The notes under the pieces: generated by a model | Seen by the model: only the letters and a program-made list of their open reading frames with translations | What the model was told of the DNA's origin: nothing | Database searches by the model: none | Translations under genes and position numbers: made by a program | In this document: one piece after another, positions 1 to 64,000 of the stretch | Layout: the number at the start of each line of letters is the position of its first letter | How positions within the stretch are numbered: position 1 is the first letter of the stretch | Assembly: GCA_028282195.1 (NCBI GenBank) | Contig: JANQII010000148.1 | Span: 24,322 to 88,321, forward strand | Length of the DNA: 64,000 nucleotides | Direction of reading: 5' to 3' | DNA from: Prolixibacteraceae bacterium | Lineage (GTDB): Bacteria > Bacteroidota > Bacteroidia > Bacteroidales > Prolixibacteraceae

Positions 1-429
1 ATCAGGGACAAATTTATAGTTGCTCAAAACATGATTAAAAAATTCCTTTTCTTACGATTTTCTTCAGAAGGTAAGTTACAGTTAGTCAGAGGTTTCTTTT
101 TTAGTTTTAATCGAGGCCTGACACAGCTTCGCTCCTTCACTCCCATATTTTCAGGAGATCTAAAACATGTATCTTTTCTCAACTCGTCAACGAATATCTC
201 ACATTTTTTTCTTTTAATCAACTATTTCGTCTATTAGTAGAAATCACTCACAATATCCCAAACACGTGATAAACAAAGGGCTAGGGCGAGTTATTAACAG
301 CTGTATCTGGAAAATATTCGTAAAATTACCTAACCATCAAAAATGACTTATTGGAAAGCTCTTGCGTAATTTCCGAAAATTAGCGTTTTGCTTATGATAA
401 TAAGCTAACATTATTTTAACTTATGCGAA

Positions 430-479
430 ACTCATCGGATGACTTTGTTGGTACCAAACATTTTAGTCATCCGATGAGT
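430..479 (-). terminator. Long stem-loop immediately downstream of the MutS-like gene
   Basis: Perfect 14-bp arms ACTCATCGGATGAC (430-443) and GTCATCCGATGAGT (466-479) with an inner TTGGTACCAA palindrome. It starts 3 nt after the stop codon at 482. No clear U-tract follows. Confidence 0.45.
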
Positions 480-481
480 AG

Positions 482-2293
482 TTAATCCAAAAATTCACTA
501 TTTGCAGGAATTATTCCCATTTTTTTCATCAGGAAGCTGGCGTTCATTGTTGTTGTTATACCTTCTGTAAATTTATAATCAAAGACTAGCTCATTTTCAG
601 CCAGTTTCACATCAAAACATTGATTTGAGATTTGGGCTGGATACTTTTCACCCAATTTAGTAAGGTCTAAGTCATGTGTAGCGATTACTCCCGAAGTTTC
701 GAGGTTTAATAATTGCTTAACCAATGCTATCGACCCCATCAACTTATCTTTTGAGTTCGTACCTTTTAGCATCTCATCAATCAGGAAAAACAGTCTTTCT
801 CCATTTCTTATCTTATCAAGCATTTTTTGCAAACGCAAAAGCTCTGCAAAAAAATAAGATTCATCTTTCTGTAGATTATCAGTTGTTCTCATATTCGAGA
901 AAAGTGAAACTGGCCTTAACGACATAGAACTGGCGCAAACCCGGCAAGCATTTAAGGCAAGAACCATATTTACACCTAACGCCCTTAAGAAAGTGCTTTT
1001 CCCAGCCATGTTTGCACCGGTAATGATGATAAACCTACCATCTCCATTTAGCTTGAAAGAATTACCAATTCGTTTTTTTGAGTTTATAAGAGGATGTGCC
1101 AGATCATTTGATAAATATTGAAATTCTTTTTCTCCGAAAGAAGGCAATGCCCACGTTGAATGATTATGGTTTAGATTTGCCAAGCTTGAAAAAGCATCAA
1201 ATTCAGCTATTACATCAAACCAATGGTGTATGTTTTCTTCATTTTCATTTTGCCAGCGAAAGAGTTTCAAAACGCATTGCAAATCCCAAATCAGAAGTGC
1301 ATTTAATACCAACCCAACCAATAAGTTTTGTCTGTAGTCAAATTCAGCCATCGCTTTTTGCAGCGATTTAAGAACCTGATTGGCTGATTTGCCTTTTGAA
1401 AATAATTGTTTTTTCAATCCGACTAGCTGATCAGTCTCAAATTCCTTCTCTTCAATTAAAATAAATAGTTCCCTGTATTGTTGTAAAACTTTTGACTGTT
1501 TACCAAAAGTCCTATATGATTTCTTTATTGTTGGAGAAAAATAAGAAAGGATAGTTCCGTTTATTATCACTAAAACAACAAAAAAGCCCCAGGGTAAAAC
1601 TGAGAAAGCAGCTAAAATCAGAAAAAGCAAACTCAAAAACGGTTGACTATAAACTGCAACTCTAACAAATGAAAGCTTTGGTAATTTAATTTTTGAAGAC
1701 AAACCCTCCAGAAGTTTCAAATCGTCTTCATCGCTTGTTTTTCCTTTTGCCGCAAAAAAATGTCTCCATCGGGTATGCTTAGCCAGTTCAAGTAAGGCTT
1801 TTTGTTTCTCTTCCAATTTTTTAATTGAAGTCTCCGGATTTTGAAGCAAAAATGCCAGTCTTTTTTTTCCTAGCTGGGTAGTTGTTCTATTTAAAAACTG
1901 GAAGATTGATCCTTCACCAAAAAGATCGAGATCAAATGAAAATGAATGATCCTGATCAATAAACTCATTGCCTCCATCAAAGTGTGAATACTCTTCACCA
2001 AGTGCTATTAACTCTTTCTGGTTTATATCAATCAAATTTGCATATAATTGTTTTTCCTTTTCCTTTTGTACAAATTTCTTTATCCAAAAAAAGAACAAAA
2101 TAATACTCAGCAAGATAATTGGGCTTGCCAACCAAAAACCCAGTGTTTTAAAATAGACTAAGGTCAATATAATTGTCAAAAAAGCTATCAGTCTTAAAAA
2201 TGAAAGCAGCTGAATACGTTTTCTTGTATCCCGGAACTTTTGCTTGTCATGATTTAAATATTCTTGATATTCCTGAATTAAATCATCTTTCAT
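482..2293 (-). CDS. MutS-related ATPase (MutS domain V only) with N-terminal transmembrane helices
   Basis: 603-aa ORF. Walker A GANMAGKST, MutS-type FLIDEMLKGTN motif and a C-terminal ATPase domain. Hydrophobic helices near the N-terminus and around aa 220-260. No mismatch-binding domain is evident. Confidence 0.8.
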   Translation of the reverse strand: MKDDLIQEYQEYLNHDKQKFRDTRKRIQLLSFLRLIAFLTIILTLVYFKTLGFWLASPIILLSIILFFFWIKKFVQKEKEKQLYANLIDINQKELIALGEEYSHFDGGNEFIDQDHSFSFDLDLFGEGSIFQFLNRTTTQLGKKRLAFLLQNPETSIKKLEEKQKALLELAKHTRWRHFFAAKGKTSDEDDLKLLEGLSSKIKLPKLSFVRVAVYSQPFLSLLFLILAAFSVLPWGFFVVLVIINGTILSYFSPTIKKSYRTFGKQSKVLQQYRELFILIEEKEFETDQLVGLKKQLFSKGKSANQVLKSLQKAMAEFDYRQNLLVGLVLNALLIWDLQCVLKLFRWQNENEENIHHWFDVIAEFDAFSSLANLNHNHSTWALPSFGEKEFQYLSNDLAHPLINSKKRIGNSFKLNGDGRFIIITGANMAGKSTFLRALGVNMVLALNACRVCASSMSLRPVSLFSNMRTTDNLQKDESYFFAELLRLQKMLDKIRNGERLFFLIDEMLKGTNSKDKLMGSIALVKQLLNLETSGVIATHDLDLTKLGEKYPAQISNQCFDVKLAENELVFDYKFTEGITTTMNASFLMKKMGIIPANSEFLD

Positions 2294-2410
2294 GTTATGA
2301 ACTTGTTTAAAGCTAGAAGCTAAAAATGGCTGTAATCGTATGAAATAGTGCTATTTGCCAATATCATAAGTTGTGGCACTTTTTTTTCAACTAACTCCCC
2401 CTGATCGCGA

Positions 2411-2511
2411 TCCCGATAACCATCGGGACACAATCGTCCCTGCCTGCAGCAGGCAGGCCTCTCTTCGAGAAGAGAGGGATAACCTGCCTACCGTCAGCTA
2501 CCGTCAGGCAG
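2411..2511. repeat. Cluster of four GC-rich REP-like hairpins
   Basis: TCCCGATaaccATCGGGA (2411-2428), CCTGCCTGcagCAGGCAGG (2439-2457), CCTCTCTTCgaGAAGAGAGG (2458-2477), and CCTGCC..taccgtcag x2..GGCAGG (2483-2511). Lies in an otherwise AT-rich intergenic region. Confidence 0.6.
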
Positions 2512-2580
2512 GGAGGGAAGGTCAAAAAAACAATTGTTCCCTTCAATAGCATAATATTATCATTTAACTTTTGACAACTT

Positions 2581-3273
2581 CTATAAGAAATGAGTGTGTT
2601 GCAGGCGATTTACAACAAAGAAAACCATAAAAATCAGAACTAAAAAAACCGTAAAAATAAAGTTGCTCTCAGATTTTGAAAGCTTTGTTAAAGCTAACTT
2701 TGGTGTTCTAAAAGGATATATTTTAGCGTCAATTGTATTGTTTAGTACCGCCACTCCCAATCCAATTAAAGAACCAACAATCATCCCTGTAAGAATATCG
2801 CCGGGGTAATGTAACCCCAGATATATTCGGGTATAACTGGCCAAAGCAGCCCATAAAAAAATCAGAATAGTGAACCTGTAATTTTTAAATAAAAGGGATA
2901 AGAACATCGCCACCGAAAAAGTATTAGTGGCATGAGAAGAAAAATAGCCGTATAGCCCCCCCTTTTTCATCACGGTGTGCACCATTGCTTGTATTGCAGG
3001 ATCATGAGATGGACGAAGCCGTTGCAAATTTTCTTTAACAAACACCGAAAACTGGTCACTAATAACTACTGACAAAGCAAGAAGAATAAGTATAATGGGT
3101 GCTTTCGCTTTATACTTTTTAATAATAAAATAAATAATGACCAGGAAGAAAATTGCCCAAATCTCGGTTCGGGTAAATAAAGACATGACCACATCCATAA
3201 ACGGATTATGCATCTTGTTAAAAAAGAAAAAGATGGACTGATCAATTTGCTTTATTTTTTCAAGGAATGCCAT
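2581..3273 (-). CDS. PAP2-family membrane lipid phosphatase
   Basis: 230 aa and multi-TM. The three PAP2 motifs are present: KENLQRLRPS, FSSHATN and YTRIYLGLHYPGD. Confidence 0.8.
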   Translation of the reverse strand: MAFLEKIKQIDQSIFFFFNKMHNPFMDVVMSLFTRTEIWAIFFLVIIYFIIKKYKAKAPIILILLALSVVISDQFSVFVKENLQRLRPSHDPAIQAMVHTVMKKGGLYGYFSSHATNTFSVAMFLSLLFKNYRFTILIFLWAALASYTRIYLGLHYPGDILTGMIVGSLIGLGVAVLNNTIDAKIYPFRTPKLALTKLSKSESNFIFTVFLVLIFMVFFVVNRLQHTHFL

Positions 3274-4265
3274 TATTTGCTATTCAATATCTGCCAAATT
3301 TTATCCTTTAGTTTCAAAATCCCCTGACCGGTCACCGAAGATATAAAATCATGAGGAATATCGTGCAATTCTTTACTAATTTCTTCCTGAAGCTCTTCAT
3401 CTAAAAAATCTGATTTGCAGACTACTAGATAACGATCTTTATCTAACAATTCAGGATTAAACTTCTCCAGTTCATTCAGCAAGATGTAATACTCTTTCCT
3501 ATGGTCTTTACTATCAGCCGGGATCATAAAAAGCAACATGGAGTTTCTTTCAATATGCCGTAAAAAACGCAAGCCAAGCCCTCTTCCTTCATGGGCACCT
3601 TCAATAATTCCGGGAATATCTGCCATCACAAACGACTGATCATCGCGATAGGATACAATGCCCAAATTAGGCACTAAGGTTGTGAAAGGATAATCTGCAA
3701 TTTTTGGTTTTGCTGCAGAAACCACCGATAATAAAGTAGATTTACCGGCACTTGGGAAACCAACCAAGCCAACATCAGCAAGAATCTTCAATTCAAGGAT
3801 TTTCCAGCCTTCACTTCCATCTTCCCCGGGCTGTGCATAGCGAGGGGTCTGGTTTGTCGCTGATTTAAAATGAGTATTTCCCAGACCTCCACGACCTCCT
3901 TCAACCAAATAATGAGTATCTCCATCATTTGTTATTTCAAATAGAAATTCACCAGTTTCAGCATCTTTGGCAACTGTTCCCAACGGAACCTCAATAACGA
4001 CATCGTCCCCATCAGCACCATGGCTACCGTGACCACTCCCTGCACCTCCATGACCAGCGAAAATATGCTTTTTATATTTCAAGTGAAGCAATGTCCACAT
4101 CTGAGCATTCCCGCGAACAACCACATGCCCGCCACGGCCACCATCACCACCATCAGGGCCTCCCTTGGGTACAAACTTTTCCCGTCGCAAATGAGCAGAC
4201 CCGGCTCCTCCGTTACCCGAGCGACAGAAAATCTTTACATAGTCTACAAAATTGCTATCAGCCAT
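3273..4265 (-). CDS. obg: GTPase Obg/CgtA
   Basis: Glycine-rich Obg fold [42 protein letters not shown]1 motif [10 protein letters not shown]3 motif DIPGIIEGA. Confidence 0.95.
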
Positions 4266-4389
4266 GGTTATAAAATCCTAGTCAAAAATAAAAAACAAAG
4301 ACGAATGCAGCTTTCTACATCCATCTTAGAAGCTGTTTAAATTTTATTTTTCAGAATGATTATGATGTATTTTTTGTTTAGACGACTTG

Positions 4390-4454
4390 TCCCGGTTAAA
4401 CCGGGATAAGGAAAATTCAACGCAGTATAAACGAACCTGCCTGCGGTAGGCAGG
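4390..4454. repeat. REP-like hairpin pair, same family as 2411-2511
   Basis: TCCCGGTTaAACCGGGA (4390-4406) and CCTGCCTgcggtAGGCAGG (4436-4454), between obg and adk. Confidence 0.6.
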
Positions 4455-4519
4455 AAAGACGCATAATCAAATGGATGGATAATTTTTAGACAGCTTCTTA
4501 TATATTTTGAGATAAAATA

Positions 4520-5092
4520 TTATAGCTTGTTTACAGTCTCGCTCAAACGCTCAGCAATTTCTTCAATCGTCCCCATCCCATCAATTGAGTATTGCTTATC
4601 TTGAGCCAGGTAATAATCTTTTAAAGGAGAAGTCTTTTCATGGTAAACCTGAATTCGGTTCTCAATAATCGATTCATCCTGATCGTCTGAACGGCCCGAT
4701 GTTTTTCCCCTGGTGAGCAGACGATCGATCAACTCTTGCTTTTCAACTTCCAGGCAAAGCATTCCTGAAACTGGCATCCCGTTTCCATTGAGTAAATTAT
4801 CGAGTGCTTCTGCCTGTGCTACGGTTCTTGGGAAACCATCAAAAATGAAGCCTTTCACTTCTTTATTTGCTTCCAATTTGTTCCCAATCATACCAATTAC
4901 GACCTCATCAGGAACTAACTCGCCTTTATCCATATATTTCTTAGCTTCCAATCCAAGCGGGGTATTGGCTGCTATTTCACTTCTTAAAAGATCACCGGTT
5001 GAAAGGTGGGTTAATTCAAATTTTTCAATAAGAAAATCAGCCTGTGTTCCTTTCCCTGCTCCCGGAGGGCCAAATAAAACTAAATTTAACAT
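4520..5092 (-). CDS. adk: Adenylate kinase
   Basis: P-loop GPPGAGKGTQ plus GFIFDGFPRT. I chose the ATG at 5092 (MLNLVLFGPPG...) rather than the TTG at 5140, which would overlap hpt. Confidence 0.93.
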   Translation of the reverse strand: MLNLVLFGPPGAGKGTQADFLIEKFELTHLSTGDLLRSEIAANTPLGLEAKKYMDKGELVPDEVVIGMIGNKLEANKEVKGFIFDGFPRTVAQAEALDNLLNGNGMPVSGMLCLEVEKQELIDRLLTRGKTSGRSDDQDESIIENRIQVYHEKTSPLKDYYLAQDKQYSIDGMGTIEEIAERLSETVNKL

Positions 5093-5114
5093 GGTATATA
5101 TTGATTTTTGGTTT

Positions 5115-5654
5115 TTAGTCAACAACCTTGTAAATATCAATTAAGTTACGTCCCCGCCCATCATAGTCAAGACCATAACCCACTATAAAATCATTAGGTA
5201 TCTCAAGCCCTGTATAGTCTATTTTTACTTCTTTAACCAAAGCATCAGGCTTCAGTAAAAGTGTTGCAACATAAACGTCTTTTGCATTTCTGGCCTGAAT
5301 CTGCTGAATCGTATTTTCAATTGTAATGCCCGTATCAATAATATCTTCCAATACCACAACTGTTCTTCCGCTAAGATCTTCATTTAATCCAATCAGTTCC
5401 TTCACTTTACCGGTAGATGAAGTTCCATCGTATGAAGCAAGCTTAACAAACGATATTTCAGCATCCAACAAACTAACTCTTTTAAAAATTTCAGCAGCAA
5501 ACATAAACGCACCATTCAGCACACAAAGAAAAAGAGGATTTTTCCCAACCAGGTCACGATTCATTTCTTCTGCCATTTTTTCAATTACTGAACGAATCTT
5601 TTCGTAAGGAATAAACAACTCGAATTCTTTATCTAAGATCTTAACATTACCCAT
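5115..5654 (-). CDS. hpt: Hypoxanthine phosphoribosyltransferase
   Basis: 179 aa. PRPP-binding motif VVVLEDIIDTGIT and C-terminal FIVGYGLDY. Confidence 0.9.
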   Translation of the reverse strand: MGNVKILDKEFELFIPYEKIRSVIEKMAEEMNRDLVGKNPLFLCVLNGAFMFAAEIFKRVSLLDAEISFVKLASYDGTSSTGKVKELIGLNEDLSGRTVVVLEDIIDTGITIENTIQQIQARNAKDVYVATLLLKPDALVKEVKIDYTGLEIPNDFIVGYGLDYDGRGRNLIDIYKVVD

Positions 5655-5792
5655 CTTGTGAATTTATTATTGGTTCTTTATTTAATAAGGCAGGTTTTAA
5701 TATCTGTTTAATTTCAACTATTTTAGCTGCGATTTTTAAAAAGCACAAAGTAACAAAAAATAATTGCTCAACTGAAAAATTAAATTTAAAAG

Positions 5793-6299
5793 ATGAACGC
5801 AAAAGTAAGTATCATTATGGGTAGTACTTCCGACCTGGGGGTAATGGAAGGAGCTGCAAAAATTTTAGACGAATTTGAAATTCCTTTTGAAATCAATGCA
5901 TTGTCTGCGCATCGTACTCCTGAAGTAGTAGAAAAATTTGCCAAAGAAGCAAAGGACAGAGGTATTGAAGTTATTATTGCCGGAGCAGGAATGGCTGCAC
6001 ATCTTCCCGGGGTTATTGCTGCAATGACAACACTTCCTGTAATCGGTGTCCCAATTAAAGCAAGTCTTGACGGGTTGGATTCTTTGCTTGCCATTGTTCA
6101 AATGCCTCCTGGTATTCCGGTAGCAACTGTTGCTATTAACGGTTCTCGCAATGCTGCTATTTTAGCCGTTCAAATGATGGCGCTTGGCAATGATGAGTTG
6201 AAGGACAAAATGCTTAAGTTCAAAGAAGACCTTAAAGAAAAAATTGTAAAGGCAAATCAGGATCTTTCTGAAGTAAAATTCAAATTCAAAACGAATTAG
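5793..6299 (+). CDS. purE: 5-(carboxyamino)imidazole ribonucleotide mutase
   Basis: [18 protein letters not shown] and [14 protein letters not shown] motifs. Confidence 0.93.
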
Positions 6300-6374
6300 T
6301 TTTTTTCTTAAAGAAATAGTATAACTTACATTAGTTTGTTACGTAAAGGTGTATTGTTAAGGTACACCTTTTTT

Positions 6375-8390
6375 ATGATGAAAAATATATCCACCCTAAC
6401 TTCTTGCATTGTTGCCGTTTTAATGATTTGTACAAGCTCTGTTGCTCAAACAGAAGCTGTTTGGCAAGATCTTGTAGTTGAATATGTAGAATTAAATTTT
6501 TCAGAGGAAAGCAAGCCGGACATTGAGCAAATGCTTGAAGATTTGGAATTCGCTGCCAAAAACCCCCTGAATATTAATTCTGCCAGTTTCGATGAGTTTA
6601 GTAAATTATACTTGCTAAACCCCATACAAATTCAAAACTTAATAAGCTATCGCGAAACGTATGGTTCAATTCTTTCCCCTTTTGAGCTTAAAACGATTGA
6701 TGGCTTTGATGAAAACCTGATCCGGTTAATAGCCCACTTTTTAGTTTTTGATGAAACGGAATCTGATACAATCCGGTACCAGCCAAAACAAGATTTTATA
6801 GTTCGGGCAATTCAACTTCTTGAAAAACAAAAGGGGTATAAACAACCAAAAAAGTATGAAGGTTCACGTTTAAAACTATACTCCCGGTATCGTTTTTCAT
6901 CTAAAACCATTCATGCTGGATTTACTGCAGAAAAAGATGCTGGTGAATCATTTTTCCAAAAATCCAATAGCAAGGGATTTGACTTTTACAGTGGTTTTGC
7001 CGCGATAACTTTTCCCCGAAAGAAACATCAACTCTTTTTGGGTGATTATCGCTTACAGTTTGGTCAGGGTTTAACCGCATGGCATGGTTTTACAATGGGA
7101 AAGTCAGTAGATATAAACGCCGGGGCTAAATTCAACCAGGGAATTACGCCATATACTTCAACCGATGAGAATAACTTTATGCGAGGAGTTGCTGCAAAAT
7201 TTAAATCAGGCAGATTCAGCATATTCCCCTTCTATTCTTTTAAGAAATTTGATGCAAATACCGACAGTATTGATAACAAAGCTGTTTTTACCTCTTTTCA
7301 AACTTCCGGGCTACACCGGACATCTTCTGAAATTGAAGATAAAAATTCAATTAAAGAACAAACTGCCGGTGCTTATCTGGTTTATTCAAAGAAATTTTAT
7401 TCGTTTGGTCTTACAGGAATACACACAAGTTATTCAAAACCTTTAATGCGAAGTGACTCAAAATACAACCAGTACTTATTTGAGGGAAATGATGTAAGTA
7501 ATTATTCAATGGATTATAAAATTGGACTAAATAAGTATTTCATTTTTGGGGAATTAGCAGGTAGTAGCACAAACGGTTATGCGTATACCGGAGGTTTACT
7601 TGCCAAACCATTCGATAAAATCGAGTTTACTTCTATTTACAGAAATATTGGACGAAAATACAATGCACCTCACGGGAATGCCTTTATTGAAAACAGTAAG
7701 CTTAATGACGAAGAAGGTTTATACCTTGGATTAAAAATCCTTCCATTACCTAAAGTCAGTATACAGGGGTATGCAGATTTCTTTAAGTATAAATGGATTA
7801 AATATACGACCGTTGCACCAGGAAGAGGAAGGGAATTCCAGCTTCAACTCAACTACCAAATTTCATCAAGCTGGAATATTTACAGCAGGTATTTTTATGA
7901 GATTAAACTCGTAAAGACTACTGTAAACACGGTGAAAATAAACTTTGACCAACACAGGGAAAAGATTCGTTTTCATTTGAATGGGGACATTAATGATAAT
8001 TTTTTTGTACGCAGCCGCATAGAATTCATGTTCTATTCTCATGATCACAAATCAGATGGAATGCTTGCCTTTCAGGACATTGGTCTCGCTTCTGAAAAAT
8101 TAAACTCAACGTGTTGGTTGCGAATATCCTATTTTAATACCGATGATTATGATTCTCGTGTTTATGCTTATGAAAATGATTTGCTATATCAGTTTTCAAT
8201 ACCATCATTTTATGGAGAAGGTGTTCGTTCATACCTAAACGGAAAAGTTAAAATATGTGAAAAAACAGACCTCTGGATCAAGGCTTCACGAACCTGGTTT
8301 TTCAATACCGAAAGCCTTGGCAGCGGTTATAGCATGATTGAAGGCAACAAACGTACAGAATTGAAACTACAGCTTCGGTTCAGGTTTTAA
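6375..8390 (+). CDS. Secreted helix-hairpin-helix (ComEA-like) domain fused to a predicted outer-membrane beta-barrel
   Basis: Signal peptide MMKNISTLTSCIVAVLMICTSSVAQ. HhH-like NPLNINSASFDEFSKL...IQIQNLISYRETYGSILSPFELKTIDGF. The rest has alternating aromatic/beta-strand character and ends ...LQLRFRF. ATG at 6375 preferred over the TTG at 6336. Confidence 0.55.
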   Translation: MMKNISTLTSCIVAVLMICTSSVAQTEAVWQDLVVEYVELNFSEESKPDIEQMLEDLEFAAKNPLNINSASFDEFSKLYLLNPIQIQNLISYRETYGSILSPFELKTIDGFDENLIRLIAHFLVFDETESDTIRYQPKQDFIVRAIQLLEKQKGYKQPKKYEGSRLKLYSRYRFSSKTIHAGFTAEKDAGESFFQKSNSKGFDFYSGFAAITFPRKKHQLFLGDYRLQFGQGLTAWHGFTMGKSVDINAGAKFNQGITPYTSTDENNFMRGVAAKFKSGRFSIFPFYSFKKFDANTDSIDNKAVFTSFQTSGLHRTSSEIEDKNSIKEQTAGAYLVYSKKFYSFGLTGIHTSYSKPLMRSDSKYNQYLFEGNDVSNYSMDYKIGLNKYFIFGELAGSSTNGYAYTGGLLAKPFDKIEFTSIYRNIGRKYNAPHGNAFIENSKLNDEEGLYLGLKILPLPKVSIQGYADFFKYKWIKYTTVAPGRGREFQLQLNYQISSSWNIYSRYFYEIKLVKTTVNTVKINFDQHREKIRFHLNGDINDNFFVRSRIEFMFYSHDHKSDGMLAFQDIGLASEKLNSTCWLRISYFNTDDYDSRVYAYENDLLYQFSIPSFYGEGVRSYLNGKVKICEKTDLWIKASRTWFFNTESLGSGYSMIEGNKRTELKLQLRFRF

Positions 8391-8439
8391 TCTTCATTTT
8401 GTATCTTTGCCCGTCAAATAATTGGAATGGGGAGGGAAA

Positions 8440-9582
8440 ATGAATTTTGATGACATCAGACCATATGTGGATCAGGAAGTCAATCATTACGTTAATGTTT
8501 TGTTGAAAGATGAAATTTTTCAGCAGGTTTTAATGTTTATTTTTCAGGATGAGGAAAAGCTGGCTTCAGTAAAACAAATGCTTAGTGGCATACAAACTAC
8601 TGAACAACTCCAAATGGGGTTTATGTATCCGCTGGTGAAAGAATGGATTATAGACAGAACGACAAGTGGAGTAAGCTGGAGCGGACTTGATAAATTAGAT
8701 AAAAACGGGAGTTATCTTTTTATATCTAATCATCGCGATATCATTCTTGATTCCGCCATCCTTAACTACATAATTGTAACGGCTGGCATGAATACCACTG
8801 AAGTTGCAATTGGAAACAACCTGCTAATTTACGACTGGATTGTTCACGCGGTAAAGCTTAATCGTGCTTTTGTTGTAAAACGAAATCTTCCAGCCCGTGA
8901 ATTACTTTTAGCTTCAAAAACATTATCTCAATATATTCGGGAAGCAATCACTAAAAGAAATCGTTCAGTTTGGATAGCCCAGCGTGAAGGCCGAACAAAA
9001 AATGGTTTTGATCAAACGCAACAAGCTCTCTTAAAAATGTTTAATCTCAGTAATGAAAATGGATTTACTGAGGGCTTCCGTGAGCTAAAGATTGTCCCTC
9101 TCTCTATTTCTTATGAAAGGGAACCATGTGGAATATCGAAAGTTGAAGAGATTTACAAACGTGAAAGCGAAGGGTTTGAGAAAACCCAGGAGGATGATTT
9201 GAAAAGCATGGCCTTTGGTTTAACCCGCCCAAAAGGAAGGGTACATTTTACCTTTGGCAAGCCAATTGATGCTCCGCTTAATGATTTTGCCCTTGAAGAA
9301 AACCCGAATGAGCGTATTCAAAAATTAGCTGAATATATTGACGAACGTATTTACCACAATTATAAACTGTGGCCTAACAACTACTTAGCAGCTGATATAA
9401 AAGCGAACACCAATCTTCATTCAGATAAAATAAACCAGGCAACTCGTGAGAAATTTGATGAGCTTTTAGGGGATTTGGTCAAAACAATTGGTTCTGGTGA
9501 CCCAAAACGTCAACAGGAGCTTTTCGTTGAGATGTATGCCAATCCGGTGCTGAACGCTGAAAAAACCAAACAATACAAATAG
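8440..9582 (+). CDS. Glycerolipid acyltransferase (PlsC family)
   Basis: HX4D motif NHRDIILD and a downstream AQREGRTKNG block. ATG at 8440 preferred over the TTG at 8422. Confidence 0.75.
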   Translation: MNFDDIRPYVDQEVNHYVNVLLKDEIFQQVLMFIFQDEEKLASVKQMLSGIQTTEQLQMGFMYPLVKEWIIDRTTSGVSWSGLDKLDKNGSYLFISNHRDIILDSAILNYIIVTAGMNTTEVAIGNNLLIYDWIVHAVKLNRAFVVKRNLPARELLLASKTLSQYIREAITKRNRSVWIAQREGRTKNGFDQTQQALLKMFNLSNENGFTEGFRELKIVPLSISYEREPCGISKVEEIYKRESEGFEKTQEDDLKSMAFGLTRPKGRVHFTFGKPIDAPLNDFALEENPNERIQKLAEYIDERIYHNYKLWPNNYLAADIKANTNLHSDKINQATREKFDELLGDLVKTIGSGDPKRQQELFVEMYANPVLNAEKTKQYK

Positions 9583-9774
9583 AATCTGAACAGCTAATTC
9601 CATCTGGCAACTTAAACCAGATATCTTATTTATTTTCAAACAACTACAGATGTTTGAGTTTGTCTGCCCGAATGAACATTTTTTAGAATCAATTTGTCTA
9701 AAATTAAAGATTAATAGTTTGCTTACTACCTGAAACTATTTTCTCAGATACAAATCTTCTTAAAAAGTGTTGAT

Positions 9775-10800
9775 ATGGCTGACAACAAAGAGCAGAAAAC
9801 CAATGCCGATAGAAATAAAGACACTACTAAAGTTGACCCAAAAGATATTGCCTCAAAAGTAAGTGAAAAAGTAACCCAGTTGGCCGGTGTAGATAAACTG
9901 GAAGGTTTTAGTTTAAAAGACTTCTTTGCTGAAGTCTTTAAAAAACATACTACAACGGAGGTTGAAGACTATTTTACGGTTGGCACCAGTACCACAACTC
10001 CCAACATAGAAGATGTAAATACTTCATGGCCAAGACCATGGGTTTTTTTCAAAACATTTATTGGTGCTATCATCGTTTATTTCTTATTTGTTCAGGCCTG
10101 GCGTGAATTTCAAAACATTAATCTTGTACCAGGATTGATCATTGTTGGTTCATTTGCTGTTCCTGTTTCTACCCTGATCTTTTTTGTAGAAGTTAATGCC
10201 CGCAAAAATGTTTCACTATACCAGGTATTGCGCCTTCTGTTTATGGGAGGTATACTATCTCTGATTATTGCTTTAATCCTTTTTCAATTAAGCGATTCAC
10301 TAAGGTTAAACTGGCTTGGTGCATCATTGGCCGGAATTGTAGAAGAACCAGGTAAACTGTTGGCACTTCTGCTGGTTGCAAATGTATCAAAATATAAATA
10401 CACACTTAATGGTCTATTGTTCGGAGCAGCAATCGGAACTGGTTTTGCAGCTTTTGAAAGTGCAGGTTACGCGCTTTATGCCGGATTAGTCGATCCCAGC
10501 CCAACAGCCATGATGGACAGCATCATGCTACGAGGAATACTTTCCCCTTTTGCACACATTGCCTGGACTTCCATGTGTGGCGCAGCACTTTGGAAAGTGA
10601 AAGGAGATCAAGAGTTTAGGTTTTATATGCTTAAAGATAGTCGGTTCTTACGAATTTTTATTATCGCAGTTATTATGCATATGATATGGAACTCACCTCT
10701 CTACATTCCTTTTTATGGTAAGTTTATCATTTTTGCTTTAATTCAAGACGGTCTTAAACAAATCCAGGAGGAAAAAAATAAACATTTGAAGTTGGATTAA
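9775..10800 (+). CDS. PrsW-family intramembrane protease
   Basis: Multi-TM protein with VEEPGKLLAL (EExxK) and FAHIAWTS motifs. Soluble N-terminal extension of about 80 aa. Confidence 0.7.
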   Translation: MADNKEQKTNADRNKDTTKVDPKDIASKVSEKVTQLAGVDKLEGFSLKDFFAEVFKKHTTTEVEDYFTVGTSTTTPNIEDVNTSWPRPWVFFKTFIGAIIVYFLFVQAWREFQNINLVPGLIIVGSFAVPVSTLIFFVEVNARKNVSLYQVLRLLFMGGILSLIIALILFQLSDSLRLNWLGASLAGIVEEPGKLLALLLVANVSKYKYTLNGLLFGAAIGTGFAAFESAGYALYAGLVDPSPTAMMDSIMLRGILSPFAHIAWTSMCGAALWKVKGDQEFRFYMLKDSRFLRIFIIAVIMHMIWNSPLYIPFYGKFIIFALIQDGLKQIQEEKNKHLKLD

Positions 10801-10932
10801 GAACTATTGATAAATTGATGCTTATTCAATAAACCTCATCGCAAGTTCTTCGTAAAAGCTTATACATTACAAAAGCAAATATGGCATCTATTTTGCTATA
10901 TATTAAGCATCTATAAAAAGAAGGAGCTAATC

Positions 10933-11412
10933 ATGAAATATTTATTATTCATCATTTTATTACTTATTGGAACTACAATATATTCCGGGAAAAAAGACAA
11001 AGAAGCTAAAGCGAACGAAATAAAAGAACTTGTCGAAAGTCAACAATTCCGGTTTGTTGCCCGAACTGCCCTTCCTATGGCAGGTTCTACCATAAATCTT
11101 ACAAGTCAATACGATTTGGAAGTAGACAGTATGAACGTTGCATCCTGGTTGCCATTTTTTGGCAGGGCATACCAGGCTGAATACGGAAGCTGGGAAGGAG
11201 GAATAAAGTTCGAAGAAACAGCAAAATCGATAGAAGTAGAATTAAACGAAAAGAAAAAACGCTACCAGATTGCGATTGAAGTTGACACCCAAAAAGAACA
11301 TTATCAGCTATTTATGAGCATTGGTCTTTCAGGATATGCAGACCTGAGTATAACTTCTACCTACAAACAAAACATTTCTTTTTACGGTATAATTGAACCT
11401 ATTGAGGATTAA
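10933..11412 (+). CDS. Small secreted protein of unknown function (possibly DUF4251-like)
   Basis: 159 aa with an N-terminal signal/anchor (MKYLLFIILLLIGTTIYSG). The family name is from memory only. Confidence 0.5.
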   Translation: MKYLLFIILLLIGTTIYSGKKDKEAKANEIKELVESQQFRFVARTALPMAGSTINLTSQYDLEVDSMNVASWLPFFGRAYQAEYGSWEGGIKFEETAKSIEVELNEKKKRYQIAIEVDTQKEHYQLFMSIGLSGYADLSITSTYKQNISFYGIIEPIED

Positions 11413-11450
11413 ATTTCCTAATTTCACATTCTGTCGAATTATATGATAGA

Positions 11451-11996
11451 ATGATGAACTTACAATCCGGGCGTCTTTTTTTTAAAATTATTGATTTAGG
11501 AGATATAGAGAAACTTCATCAAATGGAGTCTGTTCCTGAAGTTAATGAGTTTAATACAATTAAAATTCCCGAAGATATCGAGGAAACCAAACAAGGATTG
11601 CAACCTCTATTTGATGCTGTACAGGCAACACCTCCAACATCGTATTATTGGACCATAAATTCGCATAAAAACATGCAATTTATGGGAATGGCCGGAATGA
11701 CTTTATCCAACGACAAGTTTAAACTTGGAGAAATTTTCTACAAACTTTTACCTGGGTTTTGGAGGAAAGGCTATGGAACCGAAAGCTCGAAAACCCTCAT
11801 AAAGTTTGGTTTTGAAGAATTGAAACTACATAAAGTTGAAGCCGGTGTTGCAACTGAAAATCATGCTTCCATAAAAGTTCTTGAAAAATCAGGAATGATA
11901 CGTGAAGGATTGCGTAGAAAGATTCTGCCAATTCGTGGCGAATGGAAAGACAATTACCATTATGCAATTGTTGAAGACGATCCGCGCGATTATTAG
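11451..11996 (+). CDS. GNAT N-acetyltransferase (RimJ/RimL-like)
   Basis: 181 aa. Acetyl-CoA motif A WRKGYGTE and C-terminal ATENHASIKVLEKSGM. Confidence 0.85.
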   Translation: MMNLQSGRLFFKIIDLGDIEKLHQMESVPEVNEFNTIKIPEDIEETKQGLQPLFDAVQATPPTSYYWTINSHKNMQFMGMAGMTLSNDKFKLGEIFYKLLPGFWRKGYGTESSKTLIKFGFEELKLHKVEAGVATENHASIKVLEKSGMIREGLRRKILPIRGEWKDNYHYAIVEDDPRDY

Positions 11997-12021
11997 TTTA
12001 ACCCAGTTATAATTCTACGGA

Positions 12022-12600
12022 ATGTATTCATTCACCAATTTTATAGAATCATTTGTTTCGGTACCGGAAGAGCATAAGCAACAATTACAAACACTAATCA
12101 ACACCAAACAAATTTACAAAGGGGATAGCTTTATTGATGCTGGCCAAACGCCTCAATACATGGCTTTTGTTCAAAAAGGTTTATTCCGGTATTTCTATAC
12201 CAATGAGGAAGGAGTTGAATTTACGAAAGGCTTCTTTCCTGAAAACAGAATTCTAATCTCTTACAGTGCCATTCTCCAGCAACGAGAATCTTACTTTACC
12301 ATTCAAGCACTCGAAGATTCTCAAATTGAATTTATTAGTTATGCCAAACTTGATAATCGATTTTCAAAATATTCTTGGTTTAACAGCTTTATCATCTCAT
12401 TAATTCAGAAAGCTTATATGATTAAAGAAGATCGCGAACGAGAGTTTTTACTTATGGATGCAGAGCAACGCTATGAAATCTTTTTTAAACGTTTCCCCGG
12501 GCTTGACAAGCGAATTAAACAGCATATGATTGCATCCTACCTGGGGATAACCCCTGAATCTTTAAGCCGGATCAGAAAAAAGTCTGGTCTCTTATCATAG
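12022..12600 (+). CDS. Crp/Fnr-family transcriptional regulator
   Basis: N-terminal cNMP-binding-like beta-roll and C-terminal HTH IASYLGITPESLSRIRKK. Confidence 0.8.
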   Translation: MYSFTNFIESFVSVPEEHKQQLQTLINTKQIYKGDSFIDAGQTPQYMAFVQKGLFRYFYTNEEGVEFTKGFFPENRILISYSAILQQRESYFTIQALEDSQIEFISYAKLDNRFSKYSWFNSFIISLIQKAYMIKEDREREFLLMDAEQRYEIFFKRFPGLDKRIKQHMIASYLGITPESLSRIRKKSGLLS

Positions 12601-12664
12601 ATCAATGCAAAGCAGATTTTTGCTTTCTATTTTTGTTCCACAATTAGCAATAAAACAGAAAGCA

Positions 12665-13405
12665 ATGGAACTTAAAAACAATTCAGTATTAATTACCGGT
12701 GGAAGTTCCGGAATCGGTTTAGAGTTTACCAAATGGCTCGTTCAGAAAAAAAATAAAGTCATTATCTGCAGCCGTTCCTTCGAAAAGTTACAAGAAGCAA
12801 AAAGAGAAATTCCTGAAATCTATTTCTTTCAATGTGATGTTTCTGAAATTGATCAGTGCACGAAATTGGCAGAATGGGTTAAAGATGAACATCCGGATTG
12901 CAATATTTTAGTAAATAATGCAGCAATAGTACATACCAGTAATTTTTATCATGAAGAAGAAGTACTAACTCAAGCCAGGAAAGAAATTGAGACGAATCTT
13001 TTTGCACCAATAGCATTAAGTAAGTTTTTCATCCCAATTATCGAGCAAAATCCAAATCCACAAATTATTAATATTTCTTCTGGACTGGCCTATGTTCCCA
13101 GGGCTTCATACCCGTTCTACAACGCCACTAAAGCAGCCCTGCATTCTTTTACCCAAACTTTAAGAATCCAGCTACAAAGATCAACTATTGCTGTTAAGGA
13201 AGTATTTCTACCGGCTGTTGATACACCGTGGCATAAAGGAAATCCGCCCAAAATTGCAATCCCTGTTAAACAAGCAGTCCACGAAATGGTCAATGGGCTT
13301 GAAGGTGAAAAAGAAGAAATTAGGGTCGGAAAAGCAAAGTTAATTTACCGAATTTCAAGGATTGCCCCTCAGTTTGCAATTTCAAAAATTAACAGTCTTA
13401 AATAA
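12665..13405 (+). CDS. Short-chain dehydrogenase/reductase
   Basis: TGGSSGIGLE (TGxxxGIG), NNAA and YNATKAA (YxxxK). ATG at 12665 (MELKNNSVLITGG) preferred over the ATG at 12605. Confidence 0.85.
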   Translation: MELKNNSVLITGGSSGIGLEFTKWLVQKKNKVIICSRSFEKLQEAKREIPEIYFFQCDVSEIDQCTKLAEWVKDEHPDCNILVNNAAIVHTSNFYHEEEVLTQARKEIETNLFAPIALSKFFIPIIEQNPNPQIINISSGLAYVPRASYPFYNATKAALHSFTQTLRIQLQRSTIAVKEVFLPAVDTPWHKGNPPKIAIPVKQAVHEMVNGLEGEKEEIRVGKAKLIYRISRIAPQFAISKINSLK

Positions 13406-13459
13406 TGTTTTATGAGTCTCAGATTAATGTCTTATGGGCTCGTTTTGGTAAAATATAAT

Positions 13460-13499
13460 GGACAGTTTTTAGTCATTTGGTTGTCATCAGATTGTCATT
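13460..13499. repeat. Phased GTCAT word array (half element)
   Basis: GTCAT at 13472, 13483 and 13494 (10-11 bp spacing), preceded by aatgGACAG. Lies between convergent gene ends. Confidence 0.5.
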
Positions 13500-13506
13500 C
13501 ATTGTT

Positions 13507-14484
13507 TTATTTGAACATTGCAACTTCTTTTTCCCCGTTGCTTTTGACATAGCCTCTGAACATTCCGCTGGTATTGAATTGCATGACAGGGTTGCCCTCT
13601 TTATCAACAGCAATAAAACCGCCGGTTCCTTCATATTCGGATAGTTTATCTAAAGTTTCCTTAGCAGCATCTTTCAATGATAAATTTTTATATTCCATTC
13701 TCGAAGCAATATCCCGGGCAATTCCTAAACGAATAAAAAACTCACCATGTCCGGTACATGAAACAGCACATGTTTTATTATCTGCAAAAGTGCCTGCACC
13801 AATCACAGGGGAATCACCAATGCGCCCCCAGCGTTTTAGGGTCATACCTCCTGTTGAAGTTCCTGCGGCCAGATTCCCGTTTTTATCACGGACCACACAA
13901 CCTACAGTCCCCATTTTGCCTTTAAGGTATTTGGCTTTTGCTTTTTCAAAAGATTCAAAGCGCTTCTTCGTTTTGAAGTAAGTATTATCAACCATTTCCA
14001 ATTGCTGTTGCTCGGAAAACGTATTTGCTCCTTCCCCGCTAAGCATCACATGTGCAGAAGCCTCCATTACTTTTCTGGCTGCTGAAATTGGATTTTTAAC
14101 ACGGGTAACTCCTGCGAGCGCTCCGGCTTCCAGATTGCTTCCGTCCATTATTGATGCATCCAGTTCATTTTTTCCTTCATATGTAAATACGGCTCCTCTT
14201 CCAGCATTGTAAAGCGGACAATCTTCCAGATAATTAACCACTTTCTCTACAGCATCAAGCGCTGAACCATTATTTTCCAAAACACGAACTCCAACTAGCA
14301 ATGCAGAATCTAAAGTTTGAAGGTAACGTTGTTGTAATTCCTCTGGCATTTCTGGTTTTATATTACCAGCCCCTCCATGAATAACAATTGTGTATTCTTG
14401 CGAAAAACTTAGCTGTACAGAAAATAATAGTGCAATAAGAAGCAATGAAAACTTAGTCATATCAGTGATTTTTATTTTAGACAC
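13507..14484 (-). CDS. Isoaspartyl peptidase / L-asparaginase (Ntn hydrolase), secreted
   Basis: Signal peptide, HGGAGN, and autoprocessing/nucleophile site GTVGCVVRD. Confidence 0.9.
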   Translation of the reverse strand: MSKIKITDMTKFSLLLIALLFSVQLSFSQEYTIVIHGGAGNIKPEMPEELQQRYLQTLDSALLVGVRVLENNGSALDAVEKVVNYLEDCPLYNAGRGAVFTYEGKNELDASIMDGSNLEAGALAGVTRVKNPISAARKVMEASAHVMLSGEGANTFSEQQQLEMVDNTYFKTKKRFESFEKAKAKYLKGKMGTVGCVVRDKNGNLAAGTSTGGMTLKRWGRIGDSPVIGAGTFADNKTCAVSCTGHGEFFIRLGIARDIASRMEYKNLSLKDAAKETLDKLSEYEGTGGFIAVDKEGNPVMQFNTSGMFRGYVKSNGEKEVAMFK

Positions 14485-14681
14485 TAAAAGTAAGAATAAA
14501 TCAAATCATATTTAAGGACAGAAATCCTTACATAAGTCATCATTTTTTCATGCCAAAAATCATTTAAATCGTTGATTTTAAAGTGGTACTTTGTGTAGAT
14601 GGTCTATCATTAGTTTGTTTAAAAGCAACTTGATGTTAGGTCATTTTGCACCTAATCAGTAACACTAAACAACTTTGTGAT

Positions 14682-16190
14682 ATGAAAGAAAATGAAATTG
14701 TATTGAGTCCAAATCCATTGGTCAAACATTTAAGAAAACCAGCTTCTGAGTTCACAAAAGAAGACATCATCAAGGTCATTGAAGAAAAGAATATTCAAAT
14801 GGTGAATTTTCGGTATGTGGCTGATGATGGCAAGTTAAAAACACTAAACTTTTTCATACTAAACAAAGAACACCTGGAAAGTTTATTAACTACAGGTGAA
14901 AGAGTAGACGGATCAAGCATATTCAATTTTATCGAGGCAGGATCAAGTGACCTGTACATCGTACCTAAATTCAGAACAGCCTTTATTAATCCGTTTGAAG
15001 AAACACCAACCCTGGATATTCTTTGCGGATTTTACGATAACATGGGTAAACCTTTGGAGAGTTCACCAGAGTACATTCTACGCAAAGCCCATGATAAATT
15101 TAAACGTGAAACCGGAATGGTTTACAAAGCAATGGGTGAGTTGGAATATTATGTCCAAAGCAAAAGGGATGAATCCTATCCCGCGATTGATCAGAAAGGC
15201 TACCATGATGCTGAACCGTTTGCAAAGTGGGAGCATTTTCGCAAACATGCCATGCAACTAATTGCTCAGTGTGGCGGCATGATTAAATACGGACATTCTG
15301 AAGTGGGAACTTTTAAAACCGAAAAGCACCTGTTCGAGCAACAGGAAATTGAATTTTTACCAGTCCATCCTGAAGAAGCAGTAGATCAGCTGGTGGTTGC
15401 CAAGTGGATTGTTCGCATGCTTGGGCGCCAATACAACGTAAATATTAGCTTTGCCCCAAAAATTACGATTGGCAAAGCAGGAAGCGGCCTACATATTCAT
15501 ATGCTCGCAGAAAAAGACGGTAAAAATGTTTTGGTTGAAGACGGAAAAATTAGTCAAACAGCCAAGCGGATGATTGCTGGTGTTCTTGATTTGTCGCCTG
15601 CACTTACGGCTTTTGGGAACACGATACCAACTTCCTATTTGCGCTTGGTTCCACACCAGGAAGCTCCTACCTATGTTTGCTGGGGAGATCGCAATCGTTC
15701 AGCGCTTGTTCGTGTTCCATTGGGTTGGCTTCATAATGCCAACGAAATGCTATCCAATGCAAATCCGCTCGAGCCTAAAATCAATAAGGATTTTTCAGGA
15801 AAGCAAACTTTCGAATTCAGGGTGCCGGATGGGTCTGCTAATATCCACTACCTGGTAGCCGGCTTGTTAATTGCCGTAAACCACGGACTTAAAATGAATA
15901 ATGCGGTCCAGTTAGCTGAAGACCTTTACATACCGGGGAACATCTTTAATGATGAATTCAAAGAAAAAAGAAATAGAATTGACCAGCTACCAACCAGCTG
16001 TTTTGATTCAGCAGATAGATTAAAACAAAAGCGTAAAGTTTTTGAGGAAGCTGGTGTTTTCCCAAAAGGTACAATTGATGCAATTATTGAAGGTCTGAAT
16101 TCATTTGGCGACAAAGATTTAAGCGAGCGTCTTTATGGCAAAAGTGAAGAAATATGGAACCTTGTTGATAAATACCTTCACTGGATGTAA
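14682..16190 (+). CDS. glnA: Glutamine synthetase family protein
   Basis: Protein of about 500 aa with a GS beta-grasp N-terminus and a catalytic-domain block AGSGLHIHM, then RLVPHQEAP. ATG at 14682 preferred over the TTG at 14646. Confidence 0.8.
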   Translation: MKENEIVLSPNPLVKHLRKPASEFTKEDIIKVIEEKNIQMVNFRYVADDGKLKTLNFFILNKEHLESLLTTGERVDGSSIFNFIEAGSSDLYIVPKFRTAFINPFEETPTLDILCGFYDNMGKPLESSPEYILRKAHDKFKRETGMVYKAMGELEYYVQSKRDESYPAIDQKGYHDAEPFAKWEHFRKHAMQLIAQCGGMIKYGHSEVGTFKTEKHLFEQQEIEFLPVHPEEAVDQLVVAKWIVRMLGRQYNVNISFAPKITIGKAGSGLHIHMLAEKDGKNVLVEDGKISQTAKRMIAGVLDLSPALTAFGNTIPTSYLRLVPHQEAPTYVCWGDRNRSALVRVPLGWLHNANEMLSNANPLEPKINKDFSGKQTFEFRVPDGSANIHYLVAGLLIAVNHGLKMNNAVQLAEDLYIPGNIFNDEFKEKRNRIDQLPTSCFDSADRLKQKRKVFEEAGVFPKGTIDAIIEGLNSFGDKDLSERLYGKSEEIWNLVDKYLHWM

Positions 16191-16246
16191 TTCTTTCAGC
16201 AGCAAGAACTAAGAGTCTGTTTTATAGTATAATGGGTATCGATCTA

Positions 16247-16366
16247 TTTACCCAACAGGTATTTTTCGCAGTCATTTATCGTCATTCAGTTGTCAATTGT
16301 TGTTTTTAAAACAGAAATGACCATTATTGACAATCTAATGACTATTTTAAAATGACACTGGGTAAA
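16247..16366. repeat. Palindromic element of about 120 bp built from phased GTCAT/ATGAC words
   Basis: Terminal inverted repeat TTTACCCA (16247-16254) / TGGGTAAA (16359-16366). Left half has GTCAT/GTCAA at 16271, 16281 and 16292. Centre is tgtttttaaaaca. Right half has ATGAC/TTGAC at 16317, 16327, 16338 and 16352. Confidence 0.6.
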
Positions 16367-16389
16367 CAAACGGACATTCATTTTAATTT

Positions 16390-16695
16390 TTATCCTATCG
16401 AAATATTTAAATGTTTACCTAACCCAATTTCAATTAGTTTATAATATGTTGAAATCTGAATGTCACTTTGTCCTCTTTCAATCCGCGATATGTAACTTTT
16501 TTTTGTTCCTGTTCTTTGAGCTAATTCAGCTTGGGTTATCTTTGCTTCATTCCTTGCTTCTTTAAGCATAACTCCAAGTCTAAATGCTAAAGATTCAGCA
16601 TCATATTTGTCTCTGGTTGATGTTCCTTTTTCTCCGTATTTTTCATTTAAAATATCTTCAAAATCTGTTATGTTTTTCATTTTATTTTCCTCCAT
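16390..16695 (-). CDS. XRE-family HTH protein (HigA-like antitoxin)
   Basis: 101 aa. HTH ITQAELAQRTGTKKSYISRIERGQ. Its start overlaps the stop of the decayed toxin gene upstream. Confidence 0.85.
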   Translation of the reverse strand: MEENKMKNITDFEDILNEKYGEKGTSTRDKYDAESLAFRLGVMLKEARNEAKITQAELAQRTGTKKSYISRIERGQSDIQISTYYKLIEIGLGKHLNISIG

Positions 16696-16882
16696 ATTTT
16701 TCGTTCATATATTCCTTTTTCAGTTTCTCTGCCATTTTGATTTCTTTTTTTGGTGTTTTTTGAGTTTTTTGATGAAGTTAACCAATTAGTTTACATCGTT
16801 CAGTATTTTGATTTATTTTTATGCTGGAAATTCTTTTTATTACTATTGTGTACAGGGATGTCATCTTTTGGAAAGATGACAT
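16682..16882 (-). pseudogene. Decayed HigB/Gp49-type (RelE superfamily) toxin gene
   Basis: Minus-strand translation reads ...SLYTIVIKRISSIKINQNTERCKLIG*LHQKTQKTPKKEIKMAEKLKKEYMNEKYGGK. The tail KTQKTPKKEI..A.KLKKEY is the conserved C-terminus of this toxin family as I remember it. There is an in-frame TAA at 16778-16780 and about 45 N-terminal residues are missing. Confidence 0.6.
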
Positions 16883-16884
16883 CC
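16856..16884. repeat. Perfect 13-bp-arm palindrome (TGTCAT-N13-ATGACA core)
   Basis: GGATGTCATCTTT tgg AAAGATGACATCC, located 100 bp upstream of ggt. No U-tract on either strand. Confidence 0.6.
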
Positions 16885-16983
16885 ATTGTTAAGGGAGGAC
16901 TACGATTTTTAGCTCTCTCTTTTTATTCAATGGTCAAAAACTGTAACTTGTAAGCCAATTTATAATCCTGAATAATTTCGAAA

Positions 16984-18672
16984 ATGAAAACGCTAAGCCT
17001 TCTTGCTATTTTTTTGCTTTTCCCGACCCTTGTTTTTTCTCAGGACAGAATAACCGGACTAAACTTTGCAACACGAAGCGAAGTTATTGCCCAAAATGGA
17101 ATGGCCTGTACCAGCCAACCTTTAGCGACACAGGCCGCTTTGGACATTTTGAAATCGGGTGGAAATGCAATAGATGCAGCCATTGCAGCTAATGCAGTTT
17201 TGGGTTTGGTTGAACCAACGGGTAATGGAATCGGAGGTGATTTATTTGCAATAGTCTGGGATGAAAAATCAAAAAAACTATATGGTTTAAATGCAAGTGG
17301 AAGGTCTCCGTATGATTTAAAGCTTAATTATTTCAAAAAGAATAAACTCGAAAAGATTCCATCATATGGCCCTCTGCCCGTTTCAGTTCCAGGCTGTGTG
17401 GATGGATGGTTTGAACTTCACAATAAATTTGGGAATCTTCCAATGGAGGATGTTTTAAATCCAGCAATTCAGTATGCTGAAAATGGATTCCCGCTTACCG
17501 AATTAATCGCCTATTATTGGGGAAGAAGTGCTCAATTTCTGAAAAAGTACCCCGGTTTTAAAGAGACTTTTATGCCTAACGGGGCTGCTCCCCAAAAAGG
17601 GGAAGTTTTCAGGAACCCACATTTAGCAAATACGTTGAGAACAATAGCGTATGAAGGCCGTGATGCTTTTTATAAGGGTGAAATCGCCGAAAAGATTGTC
17701 GACTATATAAAAGCTCAGGGTGGCTTCCTAAGTATGAAAGACTTTAAAGACCATCAATCCGAATGGGTAGAACCCATATCAACAAATTACAGGGGCTATG
17801 ATGTTTGGGAACTGCCTCCAAACGGACAGGGGACCGCAGTACTTCAAATGCTAAATATTCTTGAAAACTACGATATCGCCAGCATGGGGTTTGGGTCTTC
17901 GGAGTACATGCATTTGTTTATTGAAGCTAAAAAATTGGCTTACGAAGATCGTGCAAAATACTACTCTGATCCTGCTTTTAATGAACTGCCAATTGAAGGG
18001 CTTATTTCTAAGGAATACGGAAAAGAAAGGGCCAAATTGATTGATTTAAATCGTTCAGCTAAAAGTTACCCTGCCGGTGAATTGGAACAGGGAAATACCA
18101 TCTACCTTACTGTTGCAGATAAAGAAGGGAACATGGTTTCACTTATCCAGAGTAATTACAGAGGTATGGGCTCAGGAATGACTCCGGGCAAACTCGGGTT
18201 CATTTTGCAAAACCGGGGGGAACTGTTTGCTTTGGAAGAAGGTCATATGAATGTTTACGAACCGCACAAAAGGCCATTTCATACTATTATTCCGGCATTT
18301 ATTTCAAAAGATGGCAAGCCATGGATAAGTTTCGGGCTAATGGGCGGCGCTATGCAGCCTCAGGGACATACCCAAATCGTTTGCAACATCATTGATTTTG
18401 GGATGAATTTACAAGAAGCCGGAGATGCCCCGCGTATTAATCATTCAGGCTCAAGCCAGCCAACAGGGGAGGTAATGAGTAATGGTGGAATTGTTAATCT
18501 GGAATCTGGTTTTTCGAATGAAACCATTCGTGAACTTTTAACCAAAGGCCATAAAGTTAGTTATTCAAAAGGTATTTACGGTGGTTATCAGGCCATTATG
18601 TGGGATGATAAAAACAAGGTTTATTACGGTGCTTCCGAATCCAGGAAAGATGGACAAGCCGCAGGATATTGA
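16984..18672 (+). CDS. ggt: Gamma-glutamyltransferase
   Basis: Signal peptide, autoprocessing Thr in GNTIYLTVADKEGNMVS, and MGGAMQPQGH. Confidence 0.93.
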   Translation: MKTLSLLAIFLLFPTLVFSQDRITGLNFATRSEVIAQNGMACTSQPLATQAALDILKSGGNAIDAAIAANAVLGLVEPTGNGIGGDLFAIVWDEKSKKLYGLNASGRSPYDLKLNYFKKNKLEKIPSYGPLPVSVPGCVDGWFELHNKFGNLPMEDVLNPAIQYAENGFPLTELIAYYWGRSAQFLKKYPGFKETFMPNGAAPQKGEVFRNPHLANTLRTIAYEGRDAFYKGEIAEKIVDYIKAQGGFLSMKDFKDHQSEWVEPISTNYRGYDVWELPPNGQGTAVLQMLNILENYDIASMGFGSSEYMHLFIEAKKLAYEDRAKYYSDPAFNELPIEGLISKEYGKERAKLIDLNRSAKSYPAGELEQGNTIYLTVADKEGNMVSLIQSNYRGMGSGMTPGKLGFILQNRGELFALEEGHMNVYEPHKRPFHTIIPAFISKDGKPWISFGLMGGAMQPQGHTQIVCNIIDFGMNLQEAGDAPRINHSGSSQPTGEVMSNGGIVNLESGFSNETIRELLTKGHKVSYSKGIYGGYQAIMWDDKNKVYYGASESRKDGQAAGY

Positions 18673-18770
18673 GGGCTTGACCTGAATCTTATGGAAGCAA
18701 AGACGGGTATAAGAATTCCTCACTGATTTATTCCCAGGAACTGTTGTGTGTACAACTTTTGGGTAAAAAG

Positions 18771-18940
18771 ATCACCTTTCCAACAAAAAATAATGTCTTT
18801 CCAGTATTGGAAGGCATCATTCCAAAGATTTAACCGATCATTCCAACATAATCAGTCAGTCATTCTAATTAAAAAGTCAATCTTTCCAACTCCATGAGGT
18901 ATCTTTCCAATAAAAAACGGAACCTTTCCTTAAGAATAAC
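18771..18940 (+). repeat. Eight direct copies of an 11-bp motif (consensus ATCWTTCCAAC) at about 21-bp spacing
   Basis: Cores near 18775, 18795, 18816, 18836, 18859, 18880, 18901 and 18922. Spacers are A-rich but not conserved. One inverted copy (TTGGAAGG) lies at 18807. Confidence 0.75.
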
Positions 18941-18969
18941 AGAAAATGAGAAAGGATGAACGCAATTTT

Positions 18970-19194
18970 TTAAGTCTCCATAACATATTGTTCCAAACTT
19001 TTGAATTGGATATGCTTATTTGTTGAGGTGTTACTTATCAATGTAATAACCCCATTTAACTCAACTTTATAAAACTCATTCGTTGTATCGTAACATTTAA
19101 GTATAAACAATCCATATTCCGGTTCAAATACTTCAGAATTGACTAACTTTTTATATCGATATTCTTCTTCGAATACCTTAATAATCACTTCCAT
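18970..19194 (-). CDS. Hypothetical protein (74 aa)
   Basis: ORF only. Overlaps the upstream 79-aa ORF by 17 nt in another frame. Confidence 0.4.
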   Translation of the reverse strand: MEVIIKVFEEEYRYKKLVNSEVFEPEYGLFILKCYDTTNEFYKVELNGVITLISNTSTNKHIQFKSLEQYVMET

Positions 19195-19417
19195 TTATTG
19201 ATATAATTTGATTTTGTAAATTCAATACAGTATCCTTATCCATATTTAAAATGGATACATTCCCATTTTGATTATTTATTTGGGAGATATCAATAAAAAC
19301 GAAACCCATTAGAGTTTTTTTTATTTCTTTCTCTCGGGATGAAGAAGTTGATGCTTGACAGGAATAGCATATATTTAGAATGGTAAATACCAGACCGATA
19401 ACTATTGTATTTTTCAT
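19178..19417 (-). CDS. Hypothetical small lipoprotein/secreted protein (79 aa)
   Basis: Signal-like N-terminus MKNTIVIGLVFTILNICYSC. Confidence 0.45.
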   Translation of the reverse strand: MKNTIVIGLVFTILNICYSCQASTSSSREKEIKKTLMGFVFIDISQINNQNGNVSILNMDKDTVLNLQNQIISINGSDY

Positions 19418-19549
19418 ATCAATCTATTTTTTCAATACTGATAATCTAAAATAATAAAAACAATACGTTCTTTGTTTTTACCCCCAAAATATTTCATAAT
19501 CAATGCAATTCAATCTTGTATTGGTTTATGCGAATTGAAAATCTGTTGG

Positions 19550-20059
19550 CTATGGGTTCGCTATATTGAATATTATCATCTCATGCAAAAGCCTAATAGC
19601 AATATTAATCAACAGTATTATAGATAATCGACCTATCCAGTTACTAACCCCAAAGTCTTTTCTTTTAATTATCAAAAAAATTACCATTATTACTGAGGAT
19701 AAATACCAAACAAAGAATGGAAATCCTTCAATCCAGTTAGTATAGTATATTACTCCCCAAACTTTAGGAATAATAAATAAGGAAGGAAATATACTAGTCA
19801 TTGAGATAATTAATATATACCAACTTTTTTTATCTAATTTTAGCAGTTTAAATCCCCCATAACCAAAAAATAAAATATACAACTCGGTAAGTATCCTGCG
19901 ATATAAAGGCATATGATTAAATCCTAATACAAATTCATTTTTGTGAATATACCATTCGAGAATATCAGATATAATATACACAGTAGTAACACTTATGATT
20001 ACTAAGGCCAGTGATTTGTATTTTTTAAGTTTTAAATCTTTACTTATTAAATTCTTCAT
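19550..20059 (-). CDS. Hypothetical integral membrane protein (about 5 TM)
   Basis: 169 aa, strongly hydrophobic helices, very AT-rich. Confidence 0.55.
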   Translation of the reverse strand: MKNLISKDLKLKKYKSLALVIISVTTVYIISDILEWYIHKNEFVLGFNHMPLYRRILTELYILFFGYGGFKLLKLDKKSWYILIISMTSIFPSLFIIPKVWGVIYYTNWIEGFPFFVWYLSSVIMVIFLIIKRKDFGVSNWIGRLSIILLINIAIRLLHEMIIFNIANP

Positions 20060-20136
20060 AAGAATTATAAATTTGATAACTTATTTCATCCTTGTCGTTA
20101 ACTGACATCCTTATTCAGTATATATGTTATTTTTCA

Positions 20137-20424
20137 TTAAAATATTGGGAAAAAGTAATTTGATAAAGTAAGAAGCCACAATGCCAATGTTACAATTAAA
20201 AATAAATTAATGCCTATTAATCTTTTATATAGCAATATTGACACACATATTCCCAATGCACCAACTAAAGCATTCATCAATAAAATATGATTTGGATACA
20301 TAAATAGGAACAAAATGTCAGTAAAATTATAGCAGTAATAAAAATAAAAAGAGTTAATTAATAAAAAAGCGTTAATGCATATTGCTATAAATCCGATTAT
20401 TCCGTTTGTTTTAATATTTTTCAT
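20137..20424 (-). CDS. Hypothetical small membrane protein (3 TM)
   Basis: 95 aa, three hydrophobic helices. Confidence 0.5.
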   Translation of the reverse strand: MKNIKTNGIIGFIAICINAFLLINSFYFYYCYNFTDILFLFMYPNHILLMNALVGALGICVSILLYKRLIGINLFLIVTLALWLLTLSNYFFPIF

Positions 20425-20483
20425 GTTTTACCAACCAGAAGTTCCCTTAAGAATATTCTTCTCAACGATCAACCTTTCAAAAA

Positions 20484-20951
20484 TTATTCTTTCAGTATGT
20501 GAGCATAGGCTTGCACTTCTTCATCCTTATCAATTATTTGCATCGCCACTTTTTTATCTCCTAATAAAAAAGTGAAGTTTGAATAATCTGAAAACACTAC
20601 TTTTCCAACCATTGTCGTTTCTTGACTTAACCCAAGATGTTCTATTAGTGAGTTAATATCAATTTTTTTAGACCACACAATATTTACCGGACTTCCTTCA
20701 ATATCAATTGTAATCTTTTCAATGAATAGAGAGTAATAAATTTCTGACAAAGTTACTACAACCCTGTACCTCATGCCTGCATTAGAATCATCATCCGAAT
20801 TTTCGTAATAATGATCTGGTGCTACATGTATGTTGCAAATTGATGGGTAATTTGCATTTTGCTCTTTTAATTGAACCCTTAATCCTTTTGGCATACCTAT
20901 GCAACTGCATGAGATGCTCAAAACGATCAGGATCAACATTATACTTTTCAT
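20484..20951 (-). CDS. Hypothetical lipoprotein (155 aa)
   Basis: Lipobox-like LIVLSISCSC. Confidence 0.55.
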   Translation of the reverse strand: MKSIMLILIVLSISCSCIGMPKGLRVQLKEQNANYPSICNIHVAPDHYYENSDDDSNAGMRYRVVVTLSEIYYSLFIEKITIDIEGSPVNIVWSKKIDINSLIEHLGLSQETTMVGKVVFSDYSNFTFLLGDKKVAMQIIDKDEEVQAYAHILKE

Positions 20952-20958
20952 GTTGATC

Positions 20959-21297
20959 CTATTTTATTTCTCTGTACCTCTTCTCCCATTGCTTTGTATC
21001 AGAATAATAGAACATTGATTCCCCCAGTGATGTCCCAAAAGAGACGGTATAATGTAAACTATCTCTTCTATCGTAATATAAAACGTCAATTCCTTCCTTT
21101 TCTTCAATTCCCATTTCAACTAAAGAAGCAGGTAATTTTGTATTTTCTTGCCTGTAAATTTCTATTTTTTCTACAAGTTCTTCACCTTTCTTTTTCAAAC
21201 GGACTTCTCTTATGTTCCTTAAATAGAAAAACCAAAATGAAAACAGAAATAATATAATACCTAATGCCCCAAATAAATATTTAAACTTCTTTTTCAT
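20959..21297 (-). CDS. Putative immunity protein for toxin 21303-22271 (membrane-anchored)
   Basis: 112 aa with an N-terminal TM helix. Starts 5 nt after the toxin stop. Confidence 0.55.
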   Translation of the reverse strand: MKKKFKYLFGALGIILFLFSFWFFYLRNIREVRLKKKGEELVEKIEIYRQENTKLPASLVEMGIEEKEGIDVLYYDRRDSLHYTVSFGTSLGESMFYYSDTKQWEKRYREIK

Positions 21298-21302
21298 TAT
21301 TT

Positions 21303-22271
21303 CTAAGGATTATCTTCAGTGTATAAAGGGATAGTAGTATTATTTGTTCGAGATGGCTTATCTTCAGGGTCAACCTCTGGTAATGAATTATAATTTGGAG
21401 CATTTTCTGGGTTTGTGGCTCCAAGTTCATTATTTAAATAATTCATTAGCTGTTCTCCAAATGTTAAATCACTTTTGGGATCAAAAAAATCTACTGCGAA
21501 TTCTGCACCAAATTTATCAGAAGGCAAGTCTTCATAGCTATATGCGGAATGTTTAGCAAAAAGTCTATCAGACATTTCCTGCTTATACCCATCCTGTACG
21601 GCTTCTCCAATGGGATTCTCTTTTCCTGCAGTTTTGTACTGATAAGCTTTTCCTGCATAGAACATGAAGTGTGCCATATCAACCCAGCCACCTTTTTCTG
21701 TATAAATGTATTTATCCTTAAACGTATTTATTCTTCCGGTATTAGCAGGCATTGGACGAGGATTATTTAATGTCCACTCCGTCTTACCTAAAGCCATCAT
21801 TGCTGAGTGAGCAGAACCTCCAGTTTTTAGTCCGAGTTTTGTGCCTGTTGTATTTATAGTGTTTACAAATCCTCTTGCCGTTCCGGCTTGTGGTTTAATC
21901 GGTTCTTTACCATCAGGGTCAATAAACTTAATTGGGTTATTCAATACATAATTGTACGGAGACCAACTTGAATATTCTTCGGTCAATGGGTCTGGACTTA
22001 CCCAACGACTAACCAGATGTGGGGACATATCACCTTCAAACAATAAAGTATCTTTTTCTACGAACCCAATAATTTTATTTGTCTGGGTATTAAATAATAC
22101 AGAACCAATCTCAACAACGTCTTTCAAATCGTGAAATTCCTGATATTTTCCATTGCTTAAAGTGACCACTTTGAAATTAAATCCATATTTCTCCCATGGA
22201 TATTCATCCGCTTTGCTTGTTAAAAAAGAAGCAAGTAAAAACATTAGAGATAAAATTTTTAACGACTTCAT
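21303..22271 (-). CDS. Secreted polymorphic toxin: short N-domain, Rhs-associated core motif and an unrecognised C-terminal domain
   Basis: Signal peptide. SRWVSPDPLTEEYSSWSPYNYVLNNPIKFIDPDG matches the C-terminal part of the Rhs repeat-associated core. No YD repeats. The C-terminal 200 aa are unrelated to the paralogue at 23184-24218. Confidence 0.75.
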   Translation of the reverse strand: MKSLKILSLMFLLASFLTSKADEYPWEKYGFNFKVVTLSNGKYQEFHDLKDVVEIGSVLFNTQTNKIIGFVEKDTLLFEGDMSPHLVSRWVSPDPLTEEYSSWSPYNYVLNNPIKFIDPDGKEPIKPQAGTARGFVNTINTTGTKLGLKTGGSAHSAMMALGKTEWTLNNPRPMPANTGRINTFKDKYIYTEKGGWVDMAHFMFYAGKAYQYKTAGKENPIGEAVQDGYKQEMSDRLFAKHSAYSYEDLPSDKFGAEFAVDFFDPKSDLTFGEQLMNYLNNELGATNPENAPNYNSLPEVDPEDKPSRTNNTTIPLYTEDNP

Positions 22272-22273
22272 AC

Positions 22274-22790
22274 TTATTCGATTTTTAGTTTGATTTTTTG
22301 ATTTTGATATTTATGTTTTTCTTCTTTTAACGAAACCAACCAATCCAAATACATCTCTGCTGGCATTCTTCTATAACCTAACTCATGTATAGAAGCGTAC
22401 AGCTCCTGGATTTCCTCAAATTCTCTTTTCTTCTGTTCTGTTGAAACCTCATTATTCTGCTTCCAAAGGCTTGTTTTTGTTTCTGCTTTGAATAAGAGTG
22501 CATTAATATTATTTGGGTGGTGTTCTAAAACTTTATCACAGGCTTTAAGGATAAAATTGCTATCTTTTGTTCCAAATTTTCTTTGGTATCCCATCGCTAA
22601 ATCAAGCATGCATGCCCCAATTGATTGCTTTGCACTTAAAGTATCCTCCCTTCCTGGATTGCGCGAAGATGGATATACCCTGAGATTAGCCAGGAATCAA
22701 TTGAACATACCCATTTAATTCAGGAGCATAAGTACCTTTTTAATAACATGATTAGTATCATTTTTGACCATGTTTATTTGTGTGAATTGT
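22274..22790 (-). pseudogene. Truncated, frameshifted copy of the transglutaminase-like/helical-repeat gene
   Basis: The open 111-aa ORF (22274-22609) aligns to the C-terminus of the 348-aa protein (DLAMGYQRKFG.. vs DLAQGYKKKFG..; ELGYRRMPAEMYLDWLVSLKEEK vs ELGYRTMPKEMYLDWLVSLRKEK). Upstream, GYIHLRAIQEG, IDSWLIS and NHVIKK segments continue the homology in shifted frames. The N-terminal part of about 170 aa, including the Cys motif, is absent. Confidence 0.7.
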
Positions 22791-22818
22791 AAATATGCTT
22801 GTTTAGAGCGTAGGATAA

Positions 22819-23166
22819 TCAAAAACTCAAATTCCCTTTTTTCCATTCACTTATTGTAGTCTCCGCCGTTAAAGAATGAATGCTAGAATCTTTTACAATA
22901 TCTTCTAATACTTTTAATCCAATAGATTCATCCACTGGCAAATAATAACAAGCTGACCACATTCTCACACCTACAGAACCGTGTGATAAAAATGGTTCTA
23001 ATTCATTAATCGCATTTATACTCTTGATAAAATCTACAGCCTTTCTAATTTCGTTATAATACTTATTCCCTGTTTTATAATCTCCTGATTCAGTTGCTTC
23101 AGCTTGTTTTATAGCTGCTTCTTCAAAAATTACTAAAGCGGTTTCTATATCTTTAATTTTCTTCAT
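22819..23166 (-). CDS. Putative immunity protein (DUF2019-like helical-repeat protein)
   Basis: 115 aa with no signal peptide. The pattern F..AA..QAEA..SGDYKTGNKYY....L..FLSHGSVGVRMWSACYYL....GLKVLEDI fits my recollection of DUF2019. Starts 17 nt after the nuclease-toxin stop. Confidence 0.6.
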   Translation of the reverse strand: MKKIKDIETALVIFEEAAIKQAEATESGDYKTGNKYYNEIRKAVDFIKSINAINELEPFLSHGSVGVRMWSACYYLPVDESIGLKVLEDIVKDSSIHSLTAETTISEWKKGNLSF

Positions 23167-23183
23167 TATCTAACTCTGTTATT

Positions 23184-24218
23184 TTAATAACCAAATTGCT
23201 TTAACATTTTTATTCCAAATTCATATTGAGTCTTATAATCTTGGGTACTTAACCATTTTCTTACAGTAACTCCATTAGTAAAAGGTTGTTTTGAGCTATA
23301 ATATCCTGATACTTTTGCATGAACAGAACCTTTACCGTGCGGAAGTTTAATTAAGTTATTAGTATTATGAATACTTTTAGCTCCGAATTTACTAATATTT
23401 GAAGGTGTTTGTTCAACTATATGATGCCAAGCATTATCTCTTCCTGCTGAACCCATCGCTTTCTTAAAATCATAAAATGATTTAAATCCTTTTCCTGTTT
23501 CTGATGTAGCTTTAGTAGTACTTGTTAATATCTTCTCCCCAAACTTTTTACCACTATTTGAACTTGCCCCAAAATCGCTTGATGCCAACATTAAAATTGT
23601 CCCTACGTTTTCAGGACTAAAAATCTGCATCATGGTCCAGCCTTCATAAGCAGCTTCTGTATCAACATTGTAACCACCAGAGGTATTTGCATCTTTTTGA
23701 AATTCATAGCCTTTTTCTGTCAAAGCATCTTCAATCTCTCCTACTGTCGCATCATCTGCTGCCAAATGAACCAAACCTTCATCAAACCTGTTCTCACTTC
23801 CTTGTTGATATTCGACCTGCCCTTGTTCCAAATTTAGATACCAATCTACATACCTACCATCCGGATCAATAAAAACTATCGGGTTGTCCATTGCATAGTT
23901 GTATGGGGACCAACTGGAATACTCTTCGGTCAACGGGTCAGGGCTTATCCAACGACTGGTTATGTCGGGCGATAACCCAAGTTGGTAAAAAGTAGAATCT
24001 TTTTCTACAAAACCCACAATTTGTCTGGTTTGGGTGTTGTATAAAACAGAGCCAATTTCTACAACATCTTCTAAATCGTGGAACTCTTGGTACTTTCCGT
24101 TACTTAGTGTCACCACTTTTAAGTTAAAGCCGTATTTTTTCCATGGGTATTCATCTGCTTTTCCTGTTAAAAATGAGACAAGTAACAAAAGCAAGAATAA
24201 TAATTTTACATGTTTCAT
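23184..24218 (-). CDS. Secreted polymorphic toxin: short N-domain, Rhs-associated core motif and an HNH/EndoVII-fold nuclease (WHH/AHH type)
   Basis: The N-terminal 121 aa are nearly colinear with 21303-22271, up to FIDPDG. The C-terminus has AWHHIVEQ...IHNTNNLIKLP...H. Confidence 0.75.
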   Translation of the reverse strand: MKHVKLLFLLLLLVSFLTGKADEYPWKKYGFNLKVVTLSNGKYQEFHDLEDVVEIGSVLYNTQTRQIVGFVEKDSTFYQLGLSPDITSRWISPDPLTEEYSSWSPYNYAMDNPIVFIDPDGRYVDWYLNLEQGQVEYQQGSENRFDEGLVHLAADDATVGEIEDALTEKGYEFQKDANTSGGYNVDTEAAYEGWTMMQIFSPENVGTILMLASSDFGASSNSGKKFGEKILTSTTKATSETGKGFKSFYDFKKAMGSAGRDNAWHHIVEQTPSNISKFGAKSIHNTNNLIKLPHGKGSVHAKVSGYYSSKQPFTNGVTVRKWLSTQDYKTQYEFGIKMLKQFGY

Positions 24219-24220
24219 AA

Positions 24221-25267
24221 TTATCTGATGTTAAAGTTTACTTTTTTATTTTCGTATTTTTGTTTTTCTTTTCTTAGCGAAACAAGCCAGTCCAAATACA
24301 TTTCTTTTGGCATGGTTCTGTAGCCCAATTCATGTATTTGACTATATAGTTCTTGTATTTTTATAAATTCCGTTTGTTTTTGTTCCTTGGATTGTAAAGT
24401 ATCAGCTTTCCACAAATCCATTTTTGTTTTTGCCTTCAGTAAAAGGGCGTTTATGTTCTTCGGAAAGTGTTTTAGAACTAAATCACAGGACTTTAAAACA
24501 AAGTCGCCATAATTTAAGCCAAATTTCTTTTTATACCCCTGTGCCAAATCTATTACACATGTACCAATGGATTGTTTTGTACTTAAAGTATCCATGTAAA
24601 TCCCTTGTTGGATTGCTGATAAATGGATATATCCCGAAGCCATTAACCAGGAATCAATAGGAAACATTCCACTTGTCAATTCCGTGTTGTACCACCCGAG
24701 AGATTTACATTGTTGTTTTATGTAGATATGGTTAGGTGCAAAAGACAAATAAGCTTTCTCGCCCAGTTCTTCAACAAGGATTTTATAGAAATAGGGCAAA
24801 GAATGGCAATTGCCTTTTTTTGTGGCAATGAGTTTAGTAACAAACATCTTTTGCCAATTTTCATTTCCAAAAATATCGTCGAAATCATAACTGAGAGGCA
24901 AATTATTAATGATTTCCCCATTTGGCATTTGAATGGGGATAGTGTCTTTCATTATCGTAAATACTGCTGCATAAACAGATACTTTTTGTTTGTCCTTTTC
25001 CGTATATTGTAAATCCCTTGTTTTGATAATCTGTTGGCAGATTGAAGCATAATAGTCAATGGTAGTGCAAAAAGACTCATACGAAAACTCATTGTCGAAG
25101 TAAGCATTTTCAACGGAGAACACGGCTTTCTTAAAATCTGCTTTTCGTTTCCCTTCAATCATTTCCTGTAATTCTATGAATACAGATTCGTATAGTTCCC
25201 TTTTTTCCTGTGCTTTTGTAGAAAGTAGGGTGAGAAACAAAAGAATTATAAAAATTATTTTTCGCAT
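24221..25267 (-). CDS. Secreted transglutaminase-like (SirB1-like) protein with a helical-repeat C-terminus
   Basis: Signal peptide. FGNENW...KKGNCHSLPYFYKILVEELG...FAPNHIYIK (Cys/His spacing as in the transglutaminase-like fold). Its stop abuts the toxin start. Confidence 0.65.
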   Translation of the reverse strand: MRKIIFIILLFLTLLSTKAQEKRELYESVFIELQEMIEGKRKADFKKAVFSVENAYFDNEFSYESFCTTIDYYASICQQIIKTRDLQYTEKDKQKVSVYAAVFTIMKDTIPIQMPNGEIINNLPLSYDFDDIFGNENWQKMFVTKLIATKKGNCHSLPYFYKILVEELGEKAYLSFAPNHIYIKQQCKSLGWYNTELTSGMFPIDSWLMASGYIHLSAIQQGIYMDTLSTKQSIGTCVIDLAQGYKKKFGLNYGDFVLKSCDLVLKHFPKNINALLLKAKTKMDLWKADTLQSKEQKQTEFIKIQELYSQIHELGYRTMPKEMYLDWLVSLRKEKQKYENKKVNFNIR

Positions 25268-26635
25268 TTATCTTGCTATCTGATGTATTAAACTTTTTTG
25301 ATTTTCAGGTTTTTGCTTTGCTTCTTCTAAACCCTGAAGCCACTTCAGGTATATTTCTTCCGGCATAAATTCATATCCTAAAGCATCTATTTGTGCATAA
25401 ACCTGGTACATTTTATCAAGCTCAATCCTGGCTTTAGGGTCTTTTACAAATTCTGTGATAGGGGGATTTCCTTTTTGTTTGGCAATGTGCATGGTCGTTT
25501 GAGTTTGCCAATTGGATTCCAGCATTAAGGCATTTAACTGGTTCGGGTAGTATTTCCTGACTGCATCTGAACAGTTCTTTACAAATTGGTCATAACCATA
25601 TTTCTTTGTATACCCGTTGGCTAAAGTATTTATTAGTGTTGTAACAGTTTCATGTGTGCTCAGGGTATCCATATAAATTCCGCTCCTGATAGCTTCAGTT
25701 TTTACATAGCCACTTTCAAGTATTGCCGCATCAGTAATTATTGCCCCACAGGTCAGCTCAGCATTTACCCAGTTACCTTTGGGGGATTTAAAACGGACAA
25801 AGGAATGGTTCGGGGAATAAGCCAGGTAAGATTCTGTGCCTAACTTTTGTGCGAGTATGAGGTAGAACAACGGCATTGAATGGCATTGACCGGAATTTGT
25901 CGCCATTAATTTTGAAACAAACATATTGCTCCAATTATCATTGCCCATATAATCATTAAAATCATATTTTATGGGATAATGGGTCAAGGTTTTTTCATGA
26001 CTTGATAATTTTACTTGTACCGTATCCGATATGTAATTAAAGATGATCAGGTTTTTTGCAAAATTGTCATCAGAAGAAATATTATTCTCTGCCATTGATA
26101 ACTGGCAAATGTGAACAGCCTGCTGAATTGAGCTTTCGAATTGTTTGTAATCCAACTTGTTTTCAAAATAGGCATTCTCAACAATAAAAACAGCTTTTTT
26201 CAAATCAAGGGGGATCTCCCCTTTCAGCATTTTCTTCAGTTCGTTTAATGCTGATTGAAAATGTTCTGTTCCATGCAATAGGCTTAAATCAGGAAGTTCG
26301 TAACTAATCATGTTTTGATTTAAGTCCGCGTATAATTCCTGTAATTGATAAAGAGAGGTTTGTCTTTGGTTTGTTTCAATTTGACGTATTACGCTCCGGT
26401 TTTGTATTTGTAAATCCTTCAAATTATTATGTATCGCTTTTTTGTCTCTATCAGTTCCAGCTTGCTGGAATGTTGTTGGTTTTGGTGTTTCAACAACAGG
26501 AATTTGTCCGTATGAACTCATTGTCCATATGAAGGCAAGAAGTGCTGATAAAAAAGCAGATGTATGCAATGCGAAGCGGATGTTCGAATATCGGGATTGC
26601 CGGAGTACTGCTTTATGGGGTGGTTTATCTATCAT
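25268..26635 (-). CDS. Paralogous secreted or anchored transglutaminase-like/helical-repeat protein
   Basis: 455 aa with an N-terminal hydrophobic helix. MGNDNW...NSGQCHSMPLFYLILAQKLG...SPNHSFVRF. Abuts the next gene with no gap. Confidence 0.65.
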   Translation of the reverse strand: MIDKPPHKAVLRQSRYSNIRFALHTSAFLSALLAFIWTMSSYGQIPVVETPKPTTFQQAGTDRDKKAIHNNLKDLQIQNRSVIRQIETNQRQTSLYQLQELYADLNQNMISYELPDLSLLHGTEHFQSALNELKKMLKGEIPLDLKKAVFIVENAYFENKLDYKQFESSIQQAVHICQLSMAENNISSDDNFAKNLIIFNYISDTVQVKLSSHEKTLTHYPIKYDFNDYMGNDNWSNMFVSKLMATNSGQCHSMPLFYLILAQKLGTESYLAYSPNHSFVRFKSPKGNWVNAELTCGAIITDAAILESGYVKTEAIRSGIYMDTLSTHETVTTLINTLANGYTKKYGYDQFVKNCSDAVRKYYPNQLNALMLESNWQTQTTMHIAKQKGNPPITEFVKDPKARIELDKMYQVYAQIDALGYEFMPEEIYLKWLQGLEEAKQKPENQKSLIHQIAR

Positions 26636-26690
26636 GTAATGAATTAATGCTTTGACGCTAATTTACAAATTTCATTCAAATAAATCAATT

Positions 26691-26727
26691 AATGAACAAA
26701 ATTTTATCTTCTGTTGATTTGTTCATT
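26691..26727. promoter_or_regulatory. Inverted repeat upstream of the toxin operon
   Basis: AATGAACAAA (26691-26700) - N17 - TTTGTTCATT (26718-26727), 56-92 nt upstream of the ATG at 26635. Confidence 0.3.
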
Positions 26728-26844
26728 CTTTTACTTTTGCCCTGTCCTTTTTAGAATGGCACAACCAGTGTTGTGTCATGTCTGAAATGATGGTTAAGTT
26801 GAAGTTATTTGGGTTTTTGGCAAGGCAAAAAAATCTGCGCTTAG

Positions 26845-26860
26845 TCCCGATTAATCGGGA
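26845..26860. repeat. REP-like hairpin
   Basis: Perfect palindrome TCCCGATTAATCGGGA, 28 nt downstream of the ABC-2 permease stop. Confidence 0.55.
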
Positions 26861-26887
26861 GACTGTCAGATCAGGCGTGACACGACA

Positions 26888-27604
26888 CTAAATAAACTTC
26901 TCCCTTTTCTGTAAATTGAACAGACCGTAAAGCATAAATAGCAAAGTACCAATAACCAAAAACAATCGGTTTTTAAGGGCAATGCCTTCCCAAATCATTT
27001 CATTCATATTTTGTGGCACCTGAAATGGGTTCAGGAAAATATTCCATTGAGTACGTTCCAGGTTTTCACTCAAAATTAAAGCCAGAACTCCTACGACAAT
27101 CATTACCACAGCCGTTCCGTTTCCATTTTTCACAATGGTTGAAAACATGAAAGCCAAACTTCCCAGAAACAAAACCGGGTACATTACCTGCCACGACATT
27201 TCCAATAAATTAATCGGAGTTAAAAAAATGTACGCCAAACCTGTAAAACCTAACAGCAGGACAAAAACCAGTATAAAAACCATTACCAATCTTACCAGCC
27301 ACACTTTGTAGCGATAGTCAGGAATCCCAAACAGTATCTCCAGAATTCCAGAGTCCACATCATTTTGAATACCAAAGGTCATTGGGTAAAAAATCAGCAG
27401 CATAGCAGGAAAAAGTAATATATCATAAACGAATTCTTCATCCGGCAATTCGCCATTCCAAACCCCTGAAATTGAAATAAACACATAAAAGGCTAAGGCT
27501 GCCAATAAAAACCAGATAAAGCGCCCTGCAAAAATTATTCGCATGTTATAGCGAACCATCCGGGTTATCAGGTTCAGTGTGTTTTTTATTTTTTTAATGT
27601 TCAT
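26888..27604 (-). CDS. ABC-2-type membrane permease (6 TM)
   Basis: 238 aa, six hydrophobic helices, last gene of the pump operon. Confidence 0.6.
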   Translation of the reverse strand: MNIKKIKNTLNLITRMVRYNMRIIFAGRFIWFLLAALAFYVFISISGVWNGELPDEEFVYDILLFPAMLLIFYPMTFGIQNDVDSGILEILFGIPDYRYKVWLVRLVMVFILVFVLLLGFTGLAYIFLTPINLLEMSWQVMYPVLFLGSLAFMFSTIVKNGNGTAVVMIVVGVLALILSENLERTQWNIFLNPFQVPQNMNEMIWEGIALKNRLFLVIGTLLFMLYGLFNLQKREKFI

Positions 27605-27721
27605 TAAAAAATGAATTAATATTAATAGATCAAGTCATTCCGAGAACCTACCCAATTTTATTAGGCATAATGAGGAAATGACAGTTTATTTTTATTTATA
27701 AGACCCTTTCAGGTGCAAGCA

Positions 27722-27869
27722 CACTGACAGGTCTTTGTCTTTCCCAAAACCTGTCAGCGTTCACAGAACCTGACAGCGTTGAAACAACTGAACAAAAATC
27801 TGTCATTGGCAACTTGTTTCGGAATCTGTTCCCTATAGAGATCCTGATCCCGAGTACTCGGGACAGGAT
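27722..27869. repeat. Intergenic repeat cluster (CTGWCAG words plus REP-like hairpin)
   Basis: AACCTGTCAGCGTT (27748-27761) and AACCTGACAGCGTT (27767-27780). Hairpin ATCCTGaTCCCGAGtaCTCGGGACAGGAT (27841-27869). Confidence 0.55.
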
Positions 27870-27893
27870 GACTCTTTTACTATGGTCTGTATA

Positions 27894-30800
27894 TCACTTC
27901 AAATCCTTTATCAAACACAGATACGCATCTTCAAGTACCGGTTTGGCCTGTAAAGCACCCTCTGCAGGTTTATCCTTGCCAAGTACGCGCACACGAATCA
28001 TGTCCTCAACACGCATATGATGAACCACCATTTGCTTATTTGGCATTTTATCAAATTCTGAAGCTGGCACATCATATTGCCATACCAAATCATCTGCCAG
28101 ATTAACCATGTCAACAGGTGTTCCATGATATTTTACCCTGCCACGGTTAATTACAGCTACCTGGTTACACGAACTGGAGATATCTTCAATAATATGCGTT
28201 GAGAAAATCACAATTCGCTCACGGCTCAGTTCTACCAACAGGTTTCTAAAACGAATCCGTTCCCTTGGATCAAGACCTGCCGTTGGTTCATCAACCACCA
28301 GGATTTTTGGTAAATGAAGCAAAATCTGCGCTATCCCAATTCGCTGTTTCATACCCCCTGAAAACGAACCAATTTTATCGTTTCGTTTCTCCCACATATG
28401 CACCGATTTCAGTACATACTCAATTCGTCTCTCCCGGGTTTCCTTATCTGCCAAACCTTTGAGCAATGCCTGATATTCGAGAAATTCAATGGCAGGCATA
28501 TTTTCATAGGTGCCAAACTCTTGCGGTAGGTAACCAATCAAACCTTGCAATTCTTCCCGTTTCTTTTGGGTGTCAATTCCATTAATCCAAATCTTTCCAT
28601 AACTCTGATCCAGAATTCCACAAATGATCCGCATCATGGTTGATTTACCAGCCCCGTTTGGACCAAGCAAACCAAACATTCCGGTTCCAATGTCAAGGGA
28701 GACCCCATTCAATGCTTTAAATGGCTGACGACGTTTCCCAATTACAGGAATCTGTTTTACCAGACGGAAAATACTTCTCCTTAATGCACCAAAACGTCCG
28801 GTAATTCGATCAATATTAATTTTTTCTTCGTACAAGCGTTTTGCTGTGACGAAAACCAATAAGCTCAAATACCATAAAACCACCACTGTTACAACCAGTC
28901 CTATTGAATCCGTTTTCTTCCATAAAAAGAACAGCTCAACTAAAGGCAAAATCCAAAACAAGAATCCTTTACTATACTTGTCTGTTAAAAGGAATCTTTT
29001 TCTACGATTAACCTCAAATCGACGATTTAGGTAAATACCAAATGGACTCCACATTCGATTAACGAATAAGTAAACAGCTACCACCAAGGCAATTACCCAA
29101 AACGATGGATTCAGGAAAATAAAGGTGAAATAGATCATGAAGCCTAGTAACGGCAATTGCCAGATCAATTGGTCAAATTCTTTAATTGATTGGTATTCTT
29201 TTTCCAAACCAGCGCGCCTGCGAATATTTAATCCCCCTTGCCACTCCCTGGAGAAACGAGCCGGACGATCGTAAATCTTGACCAGATTTTGAACAACAAT
29301 ATGCAGCTTTTCATCTTCCCCAATCAGGCGTGTACCTGCTTTTTTCAAACTATTTAAAACAAACCAGGTCGTTCCCGGAACCAAAACAATTGCCAATACG
29401 GTATCCAGCATCTTCCAGACAGTAGAATCGACATTCGTGTAAATCAGCACAAAGGCTCCAGTCATTGCCGCCAACTGAAATACTTTCAGTTTCCAATTCA
29501 GTTGATAAAACCACTGTAAAGCACTTTCCAGTCCTGAATAAAAGGTTGGAATAAAAATAAGTGTCAGCAACGTACTTAAGGCCAAACCACCTATAACAAT
29601 AATGGCAAATGGAGCACCAATTACGCTAACATATTCTGCCTGCCCCATCGCCAATGGCATCATAGCAACAATAGTCGTAATTGCTGTAATCAGAATAGGA
29701 CGCACGCGAGACAAACCAGCCGTCATCAATGCCCGTGACCTTCGATAGCCACGTTTGCGAAGAATATTGCTGTAATCAATTAATATGATTCCATTGTTTA
29801 CCACAACCCCCAGTAAAATCAAAAATCCAATCATCGTATTGGCATTGAACAAACTGTTTCCTGTTATTATCAAAGCAAGCAATGATCCTATTGCAGCCAG
29901 GGGAATTGAAAACAACAAGACAAAAGGCGTGGCAACCGATTCAAACACCGAAGCCAAAATCATGAATATTAAGATGATTGCCGCCCAAATAAGGAAGTTA
30001 AATTCAGCCAGTTCATTTTCTTCATGAATGATTTCAGCAGCTACTCCTGAAGGGAAATTATAACCTGCAATCAACTCATCAATTTCATACCGATAAGATG
30101 CAAGCAAATCTTTGGATTCCTGAGCCTCATCAATCATGCTGTAGGTAATCTCAATCTGTTTCTCCTGATTAACCCGATTTATCCCAGCCAATCCCCGGGC
30201 ATAAATTAACCGGCTAAAATCTTCCAACTCATGCAGACCTCCTGCAGCATCACTAACCTGCAGTGCTTTCAGGTCGTCCATGGTTCGAACATCCTCATCT
30301 TCATCCGTTTCTTCGCCCTGTTTAATTACAATTTCATATTCATCCACGCCTTGATTGAACATCACTCCAGTGCTAATGTCTCCGGAAAATGAATTCAATT
30401 CAGAAGATACTTCTGATGCCTGGATATTGTACTCTGTCATTAACAGCGGATCAAAAATCATCTGAACCTCCGGTCGATTATCAGAAACATTAACCCTTGC
30501 CCGCTCAATAAAATCCATTTCTTCCAGAAAGTATTCGATATCGTTGGCAATGGTCTGCATCAGTTCAAAGTCTTCCCCTTTCAATACAATCTTCTCTTCC
30601 TCTGCCCCAATTCCAAGTAGCCGTTCAAAATCACCCATCATATTCCGACCAGCACCTCCAAAGTTTCTGTTCGTTTGTACCTGCTCAAATGAAATTTCTG
30701 CCTGATCAATATTTTTAGTCAGCTCATTTATGGATGACTTTATTTCAGCAAAGGTCCTCCCGTCAATTTCTTCGTATTCTTCAACCAACCGAACTGTAAC

Positions 30801-32600
30801 AACTGCTTCTTCCTCCTCAATCCGACTAATAACATCCAACTTTTCCTTTACATCTTCCAGTTTCTCTTCAATCTTAGCAACTGTCTTATCGGTGGTTTCA
30901 AGGCTAGATCCAGATGGCATTGTGACAAATAGTTGCACCTGTTCTTCTTCAACTTCCTGCAAGGAACTCACGCTAACTGCCAGGCTAATAAAAACGGTCA
31001 GGAAGAAAATTGTTACCCCCCCGATAATTGTTGCCAGTGGTTTGCGCATGCTAGATTTCAGCAATAGCAGGTAAATCTGGACCATTCGGTTATTCGTCGT
31101 AACCTTCTCGTAAAAGATGCTTTTTCCTTTTCTTCTTTTCAAAATGAGATGAATAGTCATTGGCACAAACAGCAAAGCTACAGCCAGAGAAACCAATAAG
31201 GTGGAAATGATAGAAACCCCGACATTTTTACCCAGCATTTCAATCATAAAATTGGTTGAAAAAACAAATGGTAGGAAAACGGTTATTGTCGTCAATGTTG
31301 CTGCAACAATGGAACGCCAAACTTCAGTTGTTCCCTGAATCACGGCTTTATCACTATCCACACCTTTCCCGGAAAGCCGGTAAATATTTTCAAGCACTAC
31401 GACACTATTATCCAGAAGCATACCGATGGCCAATGCCATGCCAACCAGCGTCAGGCTATTCAGGGTAATATCATAAGCATAAAAGAAGTTGAAAGCGGTA
31501 AAAACTGAAACAGGAATGGCTAACGCAATGAAAGCTACTATTCGAATATTCTTCAGAAAAATCCACAACACAAAAACTGCCAGCAGCCCACCGATAAGTG
31601 CCAAATCGATAATCTGATCAATGTTCTCCTCCATGGTTTCAGCAGCATTGTGCTGGATAACAATTTCAATATCCTTACCCGAAAGCCTATTATTCAGTTT
31701 TGCAATCAACTCCTGTGTATCATGGGATAACTCGATCTGGTTGGCTTGCGAATCATTAATCAACTGAATAGTGACTGCTTCTTTACCATTTACACGGCTA
31801 AAACTGGTTTCTTCCTTTACACCAAACCGAACCTCGGCAATATCTTTCAAAAGAATTGGACCATCAGCCACAACCAGGTTTTCGATGTCGGTAATTTGAT
31901 CGTATTCAGCGGTAACATGCACGAAATAAAGTCGGTCCTTTTCTTTCAGGTTGCCAACATAACTTCGGGATTGTGAATTCTGCGAAAGCTTGGAACGAAT
32001 TTGTCCCGGGGTAATCTGGTAAGCTTCGCATGCCTCCATGTCCAGGATCAGCTCAATTGATTTTTCCTGCCCGCCATAAACATTTACCCCGGCAATACCA
32101 TCCAGGTTTTCAAGGTCAGGAGCAATTTCCTGATCAACCAAATTCCGAACACGATTTATGCCTCCGCTGCCCCGGGCCTGCAGCTCCATGAATTGTGCGT
32201 CAATCTGCGAAAGATCAACCCGCGTAACATCTACCTGAACATCTTCAGGCATGCTACTTTGAATTTCGTTTATTTTTTCCTGAAGTTTGAGATAGGCAAA
32301 ACCAGAATCAACATCTTTCTGATAATACACCACAATCATTATCCGCCGGGAAGTAATATTGGTCTCAAGCGACTCAATGCCTTCTAAAGTGCTGATAGCT
32401 CCCTCCAAAGGAATAGCAACTTCATTCTCCAGATATTCAGGGTCAGCTTCACGAACGGACATTGCCTGAACAAAAAGGAAAGGCAATTCAGCATTAGGCA
32501 ACAACTCCATCTTTAGCTGCTTGTAGGACACGTAACCCAAAAGGGTCAGTCCAATAAACAACATGGAAATGAATGTTTTTCTATCTATTATAAATTTCAT
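27894..32600 (-). CDS. Fusion protein: RND efflux permease, extra TM helices and an ABC ATPase
   Basis: Continuous 1568-aa ORF. RND part is aa 1-1030 (GMLLDNSVVVLENI). ABC part has Walker A GPNGAGKST, signature FSGGMKQR, Walker B ILVVDEPTAGLD and H-loop STH. Confidence 0.85.
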   Translation of the reverse strand: MKFIIDRKTFISMLFIGLTLLGYVSYKQLKMELLPNAELPFLFVQAMSVREADPEYLENEVAIPLEGAISTLEGIESLETNITSRRIMIVVYYQKDVDSGFAYLKLQEKINEIQSSMPEDVQVDVTRVDLSQIDAQFMELQARGSGGINRVRNLVDQEIAPDLENLDGIAGVNVYGGQEKSIELILDMEACEAYQITPGQIRSKLSQNSQSRSYVGNLKEKDRLYFVHVTAEYDQITDIENLVVADGPILLKDIAEVRFGVKEETSFSRVNGKEAVTIQLINDSQANQIELSHDTQELIAKLNNRLSGKDIEIVIQHNAAETMEENIDQIIDLALIGGLLAVFVLWIFLKNIRIVAFIALAIPVSVFTAFNFFYAYDITLNSLTLVGMALAIGMLLDNSVVVLENIYRLSGKGVDSDKAVIQGTTEVWRSIVAATLTTITVFLPFVFSTNFMIEMLGKNVGVSIISTLLVSLAVALLFVPMTIHLILKRRKGKSIFYEKVTTNNRMVQIYLLLLKSSMRKPLATIIGGVTIFFLTVFISLAVSVSSLQEVEEEQVQLFVTMPSGSSLETTDKTVAKIEEKLEDVKEKLDVISRIEEEEAVVTVRLVEEYEEIDGRTFAEIKSSINELTKNIDQAEISFEQVQTNRNFGGAGRNMMGDFERLLGIGAEEEKIVLKGEDFELMQTIANDIEYFLEEMDFIERARVNVSDNRPEVQMIFDPLLMTEYNIQASEVSSELNSFSGDISTGVMFNQGVDEYEIVIKQGEETDEDEDVRTMDDLKALQVSDAAGGLHELEDFSRLIYARGLAGINRVNQEKQIEITYSMIDEAQESKDLLASYRYEIDELIAGYNFPSGVAAEIIHEENELAEFNFLIWAAIILIFMILASVFESVATPFVLLFSIPLAAIGSLLALIITGNSLFNANTMIGFLILLGVVVNNGIILIDYSNILRKRGYRRSRALMTAGLSRVRPILITAITTIVAMMPLAMGQAEYVSVIGAPFAIIVIGGLALSTLLTLIFIPTFYSGLESALQWFYQLNWKLKVFQLAAMTGAFVLIYTNVDSTVWKMLDTVLAIVLVPGTTWFVLNSLKKAGTRLIGEDEKLHIVVQNLVKIYDRPARFSREWQGGLNIRRRAGLEKEYQSIKEFDQLIWQLPLLGFMIYFTFIFLNPSFWVIALVVAVYLFVNRMWSPFGIYLNRRFEVNRRKRFLLTDKYSKGFLFWILPLVELFFLWKKTDSIGLVVTVVVLWYLSLLVFVTAKRLYEEKINIDRITGRFGALRRSIFRLVKQIPVIGKRRQPFKALNGVSLDIGTGMFGLLGPNGAGKSTMMRIICGILDQSYGKIWINGIDTQKKREELQGLIGYLPQEFGTYENMPAIEFLEYQALLKGLADKETRERRIEYVLKSVHMWEKRNDKIGSFSGGMKQRIGIAQILLHLPKILVVDEPTAGLDPRERIRFRNLLVELSRERIVIFSTHIIEDISSSCNQVAVINRGRVKYHGTPVDMVNLADDLVWQYDVPASEFDKMPNKQMVVHHMRVEDMIRVRVLGKDKPAEGALQAKPVLEDAYLCLIKDLK

Positions 32601-32625
32601 CCGTCGAGTTTATTTGCTACCAACA

Positions 32626-35600
32626 TTAATTTCTTCTAAACCGGTCACGAATAACTTCAATTCCTTCGTACATACATGGGATAACCACCAGCGTCAACAA
32701 GGTTGAAGTAATCAAGCCGCCAATTACAGCCAAAGCCATAGGCGAACGCAATGATGCGCTTTCTCCGATTCCCAAAGTCAATGGGAACAAGGCCAGAATT
32801 GTGGTTAAGCTGGTCATAATAATTGGACGAATCCGTTGTTGCCCGGCCTGCAATATGGCTTCCAAACGTTCCATGCCGGATTTGCGCAACTGCAATATCC
32901 GATCGACCAGAATAATCGAATCATTTACTGCAATCCCCACCAACATAATGATACCGATATAAGCCATAATGTTAAAGGTTTTCCCAAGCAGAAAGAACGT
33001 AAGTACCGAGCCAACAGCTGCCAACGGGATTGTAAGCAAAATTGTAAACGGGTGCAGCAATGACTCAAACTGGGAAGCGAGCACCATGTACACCAAAATG
33101 ATTGAAAGCATTAAGGCAAAGCTTAAACTCGCCATTGATTCCCGGCGTTTTTCTTCTTCACCACTAATGTTAATCCTGTAATCCGGAGGCACATTAATTG
33201 GGGCTATGGCAGTTTGGATTTCCTTAACTGCCTTATCCAAAGGCATATCTTTTTCGAGTTGTGCGGTAATTTTGCCAATTCGATTTTGGTTTCTGCGGAA
33301 AACTTCTTTGGGTGATTGTCCAATGGTAATATCAGCCAATTCATTTACCCTAAATTCCTGATCATTGCTAACGATACGCAGTTCATCCAGTTGACTTAAA
33401 TTTTTATCGGGCAGTTTGATAGTAATGTCCTGCATTTCACCTTGTCGCTCAATTTCTCCAGCAACTTTACCTTCCAGTTGATTTTGAATTTGAGAAACGA
33501 TATTGGTTACACTCAGGTTAAACATACCTGCCCGTAAGCGGTCAATCACGACTTCAACTTCAGGGGAACCTTCTTCCAACGATGATTCAAAATTGTACAT
33601 CCCCGGTAGGTTTTGCACACGCTCTTTTACTTCAGCAGCCAATCCCTCAATGATCTCCAAATCTTCACCCTGAACTTCAATCACCAGCGGGGCTTCATCT
33701 GTGCCCATAATGCTTTTTAGAGCTGTCTCATCTTGTTTGAAATTAATCTCCATACCTGGCAAATCGCCAACTACCCGGCTAATGGATTGAATGGCTTTGG
33801 TTGAAGCAATCTGGCTTTCCGGTTTCAAAATGATTTTTATAGTCGCGGTATTCTCTCCTTCAAAAATATCGGTAGATGAGCTGCTGATTCCTTTTGTTGG
33901 TCCAATATGACTGTAAACAGTTTCAATTTCACCACCCAACAGTTCAGAAATAATTGTTTCAAGGTTATCCACAGCTGCTGTGGTACGCTCTAATCGAGTC
34001 CCTTCCTGCATCCGAATTTCTACACTGAATTCACGCGTTTCAGTTTTTGGCATGAATTCATTTCCAATAAGCGGAATAAGAAAAATTGATCCCCCAACCA
34101 ATAAAAAGCTTATTAGAATTATTGCCCATTTTGCTTTTAATATTTTTTCGAGAAAACGTCCGTAACCTTTTACCTTAACCGATTGAATTTTCCGTTCTTT
34201 TTTCTTCTTATAAAAAAGATTAAAAAGCATTGGAATAACCAATATGGCAACGACCAACGAAGACAAAAGTGAAAATGCTACCGTCCATGCCTGGTCTTTG
34301 AACAACTCGCCAGAAGCACCATGCAAATAAACAATAGGCAGAAATACAATAATCGTTGTTATTGTTGAAGCTGTAATTGCCCCGCCAACCTGGGAAGTCC
34401 CAACAATTGCAGCCTCACGAACAGACATCCCATTTTCATGATTTCGGAATATATTCTCCATGACCACAATGGCATTATCCACCAACATACCGGCACCAAG
34501 CGCAAGGCCACCTAAGGTCATAATGTTCAGGCTAAGGCCATTGAAATACATTAGGTTAAATGTAGCAATAACCGAAATCGGAATAGCAATACTGATAATT
34601 AATGTGCTTCCAAATCTTCTTAAAAAGATAAACAGAACAAAAACGGCCAACACAACTCCCAGCAAAGCAGATTCCTCAACTTCATTGATTGCATCGTTAA
34701 TAAAACTTCCCTGGTTTGTGACTACTTGAATATTATAGCCGGGCAATGCCTTTTGAATTTCGGTAAAAGCCTCATCAATTTGCTCTACCGCTTTAACCGT
34801 GTTAAAGCGGGTTTCTTTATAAATTGAAAGCCCCAGGCATCGGTTACCATTTAACCTTACAATGTTTTCGGGGTCTTTATTTTGAAAACTAACCGTTGCA
34901 ACTTCACGCAAAAATATGGGGGCAAACGAAGCTGTATTGTCGTCTGCAATTACTCGCTTATAGCCAACAATCACTTCCTCAAAATCTTCGATATCTGTTA
35001 ATAAGCTTACACCTTTTACCACATAACGCAAGCCCATTTCTTCAATGGAACCGCCCGAAATATCCTGGTTAAAACTTTGAATACGACTGCTGATTTCATC
35101 CATGGTCAGCCCGTAAGCATCCAACAAATACTGGCTGGTTTCAATCAGCACTTCATTGTCTTCTGAACCTGACACTTCAACATCAGCAACCCCTTCCAAA
35201 CGAATCAGCTCATTACGGATATAATTTTCAGCTACTTTGCGTAATTCATTCATATCATCAATCGATGAATGGCTTAACCCATAAACCATTACTGGTGACG
35301 TATTCGGGTCATGTTGGGTAATGTTGATCTCATCAATTTCTTCGTTCTGCGCAAAAGATGTAACTGCTTTTTGCAAATCCAGGAAAGCATCATCCATATC
35401 TTTATCCCAGGCATACTCTACTGTAATTTGTGCGCTCCCAACTTTTGAAACAGAAGATACCTGAACAACATCCGACTGCCGAATTGCCAAAGCTTCCAGG
35501 TTTTCCACAAACTGTTTTTCCATTTCTTCAGGTGGCCGTTCCCCTGATTCCAGCTCAATAAACAACCTGGGGTTGTTCAGCTCCGGGAACAGGTCAACCC

Positions 35601-35700
35601 CCAGCTTGTCGTAGGAAATGTAGCCCAGCAGTACAACCCCAAGTACCATCATTAGAATGGTAACCGGAAAGTTGACTGAAAATTCGCTTAATTTCTTCAC
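32626..35700 (-). CDS. RND efflux permease (AcrB-like)
   Basis: 1024 aa, 12-TM/two-large-loop layout, GMLVDNAIVVMENI. Confidence 0.93.
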   Translation of the reverse strand: MKKLSEFSVNFPVTILMMVLGVVLLGYISYDKLGVDLFPELNNPRLFIELESGERPPEEMEKQFVENLEALAIRQSDVVQVSSVSKVGSAQITVEYAWDKDMDDAFLDLQKAVTSFAQNEEIDEINITQHDPNTSPVMVYGLSHSSIDDMNELRKVAENYIRNELIRLEGVADVEVSGSEDNEVLIETSQYLLDAYGLTMDEISSRIQSFNQDISGGSIEEMGLRYVVKGVSLLTDIEDFEEVIVGYKRVIADDNTASFAPIFLREVATVSFQNKDPENIVRLNGNRCLGLSIYKETRFNTVKAVEQIDEAFTEIQKALPGYNIQVVTNQGSFINDAINEVEESALLGVVLAVFVLFIFLRRFGSTLIISIAIPISVIATFNLMYFNGLSLNIMTLGGLALGAGMLVDNAIVVMENIFRNHENGMSVREAAIVGTSQVGGAITASTITTIIVFLPIVYLHGASGELFKDQAWTVAFSLLSSLVVAILVIPMLFNLFYKKKKERKIQSVKVKGYGRFLEKILKAKWAIILISFLLVGGSIFLIPLIGNEFMPKTETREFSVEIRMQEGTRLERTTAAVDNLETIISELLGGEIETVYSHIGPTKGISSSSTDIFEGENTATIKIILKPESQIASTKAIQSISRVVGDLPGMEINFKQDETALKSIMGTDEAPLVIEVQGEDLEIIEGLAAEVKERVQNLPGMYNFESSLEEGSPEVEVVIDRLRAGMFNLSVTNIVSQIQNQLEGKVAGEIERQGEMQDITIKLPDKNLSQLDELRIVSNDQEFRVNELADITIGQSPKEVFRRNQNRIGKITAQLEKDMPLDKAVKEIQTAIAPINVPPDYRINISGEEEKRRESMASLSFALMLSIILVYMVLASQFESLLHPFTILLTIPLAAVGSVLTFFLLGKTFNIMAYIGIIMLVGIAVNDSIILVDRILQLRKSGMERLEAILQAGQQRIRPIIMTSLTTILALFPLTLGIGESASLRSPMALAVIGGLITSTLLTLVVIPCMYEGIEVIRDRFRRN

Positions 35701-35712
35701 GGTTAATCCTTT

Positions 35713-36771
35713 CTATTTGATGATTTTCACTTTTGAGCGGTTTCTCAATGTCTCGAAACCTTTGACAACAAGCCGGTCATTAGCTTTCAACCCGGATGTT
35801 ATTTCAACCATATCTTCGTTTTCGTAACCAAACGTGACTTGTTTCTGCTCAGCTGTTCCTTTAACCACGATAAAAACAGATTTGCCACGCTGATTGGAAA
35901 CCACAACATCTTTTGGAATGACTATTACACTATCTTTCCGGTCGAGAATTATTTCTGATTGAACAAACATCCCGGGACGTAATTTCAAATCGTCATTACT
36001 GATGGTCAGTTTACCAAGAAATGTGCGTGTCTCGGTACTAATTGCAGGCGATAATTCGCTGACAACTCCTTTTAATGTGTCATCAGGCAGGGTGTAATTC
36101 ATCACCCGAACTTCCTGTTTCTGCTTCACATCATTAATATACTTTTCCGGAAGGTTTACTTCAAGCAGAAGTTTTTCATAGCTCATCAGACTAACTACAG
36201 CAGTTGCACTTGCTACCTTTGTACCTTTTGTAAAATATGGAAGTTCAGTGATTACCCCTCTAAACGGGGCCCGGACCTTCATCTTTTCCAACTGGATTTC
36301 GGCACGCTCAAAATCATATTTTGCATTGATAAATGAAACTTCTGAATTGCGAAATTCCCTCAAGGTCACTCCCCCTTTTTCATAAAGCGACTCCTGCTTT
36401 TGAAACTCTTGCTCAGAAATCTCCAGATTTAGTTTTTTCGACTCCAAAGCAATGCCATTCACATACTCTTCATCTTTCAATTCAACGATAACCTGTCCTT
36501 CATTCACTTGATCGCCCAACGCAAAAGGTCTTCCGGTTTTAGGATTGACGGCCAGGTAATAATCCCCTGCCATTTCAGTTATCAGGCTTACTTCTTTAGT
36601 TGCAACAACGGTTCCGGTCGTGTTGATGGTTTGCTCAATTGATCCTGGTTTTAGATCATCAACCGAAACTGGAATTGCCAGATCAGCCTCAACATCCTGG
36701 GTTTGATTGTTACAGCTTGCCAATGCAAAAAGCAAAAGCATAAATAATGGGAAGTGTATTTTTTTAATCAT
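35713..36771 (-). CDS. RND periplasmic adaptor (MFP) lipoprotein
   Basis: Lipobox LFALASC and hairpin/lipoyl/beta-barrel pattern. ATG at 36771 avoids overlap with the TolC stop. Confidence 0.9.
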   Translation of the reverse strand: MIKKIHFPLFMLLLFALASCNNQTQDVEADLAIPVSVDDLKPGSIEQTINTTGTVVATKEVSLITEMAGDYYLAVNPKTGRPFALGDQVNEGQVIVELKDEEYVNGIALESKKLNLEISEQEFQKQESLYEKGGVTLREFRNSEVSFINAKYDFERAEIQLEKMKVRAPFRGVITELPYFTKGTKVASATAVVSLMSYEKLLLEVNLPEKYINDVKQKQEVRVMNYTLPDDTLKGVVSELSPAISTETRTFLGKLTISNDDLKLRPGMFVQSEIILDRKDSVIVIPKDVVVSNQRGKSVFIVVKGTAEQKQVTFGYENEDMVEITSGLKANDRLVVKGFETLRNRSKVKIIK

Positions 36772-36778
36772 GACGATA

Positions 36779-38257
36779 TTATTTTTGACGTTTTTCGATG
36801 ATTTCTTCAGGAACAATTCCAATGTTATTTTCAAAATCGTAAAGGGTCTGGATTTTCAGGTTCAGCAATTCAATTTTGTAATCAATTAATGATTGCGCAT
36901 AAGCCATCTTCCTTTCTGAAAGCTGGGTCTGGAACAGGTTCAGGTCCATACTTGTCAGATCCCCATTGGCGTAACGCTCCAGGTTTATTTCGTAGGTAAG
37001 TTGAGCATTCTTCTCGCTTTGTTTGGCTATCTCAATCTGGTTCAACTGGTTTTGAAGGTTTCGGTATACCTGCCGGATATCAAGGACGATCTGGGTTTTC
37101 TGCTCATCAAAGCTCAATTCCTGTGTTTTTATAACTGCCTCCTGCGCTTTTATCCGTGATTTCTTTTCGCCCCAATCCCATAAAGGAATATTGAAGCCAA
37201 CAGAAACACGAGGGTTGTTGGTAGGATTGTCATAAATATTATTGATCTTTTCATCTTCGCCAATTATCCCGATTGAAAGGTTCAAATCCCCCTTAAACTC
37301 ATTCATCCCCTTCGTGCGGATTAACTGGAACTGTGAGGTTTCAATATCAATCTCACGCTGGCGGATTTCCATTCGGGAATTTATGCCATGATCAATTGCC
37401 TTTACCAGGTCAACTTCAACCGGAAGTGCTTCAACATTGGCCATTACCCCGATCTCTTCCATAATGTCCATTCCTATGTATTGTTTAAACTGGTCTTTTG
37501 CATTTTCCAGTGTTACCTTCTTATTCTGCACATCGGATTGTGCCGTAGCATAGTTCAATTCCGCCTGGTACAACTCTTCTTTCGCTGCCAGGCCAGCTTC
37601 AACTTTGTTTTTGGTAATCTCGTAACTCTTTTGGGTATTGGTAAATTCATCCCTGGAAATACTTAAACTCATTTGTGCCAAATACACATTGTAAAAAAAC
37701 TGGGTCACACTTTTCTCAAGGTTCAGCTTCTGCATGGCATAACTTAAGTTGGCATTTTCCAGGTCCAGTTCCAGTTCTTTTAACTCCAGTTTTAATCGAT
37801 TGTAAGTGAACAATGGCTGGTTTAAGCTCAAATACAAATTATTGCTGAATGAGCGGTCTTCAACATTATTGAAATCACTGGTGCTGCGTTGCCAACCAAA
37901 CCGATTGTTCAATGCAAGGGTACCATCTGTCAGTAAAATGGGTTGCGAAACGGTAAAAGTACCAGATGCCCCCAAAGATTCCTGGGTAAACCACTGGGAA
38001 TTGAAATCATCAAACGAACGGGTTTTGCTATAATCGATTGGATTAAGGTTTAACGAAAACTGGGATTTTAATGCCGCATTTTGTGCATTTAGCGATTCCT
38101 GCGAACGTTCCAGGTTCAGCAATGAACGTCTGATATCCGGGCTGTTCCGGCTTGCAATCTGCAAAGCACTTTCCAGGGTCAGCAGTTGTTGTGCAAATAA
38201 GCTGCCCACTCCCAGGAACATCAGGATTATTAGAATATAAAATCGTTTGTTGTTCAT
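36779..38257 (-). CDS. TolC-family outer membrane efflux protein
   Basis: Signal peptide, two-fold internal repeat, long coiled-coil segments. Confidence 0.9.
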   Translation of the reverse strand: MNNKRFYILIILMFLGVGSLFAQQLLTLESALQIASRNSPDIRRSLLNLERSQESLNAQNAALKSQFSLNLNPIDYSKTRSFDDFNSQWFTQESLGASGTFTVSQPILLTDGTLALNNRFGWQRSTSDFNNVEDRSFSNNLYLSLNQPLFTYNRLKLELKELELDLENANLSYAMQKLNLEKSVTQFFYNVYLAQMSLSISRDEFTNTQKSYEITKNKVEAGLAAKEELYQAELNYATAQSDVQNKKVTLENAKDQFKQYIGMDIMEEIGVMANVEALPVEVDLVKAIDHGINSRMEIRQREIDIETSQFQLIRTKGMNEFKGDLNLSIGIIGEDEKINNIYDNPTNNPRVSVGFNIPLWDWGEKKSRIKAQEAVIKTQELSFDEQKTQIVLDIRQVYRNLQNQLNQIEIAKQSEKNAQLTYEINLERYANGDLTSMDLNLFQTQLSERKMAYAQSLIDYKIELLNLKIQTLYDFENNIGIVPEEIIEKRQK

Positions 38258-38267
38258 ATCGTTATTT

Positions 38268-41200
38268 TTATTGTTTTATCAGTTTTATTGCGTCAGCTAC
38301 AACCATTCTGTTTTCAGATTCATTGCTAAGTTCAACAACTGCAGTATCTGGCGAAAAGTAAAAAGCACCCAGGTAGTTCCATCCTTCTTCAGCAGTCTTG
38401 ATGCTTAATGTTGCATCTTCTTCCCCATCATCATGGTGGATGGTATAATGATATTCCCCTTTTTCATCGCTGCCCCCTCTTCTTCCCCTTCTTCTATCTT
38501 TATAGATGTAGGAATAAACTTCATAATAACCAGCCTCAGAAATGGGTATGTTCCAACTAACCTTTAAGTCTCCATCACCCGAACGGATGTAATAAGCTGA
38601 GCGAACATAGGCTCCATAAAAATCGGAATGGGTTGTTTGAGTCCAGCTACGCGGTGGCCGCCAGCCTGAAAACCCGGAATAGTCTGATTTATTGACATCC
38701 TCTTTAATCAGGAGTTTTCTTAATAGGCTTTCATTATCACTTTTTGTTACCGTAAAAGAAGGGTCTTCATTATCCAGAATAATCTCGTTATCTTCTACTA
38801 TTCTTACCGGATCATCAACAACTTTTTCCCCTTCGAATGGTACTGCATCTTTATCTTCTTTTATATCTTCAAAAGGCATTCGTAGCGCTGAAGGTATATT
38901 CCTGGAAGTAAGTGTATTAATTGATGCACCCCTTGGGTTATCATTTAGCAAAAAGCTGACCTCCTTCGTTTGGTTACCGTCCAAATGAACCAGTTTAGAG
39001 ATCGTTTCAGGGGCACCCCCCATACCTCCAAAGCGACCGCCCCGGCCAGGTCCACCTCCCAAACGAAAATCAACAGAAATGATACCCTCAACATCTTCTG
39101 TATTTGTAAGCTTAAACTTCACCATCGTTTTTAACTGATCTCCGTCAAGTACATTTACAGCACTAACATTGCCAACCAAAAATGCCGGAAGCTTTGTACT
39201 GCTAAACCAGTTTTCCATGAATGGGATCAAGTCAATATCAAATTCTTTTTTTAGGGCATCATTAAAATCTTCAATAGTTGTTGTCCTGAATTTCACGCCA
39301 TTCAAATAACTGTACAGGAAATCTTCAAAAGCATCGTCCTCTGCTTTTCGTTTAATTGTTGAGAATAAAGCTTCACCTTTTTGCTGAATGACATTATCCA
39401 TAATTTGTACTTGTTCCGGGTCATTTAAAATTTCCTCGAAACTCTGTGAAAGTAAAGCCAGGTTGCCTTTCTCATCTTCAGACATTCCCTGAAGATCACG
39501 AACAAAACCAAACCTTGGATTATCTGTTGCCTGCTTTTTATAAGATTCGAAAACACGATCGGTAACCGGCCACTTATCAGAGCTTATATAGTAAGCATAA
39601 TTATAAAAAAGAGGGAAAGCATAATAGGGGTTCAACTTCTCTTCGACTTGTAATTCTCCTTGTCTTCTGTTAAAATCAGGTCGACCTTGCTCCTGAGTAA
39701 AGGATGCCAGAAAATTTTGCAGTACCCGGATTTTCTTCTCTTCCTTTGTCAGGTTTTCGTCGTCACCTCGTCCAAACCTTCTACGCGATTCCATCCGCCC
39801 ATAAAAATCCGCTTCCCTTACCAATAATCCTTTTTCAGCAAAAAGAACCATTTCGGGTTGTATGTTTTCCCTTGAGCCAGTCAGAATTCTTTCATAAGAA
39901 TAAAACTGAAGCGGAACTTCAACCAGGGAAAAACGCTCAAACGGGTAAAACAAATCGATATTCCGCTCAAAATCCTGTAACGATTCAGTAATAATATCCG
40001 GGATTGTATCTTTTATTTCTTCGAAGAACTCCGAAAAGTAATCGTGTCCTTTCAGGTAATAAATAGTGAATTCAAGCCCATCAATATCTGCATTTTTCTT
40101 TTCATAGTTGCCAATAGAAAGTGATATTTGCGATTGGGCGTGAGTTGATTCAAAAACAAAATCATCATCTTGCACCTCCACCAAACCTTGTGAAACAGGA
40201 ATTAAGTTAGGAGTAGCCTTTACCTGTAAACGATAATCGCTAAACTGCCGGGAAAACCATTGTTTGTTCTCTTCCCCATAGCCTGCTCCTGGTATTGGAT
40301 ACCAATTACATTCGCGGGTCAATAATACATATTCATGGGTAACGAATGCGTGTCGTTTATCAATCTGGTACAAGAAGTTTCGATAAGTTTCTTTTCTTGT
40401 TTCATCCTCAACATCCAAATAACAGGCAGCTTCATTAATTGTACCTTCATAAATAAAGTTGATTTTAGCTCTTTCCTTTTGTTTTAAATCAAGTCCGGTT
40501 AATTCTACTATTCCCAGGTTCTGCTCAAAAGGATGCTGCTTACCATTAACTTTTACCTCTTTTACTACCAAACCGGGATTAAGGCTGAAAATTACCCTAT
40601 TGATAACTTCTGACTCCCGGTTCCTGACAGACAGTTCTGATTCACATAAAATCTTATTCCCAAGATGCTCCAGCTTAATATCGTATGATCTGACTGATAC
40701 CTGCTTCGAATCCTTGTAGCTATCGTTCAAACTAATCATCTCTGCCCTAAGGTTCTGTTCTTTCAAAAAAGAATGTACATGCAAATATCCCAGATACAAG
40801 CTCCCAACAAAACAAATAGTTCCAAAAACTCCAGAGAACCAACGCATTGAAGTTGAGTGGGGCAAGCGTCTTAACAGCAGAACTGAATAAAAAATAAAGG
40901 CAAGTCCAAACCCAAAATACATGCCCCGATGGGTTAGGATTGTATCAATATTTCCAAAGCCTACAAAATCTGAATAAGCTAGCGGAATATTGTAGGCCAT
41001 ATAATCAAAGAGGTAGTAAAACTTATCTTGCAAATAGAACAAGGAAATAGCAACATATCCTAACAGGACCACAAACGTTACTGCCTGGTTTCGAATGAAG
41101 GACATCACGACAAAAGACAGGCCCATTATAAAAATAAGCGTGGGTAAACTAATCACCAGAAAATAATAGATATAGCTTATCCAATTTACATCGGTATGCT

Positions 41201-41615
41201 TTGTGATTAAATTAAAAATGAGTGCAATGAGTAAAATAATAATATTCAAAACAACGAATACCAGAAGATTTCCTATGGTTTTCCCTACAACATATTCTCC
41301 GTTAGTCATTGGGCGCATATAAATTACTTCCGTGGTATCCAGTTTTTTATCACGTTTCAAAAAATCGGAGGCCAGGAAGATGGCAATAATGGCCTGAACT
41401 ACATTCAGGAACAGCAAATTTATATATGGTATTAATGACGGCAACCCTTTAAGCGACCATTCCCCGGCACCACCATTCGACTCTATTAATACGCCAAAAT
41501 TGAATAATGACAAAAACACCATTGAAATGATGGCAAATATGCGGAAGAACCAACTTCTTAAAAGCGTTTTCGTTTCGTAACGTGCAATGGATCGTATGTT
41601 GTGAATTGAAATCAT
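38268..41615 (-). CDS. ABC-2 permease domain fused to a large M1-aminopeptidase-like ectodomain lacking HEXXH
   Basis: N-terminal region of about 290 aa with 6 TM helices. Extracytoplasmic region of about 800 aa. Gly/Arg-rich segments GGPGRGGRFGGMGGAP and RRRGRRGG. C-terminal tail ...VVADAIKLIKQ. Confidence 0.7.
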   Translation of the reverse strand: MISIHNIRSIARYETKTLLRSWFFRIFAIISMVFLSLFNFGVLIESNGGAGEWSLKGLPSLIPYINLLFLNVVQAIIAIFLASDFLKRDKKLDTTEVIYMRPMTNGEYVVGKTIGNLLVFVVLNIIILLIALIFNLITKHTDVNWISYIYYFLVISLPTLIFIMGLSFVVMSFIRNQAVTFVVLLGYVAISLFYLQDKFYYLFDYMAYNIPLAYSDFVGFGNIDTILTHRGMYFGFGLAFIFYSVLLLRRLPHSTSMRWFSGVFGTICFVGSLYLGYLHVHSFLKEQNLRAEMISLNDSYKDSKQVSVRSYDIKLEHLGNKILCESELSVRNRESEVINRVIFSLNPGLVVKEVKVNGKQHPFEQNLGIVELTGLDLKQKERAKINFIYEGTINEAACYLDVEDETRKETYRNFLYQIDKRHAFVTHEYVLLTRECNWYPIPGAGYGEENKQWFSRQFSDYRLQVKATPNLIPVSQGLVEVQDDDFVFESTHAQSQISLSIGNYEKKNADIDGLEFTIYYLKGHDYFSEFFEEIKDTIPDIITESLQDFERNIDLFYPFERFSLVEVPLQFYSYERILTGSRENIQPEMVLFAEKGLLVREADFYGRMESRRRFGRGDDENLTKEEKKIRVLQNFLASFTQEQGRPDFNRRQGELQVEEKLNPYYAFPLFYNYAYYISSDKWPVTDRVFESYKKQATDNPRFGFVRDLQGMSEDEKGNLALLSQSFEEILNDPEQVQIMDNVIQQKGEALFSTIKRKAEDDAFEDFLYSYLNGVKFRTTTIEDFNDALKKEFDIDLIPFMENWFSSTKLPAFLVGNVSAVNVLDGDQLKTMVKFKLTNTEDVEGIISVDFRLGGGPGRGGRFGGMGGAPETISKLVHLDGNQTKEVSFLLNDNPRGASINTLTSRNIPSALRMPFEDIKEDKDAVPFEGEKVVDDPVRIVEDNEIILDNEDPSFTVTKSDNESLLRKLLIKEDVNKSDYSGFSGWRPPRSWTQTTHSDFYGAYVRSAYYIRSGDGDLKVSWNIPISEAGYYEVYSYIYKDRRRGRRGGSDEKGEYHYTIHHDDGEEDATLSIKTAEEGWNYLGAFYFSPDTAVVELSNESENRMVVADAIKLIKQ

Positions 41616-41627
41616 AGTCTGTTGCCC

Positions 41628-42521
41628 TTAACCATTAGTCCATTGATTATGCTTACTCTCCATAAAATACACATAGGCATGCTCCAGGTTTGGATCAATA
41701 TTGTGCCCGTAGTAGCCATTAATTTCATCCGCCACAACCTGAATTTCCCAACCTTCGCTGGTTGGAACATTCGAGATGACCGGATACTTTTCATTGATTT
41801 CCATGTACTCGCTTTCCGTCGCTTTAAGTAGCCAAACTTTTCCTTTGGTGTGTTCTACCAAATCATCAGGTGAGCCGCTGTAAGCCAATTCTCCCCGGTT
41901 AAGCAAAGCCATGTTCTTACATGTGCTGGATATGTCTCCGACAATATGGGTCGAAAGAATAATGATCACATCATTCGTTGAGATGGTTGAAAGAAGGTTT
42001 CGAAAACGAATCCTTTCTTCCGGATCGAGCCCGGTAGTTGGTTCATCAACCACAATAATCTGCGGGTTGTTAATCAAAGCTTGTGCAATTCCCAGCCGTC
42101 GTTTCATCCCTCCCGATAGCTTATTGGCCTGCCGGTCACGTGCCTCAAAAAGCCCAACCTCTTCCAACATTTTATCAACTGCACCAGACCGTTCACCTGC
42201 CGATTTCATTCCAGCTAAACGTGCGGCATAATCCAAAAACTCGTAAGTTTTCAATTTTGAAAAGAAGCGGAAATCCTGCGGCAGATAGCCAAGCATTTTA
42301 CGAATCTCCTTCCGGTTCTTTACCAAATCGTACCCATTTACGCTAACCTGCCCTTTTGATGGTTTCATTAGCGTAACCAGGATCCGCATCAAACTTGATT
42401 TACCTGCTCCGTTTGGACCGAGCAGCCCGAACATGCCATTTTCAATGTTAATGTTTACATCGTTAAGTGCCCTGTTGCCATTTGGGTAAATCTTACTTAG
42501 TTGGTCTATTTTAATGTTCAT
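41628..42521 (-). CDS. ABC transporter ATP-binding protein
   Basis: GPNGAGKSS, LSGGMKRR, IIVVDEPTTGLD. Paralogue of the ATPase domain in 27894-32600. Confidence 0.92.
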   Translation of the reverse strand: MNIKIDQLSKIYPNGNRALNDVNINIENGMFGLLGPNGAGKSSLMRILVTLMKPSKGQVSVNGYDLVKNRKEIRKMLGYLPQDFRFFSKLKTYEFLDYAARLAGMKSAGERSGAVDKMLEEVGLFEARDRQANKLSGGMKRRLGIAQALINNPQIIVVDEPTTGLDPEERIRFRNLLSTISTNDVIIILSTHIVGDISSTCKNMALLNRGELAYSGSPDDLVEHTKGKVWLLKATESEYMEINEKYPVISNVPTSEGWEIQVVADEINGYYGHNIDPNLEHAYVYFMESKHNQWTNG

Positions 42522-42670
42522 GCTTAACAGCTATTGCCAGAATAATTTAGTAAGTAGACTTATTAAACTTCAATTCGTTTAATTTATTTGACAATTAAAT
42601 TAAGGAGAAGTTACTATAATCTTTTAAAGTTTTTCAATAAACCAATATTGTTTAAAGACAAAAATGAAAA

Positions 42671-43366
42671 TTAATTTTTACTCAAATGATAACTACTATT
42701 CGAATCAATATCCAGGTTCATTTTCCCTATAGCCCTGTAGCACCTTAGCTTAGATACATTTTTTAAACTTCCTGTTACAGACAAAATTGGAGTATTCTGG
42801 AAGTTCACCGTTGAATGATTTAGATAGAGTTCAACATCTTCAATATACATTTTATCAAATTGTAAATAGCTATGGTCCTCTGCATGTATTTTAATCTGCT
42901 TTACTTTCTCTGTTCGTTTATCAGCTACTAAATAAAATTTTCCTGAAGAAACTGAAACAGCAAATGTATCAATAGGCAATTTATTTATCCTTACAATACT
43001 TTTTTCAGTAATAATTACTTCATTCAGTTTTTTACATCGAATTTCAGATTGAATCTTATTGGGTGTTTTCTCAATAAAGAGCGTATCATTCTGCACAGTA
43101 AATGCAGGCATTTCAGAAATGCTATCAGAGGTTTTATAATACACCGTAAGCTTATTATTCTCAATCCCTTCAGTTACTTTTATATCAGCATGATTAGTAG
43201 CAACAATTACAGAAAAATCATCAAGTTTATCCTCAATCGTTCTGAGTTCTGCTTTATCATATTCACCGGGACGATATTTTCCTGAAATAAATAATAACAG
43301 AATTACACCAAATAAAAATGCAACAAATGCTATAACGATATAATTACTTGTTTTCATGATTTTCAT
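42671..43366 (-). CDS. Membrane-anchored protein of unknown function
   Basis: 231 aa, one N-terminal TM helix, beta-rich remainder. Overlaps the GntR stop. Confidence 0.5.
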   Translation of the reverse strand: MKIMKTSNYIVIAFVAFLFGVILLLFISGKYRPGEYDKAELRTIEDKLDDFSVIVATNHADIKVTEGIENNKLTVYYKTSDSISEMPAFTVQNDTLFIEKTPNKIQSEIRCKKLNEVIITEKSIVRINKLPIDTFAVSVSSGKFYLVADKRTEKVKQIKIHAEDHSYLQFDKMYIEDVELYLNHSTVNFQNTPILSVTGSLKNVSKLRCYRAIGKMNLDIDSNSSYHLSKN

Positions 43367-43724
43367 TGTTTTTAATTTCTTGTAGAAGATCGCCCAAATC
43401 TGAGCTGGTTAATTTTAGAAGTTTTACCTTTTGAATAAACCCAGGAAGTTCTCTCTCAAAAAAGTTTTTCTTTTCATTTGATCGCACGAGCGTAACTGCA
43501 TTTTTGGATATAAAAAACCCAACACCGCGTTTGTTATCAAAAATTCCTGATTCGTGTAAAATTGCATAAGTGCGCATAACTGTGTTTCGGTTCACTTCAA
43601 ACTCAGCAGCCAAATCGCGTATTGAAGGCACGCGGTCTCCAGGCTTGAGTTGTCTATCCAGTATCTGATGACACAGGTTATCAGCTATTTGAAGGAATAT
43701 TCCTTTTGATGATTGAAATTCCAT
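43344..43724 (-). CDS. GntR-family (YtrA-like) transcriptional regulator
   Basis: 126 aa. Winged HTH PSIRDLAAEFEVNRNTVMRTY. Confidence 0.9.
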   Translation of the reverse strand: MEFQSSKGIFLQIADNLCHQILDRQLKPGDRVPSIRDLAAEFEVNRNTVMRTYAILHESGIFDNKRGVGFFISKNAVTLVRSNEKKNFFERELPGFIQKVKLLKLTSSDLGDLLQEIKNNENHENK

Positions 43725-43725
43725 T

Positions 43726-44523
43726 TTACACCTCTTTCTCTTTTAGTTTAAAATAAGTAAGGGGTAGAAAAAACAACCAGGACAAACCTCCAATAGCATA
43801 AATGAACAAATGGACATTAAATAAATCTTCAGCTAGCCTATAATCTGGGATATGGATCTCTAAACCAGTTACAAAATCAGGGAAAAAGATATGAGAACAC
43901 AATACCATGGTAAGTAACACTGAGACTATTCCTATGGCAAATGCGATCAATGTTTTTACAAATGCATGCCGATTGAAATATGCTGAGCCAGCAAAAAGTA
44001 CAGAAGAAAGAGAAAAGATTGATAATATAATTGCAACTTTATCTCTCAAATTTATTCCCCCCTTGAAGAGATCGACATAATTAAATGCAGGAATTTTTGA
44101 TGGATCAACCTTCAAAGCCGGATCAGATATCAATGATAGTTTAGCTAAATTGGCTCCAACCCAAAATAATGCCAGGGCAATAGGAATAAGGAGAATAATC
44201 CTATTTATCAACTGAACCAAAAATTTCTCTAAAGTTGATCCCGGAAGAAGTAAATAACTACTACTTCTAATTTTATTTTTTAATGCGGGAAAGGAATTTC
44301 CAATAACAACGCCTACTGACATCAGAAACAATGTCAGCATGGGAACATAGTCATAAATATTATAAATTTTTGCCCTCATAATTGAGAATACAAAAAAGCA
44401 AAATGCATATGCCCCCAGAACTAAACCCAGCATTGCAAACAAATAGGTTTTATGATTGATAAATAAATCTTGCTTGTAGAGCACAGCAAATCGACTAATG
44501 TTAAAATATTTATTCTGTTTCAT
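43726..44523 (-). CDS. Integral membrane protein (putative permease partner of the ABC ATPase)
   Basis: 265 aa, about 6 TM helices. Confidence 0.6.
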   Translation of the reverse strand: MKQNKYFNISRFAVLYKQDLFINHKTYLFAMLGLVLGAYAFCFFVFSIMRAKIYNIYDYVPMLTLFLMSVGVVIGNSFPALKNKIRSSSYLLLPGSTLEKFLVQLINRIILLIPIALALFWVGANLAKLSLISDPALKVDPSKIPAFNYVDLFKGGINLRDKVAIILSIFSLSSVLFAGSAYFNRHAFVKTLIAFAIGIVSVLLTMVLCSHIFFPDFVTGLEIHIPDYRLAEDLFNVHLFIYAIGGLSWLFFLPLTYFKLKEKEV

Positions 44524-44527
44524 GGCT

Positions 44528-45343
44528 TTAGTTTAAGTTTAGTTTGTTCACTACAGCATTAAATAACAACTCAATATCAACATCAGATTCCTGGTCGCCA
44601 GCATGGGTCAAAACTCTGTATCCGCTTGGACACCTTTCATTGTAGATAATGTTTTCAATTCCTGAAAGGCTTTCAACAGTCTTAAACTGCCACTTACTAC
44701 TGATTGAATCCAAATCTTCATCAAGCACAATCTTGCCTTCATCAAGCACGACAATCTTGTCGATAATGGTTTCAATATCTTTAACCTGGTGCGTTGAGAT
44801 TAACACCAATTGCTCATCAGTTACTGAGCTTACCAGAACTTTTCGGAATAAACTCTTTGATGGGATATCCAAACCATTGGTTGGTTCATCAAGAATCAGC
44901 AATTTGCACTCAGTTGCCAACGCAAATGCAATTAAAAACTTTTTGCGCTGTCCATGCGAAAATCGGTTCAGGCTCTTTTTTCGTTCCAGCTCAAAATCGA
45001 CAAGAATTTTATTCAACTTCCTGTAATTGAAATTTGGGTACAATGGAGCTGTAGCTTTTACATAACAATCAATTGTAACTGATGGAAACTGAAACTCTTC
45101 AGGCACCATATAAACATCGCTTAAAAATGCAGGGTACCGATCAAAGGGCTTGTAAGCATTAACCTCTATATCTCCTTGCTGAGGTTTCAACAAGCCAGCC
45201 ATCAATTTAAGTAAAGTAGTTTTGCCAGCTCCATTCTTTCCTAATAAGCCTGCAATACTTCCTTCTTTTTGCTGAAAGTTTAAATCCGAAAATAAAGCTT
45301 CCTGTTTCTGGTAATGAAAATCTAATTGTTTAATTGTTATCAT
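44528..45343 (-). CDS. ABC transporter ATP-binding protein
   Basis: GKNGAGKTT, FSHGQRKK, LLILDEPTNGLD. ATG at 45343 preferred over the GTG at 45379. Confidence 0.9.
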   Translation of the reverse strand: MITIKQLDFHYQKQEALFSDLNFQQKEGSIAGLLGKNGAGKTTLLKLMAGLLKPQQGDIEVNAYKPFDRYPAFLSDVYMVPEEFQFPSVTIDCYVKATAPLYPNFNYRKLNKILVDFELERKKSLNRFSHGQRKKFLIAFALATECKLLILDEPTNGLDIPSKSLFRKVLVSSVTDEQLVLISTHQVKDIETIIDKIVVLDEGKIVLDEDLDSISSKWQFKTVESLSGIENIIYNERCPSGYRVLTHAGDQESDVDIELLFNAVVNKLNLN

Positions 45344-45436
45344 GGCATAGATAATTAGTGTCCTGTCAATGTATGACACAAATTAAAGCCATTTATTTCA
45401 ATTATGCAAATGTTCATTAAACTTTTGTAAAACAAT

Positions 45437-45465
45437 TGAGCCTCTCACTTCGAGTGAGAGGCTCA
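45437..45465 (-). terminator. Rho-independent-type terminator of the acidic-protein gene
   Basis: Perfect 13-bp stem TGAGCCTCTCACT tcg AGTGAGAGGCTCA, followed on the minus strand by ATTGTTTTAC. Confidence 0.7.
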
Positions 45466-45507
45466 GTAAATCACTGTTTAATTGTTTCTATGCTTTGTCT
45501 GTCTTGA

Positions 45508-46197
45508 TTAATCTTCGTCTTCAACTTCTACCTCTACATCAATATCGATTTCATCAATATCTTCCAGATCATCGTGTTTACTCTTTTTCCGTATGATTTC
45601 AATCTTTTCACGGTCTCCGCTTAAATCTTTTTTCTTAAATGAAATAATATCCGGATCGTCCAAATCGATAAACTTACTATCAATATGATGCTTTAAAATT
45701 TTTACTTTAGGTGGCAATGGTGGATGAGGTACATGCACAATATGAGGATGTTTTAAATGAACAATTCGTTCTTTACAAATACCATCAGCATGTTTCATAA
45801 CAATAACTTTCACGATAGAATCTCCATCCACAATCGTTTCAGTATTTATGTCAAAATCAAAGTCGAAATCAAAATCTTTATCGTCAAACTTAAAAGCCCT
45901 TATATGCTCCTCACCATCCATATCATCAATAAATACTTCAACCTTCTTTAGCTTTTGCCTGACTACAGAATCAATCTCAGTCCCAAAATCGTAATTGGAA
46001 AACCAGGTAAAAGCATCATCGTCTCCGGTAATAACGGTATCTATAACTGTTTTTTTACCATCCTCAACTTTTACCATTTTAAGCCTTTTCTTTTTTTCCC
46101 CGCGTGGTGGGTCTTCAGGATTTTCCCTTAGTGAAAAACCCGTTAAAATAAAGATGCTCAAGAGTGCTAATAAATTTGTTTTCAAAACTGCCTTCAT
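45508..46197 (-). CDS. Secreted acidic, His-rich protein of unknown function
   Basis: Signal peptide. DFDFDFDFD run, HLKHPHIVHVPHPPLPPKVKILKHH, acidic tail. Confidence 0.55.
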   Translation of the reverse strand: MKAVLKTNLLALLSIFILTGFSLRENPEDPPRGEKKKRLKMVKVEDGKKTVIDTVITGDDDAFTWFSNYDFGTEIDSVVRQKLKKVEVFIDDMDGEEHIRAFKFDDKDFDFDFDFDINTETIVDGDSIVKVIVMKHADGICKERIVHLKHPHIVHVPHPPLPPKVKILKHHIDSKFIDLDDPDIISFKKKDLSGDREKIEIIRKKSKHDDLEDIDEIDIDVEVEVEDED

Positions 46198-46391
46198 AAT
46201 AGGTATTTTTTAGTTTGAATTTTTATTCTGAAACAAAGGTATGGGGCAAGGGCACCAAATCTCAGTTAATGCCTGGTTAAAATCTGTTAAGGAAAAGTTA
46301 AAACCCAACAGCCTGTTTTCGAAATGTTTATCTTTGACCTGAATTGATAATAGTTCATGAAAATCTTTGACATTCTTTAAAAGAAATTGGT

Positions 46392-46473
46392 AGTCATTAA
46401 ATGGTCAATAATTGTCATTAATAGTAATTTTAATTATTAAATCAACAAATGACTATAATGACCACGAATGACA
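46392..46473. repeat. Phased GTCAT(x3) - spacer - ATGAC(x3) inverted array
   Basis: GTCAT/GTCAA at 46393, 46404 and 46414. ATGAC at 46449, 46458 and 46468. Lies in the divergent promoter region between 46197 and 46543. Confidence 0.6.
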
Positions 46474-46542
46474 GCATTGGCCTTATGTGTGATTTCAACT
46501 TATTGACAAACTTTATCATCGGGTCAAAATAACAATAATTTT

Positions 46543-48183
46543 ATGAGTAGACGCTTTTTTACATTTTTGGTGATTTTGATGGGGCTTTCAATTTTGGGAG
46601 TAATTGCTGTGCAGTTGGTTTGGATGAAAAATGCCATCAAAGTAAAGAATGAGCTTTTTAACAGAAGTGTAAATGAAGCCCTCAATCAAACAGCTCACCG
46701 TATCGAGCTTAAAAAGGATATCGATATTATTACAGGCTTTCCGTCTTTACATGCTACACAATGGGTAACTAAACCACCCACTGTAGTACCCCCCAGACAT
46801 CCTGTAAAAATTATTAAAGAGCATAAAAGCCCCGGTAGTTATCGGTTTGAAGTCAAAGTGGAGGACGAACATGATGACGATGTTGATGTTTATGCTTTTG
46901 CAAGTGTTATTGATGAAGACTTTGAGCACGAAATACACATTGATCATGATACCATTCATACGACAACTGATATAATTTTATCGTCCAGTGAATTTCATCT
47001 TGACTCCATTGAACAACTAATTGATTCTATTGTAGAGGTCTCTCCAGTAGAAATTTTACCACATATCCAGGAACGGGTCCAAATAAAAACCAGGAAACTG
47101 AGAAACCTTACCCACCAGGTGGTATCAGAAATTTCAACCGGGGATACTGACAGCCTGGACATGGAAGAAATTAAGGAAACTGTACAAGCTGAATTGAATA
47201 ACAGAAACATAACTATTGATTTTGAATTTGCGGTGCTAAACGATGATACAATCCAAGCCATTTCTAACGAAGTCGATAGTTTGAAATTAACAAACAGTCT
47301 TTACCAGGTTCGTTTGTTTCCTGATGCAATTTTCGACCAAAACAAAAAGCTGGCTTTATTCTTTCCTGGGCAAAACCAGTACATCTATCGCTCCGTTTCA
47401 TGGTTGTTATTTGCCTCATTCATTTTTTCAATGATTATCTTATTCACTTTTGCCCTAAGCATCTTTTTCATTTTAAAACAGAAGAAAATTTCTGAGATGA
47501 AATCCGACTTCATTAATAACATGACCCATGAATTCAAAACCCCGATTGCAACCATTTCAGTAGCTGCTGATTCCATTTCAAATGCCAAAGTAATTGGAAA
47601 TCCGGAACAGGTTAATTATTTCGTGGGAATGATCAAGAAAGAAAATACCCGGATGAATCGCCAGGTAGAAGATATTTTGACAATTGCACGGCTTGATAAA
47701 GAAGATTTTGAATTCCACTGGGAAACTGTCAATATCCACCAGCTAATTGAGGATGCAATTCAAAGTATTATTTTACAGGTTGAAAGAAGAGGTGGTCAGA
47801 TTGAAACAAAAACAGATGCAACAAACCCAATGGTGACAACCGATAAAAACCATTGTGCTAACCTGATTTACAACTTATTGGATAACGCCAATAAATATTC
47901 GCCTGGCAAACCACAAATATCAGTTGAAACAAAAAATACAGGAAAGGGAGTTAATATAAGTGTTAGTGATAAAGGGGTTGGCATGAATAAGCAGGTTCAG
48001 TCAAGAATTTTTGAACGCTTTTACAGGCAGAGTAGCGGGAATATTCACAACGTAAAAGGTTTTGGGCTTGGTTTAAGCTATGTAAAAGCAGTATTGGAAG
48101 CTAATCAAGGTAATATCAGCGTTCAGAGTGAAGTTGGAAAAGGTAGCCGGTTTGAAGTGTTTTTACCATTTTTAAGAGAATGA
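46543..48183 (+). CDS. Sensor histidine kinase
   Basis: Two TM helices flank an ectodomain of about 260 aa. H-box MTHEFKTPIATI, N-box NLLDNANKYS, G-box GFGLGLSYV. Confidence 0.9.
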   Translation: MSRRFFTFLVILMGLSILGVIAVQLVWMKNAIKVKNELFNRSVNEALNQTAHRIELKKDIDIITGFPSLHATQWVTKPPTVVPPRHPVKIIKEHKSPGSYRFEVKVEDEHDDDVDVYAFASVIDEDFEHEIHIDHDTIHTTTDIILSSSEFHLDSIEQLIDSIVEVSPVEILPHIQERVQIKTRKLRNLTHQVVSEISTGDTDSLDMEEIKETVQAELNNRNITIDFEFAVLNDDTIQAISNEVDSLKLTNSLYQVRLFPDAIFDQNKKLALFFPGQNQYIYRSVSWLLFASFIFSMIILFTFALSIFFILKQKKISEMKSDFINNMTHEFKTPIATISVAADSISNAKVIGNPEQVNYFVGMIKKENTRMNRQVEDILTIARLDKEDFEFHWETVNIHQLIEDAIQSIILQVERRGGQIETKTDATNPMVTTDKNHCANLIYNLLDNANKYSPGKPQISVETKNTGKGVNISVSDKGVGMNKQVQSRIFERFYRQSSGNIHNVKGFGLGLSYVKAVLEANQGNISVQSEVGKGSRFEVFLPFLRE

Positions 48184-48249
48184 GAAGATGAGATGATCCA
48201 GAACCTGGGATTAAGAATCAATGAATTTCGAATTGAAAAACTTAATATA

Positions 48250-48421
48250 CTTTGCGAAAACTTAGCGTTCTTGGCGGTTAAATATAATTTGGCTAGCTTG
48301 CTCAACCGCAAAGAATAATAAGACCCCGCTAAGCCCGCAAAAATGGTTTGGTTAAATGAAAATAAGTTATCAATAATCTTTGGGCACTTTGCGATAACTT
48401 AGCGTTTTAGCGGTTAAATAT
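48250..48421. repeat. Two direct repeats of about 35 nt, with inverted partial copies between them
   Basis: CTTTGCGAAAACTTAGCGTTCTTGGCGGTTAAATAT (48250-48285) and CTTTGCGATAACTTAGCGTTTTAGCGGTTAAATAT (48387-48421). Inverted words AACCGCA (48304), CGCTAAG (48327) and CCCGCAA (48334). Confidence 0.7.
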
Positions 48422-48429
48422 TTTAGTTA

Positions 48430-49122
48430 ATGAATAAGAAACCACATATTTTTTTAGTAGAAGATGACCTTAGCTTTGGTGCCGTTTTAAAATCATACCT
48501 TGAATTGAATGATTTTGAAGTTAGCTGGGTTGATGATGGCAAGCTGGCTTTTGATCGTTTTCGAAATGGAAAATTTGATATTTGCCTACTGGATGTCATG
48601 CTCCCAAACGTTGACGGTTTTACCATTGGAACCGAAATTCGTAAACTTGACAAAAAGATTCCTTTCATCTTTCTCACAGCAAAAACGTTAAAAGAAGATA
48701 TTCTTAAAGGCTTTAACATTGGAGCAGACGATTATGTAACCAAACCTTTTGACACTGAAGTACTCATCTGTAAGATAAAAGCCATTTTGAACAGGGATGG
48801 TCAAAACGCAGTGAACAAATCCGCCGAAAAGTATCAGCTTGGCAACTATGAATTTGATATCAAATTACGAACGATTAAAAAAAGTGATTCATTACAACAG
48901 TTATCCCCTAAAGAATCTGAACTGCTACAATTACTCTGTGACAATAAGAACGAACTGTTATCAAGAGAAGTTGCTTTAAAGAAGATTTGGGGTGACGATG
49001 GTTATTTCACTGCCCGAAGTATGGATGTATACATTACCAAACTACGTAAATACCTGGCTGATGATCCATCAATTGAAATAAAAAATATTCATGGTAGTGG
49101 TTTTCTTCTAAAAGTAGACTAA
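48430..49122 (+). CDS. OmpR-family response regulator
   Basis: Receiver domain (IFLVEDD, DICLLDVMLP, LTAK) plus a winged-helix C-terminus. Confidence 0.92.
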   Translation: MNKKPHIFLVEDDLSFGAVLKSYLELNDFEVSWVDDGKLAFDRFRNGKFDICLLDVMLPNVDGFTIGTEIRKLDKKIPFIFLTAKTLKEDILKGFNIGADDYVTKPFDTEVLICKIKAILNRDGQNAVNKSAEKYQLGNYEFDIKLRTIKKSDSLQQLSPKESELLQLLCDNKNELLSREVALKKIWGDDGYFTARSMDVYITKLRKYLADDPSIEIKNIHGSGFLLKVD

Positions 49123-49129
49123 ATTTTCA

Positions 49130-50281
49130 CTAGAAATTACTTTGTAAATACTTTTGGTAAGGCCATATTTTTATACTTTCAGAAAATGGGAACTCTTCCC
49201 CCTGATACAGCAAGAAACCTTCATCCAAATTCGATAATATTGATTCAATTGGTTTCACCATCATGGGTTTAAATGTAGAAGAGCTTTTAATTTCAATCAT
49301 TTTTTTATGAAGCCCATTTTCAATAATTAAATCTATTTCAACATGATTACTGGTCCTGTAAAAGTACATTTGAGAGTTTGTAGCAGAATGCAGAATCGAT
49401 TTTTTTATTTCAGAAACTACATAATTTTCAAAAATTGCACCTCCCAATGGCCCATTTACATACATCCCTTCATTCTGAATACCAGTTAAAGCTGAAACCA
49501 GGCCTGTATCATAAAAATAGATTTTATTCGATTTGATTATTCTTTTATTAAAATTCTTATAATATGGAGGAAGCAGGAAAATAATATATGAAGCTTCAAG
49601 AACTGAAACCCATCTTTTTACAGTGTTTACACCTATTCCTAAAGCATTTGCGAGTGAACTATAATTTATAATCTGAGAACAATTAGAAGCAAGCATTTTT
49701 ATCAATCTTCTAAAATCACTTAAGTTCCCAATATTTAACATACTTCTCACATCTTTCTCCAAATATGTTTCCAGATACGAATTATACCAAATTTCTGAAT
49801 TCTTATAATCATGTATTATTACTTCAGGATATGCTCCTTTAAACTGGGAAGAAATCAAATTAGCATATAAAACTTCTTTAAATTGAAAGGGTAATAATGT
49901 AAGCATACCGATACGACCAGCAAGGCTCTCGGTAATAGAAGCAATCATAGAAAACTGTGCTGACCCGGTTATCACAAATTTTCCATAATTCATTCGATCT
50001 TCATCTACGATCCGTTTTATGTAATGAAATAAATCAGGTACTTTTTGAATTTCATCAAAAACAACTTTATCGCTAAACTCAGATATAAATCTCTCAGGAT
50101 CTTCATTAAACAAATTCACATATCTGAAATCGTCAAATGTTACGTACTTAAAAGAATCTTTTAATACGTTTTTTAACAAAGTTGTTTTACCCGATTGACG
50201 AGGCCCTGTTATTGCTACAACTGGAAACGTTTTTAGGTAAAGTTTTAGTTTATCTTCAACAATTCGGCTAATATATTTCAT
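49130..50281 (-). CDS. AAA-type ATPase with a DUF4143-like C-terminal domain
   Basis: Walker A ITGPRQSGKTT, Walker B VVFDEIQ. AT-rich. Confidence 0.8.
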   Translation of the reverse strand: MKYISRIVEDKLKLYLKTFPVVAITGPRQSGKTTLLKNVLKDSFKYVTFDDFRYVNLFNEDPERFISEFSDKVVFDEIQKVPDLFHYIKRIVDEDRMNYGKFVITGSAQFSMIASITESLAGRIGMLTLLPFQFKEVLYANLISSQFKGAYPEVIIHDYKNSEIWYNSYLETYLEKDVRSMLNIGNLSDFRRLIKMLASNCSQIINYSSLANALGIGVNTVKRWVSVLEASYIIFLLPPYYKNFNKRIIKSNKIYFYDTGLVSALTGIQNEGMYVNGPLGGAIFENYVVSEIKKSILHSATNSQMYFYRTSNHVEIDLIIENGLHKKMIEIKSSSTFKPMMVKPIESILSNLDEGFLLYQGEEFPFSESIKIWPYQKYLQSNF

Positions 50282-50394
50282 GCATATCGTCCTTTCTATG
50301 GCAAATATACATATTTTGAAGAAAATAATATCATATAAAACTTAGTTCCTCTCTGCTTTTTGCTAACTTTAGGGGAACCTCAAAAGCTTGGAAA

Positions 50395-51108
50395 ATGGAT
50401 TCAACAAAGAAGACAGCAGTTATAACCGGTGCCAGCCGAGGAATTGGGAAAGCTTGCGCATTGGGTCTTGCAGAGCTTGGCTACCATTGTATTCTAATTT
50501 CCAGAAGCCTGGAATTACTTGAAGAAGTTGCTCAGCAAATACATAGAAATGGTGGGGAATCATCACTATTTGCGGTTGATCTCACAAAAGAATCTGAGCT
50601 ATTGGAATGTATCCAAAAGATCAAACAACACTATTCCGCAATTGATGTCCTGGTAAATAATGCAGGGATGTATATTGGCGGAAACCTTCAAATGGAAACG
50701 GATGATTTTCGCCTACAAATGGAATTGAACCTGATGGCCAATTTCAACTTGTTAAAAGAAGTTGTGCCAATTATGAAAGCCCAGAAATCAGGCTACATTT
50801 TTAATATTGCTTCACGGGCAGGAAAGATTGGATTTTCAAATAGTGGTGCTTATTCTGCATCTAAATTTGGACTGGTTGGCTTAAGCGAGTCCCTTTACCG
50901 CGAACTTGCAGAGTTTGGTATTTTTGTGACTGCAATTTGCCCGGGTTGGGTTGCTACTGAAATGGCCGACACAGCAGGAAGTCCGCTGGCTAATGATGAA
51001 ATGATTCAACCGGAAGATATTTATAAAACCATGAAATTTTTACTTGAGCTAGCGCCAAATACCCGTATTAAAGAAATTATTATTGAAGCCCGGGAAAGTA
51101 TTTCGTAA
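50395..51108 (+). CDS. Short-chain dehydrogenase/reductase
   Basis: TGASRGIGKA, NNAG, YSASKFG. Confidence 0.88.
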   Translation: MDSTKKTAVITGASRGIGKACALGLAELGYHCILISRSLELLEEVAQQIHRNGGESSLFAVDLTKESELLECIQKIKQHYSAIDVLVNNAGMYIGGNLQMETDDFRLQMELNLMANFNLLKEVVPIMKAQKSGYIFNIASRAGKIGFSNSGAYSASKFGLVGLSESLYRELAEFGIFVTAICPGWVATEMADTAGSPLANDEMIQPEDIYKTMKFLLELAPNTRIKEIIIEARESIS

Positions 51109-51553
51109 GCATAATCGTACAACGGAATTTAGAGGATAACCCACAAACTTCAGCCCGTTTCACCCCAGGATAGCTTCATCATCTGATGGAAGATTGCCTT
51201 TTTTAGAACAAATTCCCTCTGTTCTCCAAGGCTTTAAGTAATTCATTAGATATATAGGGATATTTTATGAAACCACAACTATTTTAATAAATGCTTATGC
51301 TGTTTCACTTGAGGTTATGAACCCTGACAAGGACTATCAGAACCTTGTCCAGCCTGTAGGGAAGAAATCCACTAAAGAACAATTCTCTGTTCCCTCTGGA
51401 GAAAAAATGGATTGGGGAGAAGGTGAAACAGTTCTCGGTTTCTAATACCAAAAAAGTATATTCAGCCCAAGGTTTTTTCAGAAGTATATAAAAATATTTT
51501 TAAAGATATAGAAAATATATATTTTTGTAGTAGAAGTTGATATATTAAGAGTG

Positions 51554-51709
51554 ATGAATACCAAAGAACATAAAAAATACCAAGAAGATTTTAGTAAGTT
51601 CGTAAAGACATTATTAGAATCCAAAGAAAAGACAGAAAAGTTTCTTGTGCGTTCAGGAATCCATGATAAGGAAGGGACTCTTAACAAACCATACATAACT
51701 TCTAGTTAG
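51554..51709 (+). CDS. Small ORF (51 aa) coupled to the following gene
   Basis: MNTKEHKKYQEDFSKFVKTLLESKEKTEKFLVRSGIHDKEGTLNKPYITSS. The stop lies 2 nt before the next ATG. Not in the supplied track because it is under 60 aa. Confidence 0.35.
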   Translation: MNTKEHKKYQEDFSKFVKTLLESKEKTEKFLVRSGIHDKEGTLNKPYITSS

Positions 51710-51711
51710 AA

Positions 51712-52335
51712 ATGTACTCCAAAAGAGCAGGGTTAATCCTGGGTTTTCATGGATGTGATAAATCATTAAGAGATAAAGTAGTAACCCAAACGATCTCAAA
51801 TCTAAAGCCCAGTGTTAATGACTATGATTGGCTGGGGAATGGTGTATATTTTTGGGAAAACAGCTATGAAAGAGCATTGCAATATGCTAAAGACCTAAAA
51901 AAAAATCCTCACAAAAGTACTTCAAATATTACAAGCCCCTCAGTACTTGGTGCTGTAATAGATTTGGGATATTGCCTCGATTTACTTGATTCTGAATATC
52001 TAAATCTATTAAGAGTTGGGTATGATTTTATAAAATCTTTAGAAAAAGAGTATGGCCTACCAATACCTGAAAATAAACCTATTGGGAAACAACAGGACTT
52101 ACTAATTAGAAAACTGGACTGTGCTGTTATTGAAACGATCCATCAATTTAATAAGGAATTCGAAGATCAACAAGAATTTGATTCCGTTAGAGGTGTATTC
52201 TTTGAAGGAAAGGAATTATACCCTAATGCTGGCTTTAAAGAAAAAAACCATATTCAGATCGCAATAAGAAATCCAAATTGCATTAAGGGTTATTTTATCC
52301 CAAGAGAAAGAGATGAAAAATATTCAAAGCCTTAA
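51712..52335 (+). CDS. Hypothetical protein with a DUF3990/ADP-ribosyltransferase-like motif pattern
   Basis: 207 aa. LILGFHGC...(about 25 aa)...YDWLGNGVYFWENSYERALQYA resembles the hYHGS...DFGxGFYLT..QA..WA opening of DUF3990 as I remember it. The function call is tentative. Confidence 0.4.
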   Translation: MYSKRAGLILGFHGCDKSLRDKVVTQTISNLKPSVNDYDWLGNGVYFWENSYERALQYAKDLKKNPHKSTSNITSPSVLGAVIDLGYCLDLLDSEYLNLLRVGYDFIKSLEKEYGLPIPENKPIGKQQDLLIRKLDCAVIETIHQFNKEFEDQQEFDSVRGVFFEGKELYPNAGFKEKNHIQIAIRNPNCIKGYFIPRERDEKYSKP

Positions 52336-52742
52336 AAATTAATCATTTATACTGATGTGTTCTTTTTACGTAGATTGATACCACTCCGCCCTAATCCCTG
52401 CATAGCACTTCTGTAGACTTTTTTGTTTTTCCGGGAATGGATACTCAGCCCGTATAACCTAATTTTACCGACAATATAAAACCAGGCAACATGGCTGCAA
52501 ATCTTGACCAGGTTAAAGTTTATCTACAAAAGAATTTCAAAAAGTTGAAGGAATATATAATTACCGATTCCGTTATGTATGTTTGGGTTAATAAAAGTTT
52601 GGAATTAAATTATGGTTAAACAATATTACTTTTTGTTTAATTCCAACAGGTCTATGACGCTATCGGGTCAACGAATCATCCATAAAGATGCCTTTGATTT
52701 GAGACTACTGAAAAATTTTCTTCATTTGACTAAATCAAAAAT

Positions 52743-53741
52743 CTAAACATCTGGATGATAACCAGATGCATTTAAAATCCCGAGGTAATCTTCATTTTCC
52801 AGAAGTTCCTTCAAAGTTATTTTGGGGTTCTTCTTCATATATGCTTTAACAATTTGCCAGCCCAACCAAACTCCAACGCGTCCCGGCGAGTCTGAGGTAA
52901 AACCAGACGTGTATGGCCCATCGTCAACATATCTTTTAATGTCCATTCGTTTTGTTGAAAAGAGCATTTTATGCTCAGCCAGATAGGTCCACATTCCTTG
53001 TTCACTGTCCTTACAGAACTCAAGTTGTTCTGCCGAATATCCTATTTTAATGGTATCTGCCAAATCAGGCATCATTGCATCCAAAAAATACATAAGCTTC
53101 CCTTTGTAAACCATGTGCTCTATCAGCTTATCGGCTTCTGGCTTAATTGGATAGTCGGTAAGTGCCCATGCAAACAAAGCATCGGGAACGATTTTCCCGG
53201 GATGCATATTCTTTACCTTATATTTTGCAATCCCTAATTGAGGATAATATTCATTGTCCCCAAGATATTTGTCCAAACTAATACCTATCAAATTTTCTGA
53301 AACGACAATGGACTGGTTAAACCCACTCACACAAGTATATATGTTGGGAATCTTCTTTTCGGGAAAATAATGTTTGTAATGCTTAAAGGCTTTTTCAAAA
53401 TCCTGTTTTAGTTGGGTTTTATCAATTAATACATCAGCTTGTTTTTTTACATTAATAATTACTGAATCTTCAATAAAAGACTGAAGTTTCTCAAAAGGCC
53501 CCGGGTTATCAACATCTCCAACACGAATCATTTGTTGTGTAAAAATCCTGAAGAACTCATCATAGCCAGATTGAATATCAGGAAGTTTCTGACTTAAATC
53601 TTCTTTTGCAGCAAATAATTCATCATCAAGACATTTAAATTGAAAATCCACTTCAACATTTGAAGTATTAATTTTCAACGGATTTCTTTGACAAGAAACT
53701 ACTGACCCAATTAAAAATAGTAGAAAAACAGCTTTTTTCAT
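52743..53741 (-). CDS. gldB: GldB-like lipoprotein
   Basis: Lipobox LIGSVVSC. The block KHYKHYFPEKKIPNIYTCVSGFNQSIVVSENLIGISLDKYLG matches the GldB pattern I recall. Adjacent to nadE. Confidence 0.6.
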   Translation of the reverse strand: MKKAVFLLFLIGSVVSCQRNPLKINTSNVEVDFQFKCLDDELFAAKEDLSQKLPDIQSGYDEFFRIFTQQMIRVGDVDNPGPFEKLQSFIEDSVIINVKKQADVLIDKTQLKQDFEKAFKHYKHYFPEKKIPNIYTCVSGFNQSIVVSENLIGISLDKYLGDNEYYPQLGIAKYKVKNMHPGKIVPDALFAWALTDYPIKPEADKLIEHMVYKGKLMYFLDAMMPDLADTIKIGYSAEQLEFCKDSEQGMWTYLAEHKMLFSTKRMDIKRYVDDGPYTSGFTSDSPGRVGVWLGWQIVKAYMKKNPKITLKELLENEDYLGILNASGYHPDV

Positions 53742-53865
53742 GTTTATAAAATTTAAAAATCAGACGATCACAAATCCGATTTATTGCCTATTTAAAAATA
53801 AAATTCGAGATTTGTTGATACAAAACTACATGAAACAACCGTTCAATAAACAGAAAATTTTAGCC

Positions 53866-54528
53866 ATGAAAAAAATAATTTGTTTATCAATTCTATTCAG
53901 TATTGCTATAGCGTCTTTTGCACAACGTGCAGTTCAAATGTCGTTTACTGCCAGTCCATCCATTAACTGGTTGTCATCGGATCAAAAGGAAGTTAACAGA
54001 GACGGAGTAGTTGCCGGGTTCGATTTCGGTGTTAATGCTGATATTTTCTTTGATGAAGAAGAGAAGTACGCTTTTTCAACAGGATTATTAATCACAAACG
54101 CTGGAGGAAAATACAACTACTTTACTACCGAACCTTTTGAGTTTGCTGGCGAAACGTTGGATGCCGGAACTCAAATCAGATACCGGTTACAGTATGTTGA
54201 AGTACCCCTTACCATAAAATTAAAAACCAGCCCGTTTCGCAGATGGTTATATTGGGGGCAATTCGGCCTTTCAGGCTTTGTAAATGTTCGGGCCAGAGGA
54301 GACAGTGACGAAGGAACACTTGACAAGACCAATATCAACGAAGAAGTTAATTTGTTCAATATTGCGATGAATATAGGTATTGGCTCTGAGTTTGATCTCG
54401 GTGGCAACAATGCCATCTCGTTAGGATTAATTTACAAAAACGGTTTTTTGGATGTAACTGACGATCGTGTTTTTGATGAAAGATCAACTTTGAATTCATT
54501 AGTTTTTAAGCTTGGTCTTGTTTTCTAG
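53866..54528 (+). CDS. Small outer-membrane beta-barrel protein (PorT/OmpA-membrane-like)
   Basis: Signal peptide MKKIICLSILFSIAIASFAQ, alternating beta-strand pattern, C-terminal ...FKLGLVF. The upstream extension to 53740 was rejected. Confidence 0.7.
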   Translation: MKKIICLSILFSIAIASFAQRAVQMSFTASPSINWLSSDQKEVNRDGVVAGFDFGVNADIFFDEEEKYAFSTGLLITNAGGKYNYFTTEPFEFAGETLDAGTQIRYRLQYVEVPLTIKLKTSPFRRWLYWGQFGLSGFVNVRARGDSDEGTLDKTNINEEVNLFNIAMNIGIGSEFDLGGNNAISLGLIYKNGFLDVTDDRVFDERSTLNSLVFKLGLVF

Positions 54529-54617
54529 TTCTAATCATCGGTTTTAAATTCTTTTTCAACTATTTTTGCCTCACAAAACAGAGGATAAATTCAGCTTGAA
54601 CACTAAAAGGTTTTAAA

Positions 54618-56261
54618 ATGAAGGTTGCACTCGCACAACTAAACTACCACATTGGCAATTTCGAAGAAAATACCCAAAAAATTATAGATGCTATTCAAAA
54701 GGCAGAAAAAGAAGGTGCTGAATTAGTCGTGTTCTCCGAGTTAGCCGTAACCGGCTATTACCCTCAAGATCTTCTTGAACGAAAAGAATTTATAGAAAAG
54801 GCCGAAAATGCTATTCAAAAAATTGCTTCCCGGTGCACAAAGATTACAGCTTTAGTTGGCGGTCCCAGTATTAACACAGGCAGCAAAGGTAAAAAGCTAT
54901 TCAATTCAGCCTGGTTTTTAAACAACGGTAAAGTTGAAGATATCAAACACAAATCGCTACTCCCAACTTATGACATTTTCGACGAATACCGTCATTTTGA
55001 ACCAAATCGTCAATTTAATATACTTGAATTGAATGGGAAAAAACTTGCCATAACCATTTGTGAAGATTTATGGGATGAGCAGCCTACACAAAATGAATTT
55101 GGGAAAGATAAACTTTACACAAGGTCACCTCTTGAAGAGCTAAGCAAATTGAACCCTGACCTGGTTATTAACCTCTCTGCTTCGCCATTCTCATATAATC
55201 AAGAGGATTGGCGAAAGAATATTCTAATAAATAAGGCCAAAAAATATCAACTCCCAATTGTATACGTCAATCAGGTTGGGGCCAATACTGAAATCGTTTT
55301 TGATGGCGGTTCATTTTTCCTTCAAAAAGAGGGAAACATCCCTGTTGAACTGGCCTATTTTGAAGAAGATTTTCAAGTAGTTGATACCGATAATCCGATA
55401 ACAAAAAAACAAGAACAAAAAGATTACATTGCCAAAATTCATCAGGCTTTAATTCTTGGAATCCGTGATTATTTTGGAAAGATGGGTTTCAAAAAAGCTG
55501 TTCTTGGATTATCAGGTGGAATTGATTCAGCCCTGGTTTGTGCTTTGGCTGTTGAAGCACTTGGGAGTGATCATGTCCGTGGTCTGTTAATGCCTTCTCA
55601 ATACTCATCTGACCACAGCATTGCTGATGCCATAGAATTAGCTAAAAATTTAGGAATACAGCACGACACGATCCCTATTCAAAATATGGTCGACGAGTTT
55701 GAAAGCCAGTTAAACCCTCTTTTTAAAAACCTTCCGGCAGGTGTAACCGAAGAAAATATTCAGGCAAGGACCCGCGGAATTTTAGTAATGGCCATTTCAA
55801 ACAAATTCGGGAACATTCTTCTGAATACGACTAACAAAAGTGAATGTGCTGTTGGCTACGGAACGCTTTACGGAGATATGAACGGAGGTTTGTCTGTTTT
55901 AGGGGATGTTTATAAAACCGATGTTTTCAAGCTTTCAAGATACATTAACCGAAACAACGAGCTTATCCCTGAAAACAGTATAATTAAACCTCCTTCTGCG
56001 GAACTTCGCCCTGATCAAAAAGACACTGATTCTCTTCCTGGTTACGATGTTCTTGATAGTATACTTTTCAAGTATATTGAGCTAAATCAATCTCCAAAAG
56101 AAATTATTGAACAGGGATTTGGGAAAGAAATGGTACGGAAAGTTGTTCGGTTGGTAAACCAAAATGAGTATAAACGGTTTCAAGCCCCTCCAATTTTAAG
56201 GGTAAGCTCAAAAGCTTTTGGTTTTGGAAGAAACATACCCCTTGTTGCACGTTATGATTAA
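54618..56261 (+). CDS. nadE: Glutamine-dependent NAD+ synthetase
   Basis: N-terminal nitrilase-like domain (ITICEDLW) and PP-loop GLSGGIDS. Confidence 0.93.
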   Translation: MKVALAQLNYHIGNFEENTQKIIDAIQKAEKEGAELVVFSELAVTGYYPQDLLERKEFIEKAENAIQKIASRCTKITALVGGPSINTGSKGKKLFNSAWFLNNGKVEDIKHKSLLPTYDIFDEYRHFEPNRQFNILELNGKKLAITICEDLWDEQPTQNEFGKDKLYTRSPLEELSKLNPDLVINLSASPFSYNQEDWRKNILINKAKKYQLPIVYVNQVGANTEIVFDGGSFFLQKEGNIPVELAYFEEDFQVVDTDNPITKKQEQKDYIAKIHQALILGIRDYFGKMGFKKAVLGLSGGIDSALVCALAVEALGSDHVRGLLMPSQYSSDHSIADAIELAKNLGIQHDTIPIQNMVDEFESQLNPLFKNLPAGVTEENIQARTRGILVMAISNKFGNILLNTTNKSECAVGYGTLYGDMNGGLSVLGDVYKTDVFKLSRYINRNNELIPENSIIKPPSAELRPDQKDTDSLPGYDVLDSILFKYIELNQSPKEIIEQGFGKEMVRKVVRLVNQNEYKRFQAPPILRVSSKAFGFGRNIPLVARYD

Positions 56262-56409
56262 CTAAATTTAGGATCAATTAAGAGATTCACCCCCCCCATT
56301 TTTTAAAGTTATGCCATTCTCTTTTCAACCTTAAAATAAGTTTAAAAAACGTTTTTTATTTGTTAAAAATATATACCTTTGATGCTGTAAAACATATAAA
56401 TACAGATTT

Positions 56410-57111
56410 ATGTTGAGTCATGATATGGGGGTTAAAGAAATCCTGGAGAATCCTAAATCGGTATTCAATTTACTCACTCCGGAAGAAAAAGAAGAACTTC
56501 TTGGTAATATTACGCTCACCAACTATAAAAAAAACGAATTTATTTATAAAGAAGGAGACACGCCTTCAGGTTTCATTTTTCTTGTTGAAGGAAAAGTGAA
56601 AATTTTTAAAGAGGGTGTTGGCGGTCGCGAACAAATTATCCGCATGACAAAACCCATGGGGTATATTAGCTACCGTGCTATTCTGGCAGAAGAAAACCAC
56701 AATGCCTCAGCGGTTACACTTGAAGATTCTTTGGTTTGCCATGTAACCCCTGAATTCTTTTTTGGCAAGCTTTTACGCAACCCGGATTGTGCTGGCAGGA
56801 TCCTTCGTAAATTGGCCCGGGAGCTTGGCTTCTCTAACTCAAGAACTGTCACCCTGACTCAAAAACACATACGCGGACGTCTGGCTGAATCACTTCTTCT
56901 TTTGAAAGAAAAGTATGGTTATGAAAATGATGGTGCGACTTTGAAAGCATTCCTTTCACGCGAAGACATTGCCAATCTTTCAAATATGACCACTTCAAAT
57001 GCAATTCGCACACTTTCAACCTTTGCCGGTGAAAAGGTTATTGTAATTGATGGGAGAAAGATTAAAATTTTAGATTTACAAAAACTCGAACGAATAAGTA
57101 AATTAGGATAA
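56410..57111 (+). CDS. Crp/Fnr-family transcriptional regulator
   Basis: cNMP-binding-like domain plus HTH REDIANLSNMTTSNAIRTLS. Confidence 0.85.
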   Translation: MLSHDMGVKEILENPKSVFNLLTPEEKEELLGNITLTNYKKNEFIYKEGDTPSGFIFLVEGKVKIFKEGVGGREQIIRMTKPMGYISYRAILAEENHNASAVTLEDSLVCHVTPEFFFGKLLRNPDCAGRILRKLARELGFSNSRTVTLTQKHIRGRLAESLLLLKEKYGYENDGATLKAFLSREDIANLSNMTTSNAIRTLSTFAGEKVIVIDGRKIKILDLQKLERISKLG

Positions 57112-57205
57112 GCCTGGATTCTTGATGCCAGATAACAGATACTGGATTTCCAGGATCAAGGACCCGGTATCTGATTCAATTGAAGATTATACTGGATCCA
57201 TATTG

Positions 57206-59689
57206 TTATTCCTGAACATAAATACGCTTAACGCGTTGCGAAATTCCGGTTAGAATTTCATAGGGGATAGTGCCTGCCCATTTCGCTAATTTTGAAAGGT
57301 GGATATGTTCGCCCATCAACTCAACGGGATCACCTGCTTTAACCCCAAGCCCGGTTACATCAATCATACTCATGTCCATACAGATATTTCCAATAGTGGG
57401 AGCTTCGACTTCCTGGCTACTCATCCAAACCCTTGCATTACCATTTCCAAAACGCCTGCCATAACCATCTGCATAACCGACAGGTATAACAGCAATCTCA
57501 CGGGCTGAATCAACATTTCCTTTACGACTGTAGCCAATTGTTTCTCCGGGCCCTACAGTGCGAACCTGTGAAACGACTGTCATCCAGTGTGCAATTGGTT
57601 TGCAGGTAATCCTTGATGCTGATGAAATCCCATAAAGCCCAATTCCCAACCGTACCATCTCCATTTGAAGCTCAGGGAAACGCTCAATGCCTGCAGAATT
57701 CAGGATATGTTTATCAAATTTACACGAAAGTTTCTCTCTCAATTTCCCACTTAGTTCTTTAAACCGATCATACTGTTCCTGAGTAAACCGGTCATGTTTT
57801 GCTTCATCACTTGCAGCTAAATGAGAAAATGCAGATTTAACCTTCAAAGTGGAAGATGTGGAAATACGATTCAATACATTTTCAAATTCGTTTCCATCAC
57901 AAAAGCCCAAACGGTGCATTCCCGAGTCAATCTTAAAATGAACAGGGTAATCCCGCACAGCTAACTTTTGAGCAACCGTTTCAAAACCAACAAATAATTC
58001 TTCTGAATAAATATTGGGTTCAAGCCTAAACTCAATTATCGTCTCAAAACTATGTGCCTCCGGGTTCATCACGACAATAGGTGTTTCAATTCCCGCTTGT
58101 CGTAATTCAATTCCTTCATCTGCAACAGCCACTGCCAAATAATCCACCTTCTGATATTGAAGCATCTTAGCAACCTCAACGGTCCCACTTCCATAGGAAA
58201 AAGCTTTTACCATCACCATTATTTTGGTGGATGGCTTAAGCAAAGATTTAAATGAGTTCAGGTTCTCAATCATTTCATGAAGCCTGATCTCCAATCTTGT
58301 TCGATGATATTTCTTTTGAAGAGCAGCACTGATTCTTTCAAAATGAAAACTACGGGCCCCTTTAATTAAAATACTTTCGTTGGTGAAATCATCATTCCTG
58401 AGATTTGAAAGAAATTCATTGGTCGTTTCAAACATATCTGCAATGGATAAAAAATCTTTATTTCTTTCAAAAACCTCCCCTATTCCAATAAAGCGATCAA
58501 CTTTATTTAAATGAATAAGATTTGAAACCTCTTTTATAAGTTCCTTTTCATCCATTCCGGTTTGCTGAATGTCCGAAAGGATGACCGTTTTCTTTTTTGA
58601 CGATGTTGTTTGTTGATTTAAAAACTGAAGTGCAATTCCCAATGAGTTGATATCAGAGTTATAGTAGTCATTAATTAAGGTACAATTATTAATTCCCTCT
58701 TTCAGTTCAAGCCGCATAGCAACGGGTTGTAGATTGCCAAAAGCATCTAAAACTTCAGTTGACAATTCATTCTGGCTTATTATAAAGGCCAGGCAATGAG
58801 CCGCATTCTCGATAGAAGCATCATCAGCAAATGGAATTTTTAGCCGATATTTTTTTCCTTTATACTGAAAATTGAATTTTGTAGTATTTCTCTTTTTTTC
58901 AATTTTGAAAAACAGATCAGTATTCTCCTTTTCAAAAGACCAGCCTAATAATTCAGTTGAAGTCTTTTTGAATTTATGTTGAATCTTATTGGGAACAATC
59001 TTCTGGTCCAGGCAAAAAATTAAACGTTCACATGTTTCAAACAACTTCAGTTTTTCTTCAACTTTTTGTTCAACATCGTCAAAGTTTTCCTGGTGAGCAT
59101 CCCCAATATTGGTAAAAATGCCAATGTTGGGCATTAAAACCTTAGCTAGTTTTTCCATCTCCCCAGGTTTTGAAATACCCGCCTCAAAAATGGCCAAATC
59201 AGATTGATTGGTCATATTCAATACAGACAATGACACCCCAACCTGCGAATTATAGCTTTTAGGACTTCGGATTATTTTTCTGTTCTGTAATAATTCAAAT
59301 AACCACTCTTTAACAATTGTTTTTCCATTGCTACCTGTTATTGCCAGAACCGGATAATGATATTGCTTCCTAACCCAAGCTGCAAAATTCTGTAATGCCT
59401 GCAGGGTATCCGAAACTATTACAAAGCTTGCCTCAGAAAAATTATCTGTAAGAATAGCTTTATCTGAAATGACAAAGGAACGAACACCTTTTAAATAAAG
59501 CTCCTCTATATAATTATGTCCATTGTTTCTTTCGCCCACAATTGCAAAAAATAAAGTATGGACGGAATCTACAACTGTGCGGCTATCAATCGAAACGGAT
59601 GTAATTTTGAAATCTTCTGCAGCATTATTAAATGATTGAAGTTTACCTTCTAAAATGTCAGCTATTTGATTAAGACTTACTTCAATCAT
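57206..59689 (-). CDS. Bifunctional MurF (UDP-MurNAc-pentapeptide synthetase) / alanine racemase
   Basis: N-terminal Mur ligase AITGSNGKT. C-terminal PLP site VMVKAFSYGSG. Confidence 0.9.
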   Translation of the reverse strand: MIEVSLNQIADILEGKLQSFNNAAEDFKITSVSIDSRTVVDSVHTLFFAIVGERNNGHNYIEELYLKGVRSFVISDKAILTDNFSEASFVIVSDTLQALQNFAAWVRKQYHYPVLAITGSNGKTIVKEWLFELLQNRKIIRSPKSYNSQVGVSLSVLNMTNQSDLAIFEAGISKPGEMEKLAKVLMPNIGIFTNIGDAHQENFDDVEQKVEEKLKLFETCERLIFCLDQKIVPNKIQHKFKKTSTELLGWSFEKENTDLFFKIEKKRNTTKFNFQYKGKKYRLKIPFADDASIENAAHCLAFIISQNELSTEVLDAFGNLQPVAMRLELKEGINNCTLINDYYNSDINSLGIALQFLNQQTTSSKKKTVILSDIQQTGMDEKELIKEVSNLIHLNKVDRFIGIGEVFERNKDFLSIADMFETTNEFLSNLRNDDFTNESILIKGARSFHFERISAALQKKYHRTRLEIRLHEMIENLNSFKSLLKPSTKIMVMVKAFSYGSGTVEVAKMLQYQKVDYLAVAVADEGIELRQAGIETPIVVMNPEAHSFETIIEFRLEPNIYSEELFVGFETVAQKLAVRDYPVHFKIDSGMHRLGFCDGNEFENVLNRISTSSTLKVKSAFSHLAASDEAKHDRFTQEQYDRFKELSGKLREKLSCKFDKHILNSAGIERFPELQMEMVRLGIGLYGISSASRITCKPIAHWMTVVSQVRTVGPGETIGYSRKGNVDSAREIAVIPVGYADGYGRRFGNGNARVWMSSQEVEAPTIGNICMDMSMIDVTGLGVKAGDPVELMGEHIHLSKLAKWAGTIPYEILTGISQRVKRIYVQE

Positions 59690-59691
59690 GC

Positions 59692-60264
59692 TTACTTCTC
59701 TTTATTGTAACAACTTCTGCAAAGTGGCTCGTACTCATTTTTTTCACCAAGAAAAACTTGTTTATCTTCCGAAGTTAAACGATGTGAAAACTGGGCAATA
59801 TTTCCGCATCGCATGCAAATTGCATGAACCTTGGAAACGTAATCAGCAATTGCCATCAACTCTGGCATTGGACCAAAAGGTTTTCCTTTAAAATCCATAT
59901 CAAGCCCTGCAACGATCACGCGGATTCCCAAGTCAGCCAACTTGGAACAAACTTCAACCAACCCTTTATCAAAAAACTGGGCTTCATCAATCCCAACCAC
60001 GTCTACATCACCAGAAAGCAATAAAATATTAGACGAATTTTCGACAGCAGTACTTTGAATGGTGTTTTCATCGTGCGAAACAACATTCTCAAGCGAAAAC
60101 CGGATATCAATGATAGGTTTAAAAATCTCTACTTTCTGACGCGCAAATTTCGCCCGTCTCATGCGCCTGATCAACTCTTCTGTTTTTCCTGAAAACATTG
60201 ATCCTGCAATTATTTCAATACTTCCGCCAGATTTTCGGTGGCTGACATCCCTTTCAAGAAACAT
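59692..60264 (-). CDS. tdk: Thymidine kinase
   Basis: [11 protein letters not shown]. Zinc-ribbon cysteines CMRCG...CRSC. Confidence 0.93.
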
Positions 60265-60342
60265 TTACCGTTATAGAATTAAGATTTTAGTACTTTTACA
60301 AATGTAACGAATTTGTCTAGTTAAATTGTTTATTGTTGAAAT

Positions 60343-61245
60343 ATGGATCAAAGCAAATTATTACAAATAATCAATAAGGATTTGTCGGAGCTAAAAGAGC
60401 TGGCCGAAGAACTTATTCAATCTGAGTGCCTGTCAAAAATTGAAATAGAAATTGCTGTAAGTAAAGCAAAACTTGTTTTTCAGGAGCTTGAACTACTAAA
60501 AGAAACGGCTTCAAAAGAAAACATCGAACTAAAAAAACAGCCTAAACCCATTAAAATTACGGAAGAAAAAACTGTTTCTACAATAACAGAACCTGAAGTA
60601 GTTGAACCGATACAGGTTTCGGATAATGGGAATACAAAAGGACCTGAAACATATTTGGAAGAGGTTGATGTTCATGAAACCGAACAGGAAAATGTTAAAG
60701 AAGTTGATGATGAACTTCAGGATGAATTAATTGAAGCCAGGGAAGAAAAAGAAATAATTCGGGAAGAAGTTGTTAATACTGTTGAAAGCGAAATAACAAT
60801 AAAAGAACATCAAGAAACCCCTCAGGATGAGATCAATTTAGATGAAGATTTAAACGAACAATCTTTTCAACTGGAAACAAATCCTGAAGAAGACATCAAT
60901 ATAGAAGACAGTGAAGAAGAAGAACCGGCCATTGTTATTGGAGAAACCTTTTCAAAAGGCAAATCATTAAATGATGCATTATCTGAAAGCCAAACGATTG
61001 ATCAAAAGTTTGCCAGCTCTCCAATTTCAAAATTAGAACCTGCTATTGGGCTTAATGATCGCTTCCTTTTTATTCGTGAATTATTTGATGGAAATTCTGA
61101 CAATTTTTCCAAGGCCGTTAACGACCTGGACAACTTTAACAATTTGAAAGAAGCTGTTGACTACCTCAGCACAAATTATAAGTGGAAGAAAACTGAAACA
61201 AGCCTCAAATTTGTCGAATTGGTAAAACGAAGGTTTCAGTCATGA
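60343..61245 (+). CDS. Acidic protein of unknown function
   Basis: 300 aa, E/D-rich centre. The stop overlaps the rsmI start (ATGA). Confidence 0.55.
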   Translation: MDQSKLLQIINKDLSELKELAEELIQSECLSKIEIEIAVSKAKLVFQELELLKETASKENIELKKQPKPIKITEEKTVSTITEPEVVEPIQVSDNGNTKGPETYLEEVDVHETEQENVKEVDDELQDELIEAREEKEIIREEVVNTVESEITIKEHQETPQDEINLDEDLNEQSFQLETNPEEDINIEDSEEEEPAIVIGETFSKGKSLNDALSESQTIDQKFASSPISKLEPAIGLNDRFLFIRELFDGNSDNFSKAVNDLDNFNNLKEAVDYLSTNYKWKKTETSLKFVELVKRRFQS

Positions 61246-61931
61246 GCGGTAAACTTTATCTGGTACCCACTCCAATTGGCAACCTTGATGATATGACTAT
61301 GCGAGCCATCAAGGTATTGCAAAATGTTGACTTAATTTTGGCAGAAGACACACGCACCTCATCTAAACTGCTCCATCATTTTAACATTCAGAAAAAACTT
61401 ACTGCACATCATAAATTCAACGAACATAAAACGGTGGAGACAATAGTAAACAAAATTGAAGTTGGAGAAAATATTGCATTAATCTCTGATGCCGGCACAC
61501 CAGGAATTAGCGACCCTGGCTTTTTGCTTGTTCGTAAATGCATTGAAAATGATATTGAAATCGAATGTCTTCCGGGAGCCACTGCCTTAATCCCTGCATT
61601 GGTTAACTCCGGGCTTCCTTCAGATCGGTTTTGTTTTGAAGGTTTCCTTCCTCAGAAAAAAGGCAGGCAAAAGAAAATTCAAAGCCTTATTGAAGAAGAG
61701 CGTACCATGATTTTTTATGAATCGCCATACCGGGTATTAAAAACGTTGGAACAATTTTGCGGGTTTTTTGGATCACATCGCCTGGCATCAGTTTCAAGGG
61801 AACTTTCTAAAATTCATGAAGAAACTAAAAGGGGGACACTTAGAGAACTTTTGGATTACTTTAAATCGTCGACAGTTAAAGGCGAATTTGTTATTGTTGT
61901 TGAAGGAACTAAGAACAAATCCAAATCATGA
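61242..61931 (+). CDS. rsmI: 16S rRNA (cytidine1402-2'-O)-methyltransferase
   Basis: LYLVPTPIGN, AEDTR, ISDAGTPGISDPG. Confidence 0.92.
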   Translation: MSGKLYLVPTPIGNLDDMTMRAIKVLQNVDLILAEDTRTSSKLLHHFNIQKKLTAHHKFNEHKTVETIVNKIEVGENIALISDAGTPGISDPGFLLVRKCIENDIEIECLPGATALIPALVNSGLPSDRFCFEGFLPQKKGRQKKIQSLIEEERTMIFYESPYRVLKTLEQFCGFFGSHRLASVSRELSKIHEETKRGTLRELLDYFKSSTVKGEFVIVVEGTKNKSKS

Positions 61932-62680
61932 GAATATACGACCATCTTTTTTTCGATCTAGATAATACCCTCTGGGACTTTGACAAAAACTCTCGTTTAG
62001 CATTATTTGAAACCCTTAATGAATTCGGATTATCTAATAATAAGATATCTCATGAAGACTTTTACAATTCGTATAAAGAATTAAATGAGTCACTCTGGGA
62101 TGCCTACAGAAAAAAACAAATATCCAAGCCTGAATTAATAAGAACCCGTTTCAAAAATACATTAAACCTCTTTCAAATAAATAACATTGATCCTGTTTTA
62201 ATGAATGAAGCTTATCTAAAAAACATGGCCAACCAAACCATATTGGTAGACGGGGCAATTGAAACACTTGACTACTTAAAAGCTAAAGGTTACCAAATGC
62301 ATATTATTACCAATGGCTTTACAGATGTCCAAAATCAGAAATTATTAACATCTGGGTTAAGGAAATACTTCGATAAAGTTTTTACCTCTGAAGCCATAGA
62401 ATATCCAAAGCCTGATGTTCGCATTTTTCAGCATGCACTAAAAAGCTGTAATGTTAAAAAAGAAAAAAGTTTAATGATAGGCGACTCCTGGGATGTTGAC
62501 ATAAAAGGAGCTAAGGAGTTCGGGATTGATCAGGTGTTTTTTCAAAAAGAAAATCAGAATTATTTCTTACTAAATCTAAATGCAAATCAGTATACGAATA
62601 ACATCTTTTTATTAGAAAGTCATACAAACTCTAAAACATTTTCAACTTCATCCTTAATTTATTTATTGGAAATTCTATAA
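61928..62680 (+). CDS. HAD-superfamily hydrolase (YjjG-like nucleotidase type)
   Basis: Motif I FFDLDNTLWD. Motif IV GDSWDVDIKGA. ATGA overlap with rsmI. Confidence 0.8.
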   Translation: MRIYDHLFFDLDNTLWDFDKNSRLALFETLNEFGLSNNKISHEDFYNSYKELNESLWDAYRKKQISKPELIRTRFKNTLNLFQINNIDPVLMNEAYLKNMANQTILVDGAIETLDYLKAKGYQMHIITNGFTDVQNQKLLTSGLRKYFDKVFTSEAIEYPKPDVRIFQHALKSCNVKKEKSLMIGDSWDVDIKGAKEFGIDQVFFQKENQNYFLLNLNANQYTNNIFLLESHTNSKTFSTSSLIYLLEIL

Positions 62681-63079
62681 TTTGTTTACATCGTATTTAA
62701 CGATTTTCGAGATTAAAAGAGGCATAAAAACTGAATAAATCAGATTTAATATTTTTTGATCATAAATGTAAATAATCCTATTGTATTTTGCTCCCCGGAA
62801 AATCAACTGAATGAATTTTTATTATTGAAAAAATTATAAATATTCATTTTGCTTAACATCATAATAGATTAATAATTTAATCGGACCTCAATTTAGACCA
62901 TCTCTAAATAAGATTATAGTAAAATTAAAGCAGATGATTCAAAAATGTACTTCAGAAGGGATATATCTAGTTTTATACATATAGTTCATATTTTCTAAAA
63001 GCTCTTTTAAACATGACAAATGTCATATTTTAACATTGATGCTTTATACCACATTTCTTTCGTAGATACAATATTTTTT

Positions 63080-63087
63080 TACTTTTG
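63080..63087 (+). promoter_or_regulatory. Candidate Bacteroidota -7 promoter box (TAnnTTTG)
   Basis: TACTTTTG, 212 nt upstream of the SusC-like ATG. A single motif match only. Confidence 0.3.
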
Positions 63088-63298
63088 CATATTGTTAAAA
63101 TTTGTTAACAAACCAGAAATGGTTGATGCTCACTTGAAATTGAAGGGTTTACATTAAAATATTTAAGTTTTCTACAGGTGTAGTTTGTTTGGGGGAACAA
63201 TTGCACTTGTTTTTCATTTTATATGGGGATATAAAATTATCATTGTCTTTACATTATTATAAAAGAATTGATGCTGTTTAATTATTAAAATTATTTCT

Positions 63299-64000
63299 AT
63301 GAAAAAAATCGCATTATTACTTGCAATTTTTGCTATTGGTTTGTCGTCTGTTTTTGCGCAAACCAAAGAAATTTCAGGAACAGTTACTTCCGCAGATGAT
63401 GGCAGTACTCTTCCAGGGGTTTCAGTAGCAGTTAAAGGTACCACTCTTGGTACAATTACTGATCTTGATGGGAAATATACGCTTAAAGTTCCTCAAGACG
63501 CACAAACTCTCGTATTCTCATTTGTAGGGATGGAAACAACGGAAGCTGCCATTACAGGTGACATTGTCAATATTGAAATGGCTTCCGATGTTGTTGGTAT
63601 TAATGAAGTTGTAGTTACTGCAATTGGTATTCAGAAAGAGACAAAAGCTCTTGGTTATTCTGTACAAAAAGTTGGTGGAGACGATATAGTTAGATCCAAC
63701 AACACCAACCTTGTAAATTCTATTGGGGGTAAAGTTTCAGGTGTTCAGGTAACTAACTCTTCGGGTACCGCTGGTGGATCATCATTTATTACAATTCGAG
63801 GTATGGCATCTTTAACAAGAAACAACCAACCTCTTTTCGTAGTAGATGGCATTCCAATCGATAACTCGATGAATTATTCCGGCAATCCTGATGATGGAAG
63901 AAACAACCTTACTGATGGGGTTGCTTATTCAAACAGAGCAATTGATATTAATCCTGATGACATTGCTGAAATGGCAATCTTAAAAGGTGGGGCTGCTACA
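63299..64000 (+). CDS. SusC/RagA-family TonB-dependent outer membrane receptor (5-prime partial, runs off the window)
   Basis: My own translation gives MKKIALLLAIFAIGLSSVFAQ, then the carboxypeptidase-regulatory-like ISGTVTSADDGSTLPGVSVAVKGTTLGTITDLDGKYTL, then plug motifs ITIRG...PLFVVDGIP. The frame stays open to nt 64000. Confidence 0.88.
   Translation, partial: MKKIALLLAIFAIGLSSVFAQTKEISGTVTSADDGSTLPGVSVAVKGTTLGTITDLDGKYTLKVPQDAQTLVFSFVGMETTEAAITGDIVNIEMASDVVGINEVVVTAIGIQKETKALGYSVQKVGGDDIVRSNNTNLVNSIGGKVSGVQVTNSSGTAGGSSFITIRGMASLTRNNQPLFVVDGIPIDNSMNYSGNPDDGRNNLTDGVAYSNRAIDINPDDIAEMAILKGGAAT

Follow-up and report, generated by a model that had tools for sequence, protein, structure and literature searches.

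The minus-strand region 20959-26635 of the window (the whole 64-kb stretch of Prolixibacteraceae DNA analysed here) represents one copy of a polymorphic toxin module found across the Bacteroidota, with a full unit followed by a partly truncated one. The full unit comprises TG455, TG348, Tox1 and Imm1, and the second a TG348 remnant, Tox2 and Imm2. The main new finding is the pair of secreted transglutaminase-like/TPR-like paralogues, TG455 and TG348, that adjoin the toxins. With a probability of roughly 0.7, we read the locus as a Bacteroidota module of short Sec-exported toxins carrying an Rhs tail, in which TG348 and TG455 act as dedicated partners of the toxin N-domain. In such a module, Sec would export a short toxin composed of signal peptide, N-domain, Rhs tail and variable toxin region. 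Either in the periplasm or on the cell surface, TG348 and TG455 would then bind the N-domain and carry, process or anchor the toxin, while self-cleavage of the Rhs tail would set the toxin region free.

Organization of the Locus

All genes of the module lie on the minus strand. TG455 (25268-26635) and TG348 (24221-25267), the long and the short paralogue of a secreted transglutaminase-like/TPR-like accessory protein, abut each other, and TG348 ends 2 nt ahead of the start of Tox1 (23184-24218, 344 aa). Imm1 (22819-23166), a cytoplasmic helical protein of 115 aa, follows. The 111-aa ORF between the two cassettes is a truncated third TG copy. This TG348-type remnant (22274-22711; tblastn, blastn) is 5'-truncated and frameshifted and corresponds to aa ~204-347, with 63% identity to TG348 aa 226-347 and aa 204-222 in another frame (tblastn). 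It ends 2 nt ahead of the start of Tox2 (21303-22271, 322 aa), which is followed by Imm2 (20959-21297), a protein of 112 aa with a single N-terminal TM helix.

The earlier note had described two polymorphic-toxin cassettes sharing a Sec-type N-terminus, with swapped C-termini and a small gene downstream of each, and this description holds, as do the gaps that it gave between toxin and small gene (17 nt for Tox1, 5 nt for Tox2). The AT-rich block that it pointed out is equally real: the GC content of 18900-26700 is 32.8%, against 37.2% in the remaining window, and is the lowest among all 7.8-kb windows in the 64 kb. The same block includes five small, closely packed ORFs of 28% GC (18970-20951, minus strand), with lipoprotein-like, multi-TM and soluble products. 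These may be orphan immunity genes; no homologues were found in any fetched locus, and their membership of the module is uncertain.

Both toxin ORFs are complete and have their own start codon, and both products carry a signal peptide. The Tox1 signal peptide (aa 1-21, MKHVKLLFLLLLLVSFLTGKA, then DE; 24156-24218) lacks a lipobox Cys. It was read off the sequence, and the start of the N-domain at about aa 15-25 in homologues bears on its position. The family-specific pre-core domain detected by the Ndom HMM (N-domain, aa 22-86; 23961-24155) comes next, followed by the Rhs-core tail (aa 87-121, SRWISPDPL...NPIVFIDPDG; 23856-23960), a middle domain (aa 122-240; 23499-23855) and the toxin tip (aa 241-344; 23187-23498). 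In Tox2, the signal peptide (22209-22271), N-domain (22014-22208) and Rhs-core tail (21909-22013) together span 21909-22271 and precede the toxin region (aa 122-322; 21306-21908).

Transglutaminase-Like Proteins as Probable Toxin Partners

TG455 combines a signal peptide and a Q/N-rich linker with GQCHS...PNH...AELT motifs, is 38% identical to TG348 and gives a weak match to Transglut_core2. TG348 likewise has a signal peptide; 2232 homologues of it were found, and residues C154, H180, N194 and E196 are invariant across 55 sequences. The Cys-His-(Asn/Glu) set is invariant in both paralogues. PF13369 is matched by 31 of the 55 TG348 family members (best E 9.8e-6), TG348 of the window itself not being among them. 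The AF2 model of TG348 (pLDDT 88.9) shows helices, a beta core and then TPR-like helices, and a Foldseek search against the PDB returned TPR-like local matches only, with no significant match to the core. Sub-threshold to marginal Pfam matches, together with motif conservation, point weakly to a transglutaminase fold in both proteins.

The association with the toxins is regular. Among 38 distinct toxin loci, gathered with toxin or TG348 homologues as query, TG-like ORFs lie within 8 kb of the toxin in 34; the exceptions are a Flammeovirga locus (L007), where the toxin is present with no TG genes within 8 kb, and three loci in which the toxin has little or no flanking sequence. Reverse look-ups starting from TG348 homologues found an adjoining toxin in 7 of 7 cases. 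No further gene family is conserved beside the toxin among 36 loci, and no TG genes were found in loci with Rhs proteins that share only the tail. Moreover, TG348, N-domain, tail and toxin form a single ORF in Ekhidna (L010), in Roseivirga (L022) and in a third locus (L015), the two full-length fusions having intact GNCHS/PNH/NTEL motifs. Because the genes are linked in nearly every locus and TG348 and the N-domain are naturally fused, TG348 and TG455 are probably partners of the N-domain. The earlier note had seen no obvious T6SS, T9SS-CTD or TPS partner in the window; in spirit this does not hold, since the TG genes lie directly upstream of the cassettes on which it focused (24221-26635).

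Linkage is silent on function: instead of carrying the toxin, TG348 and TG455 could serve as co-effectors or as proteases in its maturation. They might act as enzymes on the toxin or on its target, either as a cysteine peptidase in toxin maturation or activation or as a co-released co-effector of the transglutaminase type. The Cys-His-(Asn/Glu) residues, kept even in the fusions, would fit such an activity, as would a fold within the peptidase/transglutaminase superfamily, and polymorphic toxins often include a releasing peptidase (PMC3482391). However, the TG protein can form the N-terminal portion of one polypeptide with the toxin, a fusion that points to a stable physical association and not to a transient enzyme-substrate contact. 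In addition, the TG proteins show no polymorphism, and none is accompanied by its own immunity gene. We thus regard an enzymatic role as unlikely, while noting that it overlaps with the dedicated-partner reading.

Export and Delivery

Alternatively, the toxins could be cargo of a T9SS or T6SS-iii encoded elsewhere, with the TG genes unrelated to delivery. Only 64 kb of the genome are visible, the host has a GldB gliding protein, so that a T9SS is probably present, and the toxin family includes TseH-like and other T6SS-type tips. But Pfam and NCBIfam searches found no C-terminal sorting domain (Por_Secre_tail/TIGR04183/TIGR04131) in Tox1, Tox2, TG348 or TG455, and such a domain would be incompatible with the toxins because their C-termini are hypervariable. 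Genes for PAAR, VgrG, Hcp or a T9SS are not conserved around any of the 36 loci, and none was found among the scanned ORFs of the window. Differently from T6SS Rhs/PAAR effectors, the N-terminus resembles a signal peptide, and PAAR, VgrG and Hcp families were found neither in the toxins nor in their conserved neighbours; to our knowledge, Sec signal peptides are not a trait of T6SS substrates. Secretion by either machine is accordingly given little credence here, and export by Sec with dedicated partners is preferred.

The Rhs-Core Tail and the Toxin Family

The N-termini of Tox1 and Tox2 had been described as almost colinear, becoming unrelated after DPDG (nt about 23856 and 21909). BLASTP aligns aa 1-122 of the two proteins with 90 of 122 identities (74%, E 2e-67) and gives no significant similarity beyond aa 122. 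At the DNA level, the shared block (23855-24670 versus 21908-22711; blastn) is 824 nt long and 71% identical. One of its edges coincides with the DPDG codon, as the earlier note had it, and the other lies upstream, beyond the start codon of either toxin and within the 3' part of the gene before it, so that the block contains the TG348 remnant and extends to 22711.

Only the terminal ~35 aa of this shared region derive from Rhs, without a YD shell, as had been proposed: aa 87-121 of both toxins match positions 42-75 of 76 in TIGR03696 (NCBIfam Rhs_assc_core), that is, the model end only, with Tox2 above (36.2 bits) and Tox1 just below (31.7 bits) the cutoff of 32.5, and neither toxin matches any RHS/YD-repeat Pfam family. 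The tail can be aligned to YenC2 and TccC3. D94 and D118 are invariant, and the tail holds both Asp positions of the Rhs aspartyl autoprotease together with PxxxxDPxG, the positions being referred to the catalytic residues given for RhsA (PMC8765631). By analogy, we infer that the tail is a self-cleavage site that would free the toxin. Classical Rhs autoproteolysis involves a much larger plug domain, folded within the shell (PMC8765631), and the invariant Asp residues could instead be retained for binding.

A profile search (E <= 1e-30) found at least 842 clusters at 50% identity that share one architecture, nearly all from Bacteroidota: a signal peptide, an N-domain of ~65 aa, an Rhs tail of ~35 aa and a variable toxin of ~200 aa. 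The module is always N-terminal in proteins of ~320 aa. The best 150 clusters all have proteins of 133-404 aa, mostly 300-400, in which the module occupies roughly aa 15-125. The 302 members collected have a median length of 316 aa; PxxxxDPxG is present in 86% and S/TxDP in 95%, and 262 C-termini fall into 119 clusters. The Pfam families represented at the C-terminus are Peptidase_M91, TseH, DUF4329, Tox-MPTase3, Tox-REase-7, Toxin-JAB1, Tox-HNH-EHHH and Colicin_D. The same N-terminus joined to other C-termini, for which the earlier note had suggested a search, thus recurs in hundreds of proteins of other genomes, so the N-terminal likeness of Tox1 and Tox2 is not due to chance. A conserved N-terminus, variable C-termini and swapping between strains are the features of polymorphic toxins, and Tox1 and Tox2 are swappable predicted toxins. 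We found no paper or curated model describing the module. The toxin family, a very large one that keeps only the last 35 Rhs residues, is apparently undescribed.

The N-domain, by comparison, seems to be peculiar to the family. Its HMM matches short toxins only (E <= 5e-9) and not the full-length Rhs proteins in tail-only loci (E > 1), and when hhalign was run against C-terminal regions from classical Bacteroidota Rhs proteins (n = 45), only the last 43 columns aligned, not the N-domain. The AF2 model of the N-terminal module on its own (pLDDT 68, pTM 0.32) is poorly defined. The tail is true Rhs-core sequence, the second cassette follows a truncated gene in the manner of an orphan array, and classical Rhs orphan arrays are known in related genomes. 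Tox1 and Tox2 could accordingly be taken for debris of full-length Rhs genes, either decayed remnants or orphan C-terminal cassettes, with leftover Rhs sequence at the N-terminus. This idea, already raised in the earlier note, is effectively refuted by the complete ORFs, the number of clusters, an N-domain without detectable relation to Rhs repeats (HMM, profile-profile) and conserved partner genes of their own that classical Rhs loci lack.

Relation to Known Systems

The closest analogue of the module is the MafA/MafB system of Neisseria (PMC4287609; PMC3482391). Both are repeat-free, Sec-signal-dependent polymorphic toxin systems with an N-terminal domain that is conserved but restricted to a lineage, a variable C-terminal toxin, a downstream immunity gene (MafI in Neisseria) and a conserved, non-polymorphic accessory gene directly upstream (MafA; here the TG genes), and in both the outer-membrane crossing step is unknown. 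The likeness is architectural only, as the N-domain has no Pfam match to DUF1020 (PF06255). Furthermore, the accessory proteins here are two soluble transglutaminase-like/TPR-like paralogues instead of a lipoprotein adhesin, an Rhs-core tail lies at the junction, and the distribution is phylum-wide (Bacteroidota) instead of confined to one genus.

With classical Rhs/TcC proteins (P. protegens RhsA, YenC2, TccC3) the toxins share the terminal core, with two Asp and PxxxxDPxG right before the toxin, and a common pool of toxin/immunity cassettes. In contrast, they have no YD repeats, shell or link to PAAR or VgrG, are ~320 aa long against 1100-2000 aa and carry a Sec signal peptide. Of the aspartyl-protease plug domain, which in RhsA consists of 14 Rhs repeats (PMC8765631), ~35 residues are left. 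A further parallel is found in the RHS toxins of Zhang et al. (2012; PMC3482391, section 19), which are Sec-dependent and carry an inactive transglutaminase domain at the N-terminus. Their published order (signal peptide, transglutaminase-fold domain, Rhs-derived sequence, toxin) is that of the fused Ekhidna and Roseivirga proteins. In that group, however, the transglutaminase domain has lost its catalytic residues and precedes a full RHS repeat array, whereas here Cys and His are invariant, there are no repeats, and the TG module is usually a separate, duplicated gene.

Toxin Tips and Presumed Immunity Proteins

The C-terminal region of Tox1 is bipartite. Its middle domain is shared with toxins bearing other tips, namely P0330, P0293 (tip Colicin_D, E 6.5e-18) and the toxin of locus L087, and from architecture alone it may be an entry or translocation domain. 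The arrangement, a shared middle followed by differing tips that would act in the cytoplasm (WHH-motif, Colicin D), resembles the entry domain plus nuclease of CdiA-CT and colicins, although no sequence relation of the middle domain to known entry domains was found. A classical Rhs orphan in locus L055 ends in a homologue of the tip (E 1e-30), with the WHH..N..N..H..H..Y motif conserved. Pfam, NCBIfam and PDB profiles gave no match of the tip to a nuclease family; set against the Tox-AHH/WHH descriptions in PMC3482391, the motif alone makes it a putative HNH/EndoVII-type nuclease.

Imm1, the presumed immunity protein of Tox1, has a homologue behind the homologous tip in L055 (E 4e-15), and this homologue matches DUF2019 (PF09450) just under the cutoff (E 2.6e-4). 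By transitivity, the earlier designation of Imm1 as DUF2019-like is borne out. The prediction for Tox1 is a nuclease-type tip that acts in the cytoplasm and is attached to the shared middle domain; the DUF2019-like Imm1, itself cytoplasmic, would counter it.

The C-terminus of Tox2 had been considered unrecognised, which must be revised. Its toxin region contains all three published CapCone signatures (a Gly six residues before the His of H2, xD four residues before it, and S/GxxSxx before the Asp of H4; PMC12419801) as GGWVDMAH, with G at -6 and xD at -4 from the His, and SAYSYED (SxxSxxD), both conserved across 7 family members. DUF4056 matches are weak but collinear in several family members, the best reaching 21 bits for a cutoff of 23.6. 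The match to the signatures marks the Tox2 tip as CapCone/Lipocone-like, of the TelC clade. The likeness to TelC and the CapCone families concerns the tip only and extends to a membrane-anchored immunity protein, which is typical for Lipocone toxins; the trafficking contexts given in the Lipocone paper do not include this N-terminal carrier (PMC12419801).

The predicted targets of Tox2 are lipid-linked cell-wall precursors located outside the cytoplasm. As a CapCone/Lipocone enzyme, the toxin would attack these envelope precursors from the periplasmic side and be countered by the membrane-anchored Imm2. Imm2, whose fold was judged by eye, is the presumed immunity protein of Tox2, and Imm2-like genes are found behind toxins with a Tox2-like C-terminus in L088 (52% and 36% identity) and L086 (E 1.7e-5).

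Cassette Exchange

The Rhs tail is shown to be a junction for toxin/immunity swapping, which involves different copies, sister strains and also classical Rhs loci. In the sister strain (L088), TG348 and TG455 are 99.1% and 98.7% identical to the copies in the window. The toxin of this strain joins an N-terminus 96% identical to that of Tox1 to a C-terminus 64% identical to the Tox2 toxin region, and its two Imm2-like genes lie 3' of the toxin. The immunity gene thus sits directly downstream and co-varies with the toxin, here and in L086 for Tox2-like C-termini and in L055 for the Tox1 tip, which is paired again with Imm1 in a classical Rhs orphan array. Likewise, the C-terminus of the toxin in L002 matches a Mariniphaga Rhs orphan in L040.

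Two short toxins built on an Rhs tail

Tox1 (23184-24218, minus strand, 344 aa) and Tox2 (21303-22271, minus strand, 322 aa), the two predicted toxins of the window, are identical at 90 of 122 residues from the start and share nothing significant afterwards, in agreement with the near-colinear N-termini and the break after DPDG described in the earlier note. Their common DNA block (23855-24670 vs. 21908-22711; 824 nt, 71% identity) ends at the DPDG codon and, upstream, reaches past the start codon of each toxin to take in the 3' part of the gene before it. Residues 87-121 match positions 42-75 (of 76) of TIGR03696 (Rhs_assc_core), the terminal part of the Rhs core as proposed, with NCBIfam scores that straddle the curated cutoff (one toxin just above it, the other just below). 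YD/RHS-repeat models match neither protein, so the toxins do lack a YD-repeat shell. The gaps of 17 and 5 nt from the toxin stop codons to the next genes were also recovered, and the block noted as AT-rich (18900-26700, 32.8% GC) is the lowest in GC among all 7.8-kb windows of the 64 kb.

In a PDB sequence search the tail aligned to residues 656-693 of YenC2, and a family profile recovered TccC3 and teneurin, again by way of this stretch. D1324 and D1346 of RhsA have been shown to be catalytic, with cleavage four residues past the second Asp (PMC8765631). By way of the YenC2 alignment, this pair corresponds to D94 and D118 (Tox1 numbering), both invariant across our alignments, from which we infer that self-cleavage of the tail is plausible in the short toxins. 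The Rhs protease itself is a larger plug, folded within the shell (PMC8765631). An AF2 model of the N-terminal module (aa 20-128, 50-sequence alignment) was of low confidence (pLDDT 68) and gave no Foldseek match in the PDB below E = 2.7.

A widespread family distinct from decayed Rhs genes

With the aligned first 122 residues as query, a scan of one genome per GTDB species yielded 79 distinct loci, and a word-indexed protein search 314 proteins. When 1.84 billion cluster representatives were searched by full HMMER with a 50-sequence profile, at least 842 clusters (50% identity) were detected at E <= 1e-30. Among the best 150 of the 842, every protein has 133-404 aa (most 300-400), with the N-terminal module at about residues 15-125, right after the signal peptide. 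The 302 members collected have a median length of 316 aa and retain PxxxxDPxG in 86% and S/TxDP in 95% of cases; R or K predominates after the motif Gly, a position occupied by R, K or M in classical Bacteroidota Rhs proteins. The search for the same N-terminus joined to other C-termini, advocated in the earlier note, returned 119 similarity clusters among 262 C-terminal regions of these members, on which Pfam recognises Peptidase_M91, TseH, DUF4329, Tox-MPTase3, Tox-REase-7, Toxin-JAB1, Tox-HNH-EHHH and Colicin_D.

Is the N-terminal module simply the C-terminal fragment of decayed full-length Rhs genes? An HMM of the N-domain only, the 65-aa segment preceding the core, matches every short toxin (E <= 5e-9) and none of the full-length Rhs proteins from loci found through the tail alone (E > 1), while profile-profile alignment to 45 classical Bacteroidota Rhs C-terminal regions is limited to the last 43 columns. 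The N-domain therefore constitutes a separate family, and the part derived from Rhs is limited to about 35 residues; with the architecture recurring in at least 842 clusters, decay is rejected. Neither the N-domain nor the TG proteins described below have a model in Pfam or NCBIfam, and an N-domain profile would help to keep proteins of this family from being annotated as "RHS repeat-associated core" fragments.

The module (two TG genes, a short Rhs-tail toxin and an immunity gene) spans Bacteroidia, Flavobacteriia, Cytophagia, Chitinophagia and Saprospiria. Named hosts include Marinifilum, Dysgonomonas, Bacteroides, Prevotellaceae, Prolixibacteraceae, Lentimicrobium, Chryseobacterium and other Flavobacteriales, Flammeovirga, Ekhidna, Roseivirga, Thermoflexibacter, Saprospiraceae, Chitinophagales and one MAG labelled Fibrobacter. 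In Chryseobacterium toxins from three loci (L012, L016, L021), a further conserved stretch of about 55 aa (KPY.NPVKLTKEER.RPYMDEVLK.RD..TPEEAERRRKNI) separates the signal peptide from the N-domain, and one of these loci (L012) holds three toxin copies. In MAG GCA_034521425.1 (L001/L006) the whole module occurs in two tandem copies, with many frameshifts in the TG and toxin genes that reflect either assembly error or real decay; the region adjoins an IS66 transposase and HepT/MNT toxin-antitoxin pairs.

Transglutaminase-like partners

TG455 (25268-26635, minus strand) and TG348 (24221-25267, minus strand), paralogues with 38% identity, lie directly upstream of Tox1, with TG455 abutting TG348 and TG348 ending 2 nt before the toxin gene. 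The 3' end of a third TG copy, a frameshifted and truncated 111-aa ORF (22274-22609, minus strand), lies between the two cassettes and likewise ends 2 nt before Tox2. The duplicated unit thus comprised TG348, toxin and immunity gene. Scans for sigma-70 promoters, for terminators and for the Bacteroidota -7 motif TAnnTTTG found no more sites than in shuffled sequence and none at a useful position, so operon structure is read from the 0-17 nt gene spacing alone.

ORFs were called in every fetched locus and searched with the window proteins. In 34 of 38 distinct toxin loci, obtained with toxin or TG348 homologues as queries, both TG types lie within 8 kb of the toxin; the other four are L007 (Flammeovirga) and L027, L029 and L032, whose flanks are short or missing. 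Loci matched through the tail alone contain classical Rhs genes of 1100-2000 aa and orphan arrays, without a TG gene. A reverse look-up from seven TG348 homologues found TG455-like, TG348-like and N-domain toxin genes together in all seven. Gene order is not fixed, the toxin lying before, between or after the TG genes. All-against-all ORF clustering of 36 loci gave no other conserved neighbour family, and outer-membrane barrel, T6SS or T9SS genes were not among the conserved neighbours. The earlier statement that the window shows no obvious T6SS, T9SS-CTD or TPS partner holds for T6SS genes, none of which occurs among the scanned ORFs, but it leaves out TG455 and TG348, which are conserved partners.

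The TG348-type protein and the toxin form a single ORF in Ekhidna (L010, 6921-8960, 679 aa), in Roseivirga (L022, 661 aa) and at a third locus (L015). A short acidic linker joins the TG C-terminus to the N-domain in these ORFs, the toxin signal peptide is absent, and the GNCHS, PNH and NTEL motifs are intact in both full-length fusions. Natural fusion of this kind is strong sequence evidence for a physical partnership between TG348 and the toxin.

A word-indexed search found 2232 relatives of TG348 at E <= 1e-3. Across a 55-sequence alignment G152-N-C154-H-S, P178-N-H180, W192, N194 and E196 are invariant, and Pfam Transglut_core2 matches 31 of the 55 members (best E 9.8e-6), window TG348 itself being unmatched. 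Its AF2 model (pLDDT 88.9, pTM 0.88) has a beta core in the middle, with helices on its N-terminal side and TPR-like helices on its C-terminal side, and both paralogues have a signal-peptide-like start without a lipobox. On these grounds the pair are taken as putative secreted members of the transglutaminase/papain-fold superfamily that are probably catalytically competent. Foldseek comparison of the model with the PDB returned TPR-like local matches and nothing else; a match to a subunit of the Flavobacterium johnsoniae BAM complex (probability 0.47) was judged to be generic helical-repeat similarity. The TG348 sequence profile had no PDB match.

In Thermoflexibacter ruber (L019, 2567-4946), a divergent TG-like lipoprotein gene precedes a gene for a 399-aa toxin that shares the Rhs tail but differs in its pre-core N-domain, and that has a metallopeptidase C-terminus. 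The lipoprotein has GQCRS, Arg replacing the His that follows Cys in GNCHS/GQCHS, and the pair appears to represent another subfamily, related to the first, that combines a TG-like protein with an Rhs-tail toxin. Many toxins and TG455 homologues have Gln directly after the predicted signal-peptidase site, and a few residues from the mature N-terminus begins a motif, NPF..(Y/F/I)G in toxins or QIP....P.P in TG455, which might be a recognition element.

Toxin tips and immunity proteins

The C-terminal region of Tox1 is bipartite, with a middle domain (aa 122-240) and a tip (aa 241-344). The middle domain recurs in two collected homologues, P0330 and P0293 (the latter with a Colicin D tip, E 6.5e-18), and in the L087 toxin; since two cytoplasm-acting tips have it in common, it may mediate entry, as the corresponding domains of CdiA-CT and colicins do. 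The tip motif WHH..N..N..H..H..Y fits the residue pattern given for Tox-AHH/WHH. Of the HNH/EndoVII-type nuclease proposed earlier the motif stands, but no Pfam, NCBIfam or PDB profile match accompanies it (the tip profile had no meaningful match in the PDB), and the tip is called a putative HNH-type nuclease at motif level. Imm1, the presumed immunity protein, has no signal peptide and its L055 homologue matches DUF2019 just under the cutoff, in keeping with the cytoplasmic, DUF2019-like protein expected.

The Tox2 C-terminus, previously unrecognised, now has a probable assignment. It and four relatives give weak but collinear matches to DUF4056. Within the Lipocone superfamily this is the CapCone-DUF4056 family, which shares a clade with the lipid II phosphatase TelC (PMC12419801). 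All three CapCone signatures of that study occur in Tox2 and are conserved across its family: Gly at -6 and xD at -4 from His (GGWVDMAH in Tox2), and SxxSxxD (SAYSYED). Against the PDB, the family profile matched TcC, teneurin and YenC2 alone, all via the Rhs tail. The immunity proteins that neutralise Lipocone toxins are reported to be membrane-anchored or lipoproteins, BamE-like ones being the most frequent (PMC12419801). Imm2, the presumed Tox2 immunity protein, consists of one TM helix and about 80 residues, in keeping with the membrane-anchored protein noted earlier, and Imm2-like genes lie downstream of toxins with Tox2-like C-termini in L088 and L086. After Imm2 come five small packed ORFs (18970-20951, minus strand, 28% GC) of 155 aa (lipoprotein-like), 95 and 169 aa (multi-TM), 79 and 74 aa. 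The fetched loci and protein sets contain no homologue of any of the five, which may be orphan immunity genes.

Cassette exchange at the tail

A sister strain (L088, GCA_028277505.1) has TG348 and TG455 99.1% and 98.7% identical to those of the window. Its first toxin is 96% identical to Tox1 in the N-terminus and, after DPDG, 64% identical to the Tox2 C-terminus, and is followed by two Imm2-like genes. The pair of Tox1 tip and Imm1 also occurs in Bacteroidales bacterium 6E (L055), there as part of an array of classical Rhs orphans, and a Marinifilum toxin (L002) has nearly the same metallopeptidase C-terminus as a classical Rhs orphan of Mariniphaga (L040), with the junction at DPDGR. The tail is thus a shared junction that opens the Rhs toxin pool to the short carrier.

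Delivery and relation to known systems

Bacteroidota are dominant in gut, soil and marine communities, and T6SS-iii, TANFOR toxins, BSAPs and bacteroidetocins are among the weapons they are known to use against other bacteria. We rate the module as a polymorphic toxin system whose carrier and partner set are new; it is abundant and its toxin pool is common with Rhs systems. How might such a toxin leave the cell? Tentatively, with a probability of roughly 0.3, TG455, TG348 and the N-domain would constitute a self-contained, undescribed delivery route in which the 35-residue Rhs remnant acts as a shell-less self-cleavage switch. The toxin would be exported by Sec, a step that relies on the transglutaminase-fold pair would bring it to the cell surface or outside, and the remnant would cleave itself without any Rhs shell. 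If the pair really carries or processes the toxin, both the exit of a Sec-exported polymorphic toxin from a diderm cell and the function of the Rhs autoprotease motif without a cocoon become directly testable.

Among known routes, lipoprotein/OMV sorting via a lipobox is rejected because the signal peptides of both toxins have no Cys. T9SS and T6SS cargo are likewise set aside as unlikely; genes of neither system are conserved in the 36 loci. The window does encode the gliding-motility lipoprotein GldB (52743-53741, minus strand; PF25594, E 1.5e-102), followed by a gene for an outer-membrane beta-barrel protein, and GldB marks the host as a gliding, probably T9SS-type member of the Bacteroidota.

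In how the module appears to work, the nearest analogue is Neisseria MafA/MafB. Its toxins join a Sec signal and a lineage-specific N-domain to exchangeable C-termini that come with immunity genes, and a conserved accessory gene lies upstream; the outer-membrane step of MafB is still unsolved in published work (PMC4287609). Zhang et al. (2012; PMC3482391) described Sec-dependent RHS toxins with an inactive N-terminal transglutaminase domain, which the fused TG-toxin proteins resemble, but the latter retain the catalytic residues and lack repeats. No description of the module was found in the literature searched, a search that cannot prove absence, and its carrier is not among the trafficking contexts given in the Lipocone paper (PMC12419801).

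Outside the module the window contains housekeeping genes and an RND efflux operon. The latter includes a 1568-aa RND-ABC fusion (27894-32600, minus strand), in which a complete AcrB-type transporter (aa 2-1022) is followed by a C-terminal ABC ATPase domain (aa 1297-1441). The rest of the operon (32626-41615) encodes a second AcrB, an HlyD-type adaptor, an outer-membrane efflux protein and a 1115-aa protein combining an ABC-2 membrane domain with Peptidase_M1 and Golvesin_C. The RND-ABC ATPase fusion is also present in the sister strain.

What the first reader, a model, noticed from the sequence alone, without database searches (positions are those of the whole stretch)
26888..42521. Seven-gene operon interleaving a TolC-MFP-(RND)2 pump with two ABC-2 transporter sets
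All seven genes lie on the minus strand. The first six are separated by gaps of 10-25 nt. In order they are:

- ABC ATPase (297 aa)
- ABC-2 permease with a large ectodomain (1115 aa)
- TolC (492 aa)
- MFP lipoprotein (353 aa)
- RND (1024 aa)
- RND-ABC fusion (1568 aa)
- after a 290-bp REP-containing gap, a 238-aa ABC-2 permease

The two ATPases are clear paralogues, sharing MFGLLGPNGAGKS and C-terminal extensions. Each has a candidate ABC-2 membrane partner. Two RND paralogues in one operon recall heteromeric pumps of the MdtBC type.

The arrangement suggests one envelope-spanning machine that couples ATP- and PMF-driven modules, not two unrelated transporters placed together by chance. The substrate is unknown. 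A YtrA-type GntR/ABC operon lies immediately upstream on the same strand (42671-45343).
Basis: inference. Interest (0 to 1): 0.75.

Follow-up and report, generated by a model that had tools for sequence, protein, structure and literature searches.

The report
RND efflux pump fused to ABC ATPase
A seven-gene operon, kept intact across many Bacteroidales genomes, encodes an outer-membrane-spanning RND efflux pump in which one RND subunit is covalently fused to an ATP-binding-cassette ATPase and is always accompanied by a second ATPase and two ABC-2-type membrane proteins, an architecture I could not find described anywhere.

Summary
All seven minus-strand ORFs are at the stated coordinates with the stated domains.

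The 1568-aa protein is a real fusion: a full RND permease, six extra transmembrane helices, and an intact ABC ATPase. It is one ORF in nearly all of about 70 related genomes. Its linker occurs only behind a full RND domain.

The ATPase is unusual. Its first beta strand is separated from the rest of the domain by a roughly 175-aa insertion of four membrane helices.

The gene order is ATPase, 1115-aa ABC-2 permease, OMF, MFP, RND, RND-ABC fusion, 238-aa protein. It held in essentially every locus long enough to test, in two scans with independent seeds (80 genome loci, 80 metagenome loci). The 238-aa protein has no family match, but its predicted fold resembles only type-V (ABC-2) exporter membrane domains.

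Both RND paralogues lack AcrB D408 and K940. A motif, TTAAAC-N16-RGTC, lies before the first gene in 65 of 70 loci and looks like an ECF-sigma promoter.

Best reading: one composite exporter in which an ATP-driven ABC-2 module is tethered to a heteromeric RND/MFP/OMF pump. The coupling mechanism and the substrate are inferred. I found no literature on it.

The parts
42557..42582 (-). Conserved promoter-like motif TTAAAC-N16-AGTC, 35 nt before the start codon of the first gene. It resembles an ECF-sigma promoter (-35 'AAC', -10 'GTC').
   Evidence: Present with a fixed 16-nt spacer, 25-40 nt upstream, in 65 of 70 related loci. Shuffles expect 0.26 of 70. It is the only correctly placed site in the window.
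41628..42521 (-). Stand-alone ABC ATPase (297 aa), ABC-2/DrrA/GldA-like, with all catalytic motifs and a C-terminal extension.
   Evidence: Pfam ABC_tran 111 bits. NCBIfam drrA 199 bits and GldA 194 bits, both below cut-off. Motifs seen. Directly precedes the 1115-aa gene in 72/72 loci.
38268..41615 (-). ABC-2 permease (1115 aa). Membrane domain in about residues 1-290. The remaining roughly 820 aa form a large, presumably periplasmic domain with an M1-peptidase-like region lacking HEXXH/GXMEN and a C-terminal Golvesin_C domain.
   Evidence: Pfam. Hydropathy and motif search. No NCBIfam match and no solved-structure sequence match.
36779..38257 (-). Outer-membrane factor (TolC family, 492 aa) with a signal peptide.
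   Evidence: Pfam OEP 167 bits, three stretches. Present in 60/60 and 57/57 loci.
35713..36774 (-). Membrane-fusion (periplasmic adaptor) lipoprotein. The likely start is M21 of the 373-aa ORF, giving 353 aa.
   Evidence: TIGR01730 186 bits, above cut-off 94.9. HlyD_D23. Lipobox LFALASC.
32626..35700 (-). RND permease 1 (1024 aa, GTG start). Relay positions are D408, N409, N926/D927, R958.
   Evidence: ACR_tran 726 bits. TM10 aligned to MdtB. Column counts over 63 orthologues.
29526..32600 (-). RND domain of the fusion protein (residues 1-1025). Relay positions are D397, N398, N935/N936, R967, invariant in the family.
   Evidence: ACR_tran 544 bits over residues 2-1022. Best solved-structure match is MdtB 9lyq_B, E 7.6e-62. 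Counts over 69 orthologues.
29307..29525 (-). Two extra transmembrane helices after RND TM12 (fusion residues about 1036-1089), returning the chain to the cytoplasm.
   Evidence: AF2 model me3c7dc97623f, helices 42-62 and 66-95 (model residue + 994 = protein residue), mean pLDDT 84.6. Conserved in the family.
29265..29306 (-). Displaced first beta strand of the ATPase domain (LHIVVQNLVKIYDR, residues 1099-1112).
   Evidence: Aligns to NIKIDQLSKIY of the 297-aa ATPase once the insertion is removed. Predicted as a strand, model residues 107-118. LVKIY.R is nearly invariant.
28728..29264 (-). Insertion of about 175 aa in the beta1-beta2 hairpin of the ATPase domain: one amphipathic helix and four transmembrane helices (residues about 1113-1291).
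   Evidence: AF2 helices 121-136, 145-168, 172-204, 207-236, 239-264. In 1.84 billion representatives the linker matches only 99 clusters. All 17 full-length hits are 1550-1585 aa with the match at about 1025-1295.
27894..28727 (-). ATPase core and C-terminal extension of the fusion (residues 1292-1568). Walker A, Q-loop, signature, Walker B with catalytic Glu, and H-loop are intact.
   Evidence: ABC_tran 99.5 bits. Motif residues invariant in 90 sequences. Fold matches to ABC-2-type ATPases: TM_1403 4yer, NosF 7osf_B, LptB.
27605..27893 (-). 289-nt spacer with hairpins and short inverted repeats between the fusion gene and the last gene. This spacer is mostly under about 50 nt in relatives.
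   Evidence: No second copy in the window. Spacer lengths in relatives.
26888..27604 (-). 238-aa six-helix membrane protein, the candidate ABC-2 (type V) membrane partner of the fused ATPase.
   Evidence: No Pfam or NCBIfam match. AF2 model pLDDT 78.8. Of the 15 best solved-structure fold matches, 14 are type-V ABC membrane domains or half-transporters (KpsM, PmtCD, ABCG1, NosY, ABCG2) and one is CcmB; prob 0.85-1.0 for 14 of them, E 0.06-0.9. Follows the fusion gene in 69/69 loci.

Best explanation
The seven genes encode one composite envelope-spanning exporter, transcribed as a unit from its own conserved promoter, which looks ECF-sigma-type.

Core. The core is a tripartite RND pump: outer-membrane factor, lipoprotein adaptor and two RND paralogues. 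These probably form a heterotrimer, as MdtB and MdtC do.

Tether. The second RND subunit carries six extra membrane helices and a complete ABC-2-type ATPase on its cytoplasmic C-terminus. An ABC module is therefore permanently tethered to the pump.

Partners. Its likely partners are:
- the 238-aa type-V-fold membrane protein encoded immediately downstream;
- the paralogous 297-aa ATPase;
- the 1115-aa ABC-2 permease with a large periplasmic domain, encoded at the head of the operon.

One economical stoichiometry uses one fused and one free ATPase, and one copy each of the two permeases. The precedent is E. coli YbhFSR, which has two ATPase domains, two different ABC-2 permeases and its own adaptor, YbhG.

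Proposed mechanism. The ATP-driven ABC-2 module extracts or flips an amphiphilic or membrane-associated substrate from the cytoplasm or inner leaflet. It delivers the substrate to the outer-leaflet or periplasmic entry of the adjacent RND trimer. The RND trimer expels it through the adaptor and outer-membrane channel.

Shown: domain composition, the covalent fusion, intact ATPase motifs, the split ATPase fold, strict co-occurrence and gene order, and the conserved upstream motif.

Inferred: the physical complex, the stoichiometry, the hand-over step, the energy source of the RND half, and the substrate. The substrate may be an envelope-stress-related amphiphile or peptide.
For: - The fusion is one ORF in the window and in nearly all of about 70 loci with the full gene. 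The few split cases look like frameshifted assemblies.
- The linker is specific to this family and always lies behind a full RND domain.
- ATPase motifs are invariant in 90 sequences. The fused ATPase is a 42%-identical paralogue of the operon's free ATPase, including the C-terminal extension.
- Co-occurrence was tested from two seeds: 69/69, 64/64, 62/62, 60/60 and 58/59, then 72/72, 57/57, 52/52, 42/42 and 41/41.
- In relatives the 238-aa gene abuts the fusion gene, and its predicted fold is type V.
- The 1115-aa protein passes the Pfam ABC2_membrane_2 cut-off.
- Genes upstream of the operon differ between lineages, while the TTAAAC-N16-RGTC motif is kept in 65/70 loci.
- There is no terminator-like site inside the operon.
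- Both RND domains match MdtB best.
- Precedent for an ABC-2 system working with an adaptor: YbhGFSR (PMC7190983). Precedent for a heterotrimeric RND: MdtBC (PMC8277102).
Against: - There is no direct evidence of a complex. Multimer modelling was not available.
- ABC ATPases act as dimers and RND pumps as trimers, so the stoichiometry is unresolved.
- The 238-aa protein's link to ABC-2 permeases rests on weak fold scores (E 0.06-1). It is not significant by profile comparison with the 1115-aa membrane domain (hhalign E 0.15).
- Periplasmic placement of the large domain of the 1115-aa protein is inferred from hydropathy only.
- The loci sampled were the 80 best matches of each scan, so more distant relatives could break the pattern.
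- The ECF-type reading of the motif is by resemblance only. No ECF sigma gene was found in the ORFs I scanned in the window.
Confidence: 0.5

Rival explanations
1. ATP-powered or ATP-gated RND pump. The fused ATPase, dimerising with a second fused copy or with the free ATPase, drives or licenses the conformational cycle of the RND trimer through the six-helix tether. It would replace or supplement proton flux. The ABC-2 permeases would serve as scaffolds or coupling elements, not as a separate translocation path.
For: Both RND paralogues lack two of the four AcrB relay residues. D408 is Asn and K940 is Asn, invariantly in the fusion (69 sequences) and nearly so in RND1. An unrelated RND pump next door in Bacteroides faecis keeps the canonical Lys. 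The ATPase is covalently attached next to TM12, and its own fold is threaded through the membrane by a four-helix insertion. That gives a plausible mechanical link.
Against: D407 and R971 equivalents are invariant. A single Asp/Arg pair supports proton coupling in other RND-superfamily members such as SecDF (my knowledge). ZneA also lacks the Lys. This reading does not explain why two ABC-2-type membrane proteins, one with an 820-aa extra domain, are strictly conserved. There is no precedent for an ATP-driven RND pump.
Confidence: 0.2
2. Two or three functionally separate transporters are kept together only for co-regulation or co-localisation: a conventional heteromeric RND pump; an ABC-2 exporter made of the 297-aa ATPase and the 1115-aa permease; and a second ABC-2 exporter made of the fused ATPase and the 238-aa protein. 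On this reading the tether has no mechanistic role beyond placing the exporters side by side.
For: Each ATPase has its own adjacent candidate permease. Both ATPases have complete catalytic motifs, so each could form a homodimer. Sequential action of independent inner-membrane exporters and RND pumps is established in other bacteria (my knowledge).
Against: The covalent fusion has been maintained without any unfused full-length form detected among 1.84 billion representatives. Gene order is invariant across families from Prolixibacteraceae to Bacteroides. That is stronger conservation than co-regulation usually imposes.
Confidence: 0.15
3. The ABC components act as a sensor or regulator of the pump, not as a transporter. 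They might detect substrate flux or envelope damage through the large periplasmic domain and switch the RND pump on. BceAB-type flux sensing is the analogy.
For: The 1115-aa protein carries a catalytically dead M1-peptidase-like domain and a Golvesin_C domain that could bind a ligand. The promoter motif resembles stress-responsive ECF promoters.
Against: No signalling output domain is present in any of the seven proteins. No regulator is conserved next to the operon. BceAB systems use FtsX-type permeases and a partner histidine kinase, neither of which is found here.
Confidence: 0.07
4. The 1568-aa ORF is an artefact: a sequencing or assembly frameshift joined an RND gene to a neighbouring ABC gene.
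For: None beyond its unusual length.
Against: The same single ORF occurs in isolate genomes (Gaoshiqia, Maribellus, Draconibacterium, Mariniphaga, Prolixibacter, Bacteroides faecis) and in many MAGs. The 267-aa linker is conserved and folds confidently.
Confidence: 0.01

Closest known systems
MdtABC-TolC (heteromeric RND pump of Enterobacteria; MdtB2C trimer)
   Same: One adaptor gene is followed by two RND paralogues in one operon. MdtB is the best solved-structure match for both RND domains here. Both work through a TolC-family channel.
   Different: Here the outer-membrane factor is encoded in the operon. The second RND carries six extra helices and an ATPase. Two ABC-2-type membrane proteins and a second ATPase are obligatory neighbours. 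D408 and K940 equivalents are Asn. The two paralogues are not one-to-one orthologues of MdtB and MdtC.
AcrAB-TolC / HAE-1 tripartite RND pumps
   Same: 12-helix RND fold with two large periplasmic loops, an adaptor lipoprotein and an outer-membrane factor.
   Different: Scores fall far below the NCBIfam multidrug RND cut-offs (442 and 604 bits against 1250). The proton relay is non-canonical. There is a covalent ATPase.
YbhGFSR of E. coli (ABC-2 exporter with its own membrane-fusion protein)
   Same: ABC-2-type system with two ATPase domains, two different six-helix permeases and an adaptor protein in one operon, thought to use TolC (PMC7190983).
   Different: YbhF fuses its two ATPase domains to each other, not to an RND permease. 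There is no RND component and no large periplasmic domain on a permease.
MacAB-TolC (ABC-driven tripartite pump)
   Same: An ATPase-energised inner-membrane component works with an adaptor and a TolC-family channel.
   Different: MacB is a type-VII (FtsX-like) four-helix permease with an N-terminal ATPase. Here the ATPases and permeases are of the ABC-2/type-V kind, and an RND pump is present.
Type-V ABC-2 exporters with accessory periplasmic partners (NosDFY, KpsMT-KpsE, GldAFG)
   Same: The ATPases resemble NosF, TM_1403 and GldA. The 238-aa protein's model resembles KpsM, NosY and CcmB.
   Different: GldA scores are below cut-off (181 and 194 bits against 402.6). None of these systems is fused to an RND permease. 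None has a membrane insertion in the ATPase's first hairpin.

Membership tests
Tripartite RND efflux pump (RND permease + adaptor + outer-membrane factor) | Full-length RND permease fold (12 helices, two large periplasmic loops) | tested here: met
   ACR_tran matched end to end in both proteins: 726 bits over 5-1012, and 544 bits over 2-1022.
Tripartite RND efflux pump (RND permease + adaptor + outer-membrane factor) | Cognate periplasmic adaptor and TolC-family channel | tested here: met
   TIGR01730 186 bits, above cut-off 94.9. OEP 167 bits. Both are in the operon in 62/62 and 60/60 loci.
HAE-1 multidrug RND (AcrB/MexB type) | Proton-relay network D407, D408 (TM4), K940 (TM10), R971 (TM11) | tested here: not met
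   The fusion has D397, N398, N935, R967. RND1 has D408, N409, N926, R958. NCBIfam multidrug RND models score below cut-off.
MdtBC-type heteromeric RND | Two RND paralogues encoded together after one adaptor gene | tested here: met
   30% identity; conserved in 64/64 loci.
MdtBC-type heteromeric RND | Formation of a mixed trimer | not testable with these tools
   Needs multimer modelling or biochemistry.
MdtBC-type heteromeric RND | Orthology to MdtB and MdtC | tested here: not met
   MdtB and MdtC equivalog models score 240-418 bits against cut-offs of 1584 and 1774.
ABC transporter ATPase (catalytically competent) | Walker A, Q-loop, LSGGQ-type signature, Walker B with catalytic Glu, H-loop | tested here: met
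   All are present in both ATPases and invariant in 90 fused homologues. Fold matches to ABC ATPases reach E 6e-20.
ABC-2 / type-V exporter membrane domain | Six-helix ABC-2 membrane domain recognised by a family model (1115-aa protein) | tested here: met
   ABC2_membrane_2 37.8 bits, above cut-off 27.2, over residues 10-194.
ABC-2 / type-V exporter membrane domain | Same for the 238-aa protein | tested here: inconclusive
   No Pfam or NCBIfam match. Only 3 of 37 family members hit ABC2_membrane_4, at E about 0.08. hhalign against the 1115-aa membrane domain gives E 0.15. The AF2 model's best 15 fold matches are nearly all type-V ABC membrane domains or half-transporters, with TM 0.46-0.61 for 14 of them, but E is only 0.06-1.
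MacB-type (type VII) ABC tripartite pump | FtsX-like four-helix permease with periplasmic domain and N-terminal ATPase | tested here: not met
   No FtsX or MacB domain in any protein. The MacA model scores 44.9 bits against a cut-off of 342.
GldAFG gliding-motility ABC transporter | GldA equivalog score | tested here: not met
   TIGR03522 scores 194 and 181 bits against a cut-off of 402.6.
M1 aminopeptidase | HEXXH-(18)-E zinc site and GXMEN motif | tested here: not met
   Neither motif occurs in the 1115-aa protein. The Pfam match is below cut-off, 26.9 bits against 27.7.
ECF-sigma-dependent promoter | -35 'AAC' and -10 'CGTC/GTC' elements about 16-17 nt apart, upstream of the regulated operon | tested here: inconclusive
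   The motif is conserved in 65/70 loci at a fixed spacing. However, neither the transcription start nor the cognate sigma factor is known.

The most novel reading that the evidence does not exclude
The system is a true hybrid primary/secondary transporter. ATP binding and hydrolysis by the membrane-threaded ATPase is mechanically transmitted through the six-helix tether to the RND trimer. In that trimer the classic Asp-Lys proton relay has been dismantled. This would be the first RND pump powered or gated by ATP.
Probability: 0.2. Interest if true: 0.92.

Novelty: new variant of a known kind. Interest (0 to 1): 0.78.

Why it matters
RND pumps are textbook proton-driven antiporters, and ABC exporters are textbook ATP-driven pumps. 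A covalent union of the two has not been described in the literature I could search.

This one is not a curiosity of a single genome. It is kept, together with five specific partner genes, across Bacteroidales from marine sediment Prolixibacteraceae to a human-gut Bacteroides.

If the modules cooperate, the system gives a defined case for studying how substrates are passed from an inner-membrane ATP-driven extractor to a periplasmic RND pump. It could also show whether ATP can drive an RND cycle.

It further defines three unannotated families: the linker, the 238-aa protein and the 1115-aa permease. It also identifies a probable stress-responsive regulon in an important group of gut and environmental bacteria.

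The ATPase domain with a four-helix membrane insertion in its first hairpin is a structural novelty in its own right.

Tried and rejected
- Literature. Seven searches found no description of an RND-ABC fusion. Four papers were also read. The search for 'RND-ABC' returned 0 papers. The Bacteroides transportome paper does not mention fusions. The iron-stimulon paper and the P. gingivalis review list only ordinary RND and MacB-like clusters.
- Bacteroides thetaiotaomicron orthologue. I tried to find it and a locus tag so I could look up fitness or expression data. The word-indexed protein search listed no protein longer than about 950 aa, so full-length named orthologues never appeared. Two contig look-ups were 'not on record'.
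- Assembly artefact. Rejected.
- REP or MITE in the 289-nt spacer. No second copy in the window.
- Structured RNA in the leader or spacer. No Rfam match.
- Sigma-70 promoter and terminator scan. Fewer hits than in shuffles, so uninformative.
- Homology of the 238-aa protein to the linker or to the 1115-aa membrane domain. BLAST found nothing and hhalign was not significant.
- Fold search of the linker plus ATPase model. ATPase matches dominated, so the six-helix bundle could not be classified.
- 25-nt palindrome at 42579-42603 as a conserved operator. It is not conserved in relatives.
- A conserved regulator next to the operon. None found. Upstream neighbours are unrelated housekeeping genes that differ by lineage. 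None of the window ORFs I scanned is an ECF sigma factor.
- Active peptidase in the 1115-aa protein. Rejected, since there is no HEXXH or GXMEN.

Full report
**1. Observation**

The seven minus-strand ORFs are present exactly as listed. Gaps between the first six are 10-25 nt, or a small overlap. The last gene follows after 289 nt.

Pfam and NCBIfam confirm these identities:
- an ABC ATPase (297 aa);
- an ABC-2 permease of 1115 aa (ABC2_membrane_2 above cut-off, a sub-threshold M1-peptidase-like match, a Golvesin_C domain);
- a TolC-family factor;
- an adaptor lipoprotein (TIGR01730 above cut-off; the true start is probably M21, giving 353 aa);
- an RND permease (1024 aa);
- a 1568-aa protein with a full-length RND domain (residues 2-1022) and an ABC ATPase domain (1297-1441).

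The 238-aa protein matches no curated family. The two ATPases are 42% identical through their C-terminal extensions, and the two RND domains are 30% identical. The upstream cluster does hold a short GntR-family regulator and an ABC ATPase. The 'REP' in the 289-nt spacer is not verified: it has hairpins but no second copy in the window.

**2. The fusion is real, conserved and monophyletic**

A search with the linker plus ATPase found thousands of relatives. Many carry RND and ABC Pfam domains in one protein, in Prolixibacteraceae and other Bacteroidales.

A scan of species-representative genomes matched about 590 stretches. The 80 best loci come from Sunxiuqinia and Gaoshiqia (78% identity, the closest), Mangrovibacterium, Draconibacterium, Maribellus, Mariniphaga and Prolixibacter. 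They also come from Rikenellaceae, Tannerella, Porphyromonadaceae and Bacteroides faecis MAJ27, plus two oddly binned MAGs.

In these loci the RND domain, linker and ATPase lie in one ORF. The few exceptions look like frameshifted assemblies.

A search of 1.84 billion representative proteins with the 267-aa linker alone returned only 99 clusters. All 17 full-length hits are 1550-1585 aa and match at residues about 1025-1295. The rest are fragments. The linker therefore exists only in this context, and I saw no unfused full-length form.

**3. Anatomy of the fusion**

An AlphaFold2 model of residues 995-1568 (90-sequence alignment, mean pLDDT 84.6) gives this order:
- RND TM12;
- two further membrane helices;
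- a beta strand (LHIVVQNLVKIYDR, residues 1099-1112);
- an amphipathic helix;
- four membrane helices;
- the rest of an ABC ATPase.

With the roughly 175-aa insertion removed, the strand and the following sequence align colinearly with the N-terminus of the 297-aa ATPase. NIKIDQLSKIY aligns with HIVVQNLVKIY, and then ALNDVN/ALNGVS leads into the shared GMFGLLGPNGAGKS.

The fused ATPase is thus a paralogue of the free one. Its first beta hairpin has been split by a four-helix membrane insertion. Walker A, Q-loop, signature, Walker B with the catalytic Glu, and the H-loop are invariant in 90 homologues. Fold matches are to ABC-2-associated ATPases: TM_1403, NosF, LptB, EcsA and ABCA.

**4. The partners**

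The 238-aa protein family has 5544 clusters at 90% identity. Almost all are named 'hypothetical', and two UniRef entries call it an ABC-2 permease. It has no Pfam model. It is not significantly similar to the 1115-aa membrane domain by profile comparison.

Its AF2 model (pLDDT 78.8) finds mostly one kind of structure among its best 15 matches. Fourteen are type-V ABC membrane domains or half-transporters: KpsM, PmtCD, ABCG1/2/5/8/25, NosY and one ABCA4 entry. The other is CcmB. For 14 of the 15, TM-scores are 0.46-0.61 and probabilities 0.85-1.0; the ABCA4 entry is weaker at TM 0.36 and probability 0.60. E-values are weak, 0.06-0.9. I treat it as a probable ABC-2-type partner.

The 1115-aa protein has its membrane helices in the first roughly 290 residues. 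An 820-aa domain follows. That domain lacks the M1 zinc-site motifs, so it is not a peptidase. It has no solved relative by sequence.

**5.

Two scans with independent seeds converge.
- From the fusion's linker plus ATPase (genome loci): the 238-aa gene follows in 69/69. RND1 precedes in 64/64, the adaptor in 62/62, the outer-membrane factor in 60/60, and the C-terminus of the 1115-aa gene in 58/59 loci long enough to tell.
- From the membrane domain of the 1115-aa permease (metagenome loci): the 297-aa ATPase precedes in 72/72. OMF, MFP, RND1 and the start of the fusion follow in 57/57, 52/52, 42/42 and 41/41.

Genes upstream of the operon differ between lineages and are unrelated housekeeping genes. 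The three unannotated genes downstream in the window are not conserved neighbours. The YtrA-type cluster is adjacent in only four related loci. The seven genes are therefore an autonomous, strictly conserved unit.

**6. Two further findings**

(a) A motif, TTAAAC-N16-(A/G)GTC, lies 25-40 nt before the first start codon in 65 of 70 loci, and in the window at 42557-42582. Its spacer is fixed at 16 nt in 64 of the 65. Shuffles expect 0.26 of 70. It resembles ECF-sigma promoters ('AAC' at -35, 'GTC' at -10; my knowledge of that promoter class). This suggests envelope-stress control. None of the window ORFs I scanned is an ECF sigma factor.

(b) Both RND paralogues depart from the AcrB relay.
- In alignment with MdtB, the fusion reads LLDNSVV and VVNNGI where MdtB reads VVDDAIV and VKKNAI.
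- RND1 reads LVDNAIV and AVNDSI.
- D407 and R971 equivalents are invariant. D408 and K940 are Asn, invariantly in the fusion and nearly so in RND1. RND1 has Asp or Asn one position later.
- One RND1 subclade has GRLVDD together with VSN, which looks like a compensating charge rearrangement.
- An unrelated RND pump 3 kb away in B. faecis has the canonical Lys. ZneA also lacks it.

Proton coupling is therefore neither excluded nor assured.

**7. Interpretation**

The evidence favours one composite machine: an ABC-2 (type V) ATP-driven module tethered to a heteromeric RND/adaptor/channel pump. The most economical composition pairs the fused and free ATPases with the two different permeases. This echoes E. 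coli YbhFSR-YbhG and the MdtBC heterotrimer.

I propose ATP-driven extraction or flipping of a membrane-associated substrate, followed by RND-mediated expulsion.

Rivals are:
- an ATP-driven or ATP-gated RND cycle;
- independent transporters kept together only for co-regulation or co-localisation;
- a sensory role for the ABC components.

These cannot be separated without multimer models, structures or genetics.

**8. Novelty**

No curated family covers the fusion, the linker, the 238-aa protein or the 1115-aa protein. Seven full-text searches found no description. [quoted passage not shown] Every part is of a known kind. The combination, and the membrane-threaded ATPase, appear to be new.

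**9. Limits**

- The loci are the best 80 of each scan, so distant relatives were not surveyed.
- Flanks were capped at 10 kb, so no single fetched locus shows all seven genes.
- Structures are monomer predictions.
- Fold support for the 238-aa protein is consistent in kind but weak in E-value.
- The substrate is unknown.

Noticed in passing
window 42557-42582 (minus strand); L082-L161 upstream of the ATPase gene: Motif TTAAAC-N16-(A/G)GTC lies 25-40 nt before the first gene in 65 of 70 loci, where shuffles expect 0.26. It resembles an ECF-sigma promoter. The cognate sigma factor is unknown, and none of the window ORFs I scanned is one.
   Followed up: partly
window 42579-42603: A 25-nt near-palindrome, TTAATTTAATTGTCAAATAAATTAA, overlaps the -35-like element. 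It could be an operator for the adjacent GntR-family regulator, but it is not conserved in related loci.
   Followed up: partly
L047, L055, L059, L064, L077 (RND1 orthologues): One subclade of RND1 has GRLVDD in TM4 together with VSN in TM10, instead of GMLVDN with VNN or VND. This looks like a coordinated rearrangement of charged residues in the putative proton path.
   Followed up: partly
window 27605-27893: The spacer between the fusion gene and the 238-aa gene is 289 nt here and carries several hairpins and CTGTCAG/CTGACAG repeats. In most relatives the two genes are under 50 nt apart. It may be an inserted small element or an internal promoter.
   Followed up: partly
window 42671-45379; L095, L102, L108, L128: The upstream cluster (ABC ATPase 283 aa, 265-aa and 231-aa proteins without Pfam matches, 126-aa GntR/YtrA-like regulator) sits next to the operon in four related metagenome loci but not in most others. 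There is no terminator-like site between it and the operon.
   Followed up: partly
window 45437-45465 (minus strand): A strong terminator-like hairpin (13-bp stem, 7 G-C pairs) lies just upstream of the GntR/ABC cluster. It marks the start of that transcription unit.
   Followed up: no
window 46543-49122 (plus strand); L001 8568-10615: A histidine kinase and an OmpR-family response regulator lie about 4 kb from the head of the operon in the window. A similar pair lies just downstream of the operon in L001. This may be coincidence or a second regulatory link.
   Followed up: no
window 23184-26635 (minus strand): Three consecutive genes (455, 348 and 344 aa) directly downstream of the operon have no Pfam match. 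They are not found next to the operon in any of the 80 genome loci.
   Followed up: partly
L069 (MAG labelled Chloroflexota), L070 (MAG labelled KSB1): The complete RND/fusion/238-aa arrangement, at 53-61% identity to the window, occurs on contigs binned to non-Bacteroidota phyla. This is either mis-binning or horizontal transfer.
   Followed up: no
L105 8166-8792, L119 6301-6903 and 7397-7996, and 10 other loci: A roughly 200-aa protein with weak type-IX-secretion C-terminal sorting domain and DUF3244 matches lies on the same strand just upstream of the operon in 13 metagenome loci.
   Followed up: no
L067 14961-19259 (Bacteroides faecis): A second, conventional adaptor and RND pair with the canonical TM10 Lys lies 3 kb downstream of the operon. 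It was useful as an internal control for the relay comparison.
   Followed up: partly

What the first reader, a model, noticed from the sequence alone, without database searches (positions are those of the whole stretch)
27894..32600. RND permease covalently fused to an ABC ATPase whose N-terminus is split by a four-helix membrane insertion
This is one uninterrupted 1568-codon ORF.

- aa 1-1030 form a complete AcrB-type RND permease (TM4 motif GMLLDNSVVVLENI). It is a paralogue of the neighbouring 1024-aa RND (GMLVDNAIVVMENI).
- aa 1040-1085 add two hydrophobic helices.
- aa 1098-1113 (KLHIVVQNLVKIYDRP) look like the first beta-strand of an ABC nucleotide-binding domain.
- About 180 aa follow, with four strongly hydrophobic helices: LPLLGFMIYFTFIFL, FWVIALVVAVYLFV, FLFWILPLVELFFLW and IGLVVTVVVLWYLSLLVFV.
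- The ATPase then resumes at FKALNGVSLDIGTGMFGLLGPNGAGKST, followed by FSGGMKQR, ILVVDEPTAGLD and STH.

In the stand-alone paralogue (41628-42521) the same two segments are only 5 residues apart: KIYPNGNRALNDVNINIENGMFGLLGPNGAGKSS. The even helix counts (12+2+4) would keep both ATPase pieces cytoplasmic, so the topology is self-consistent.

PMF-driven RND pumps and ATP-driven ABC pumps are normally alternative inner-membrane engines for TolC/MFP systems. I know of no characterised protein that joins both in one polypeptide.
Basis: partly seen in the sequence, partly recalled or inferred. Interest (0 to 1): 0.8.

Follow-up and report, generated by a model that had tools for sequence, protein, structure and literature searches.

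The report
RND pump fused to split ABC ATPase
This is a real, evolutionarily conserved gene in which a proton-driven-type (RND) efflux pump and an ATP-driven-type (ABC) motor are one protein, with the motor's first strand separated from the rest by four membrane helices; databases label it generically, and I found no study of it.

Summary
Window 27894..32600 (-) is one 1568-codon ORF: ACR_tran at aa 2-1022 and ABC_tran at aa 1297-1441.

It is not an assembly artefact. 30 of 35 orthologous loci carry an uninterrupted 1554-1616-aa ORF. They span Bacteroidales, Marinilabiliales, Cytophagales, Calditrichota and Latescibacterota, and include isolate genomes.

The ATPase really is split. Grafting aa 1096-1113 directly onto aa 1294 onward restores an end-to-end, ungapped match to stand-alone ATPases. 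The gain is +13.8±1.9 bits in 35/35 members, against +1.7 for a shuffled control. Distant members read a canonical IRNLTKIYG. The 180-aa insertion carries four hydrophobic helices, and family-wide charge bias puts both ATPase pieces in the cytoplasm.

The gene belongs to a conserved seven-gene cluster: ABC ATPase, ABC-2 permease with an inactive M1-like domain, OMF, MFP, plain RND, the fusion, and a 238-aa protein that folds like an ABC-2 permease.

My best reading (inferred) is a two-stage relay. An ABC-2 module moves substrate across the inner membrane to a tethered RND heterotrimer, which expels it through MFP/OMF.

Both RNDs lack the AcrB Lys940 and Asp408 equivalents, so an ATP-powered RND is not excluded. 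Eight literature searches found nothing.

The parts
27894..32600 (-). Whole RND-ABC fusion ORF, 1568 aa plus stop
   Evidence: Orthologous uninterrupted ORFs of 1554-1616 aa in 30/35 loci.
29532..32600 (-). RND permease module, aa 1-1023: 12 TM and two large periplasmic loops. TM4 is LLDNS, TM10 is VVNNG, TM11 is RVRPILIT.
   Evidence: Pfam ACR_tran 2-1022, E 5.7e-163. Best solved relatives are MdtB and CmeB. Relay positions.
29346..29483 (-). Two extra transmembrane helices, TM13-TM14 (aa 1040-1085), which return the chain to the cytoplasm
   Evidence: Hydropathy 2.0 and 1.8 averaged over 35 members, with a 6-residue turn between them. AF2 helices at 13-33 and 37-66 of the 545-aa construct.
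29262..29309 (-). Displaced ABC beta1 strand with the A-loop tyrosine (aa 1098-1113, KLHIVVQNLVKIYDRP)
   Evidence: Splice test: +13.8±1.9 bits and extension to HMM position 1-3 in 35/35 members. L, V, K and Y are invariant in A1. The segment is canonical NLTKIYG in Latescibacterota and Marivirga members.
28722..29261 (-). 180-aa insertion in the beta1-beta2 loop (aa 1114-1293). In order it holds a conserved RF.REW helix, TM15-TM16 (aa 1145-1185; 29046-29168), a K/R-rich loop, TM17-TM18 (aa 1213-1252; 28845-28964), a beta1-lookalike KINIDRITGRFG, and a helix.
   Evidence: Homologues of aa 1030-1300 occur only in about 1550-1590-aa proteins or fragments of them.
27894..28721 (-). Remainder of the ABC nucleotide-binding domain plus its C-terminal domain (aa 1294-1568). 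Walker A, Q-loop, SGG signature, Walker B with catalytic Glu, D-loop and H-switch are all intact.
   Evidence: Pfam ABC_tran. NCBIfam GldA/DrrA-type matches start at profile position about 15. Motifs. Fold matches to ABC ATPases TM_1403, NosF and LptB.
26888..27604 (-). Conserved downstream 238-aa six-helix membrane protein. It is a divergent ABC-2-type permease and the probable transmembrane partner of the fused ATPase.
   Evidence: Present directly after the fusion in every locus that extends far enough, and often overlapping it. The top nine PDB hits of its AF2 model (pTM 0.71) are all ABC-2 TMDs: PmtCD, NosY, CcmB, KpsM, ABCG5. Pfam ABC2_membrane_3/_2/_4 hit a minority of members, best E 4.9e-6.
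32626..35700 (-). Plain RND paralogue, 1024 aa, 29% identical to the fusion's RND module
   Evidence: Always immediately upstream of the fusion, with start/stop overlaps in several loci.
35713..36834 (-). Membrane fusion (periplasmic adaptor) protein
   Evidence: Pfam HlyD_D23 and HlyD_3. Conserved in the cluster.
36779..38257 (-). Outer membrane factor (TolC-like)
   Evidence: Pfam OEP, E 5.2e-49. Conserved in the cluster.
38268..41615 (-). ABC-2 permease (about 7 TM) fused to a large extracytoplasmic M1-peptidase-like domain plus a Golvesin_C domain, 1115 aa. It has no HExxH or GxMEN motif.
   Evidence: Pfam. Motif check. Its C-terminus is seen upstream of the OMF gene in most loci whose flank reaches that far (27 of 35), including Latescibacterota L036.
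41628..42521 (-). Stand-alone ABC ATPase, 297 aa. It belongs to the same subfamily as the fused NBD (41% identical) and has a contiguous beta1-beta2.

Best explanation
SHOWN (near-certain).
- The gene encodes one polypeptide made of a complete AcrB/MdtB-type RND permease, two extra TM helices, the beta1/A-loop strand of an ABC-2 (DrrA/GldA-type) ATPase, a 180-residue insertion with four TM helices, and the rest of a catalytically complete ATPase.
- It sits in a seven-gene cluster that is conserved as a unit: ABC ATPase, ABC-2 permease with an inactive M1-like periplasmic domain, OMF, MFP, plain RND, RND-ABC fusion, small ABC-2-like permease.

INFERRED mechanism.
- The cluster builds one envelope-spanning exporter with a composite inner-membrane engine.
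- The fused ATPase dimerises and, together with the downstream ABC-2 permease, forms a type-V ABC exporter. The upstream ATPase/permease pair may act with it or alongside it.
- This exporter moves the substrate from the cytoplasm or inner leaflet to the periplasmic face.
- Because the ATPase is covalently and multiply stitched into the membrane next to the RND (TM13-18), the substrate is released right at the entry of the RND.
- The RND then expels it through the MFP and OMF across the outer membrane.
- The strictly co-conserved plain RND paralogue suggests an MdtB2C-like heterotrimer with two fusion protomers and one plain protomer. That would supply exactly the two NBDs an ABC dimer needs.
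- The substrate is unknown.
For: Architecture:
- Domain calls and ORF continuity.
- Split NBD.
- Topology.
- Intact catalytic motifs in both ATPases.

The cluster is a unit:
- Identical gene order in about 30 loci, from Prolixibacteraceae to Marivirga, Calditrichaceae and Latescibacterota.
- Start/stop overlaps between the plain RND and the fusion, and between the fusion and the 238-aa gene, in many loci. This fits co-translated subunits.

The 238-aa protein is an ABC-2 permease:
- Fold matches.
- Weak Pfam ABC2_membrane hits.
- A UniRef name 'ABC-2 type transport system permease' for one orthologue.

Other support:
- The ATPase subfamily normally pairs with ABC-2 permeases, some of about 1200 aa like the upstream one.
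- The best solved RND relative is MdtB, a subunit of a heterotrimeric tandem-gene RND.
- Established knowledge, not tested here: RND pumps take substrates from the periplasm or outer leaflet and co-operate with single-component inner-membrane transporters. ABC NBDs work as dimers.
Against: - No experiment and no complex model exists. Stoichiometry, substrate and hand-off are all inferred.
- A homotrimeric RND would carry three NBDs, which does not fit a dimeric ABC engine.
- The fold match of the 238-aa protein is marginal by E-value (0.02-0.4, TM 0.47-0.57).
- Its profile finds nothing in PDB by sequence and shows no similarity to the upstream permease's TM domain.
- In this window a 289-nt spacer separates the fusion from the 238-aa gene, unlike most orthologous loci.
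- The AF2 model does not confidently place beta1 on the NBD.
- Both RND paralogues lack the canonical Lys940 and Asp408 equivalents. Ordinary proton-driven RND cycling, which this model assumes, is therefore not assured.
Confidence: 0.5

Rival explanations
1. ATP-powered or ATP-gated RND. NBD dimerisation and hydrolysis are transmitted through TM13-18 to the RND transmembrane domain. They drive or license its conformational cycle in place of, or together with, the proton-motive force. The small downstream membrane protein is only an accessory.
For: - Family-wide, the fusion's RND has Asn at the AcrB Lys940 position (31/31) and a non-acidic residue, Asn in 28 of 31, at the Asp408 position. Only the Asp407, Arg971 and Thr978 equivalents remain.
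- The NBD is stitched into the membrane by six helices directly after TM12.
- The TM13-18 module exists only in this fusion.
Against: - The plain paralogue, which has no ATPase, shows the same D-N / N-N(D) pattern. The unusual relay is therefore a subfamily trait, not a correlate of the fusion.
- A cognate ABC-2-like permease is always encoded next door, which already gives the NBD a conventional partner.
- No precedent exists for NBD-to-RND coupling, and no coupling helix has been identified.
Confidence: 0.2
2. One heterodimeric ABC-2 transporter tethered to the RND. The fused NBD pairs with the stand-alone 297-aa ATPase, and the 238-aa permease pairs with the 1115-aa permease. A single fusion protomer per RND trimer anchors this ABC machine, and its big periplasmic M1-like/Golvesin_C domain handles the substrate.
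For: - Both ATPases are in the same subfamily, 41% identical.
- Both permeases are of the ABC-2 kind.
- All four genes are co-conserved even in Latescibacterota.
- It resolves the three-versus-two symmetry problem with one fusion protomer per trimer.
Against: - Both NBDs keep fully canonical catalytic motifs, whereas heterodimeric ABC pairs often have one degenerate site.
- Gene adjacency pairs A1 with P1 and the fusion with the 238-aa gene.
- The closest stand-alone ATPase/1200-aa-permease pairs exist on their own elsewhere.
- No direct test was possible.
Confidence: 0.15
3. The ATPase is a regulatory or assembly module. An example would be an ATP sensor, or a clamp controlling pump assembly or MFP engagement as MacA-MacB cross-talk does. 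It would have no transport step of its own.
For: - The beta1-beta2 loop is also the site of the regulatory insertion of CFTR NBD1 (own knowledge, not tested).
- The conserved cytoplasmic motifs in the insertion (RF.REW, NI.RI.GRF) have no assigned function.
Against: - All catalytic residues are invariant across phyla, as expected for a working motor.
- A permease partner is co-conserved.
Confidence: 0.08
4. Artefact: two genes joined by a sequencing or assembly error, or a decaying pseudogene.
For: Some long-read metagenome assemblies show the gene broken into pieces (L030).
Against: - 30 independent assemblies, including finished isolate genomes (Marivirga tractuosa, Prolixibacter bellariivorans), have the same uninterrupted frame.
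- The junction region contains invariant residues.
- The breaks occur only in error-prone assemblies, where neighbouring genes are fragmented too.
Confidence: 0.01

Closest known systems
MdtABC-TolC (E. coli): tandem RND genes forming an MdtB2C heterotrimer
   Same: - Two paralogous full-length RND permease genes sit in tandem behind one MFP gene.
- MdtB is the best solved-structure match of the fusion's RND module.
   Different: - Neither Mdt subunit carries an ATPase or extra TM helices.
- Mdt subunits have the canonical Asp-Asp/Lys relay, whereas here it is D-N / N-N.
- Heterotrimer formation is only inferred here.
MacAB-TolC: the ABC-driven tripartite efflux pump
   Same: An ABC ATPase fused to membrane helices works with an MFP and an OMF.
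   Different: - MacB is a type VII ABC protein: an N-terminal contiguous NBD, 4 TM and a periplasmic domain, with no RND.
- Here the NBD is of the ABC-2/DrrA/GldA type, C-terminal, split, and attached to an RND.
ABC-2 (type V) exporters with separate subunits, such as NosDFY, PmtCD, KpsMT and CcmAB. E. coli YbhGFSR is an ABC-2 system with an MFP (own knowledge).
   Same: - The NBD fold and sequence subfamily match: NosF is among the top fold matches.
- The downstream 238-aa protein folds like NosY, PmtD, CcmB and KpsM.
- The upstream permease has ABC2_membrane domains.
   Different: - In those systems the NBD is a soluble, contiguous subunit.
- None is fused to an RND or interrupted by TM helices.
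CFTR NBD1 regulatory insertion (own knowledge: Lewis et al. 2004)
   Same: An insertion at the same topological site, between beta1 and beta2 of an ABC NBD. This shows that the loop tolerates extra sequence.
   Different: - The CFTR insertion is about 30 disordered soluble residues.
- Here it is 180 residues with four membrane-spanning helices, so the strand and the rest of the domain are joined through the bilayer.
Functional co-operation of single-component inner-membrane transporters with RND pumps (own knowledge)
   Same: The same two-step logic as proposed here: cytoplasm to periplasm, then periplasm to outside.
   Different: Known cases involve separate, unlinked proteins. Here the two engines are one polypeptide in one operon.

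Membership tests
RND superfamily, HAE-1/MdtB-like permease | Full-length ACR_tran architecture: 12 TM and two large periplasmic loops | tested here: met
   Pfam PF00873 aa 2-1022 against profile 3-1018 of 1021, E 5.7e-163. Full-length alignments to CmeB and ZneA.
RND superfamily, HAE-1/MdtB-like permease | Canonical proton relay: TM4 Asp-Asp, TM10 Lys, TM11 Arg/Thr (AcrB D407, D408, K940, R971, T978) | tested here: not met
   Only the D407, R971 and T978 equivalents are present. D408 is replaced by Asn and K940 by Asn. This holds in 31/31 fusion orthologues, and the plain paralogues show the same kind of departure.
RND superfamily, HAE-1/MdtB-like permease | Encoded with MFP and OMF genes | tested here: met
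   HlyD-family and OEP genes lie upstream in the window and in the orthologous loci.
RND superfamily, HAE-1/MdtB-like permease | Trimeric assembly and proton-driven transport | not testable with these tools
   Needs biochemistry or a complex structure.
ABC ATPase (ABC-2 / DrrA / GldA-type NBD) | Walker A, Q-loop, LSGGQ-type signature, Walker B plus catalytic Glu, D-loop, H-switch | tested here: met
   GPNGAGKST, YLPQ, FSGGMKQR, ILVVDEPTAGLD and STH are all present and invariant in alignment A1. NCBIfam GldA 2.5e-53 and drrA 5.7e-50, both below the curated cut-offs.
ABC ATPase (ABC-2 / DrrA / GldA-type NBD) | A-loop aromatic residue on beta1, contiguous with beta2 | tested here: not met
   The beta1/A-loop Tyr is present and invariant (aa 1110), but it is separated from beta2 by 180 residues that include 4 TM helices. 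Contiguity is not met; homology of the strand is.
ABC ATPase (ABC-2 / DrrA / GldA-type NBD) | beta1 completes the NBD beta-sheet in three dimensions | tested here: inconclusive
   AF2 makes aa 1099-1104 and 1108-1113 strands, but with pLDDT about 50-64 and pTM 0.47. Coordinates and contacts were not available.
ABC ATPase (ABC-2 / DrrA / GldA-type NBD) | Cognate ABC-2 transmembrane partner | tested here: met
   The downstream 238-aa protein is co-conserved. Its top nine PDB fold hits are all ABC-2 TMDs: prob 0.92-1.0, TM 0.47-0.57, E 0.02-0.4. Pfam ABC2_membrane hits occur in a minority of members. Physical pairing was not tested.
MdtBC-type heteromultimeric RND | Two paralogous RND genes in tandem with a single MFP | tested here: met
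   (29% identity).
MdtBC-type heteromultimeric RND | 2:1 heterotrimer | not testable with these tools
   Inference only.
MacB-type (type VII) tripartite ABC transporter | N-terminal NBD, 4 TM, and a large periplasmic domain between TM1 and TM2 (FtsX/MacB fold) | tested here: not met
   No MacB_PCD or FtsX Pfam hit. The NBD is C-terminal, the turns between the inserted helices are 3-6 residues, and the NBD subfamily is DrrA/GldA.

The most novel reading that the evidence does not exclude
The fusion is a primary-active, or dual-energised, RND pump. ATP binding and hydrolysis by the membrane-stitched NBD dimer drive the RND transmembrane bundle through TM13-18. This RND has lost the canonical Lys940/Asp408 proton relay. 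It would be the first RND-type peristaltic pump run by ATP rather than, or in addition to, the proton-motive force.
Probability: 0.17. Interest if true: 0.95.

Novelty: new variant of a known kind. Interest (0 to 1): 0.8.

Why it matters
RND and ABC transporters are taught as alternative inner-membrane engines of tripartite efflux systems. Here both are in a single polypeptide, conserved from gut Parabacteroides to marine Cytophagales and in two other phyla.

- If it works as a relay, it is the first hard-wired version of the 'cytoplasm to periplasm to outside' co-operation that has so far only been inferred between unlinked pumps.
- If the ATPase acts on the RND itself, it changes what is thought possible for RND energy coupling.
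- The membrane-interrupted NBD is also a natural experiment in ABC domain folding. A beta-strand and A-loop are delivered to the domain across a four-helix membrane hairpin pair.
- The family is currently hidden under the name 'efflux RND transporter permease subunit'. Several cultured, sequenced hosts exist (Marivirga tractuosa, Prolixibacter bellariivorans, Draconibacterium, Maribellus, Parabacteroides massiliensis), so the question is directly testable.

Tried and rejected
1. Assembly artefact or two genes. Rejected: the frame is uninterrupted in 30/35 orthologous loci, and breaks occur only at contig ends or in error-prone long-read assemblies.

2. The true beta1 might be the segment KINIDRITGRFG just after TM18. 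It looks like beta1, and tblastn aligned it to the N-terminus of a Heimdallarchaeota ATPase. Rejected: it adds only 1.3 bits to the stand-alone-ATPase HMM, like a shuffled control, and it degenerates in distant members. Its role remains unexplained.

3. The fusion-specific RND might have lost its proton relay while the plain paralogue kept it. Rejected: both share the D-N / N-N(D) pattern.

4. The upstream permease's M1 domain might be an active peptidase. Rejected: it has no HExxH or GxMEN motif.

5. Sequence-level proof that the 238-aa protein is an ABC-2 permease.
- hhalign against the TM domain of the 1115-aa protein gave probability 0.6%.
- A profile search against PDB sequences found nothing.
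- Only fold-level evidence and minority Pfam hits remain.

A shallower alignment, A3, was used instead.

7. The word-indexed protein search on the C-terminal 545 aa listed only proteins under 950 aa. Full-length proteins had to be recovered from genome loci and by exact look-up.

8. Literature. Eight full-text searches, including accession numbers, found no paper on an RND-ABC fusion. The 2021 Chem Rev review of tripartite systems mentions none. Absence from this open-access library is not proof of absence.

Full report
**Observation.** Window 27894..32600 on the minus strand is a single ATG-initiated ORF of 1568 codons.
- Pfam finds a complete RND permease: ACR_tran, aa 2-1022, profile 3-1018 of 1021, E 5.7e-163.
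- It also finds an ABC ATPase domain: ABC_tran, aa 1297-1441, E 3.2e-28.
- The neighbouring 1024-aa RND is a full-length paralogue, 29% identical.
- The stand-alone 297-aa ATPase at 41628..42521 reads SKIYPNGNRALNDVNINIENGMFGLLGPNGAGKSS, as claimed.

**Real gene, not an artefact.** I searched the C-terminal 545 aa against the protein collection.
- That returned hundreds of relatives at 52-76% identity. Many also carry the end of an RND domain, but all were shorter than 950 aa.
- Two of those sitting on long contigs proved to be pieces of frameshift-ridden long-read assemblies, where the neighbouring genes are fragmented too.
- A scan of one genome per GTDB species with alignment A1 gave 35 loci covering the whole C-terminal region.
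- In 30 of them the reading frame runs uninterrupted for 1554-1616 codons. Four of the other five are cut by contig ends and one (L030) is a fragmented long-read MAG.
- Hosts include cultured isolates: Prolixibacter bellariivorans, Draconibacterium mangrovi, Maribellus maritimus, Parabacteroides massiliensis, Bacteroides sp. 224, and Marivirga tractuosa (complete genome) and M. sericea.
- Hosts also include MAGs of Rikenellaceae, Marinilabiliaceae, Cyclobacteriaceae, Calditrichaceae and Latescibacterota.
- The full-length proteins are in RefSeq, UniProt and IMG. They are named only 'efflux RND transporter permease subunit', 'ABC transporter domain-containing protein' or 'AcrB/ABC-type multidrug transport system ATPase subunit'.
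- The window itself comes from a Prolixibacteraceae-like bacterium. The nearest named relative of the downstream gene is Gaoshiqia sediminis at 82%, and the best genome hits are Mangrovibacterium and Prolixibacteraceae MAGs at 71-72%.

**Is the ATPase really split?** NCBIfam ATPase profiles match only from about profile position 15, so the first strand is missing where it should be.
- Two upstream segments resemble an ABC beta1 strand. One is KLHIVVQNLVKIYDRP (aa 1098-1113), before the four helices. The other is KINIDRITGRFG (aa 1258-1269), after them.
- I built an HMM from 39 of the closest stand-alone ATPases and scored three constructs for each of 35 family members.
- Splicing aa 1096-1113 directly onto aa 1294 onward raised the score by 13.8±1.9 bits in all 35. 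It also extended the alignment, without a gap, to HMM position 1-3.
- The native sequence from aa 1256 gained 1.3±0.5 bits. A shuffled version of the beta1 segment gained 1.7±1.1.
- The spliced protein aligns end to end with stand-alone ATPases at 41-48% identity.
- The splice reproduces the canonical spacing: Y, five residues, then A-L.
- In the most divergent members the segment is textbook, for example LEIRNLTKIYG, IQSLTKIYG and ISNLTKIYN. The second look-alike decays in those members.
- L, V, K and the A-loop Tyr are invariant in alignment A1.
- The NBD is therefore interrupted between ...YDRP and FKAL... by a 180-residue insertion.

**Topology.** Averaged over 35 members there are six hydrophobic segments after TM12, with mean hydropathy 1.5-2.1.
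- They are arranged as three hairpins with turns of 3-6 residues.
- The loops that carry beta1, the inter-hairpin loop and the pre-NBD segment hold 14.3, 5.2 and 11.2 K+R on average.

**Structure prediction.** An AlphaFold2 model of aa 1024-1568 has mean pLDDT 73.9 and pTM 0.47.
- It predicts the six helices and an NBD whose best PDB matches are ABC ATPases: TM_1403, NosF, LptB and ABCA NBDs.
- aa 1099-1104 and 1108-1113 are modelled as strands, but at pLDDT 50-64.
- I could not inspect contacts, so three-dimensional completion of the sheet remains unproven.

**Exclusivity of the module.** An exhaustive HMMER search used aa 1030-1300 against 1.84 billion cluster representatives.
- It found 110 clusters at E≤1e-3.
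- Every full-length hit is 1550-1590 aa with the match at about 1030-1300.
- The rest are shorter sequences, mostly clear fragments, with no evident stand-alone version of the module.
- The helix/beta1/helix module therefore appears to exist only in this fusion.

In the orthologous loci the gene order matches the window: ABC-2 permease with an M1-like domain, OMF, MFP, plain RND, fusion, 238-aa protein.
- L036 lacks a detectable OMF gene, and the upstream permease was detected in 27 of the 35 loci.
- The stand-alone ATPase precedes the permease in the window.
- Stop/start overlaps between the plain RND and the fusion, and between the fusion and the 238-aa gene, are common.

**The 238-aa protein (26888..27604).**
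- It has no Pfam or NCBIfam hit of its own.
- It has six predicted helices plus an N-terminal amphipathic helix.
- Its AF2 model (pTM 0.71) matches ABC-2 transmembrane subunits in its top nine PDB hits: PmtCD, NosY, CcmB, KpsM and ABCG5.
- A minority of orthologues hit ABC2_membrane Pfam families, best E 4.9e-6.
- I conclude it is a divergent ABC-2 permease and the natural partner of the fused NBD. This rests on fold and synteny, not on sequence statistics.

**Other cluster components.**
- The 1115-aa upstream permease has lost the M1 catalytic motifs.
- Both ATPases keep all catalytic motifs.

**RND peculiarities.** I aligned the RND module to MdtB and CmeB and compared 31 fusion and 30 plain orthologues.
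- Both paralogues keep the AcrB Asp407, Arg971 and Thr978 equivalents.
- Both have Asn in place of Lys940, and almost always Asn in place of Asp408.
- About half of the plain paralogues have Asp one position after the Lys940 site. The fusion never does.
- The canonical HAE-1 relay is thus not met in either protein. Whether they are proton-driven is open.

**Mechanism.**
- What is shown: the architecture, its conservation, the split NBD at sequence level, the topology and the co-conserved partners.
- What I infer as most likely (about 0.5): a two-stage exporter. The ABC-2 module is the fused NBD dimer plus the 238-aa permease, possibly working with the upstream ATPase/permease pair. It brings substrate across the inner membrane. 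The tethered RND, probably a 2:1 heterotrimer with the plain paralogue that supplies two NBDs, ejects it through MFP/OMF.
- Rivals: an ATP-driven or ATP-gated RND (0.2), a single heterodimeric ABC machine anchored by one fusion protomer (0.15), a purely regulatory ATPase (0.08), and an artefact (0.01).

**Comparison with known systems.**
- It works like a merger of an MdtABC-type tandem RND pump and a NosFY/PmtCD-type ABC-2 exporter.
- It is not a MacB-type pump.
- It fails the HAE-1 relay criterion and the NBD contiguity criterion.
- The only precedent I know for an insertion at the beta1-beta2 site is the short soluble regulatory insertion of CFTR NBD1 (own knowledge).
- Eight full-text literature searches and a look through the major 2021 review of tripartite pumps found no description of an RND-ABC fusion.

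**Verdict.**
- The architecture is catalogued by automatic annotation but appears uncharacterised.
- I rate it a new variant of a known kind: a tripartite efflux system with a composite RND+ABC engine and a membrane-split NBD.
- Interest is 0.8.
- The most novel reading not excluded is an ATP-powered RND, at a probability of about 0.17.

Noticed in passing
window 28794-28829 (-), aa 1258-1269 of the fusion: A second beta1-like motif, KINIDRITGRFG, sits right after TM18. It is conserved in Bacteroidota members (NI.RI.GRF) but decays in Latescibacterota and Marivirga, and it adds no score to an ATPase HMM. Its role is unexplained.
   Followed up: partly
window 27605-27893: In this window a 289-nt spacer separates the fusion's stop from the 238-aa permease gene. 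In most orthologous loci the gap is 30 nt or less, or the genes overlap. The spacer holds a perfect 29-nt palindromic hairpin (27841-27869, unique in the window) and several CTGTCAG/CTGACAG repeats. It may be a small inserted element or a processing/attenuation site.
   Followed up: partly
window 38268-41615 (-): A 1115-aa ABC-2 permease (about 7 TM) is fused to a large extracytoplasmic M1-peptidase-like domain and a Golvesin_C domain. It has no HExxH or GxMEN motif, so it is probably a non-catalytic binding domain. Similar ATPase plus about 1200-aa permease pairs occur alone in other Bacteroidota (L051, L058, L075).
   Followed up: partly
window 32626-35700 and 29532-32600 (-): Both RND paralogues, across the whole family, lack the AcrB Lys940 and Asp408 equivalents: TM4 is D-N, and TM10 is N-N or N-D. 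Whether this relay variant is typical of Bacteroidota RND pumps outside this cluster was not determined.
   Followed up: partly
window 43344-45379 (-): A separate small module lies upstream of the operon: a GntR-family regulator (126 aa), an unannotated 265-aa protein and another ABC ATPase (283 aa, only 29% identical to the fused NBD). It looks like a YtrA-type GntR/ABC unit. A 231-aa protein with a weak DUF2807 hit lies between this module and the operon.
   Followed up: no
window 32565-32600 (-): An NCBI gene call for this same protein is 1556 aa, about 12 codons shorter than the ORF from the first ATG. The longer N-terminus MKFIIDR matches the RND profile from position 3, so the database start appears to be too far downstream.
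   Followed up: partly
L001 494-7132; L002 5900-10310; L030 6920-11637: In long-read metagenome assemblies the fusion gene, and the neighbouring RND and OMF genes, are chopped into 2-4 ORFs by frameshifts. This yields spurious 'half-RND plus ABC' proteins of 770-930 aa in protein databases.
   Followed up: yes
L034 (contig CAYFVQ010000257.1, labelled uncultured Eubacteriales): A complete cluster (OMF, MFP, RND, fusion) sits in a MAG labelled as Eubacteriales, a lineage of the monoderm phylum Firmicutes. This is either a binning or taxonomy error or an unexpected host. It was not examined.
   Followed up: no
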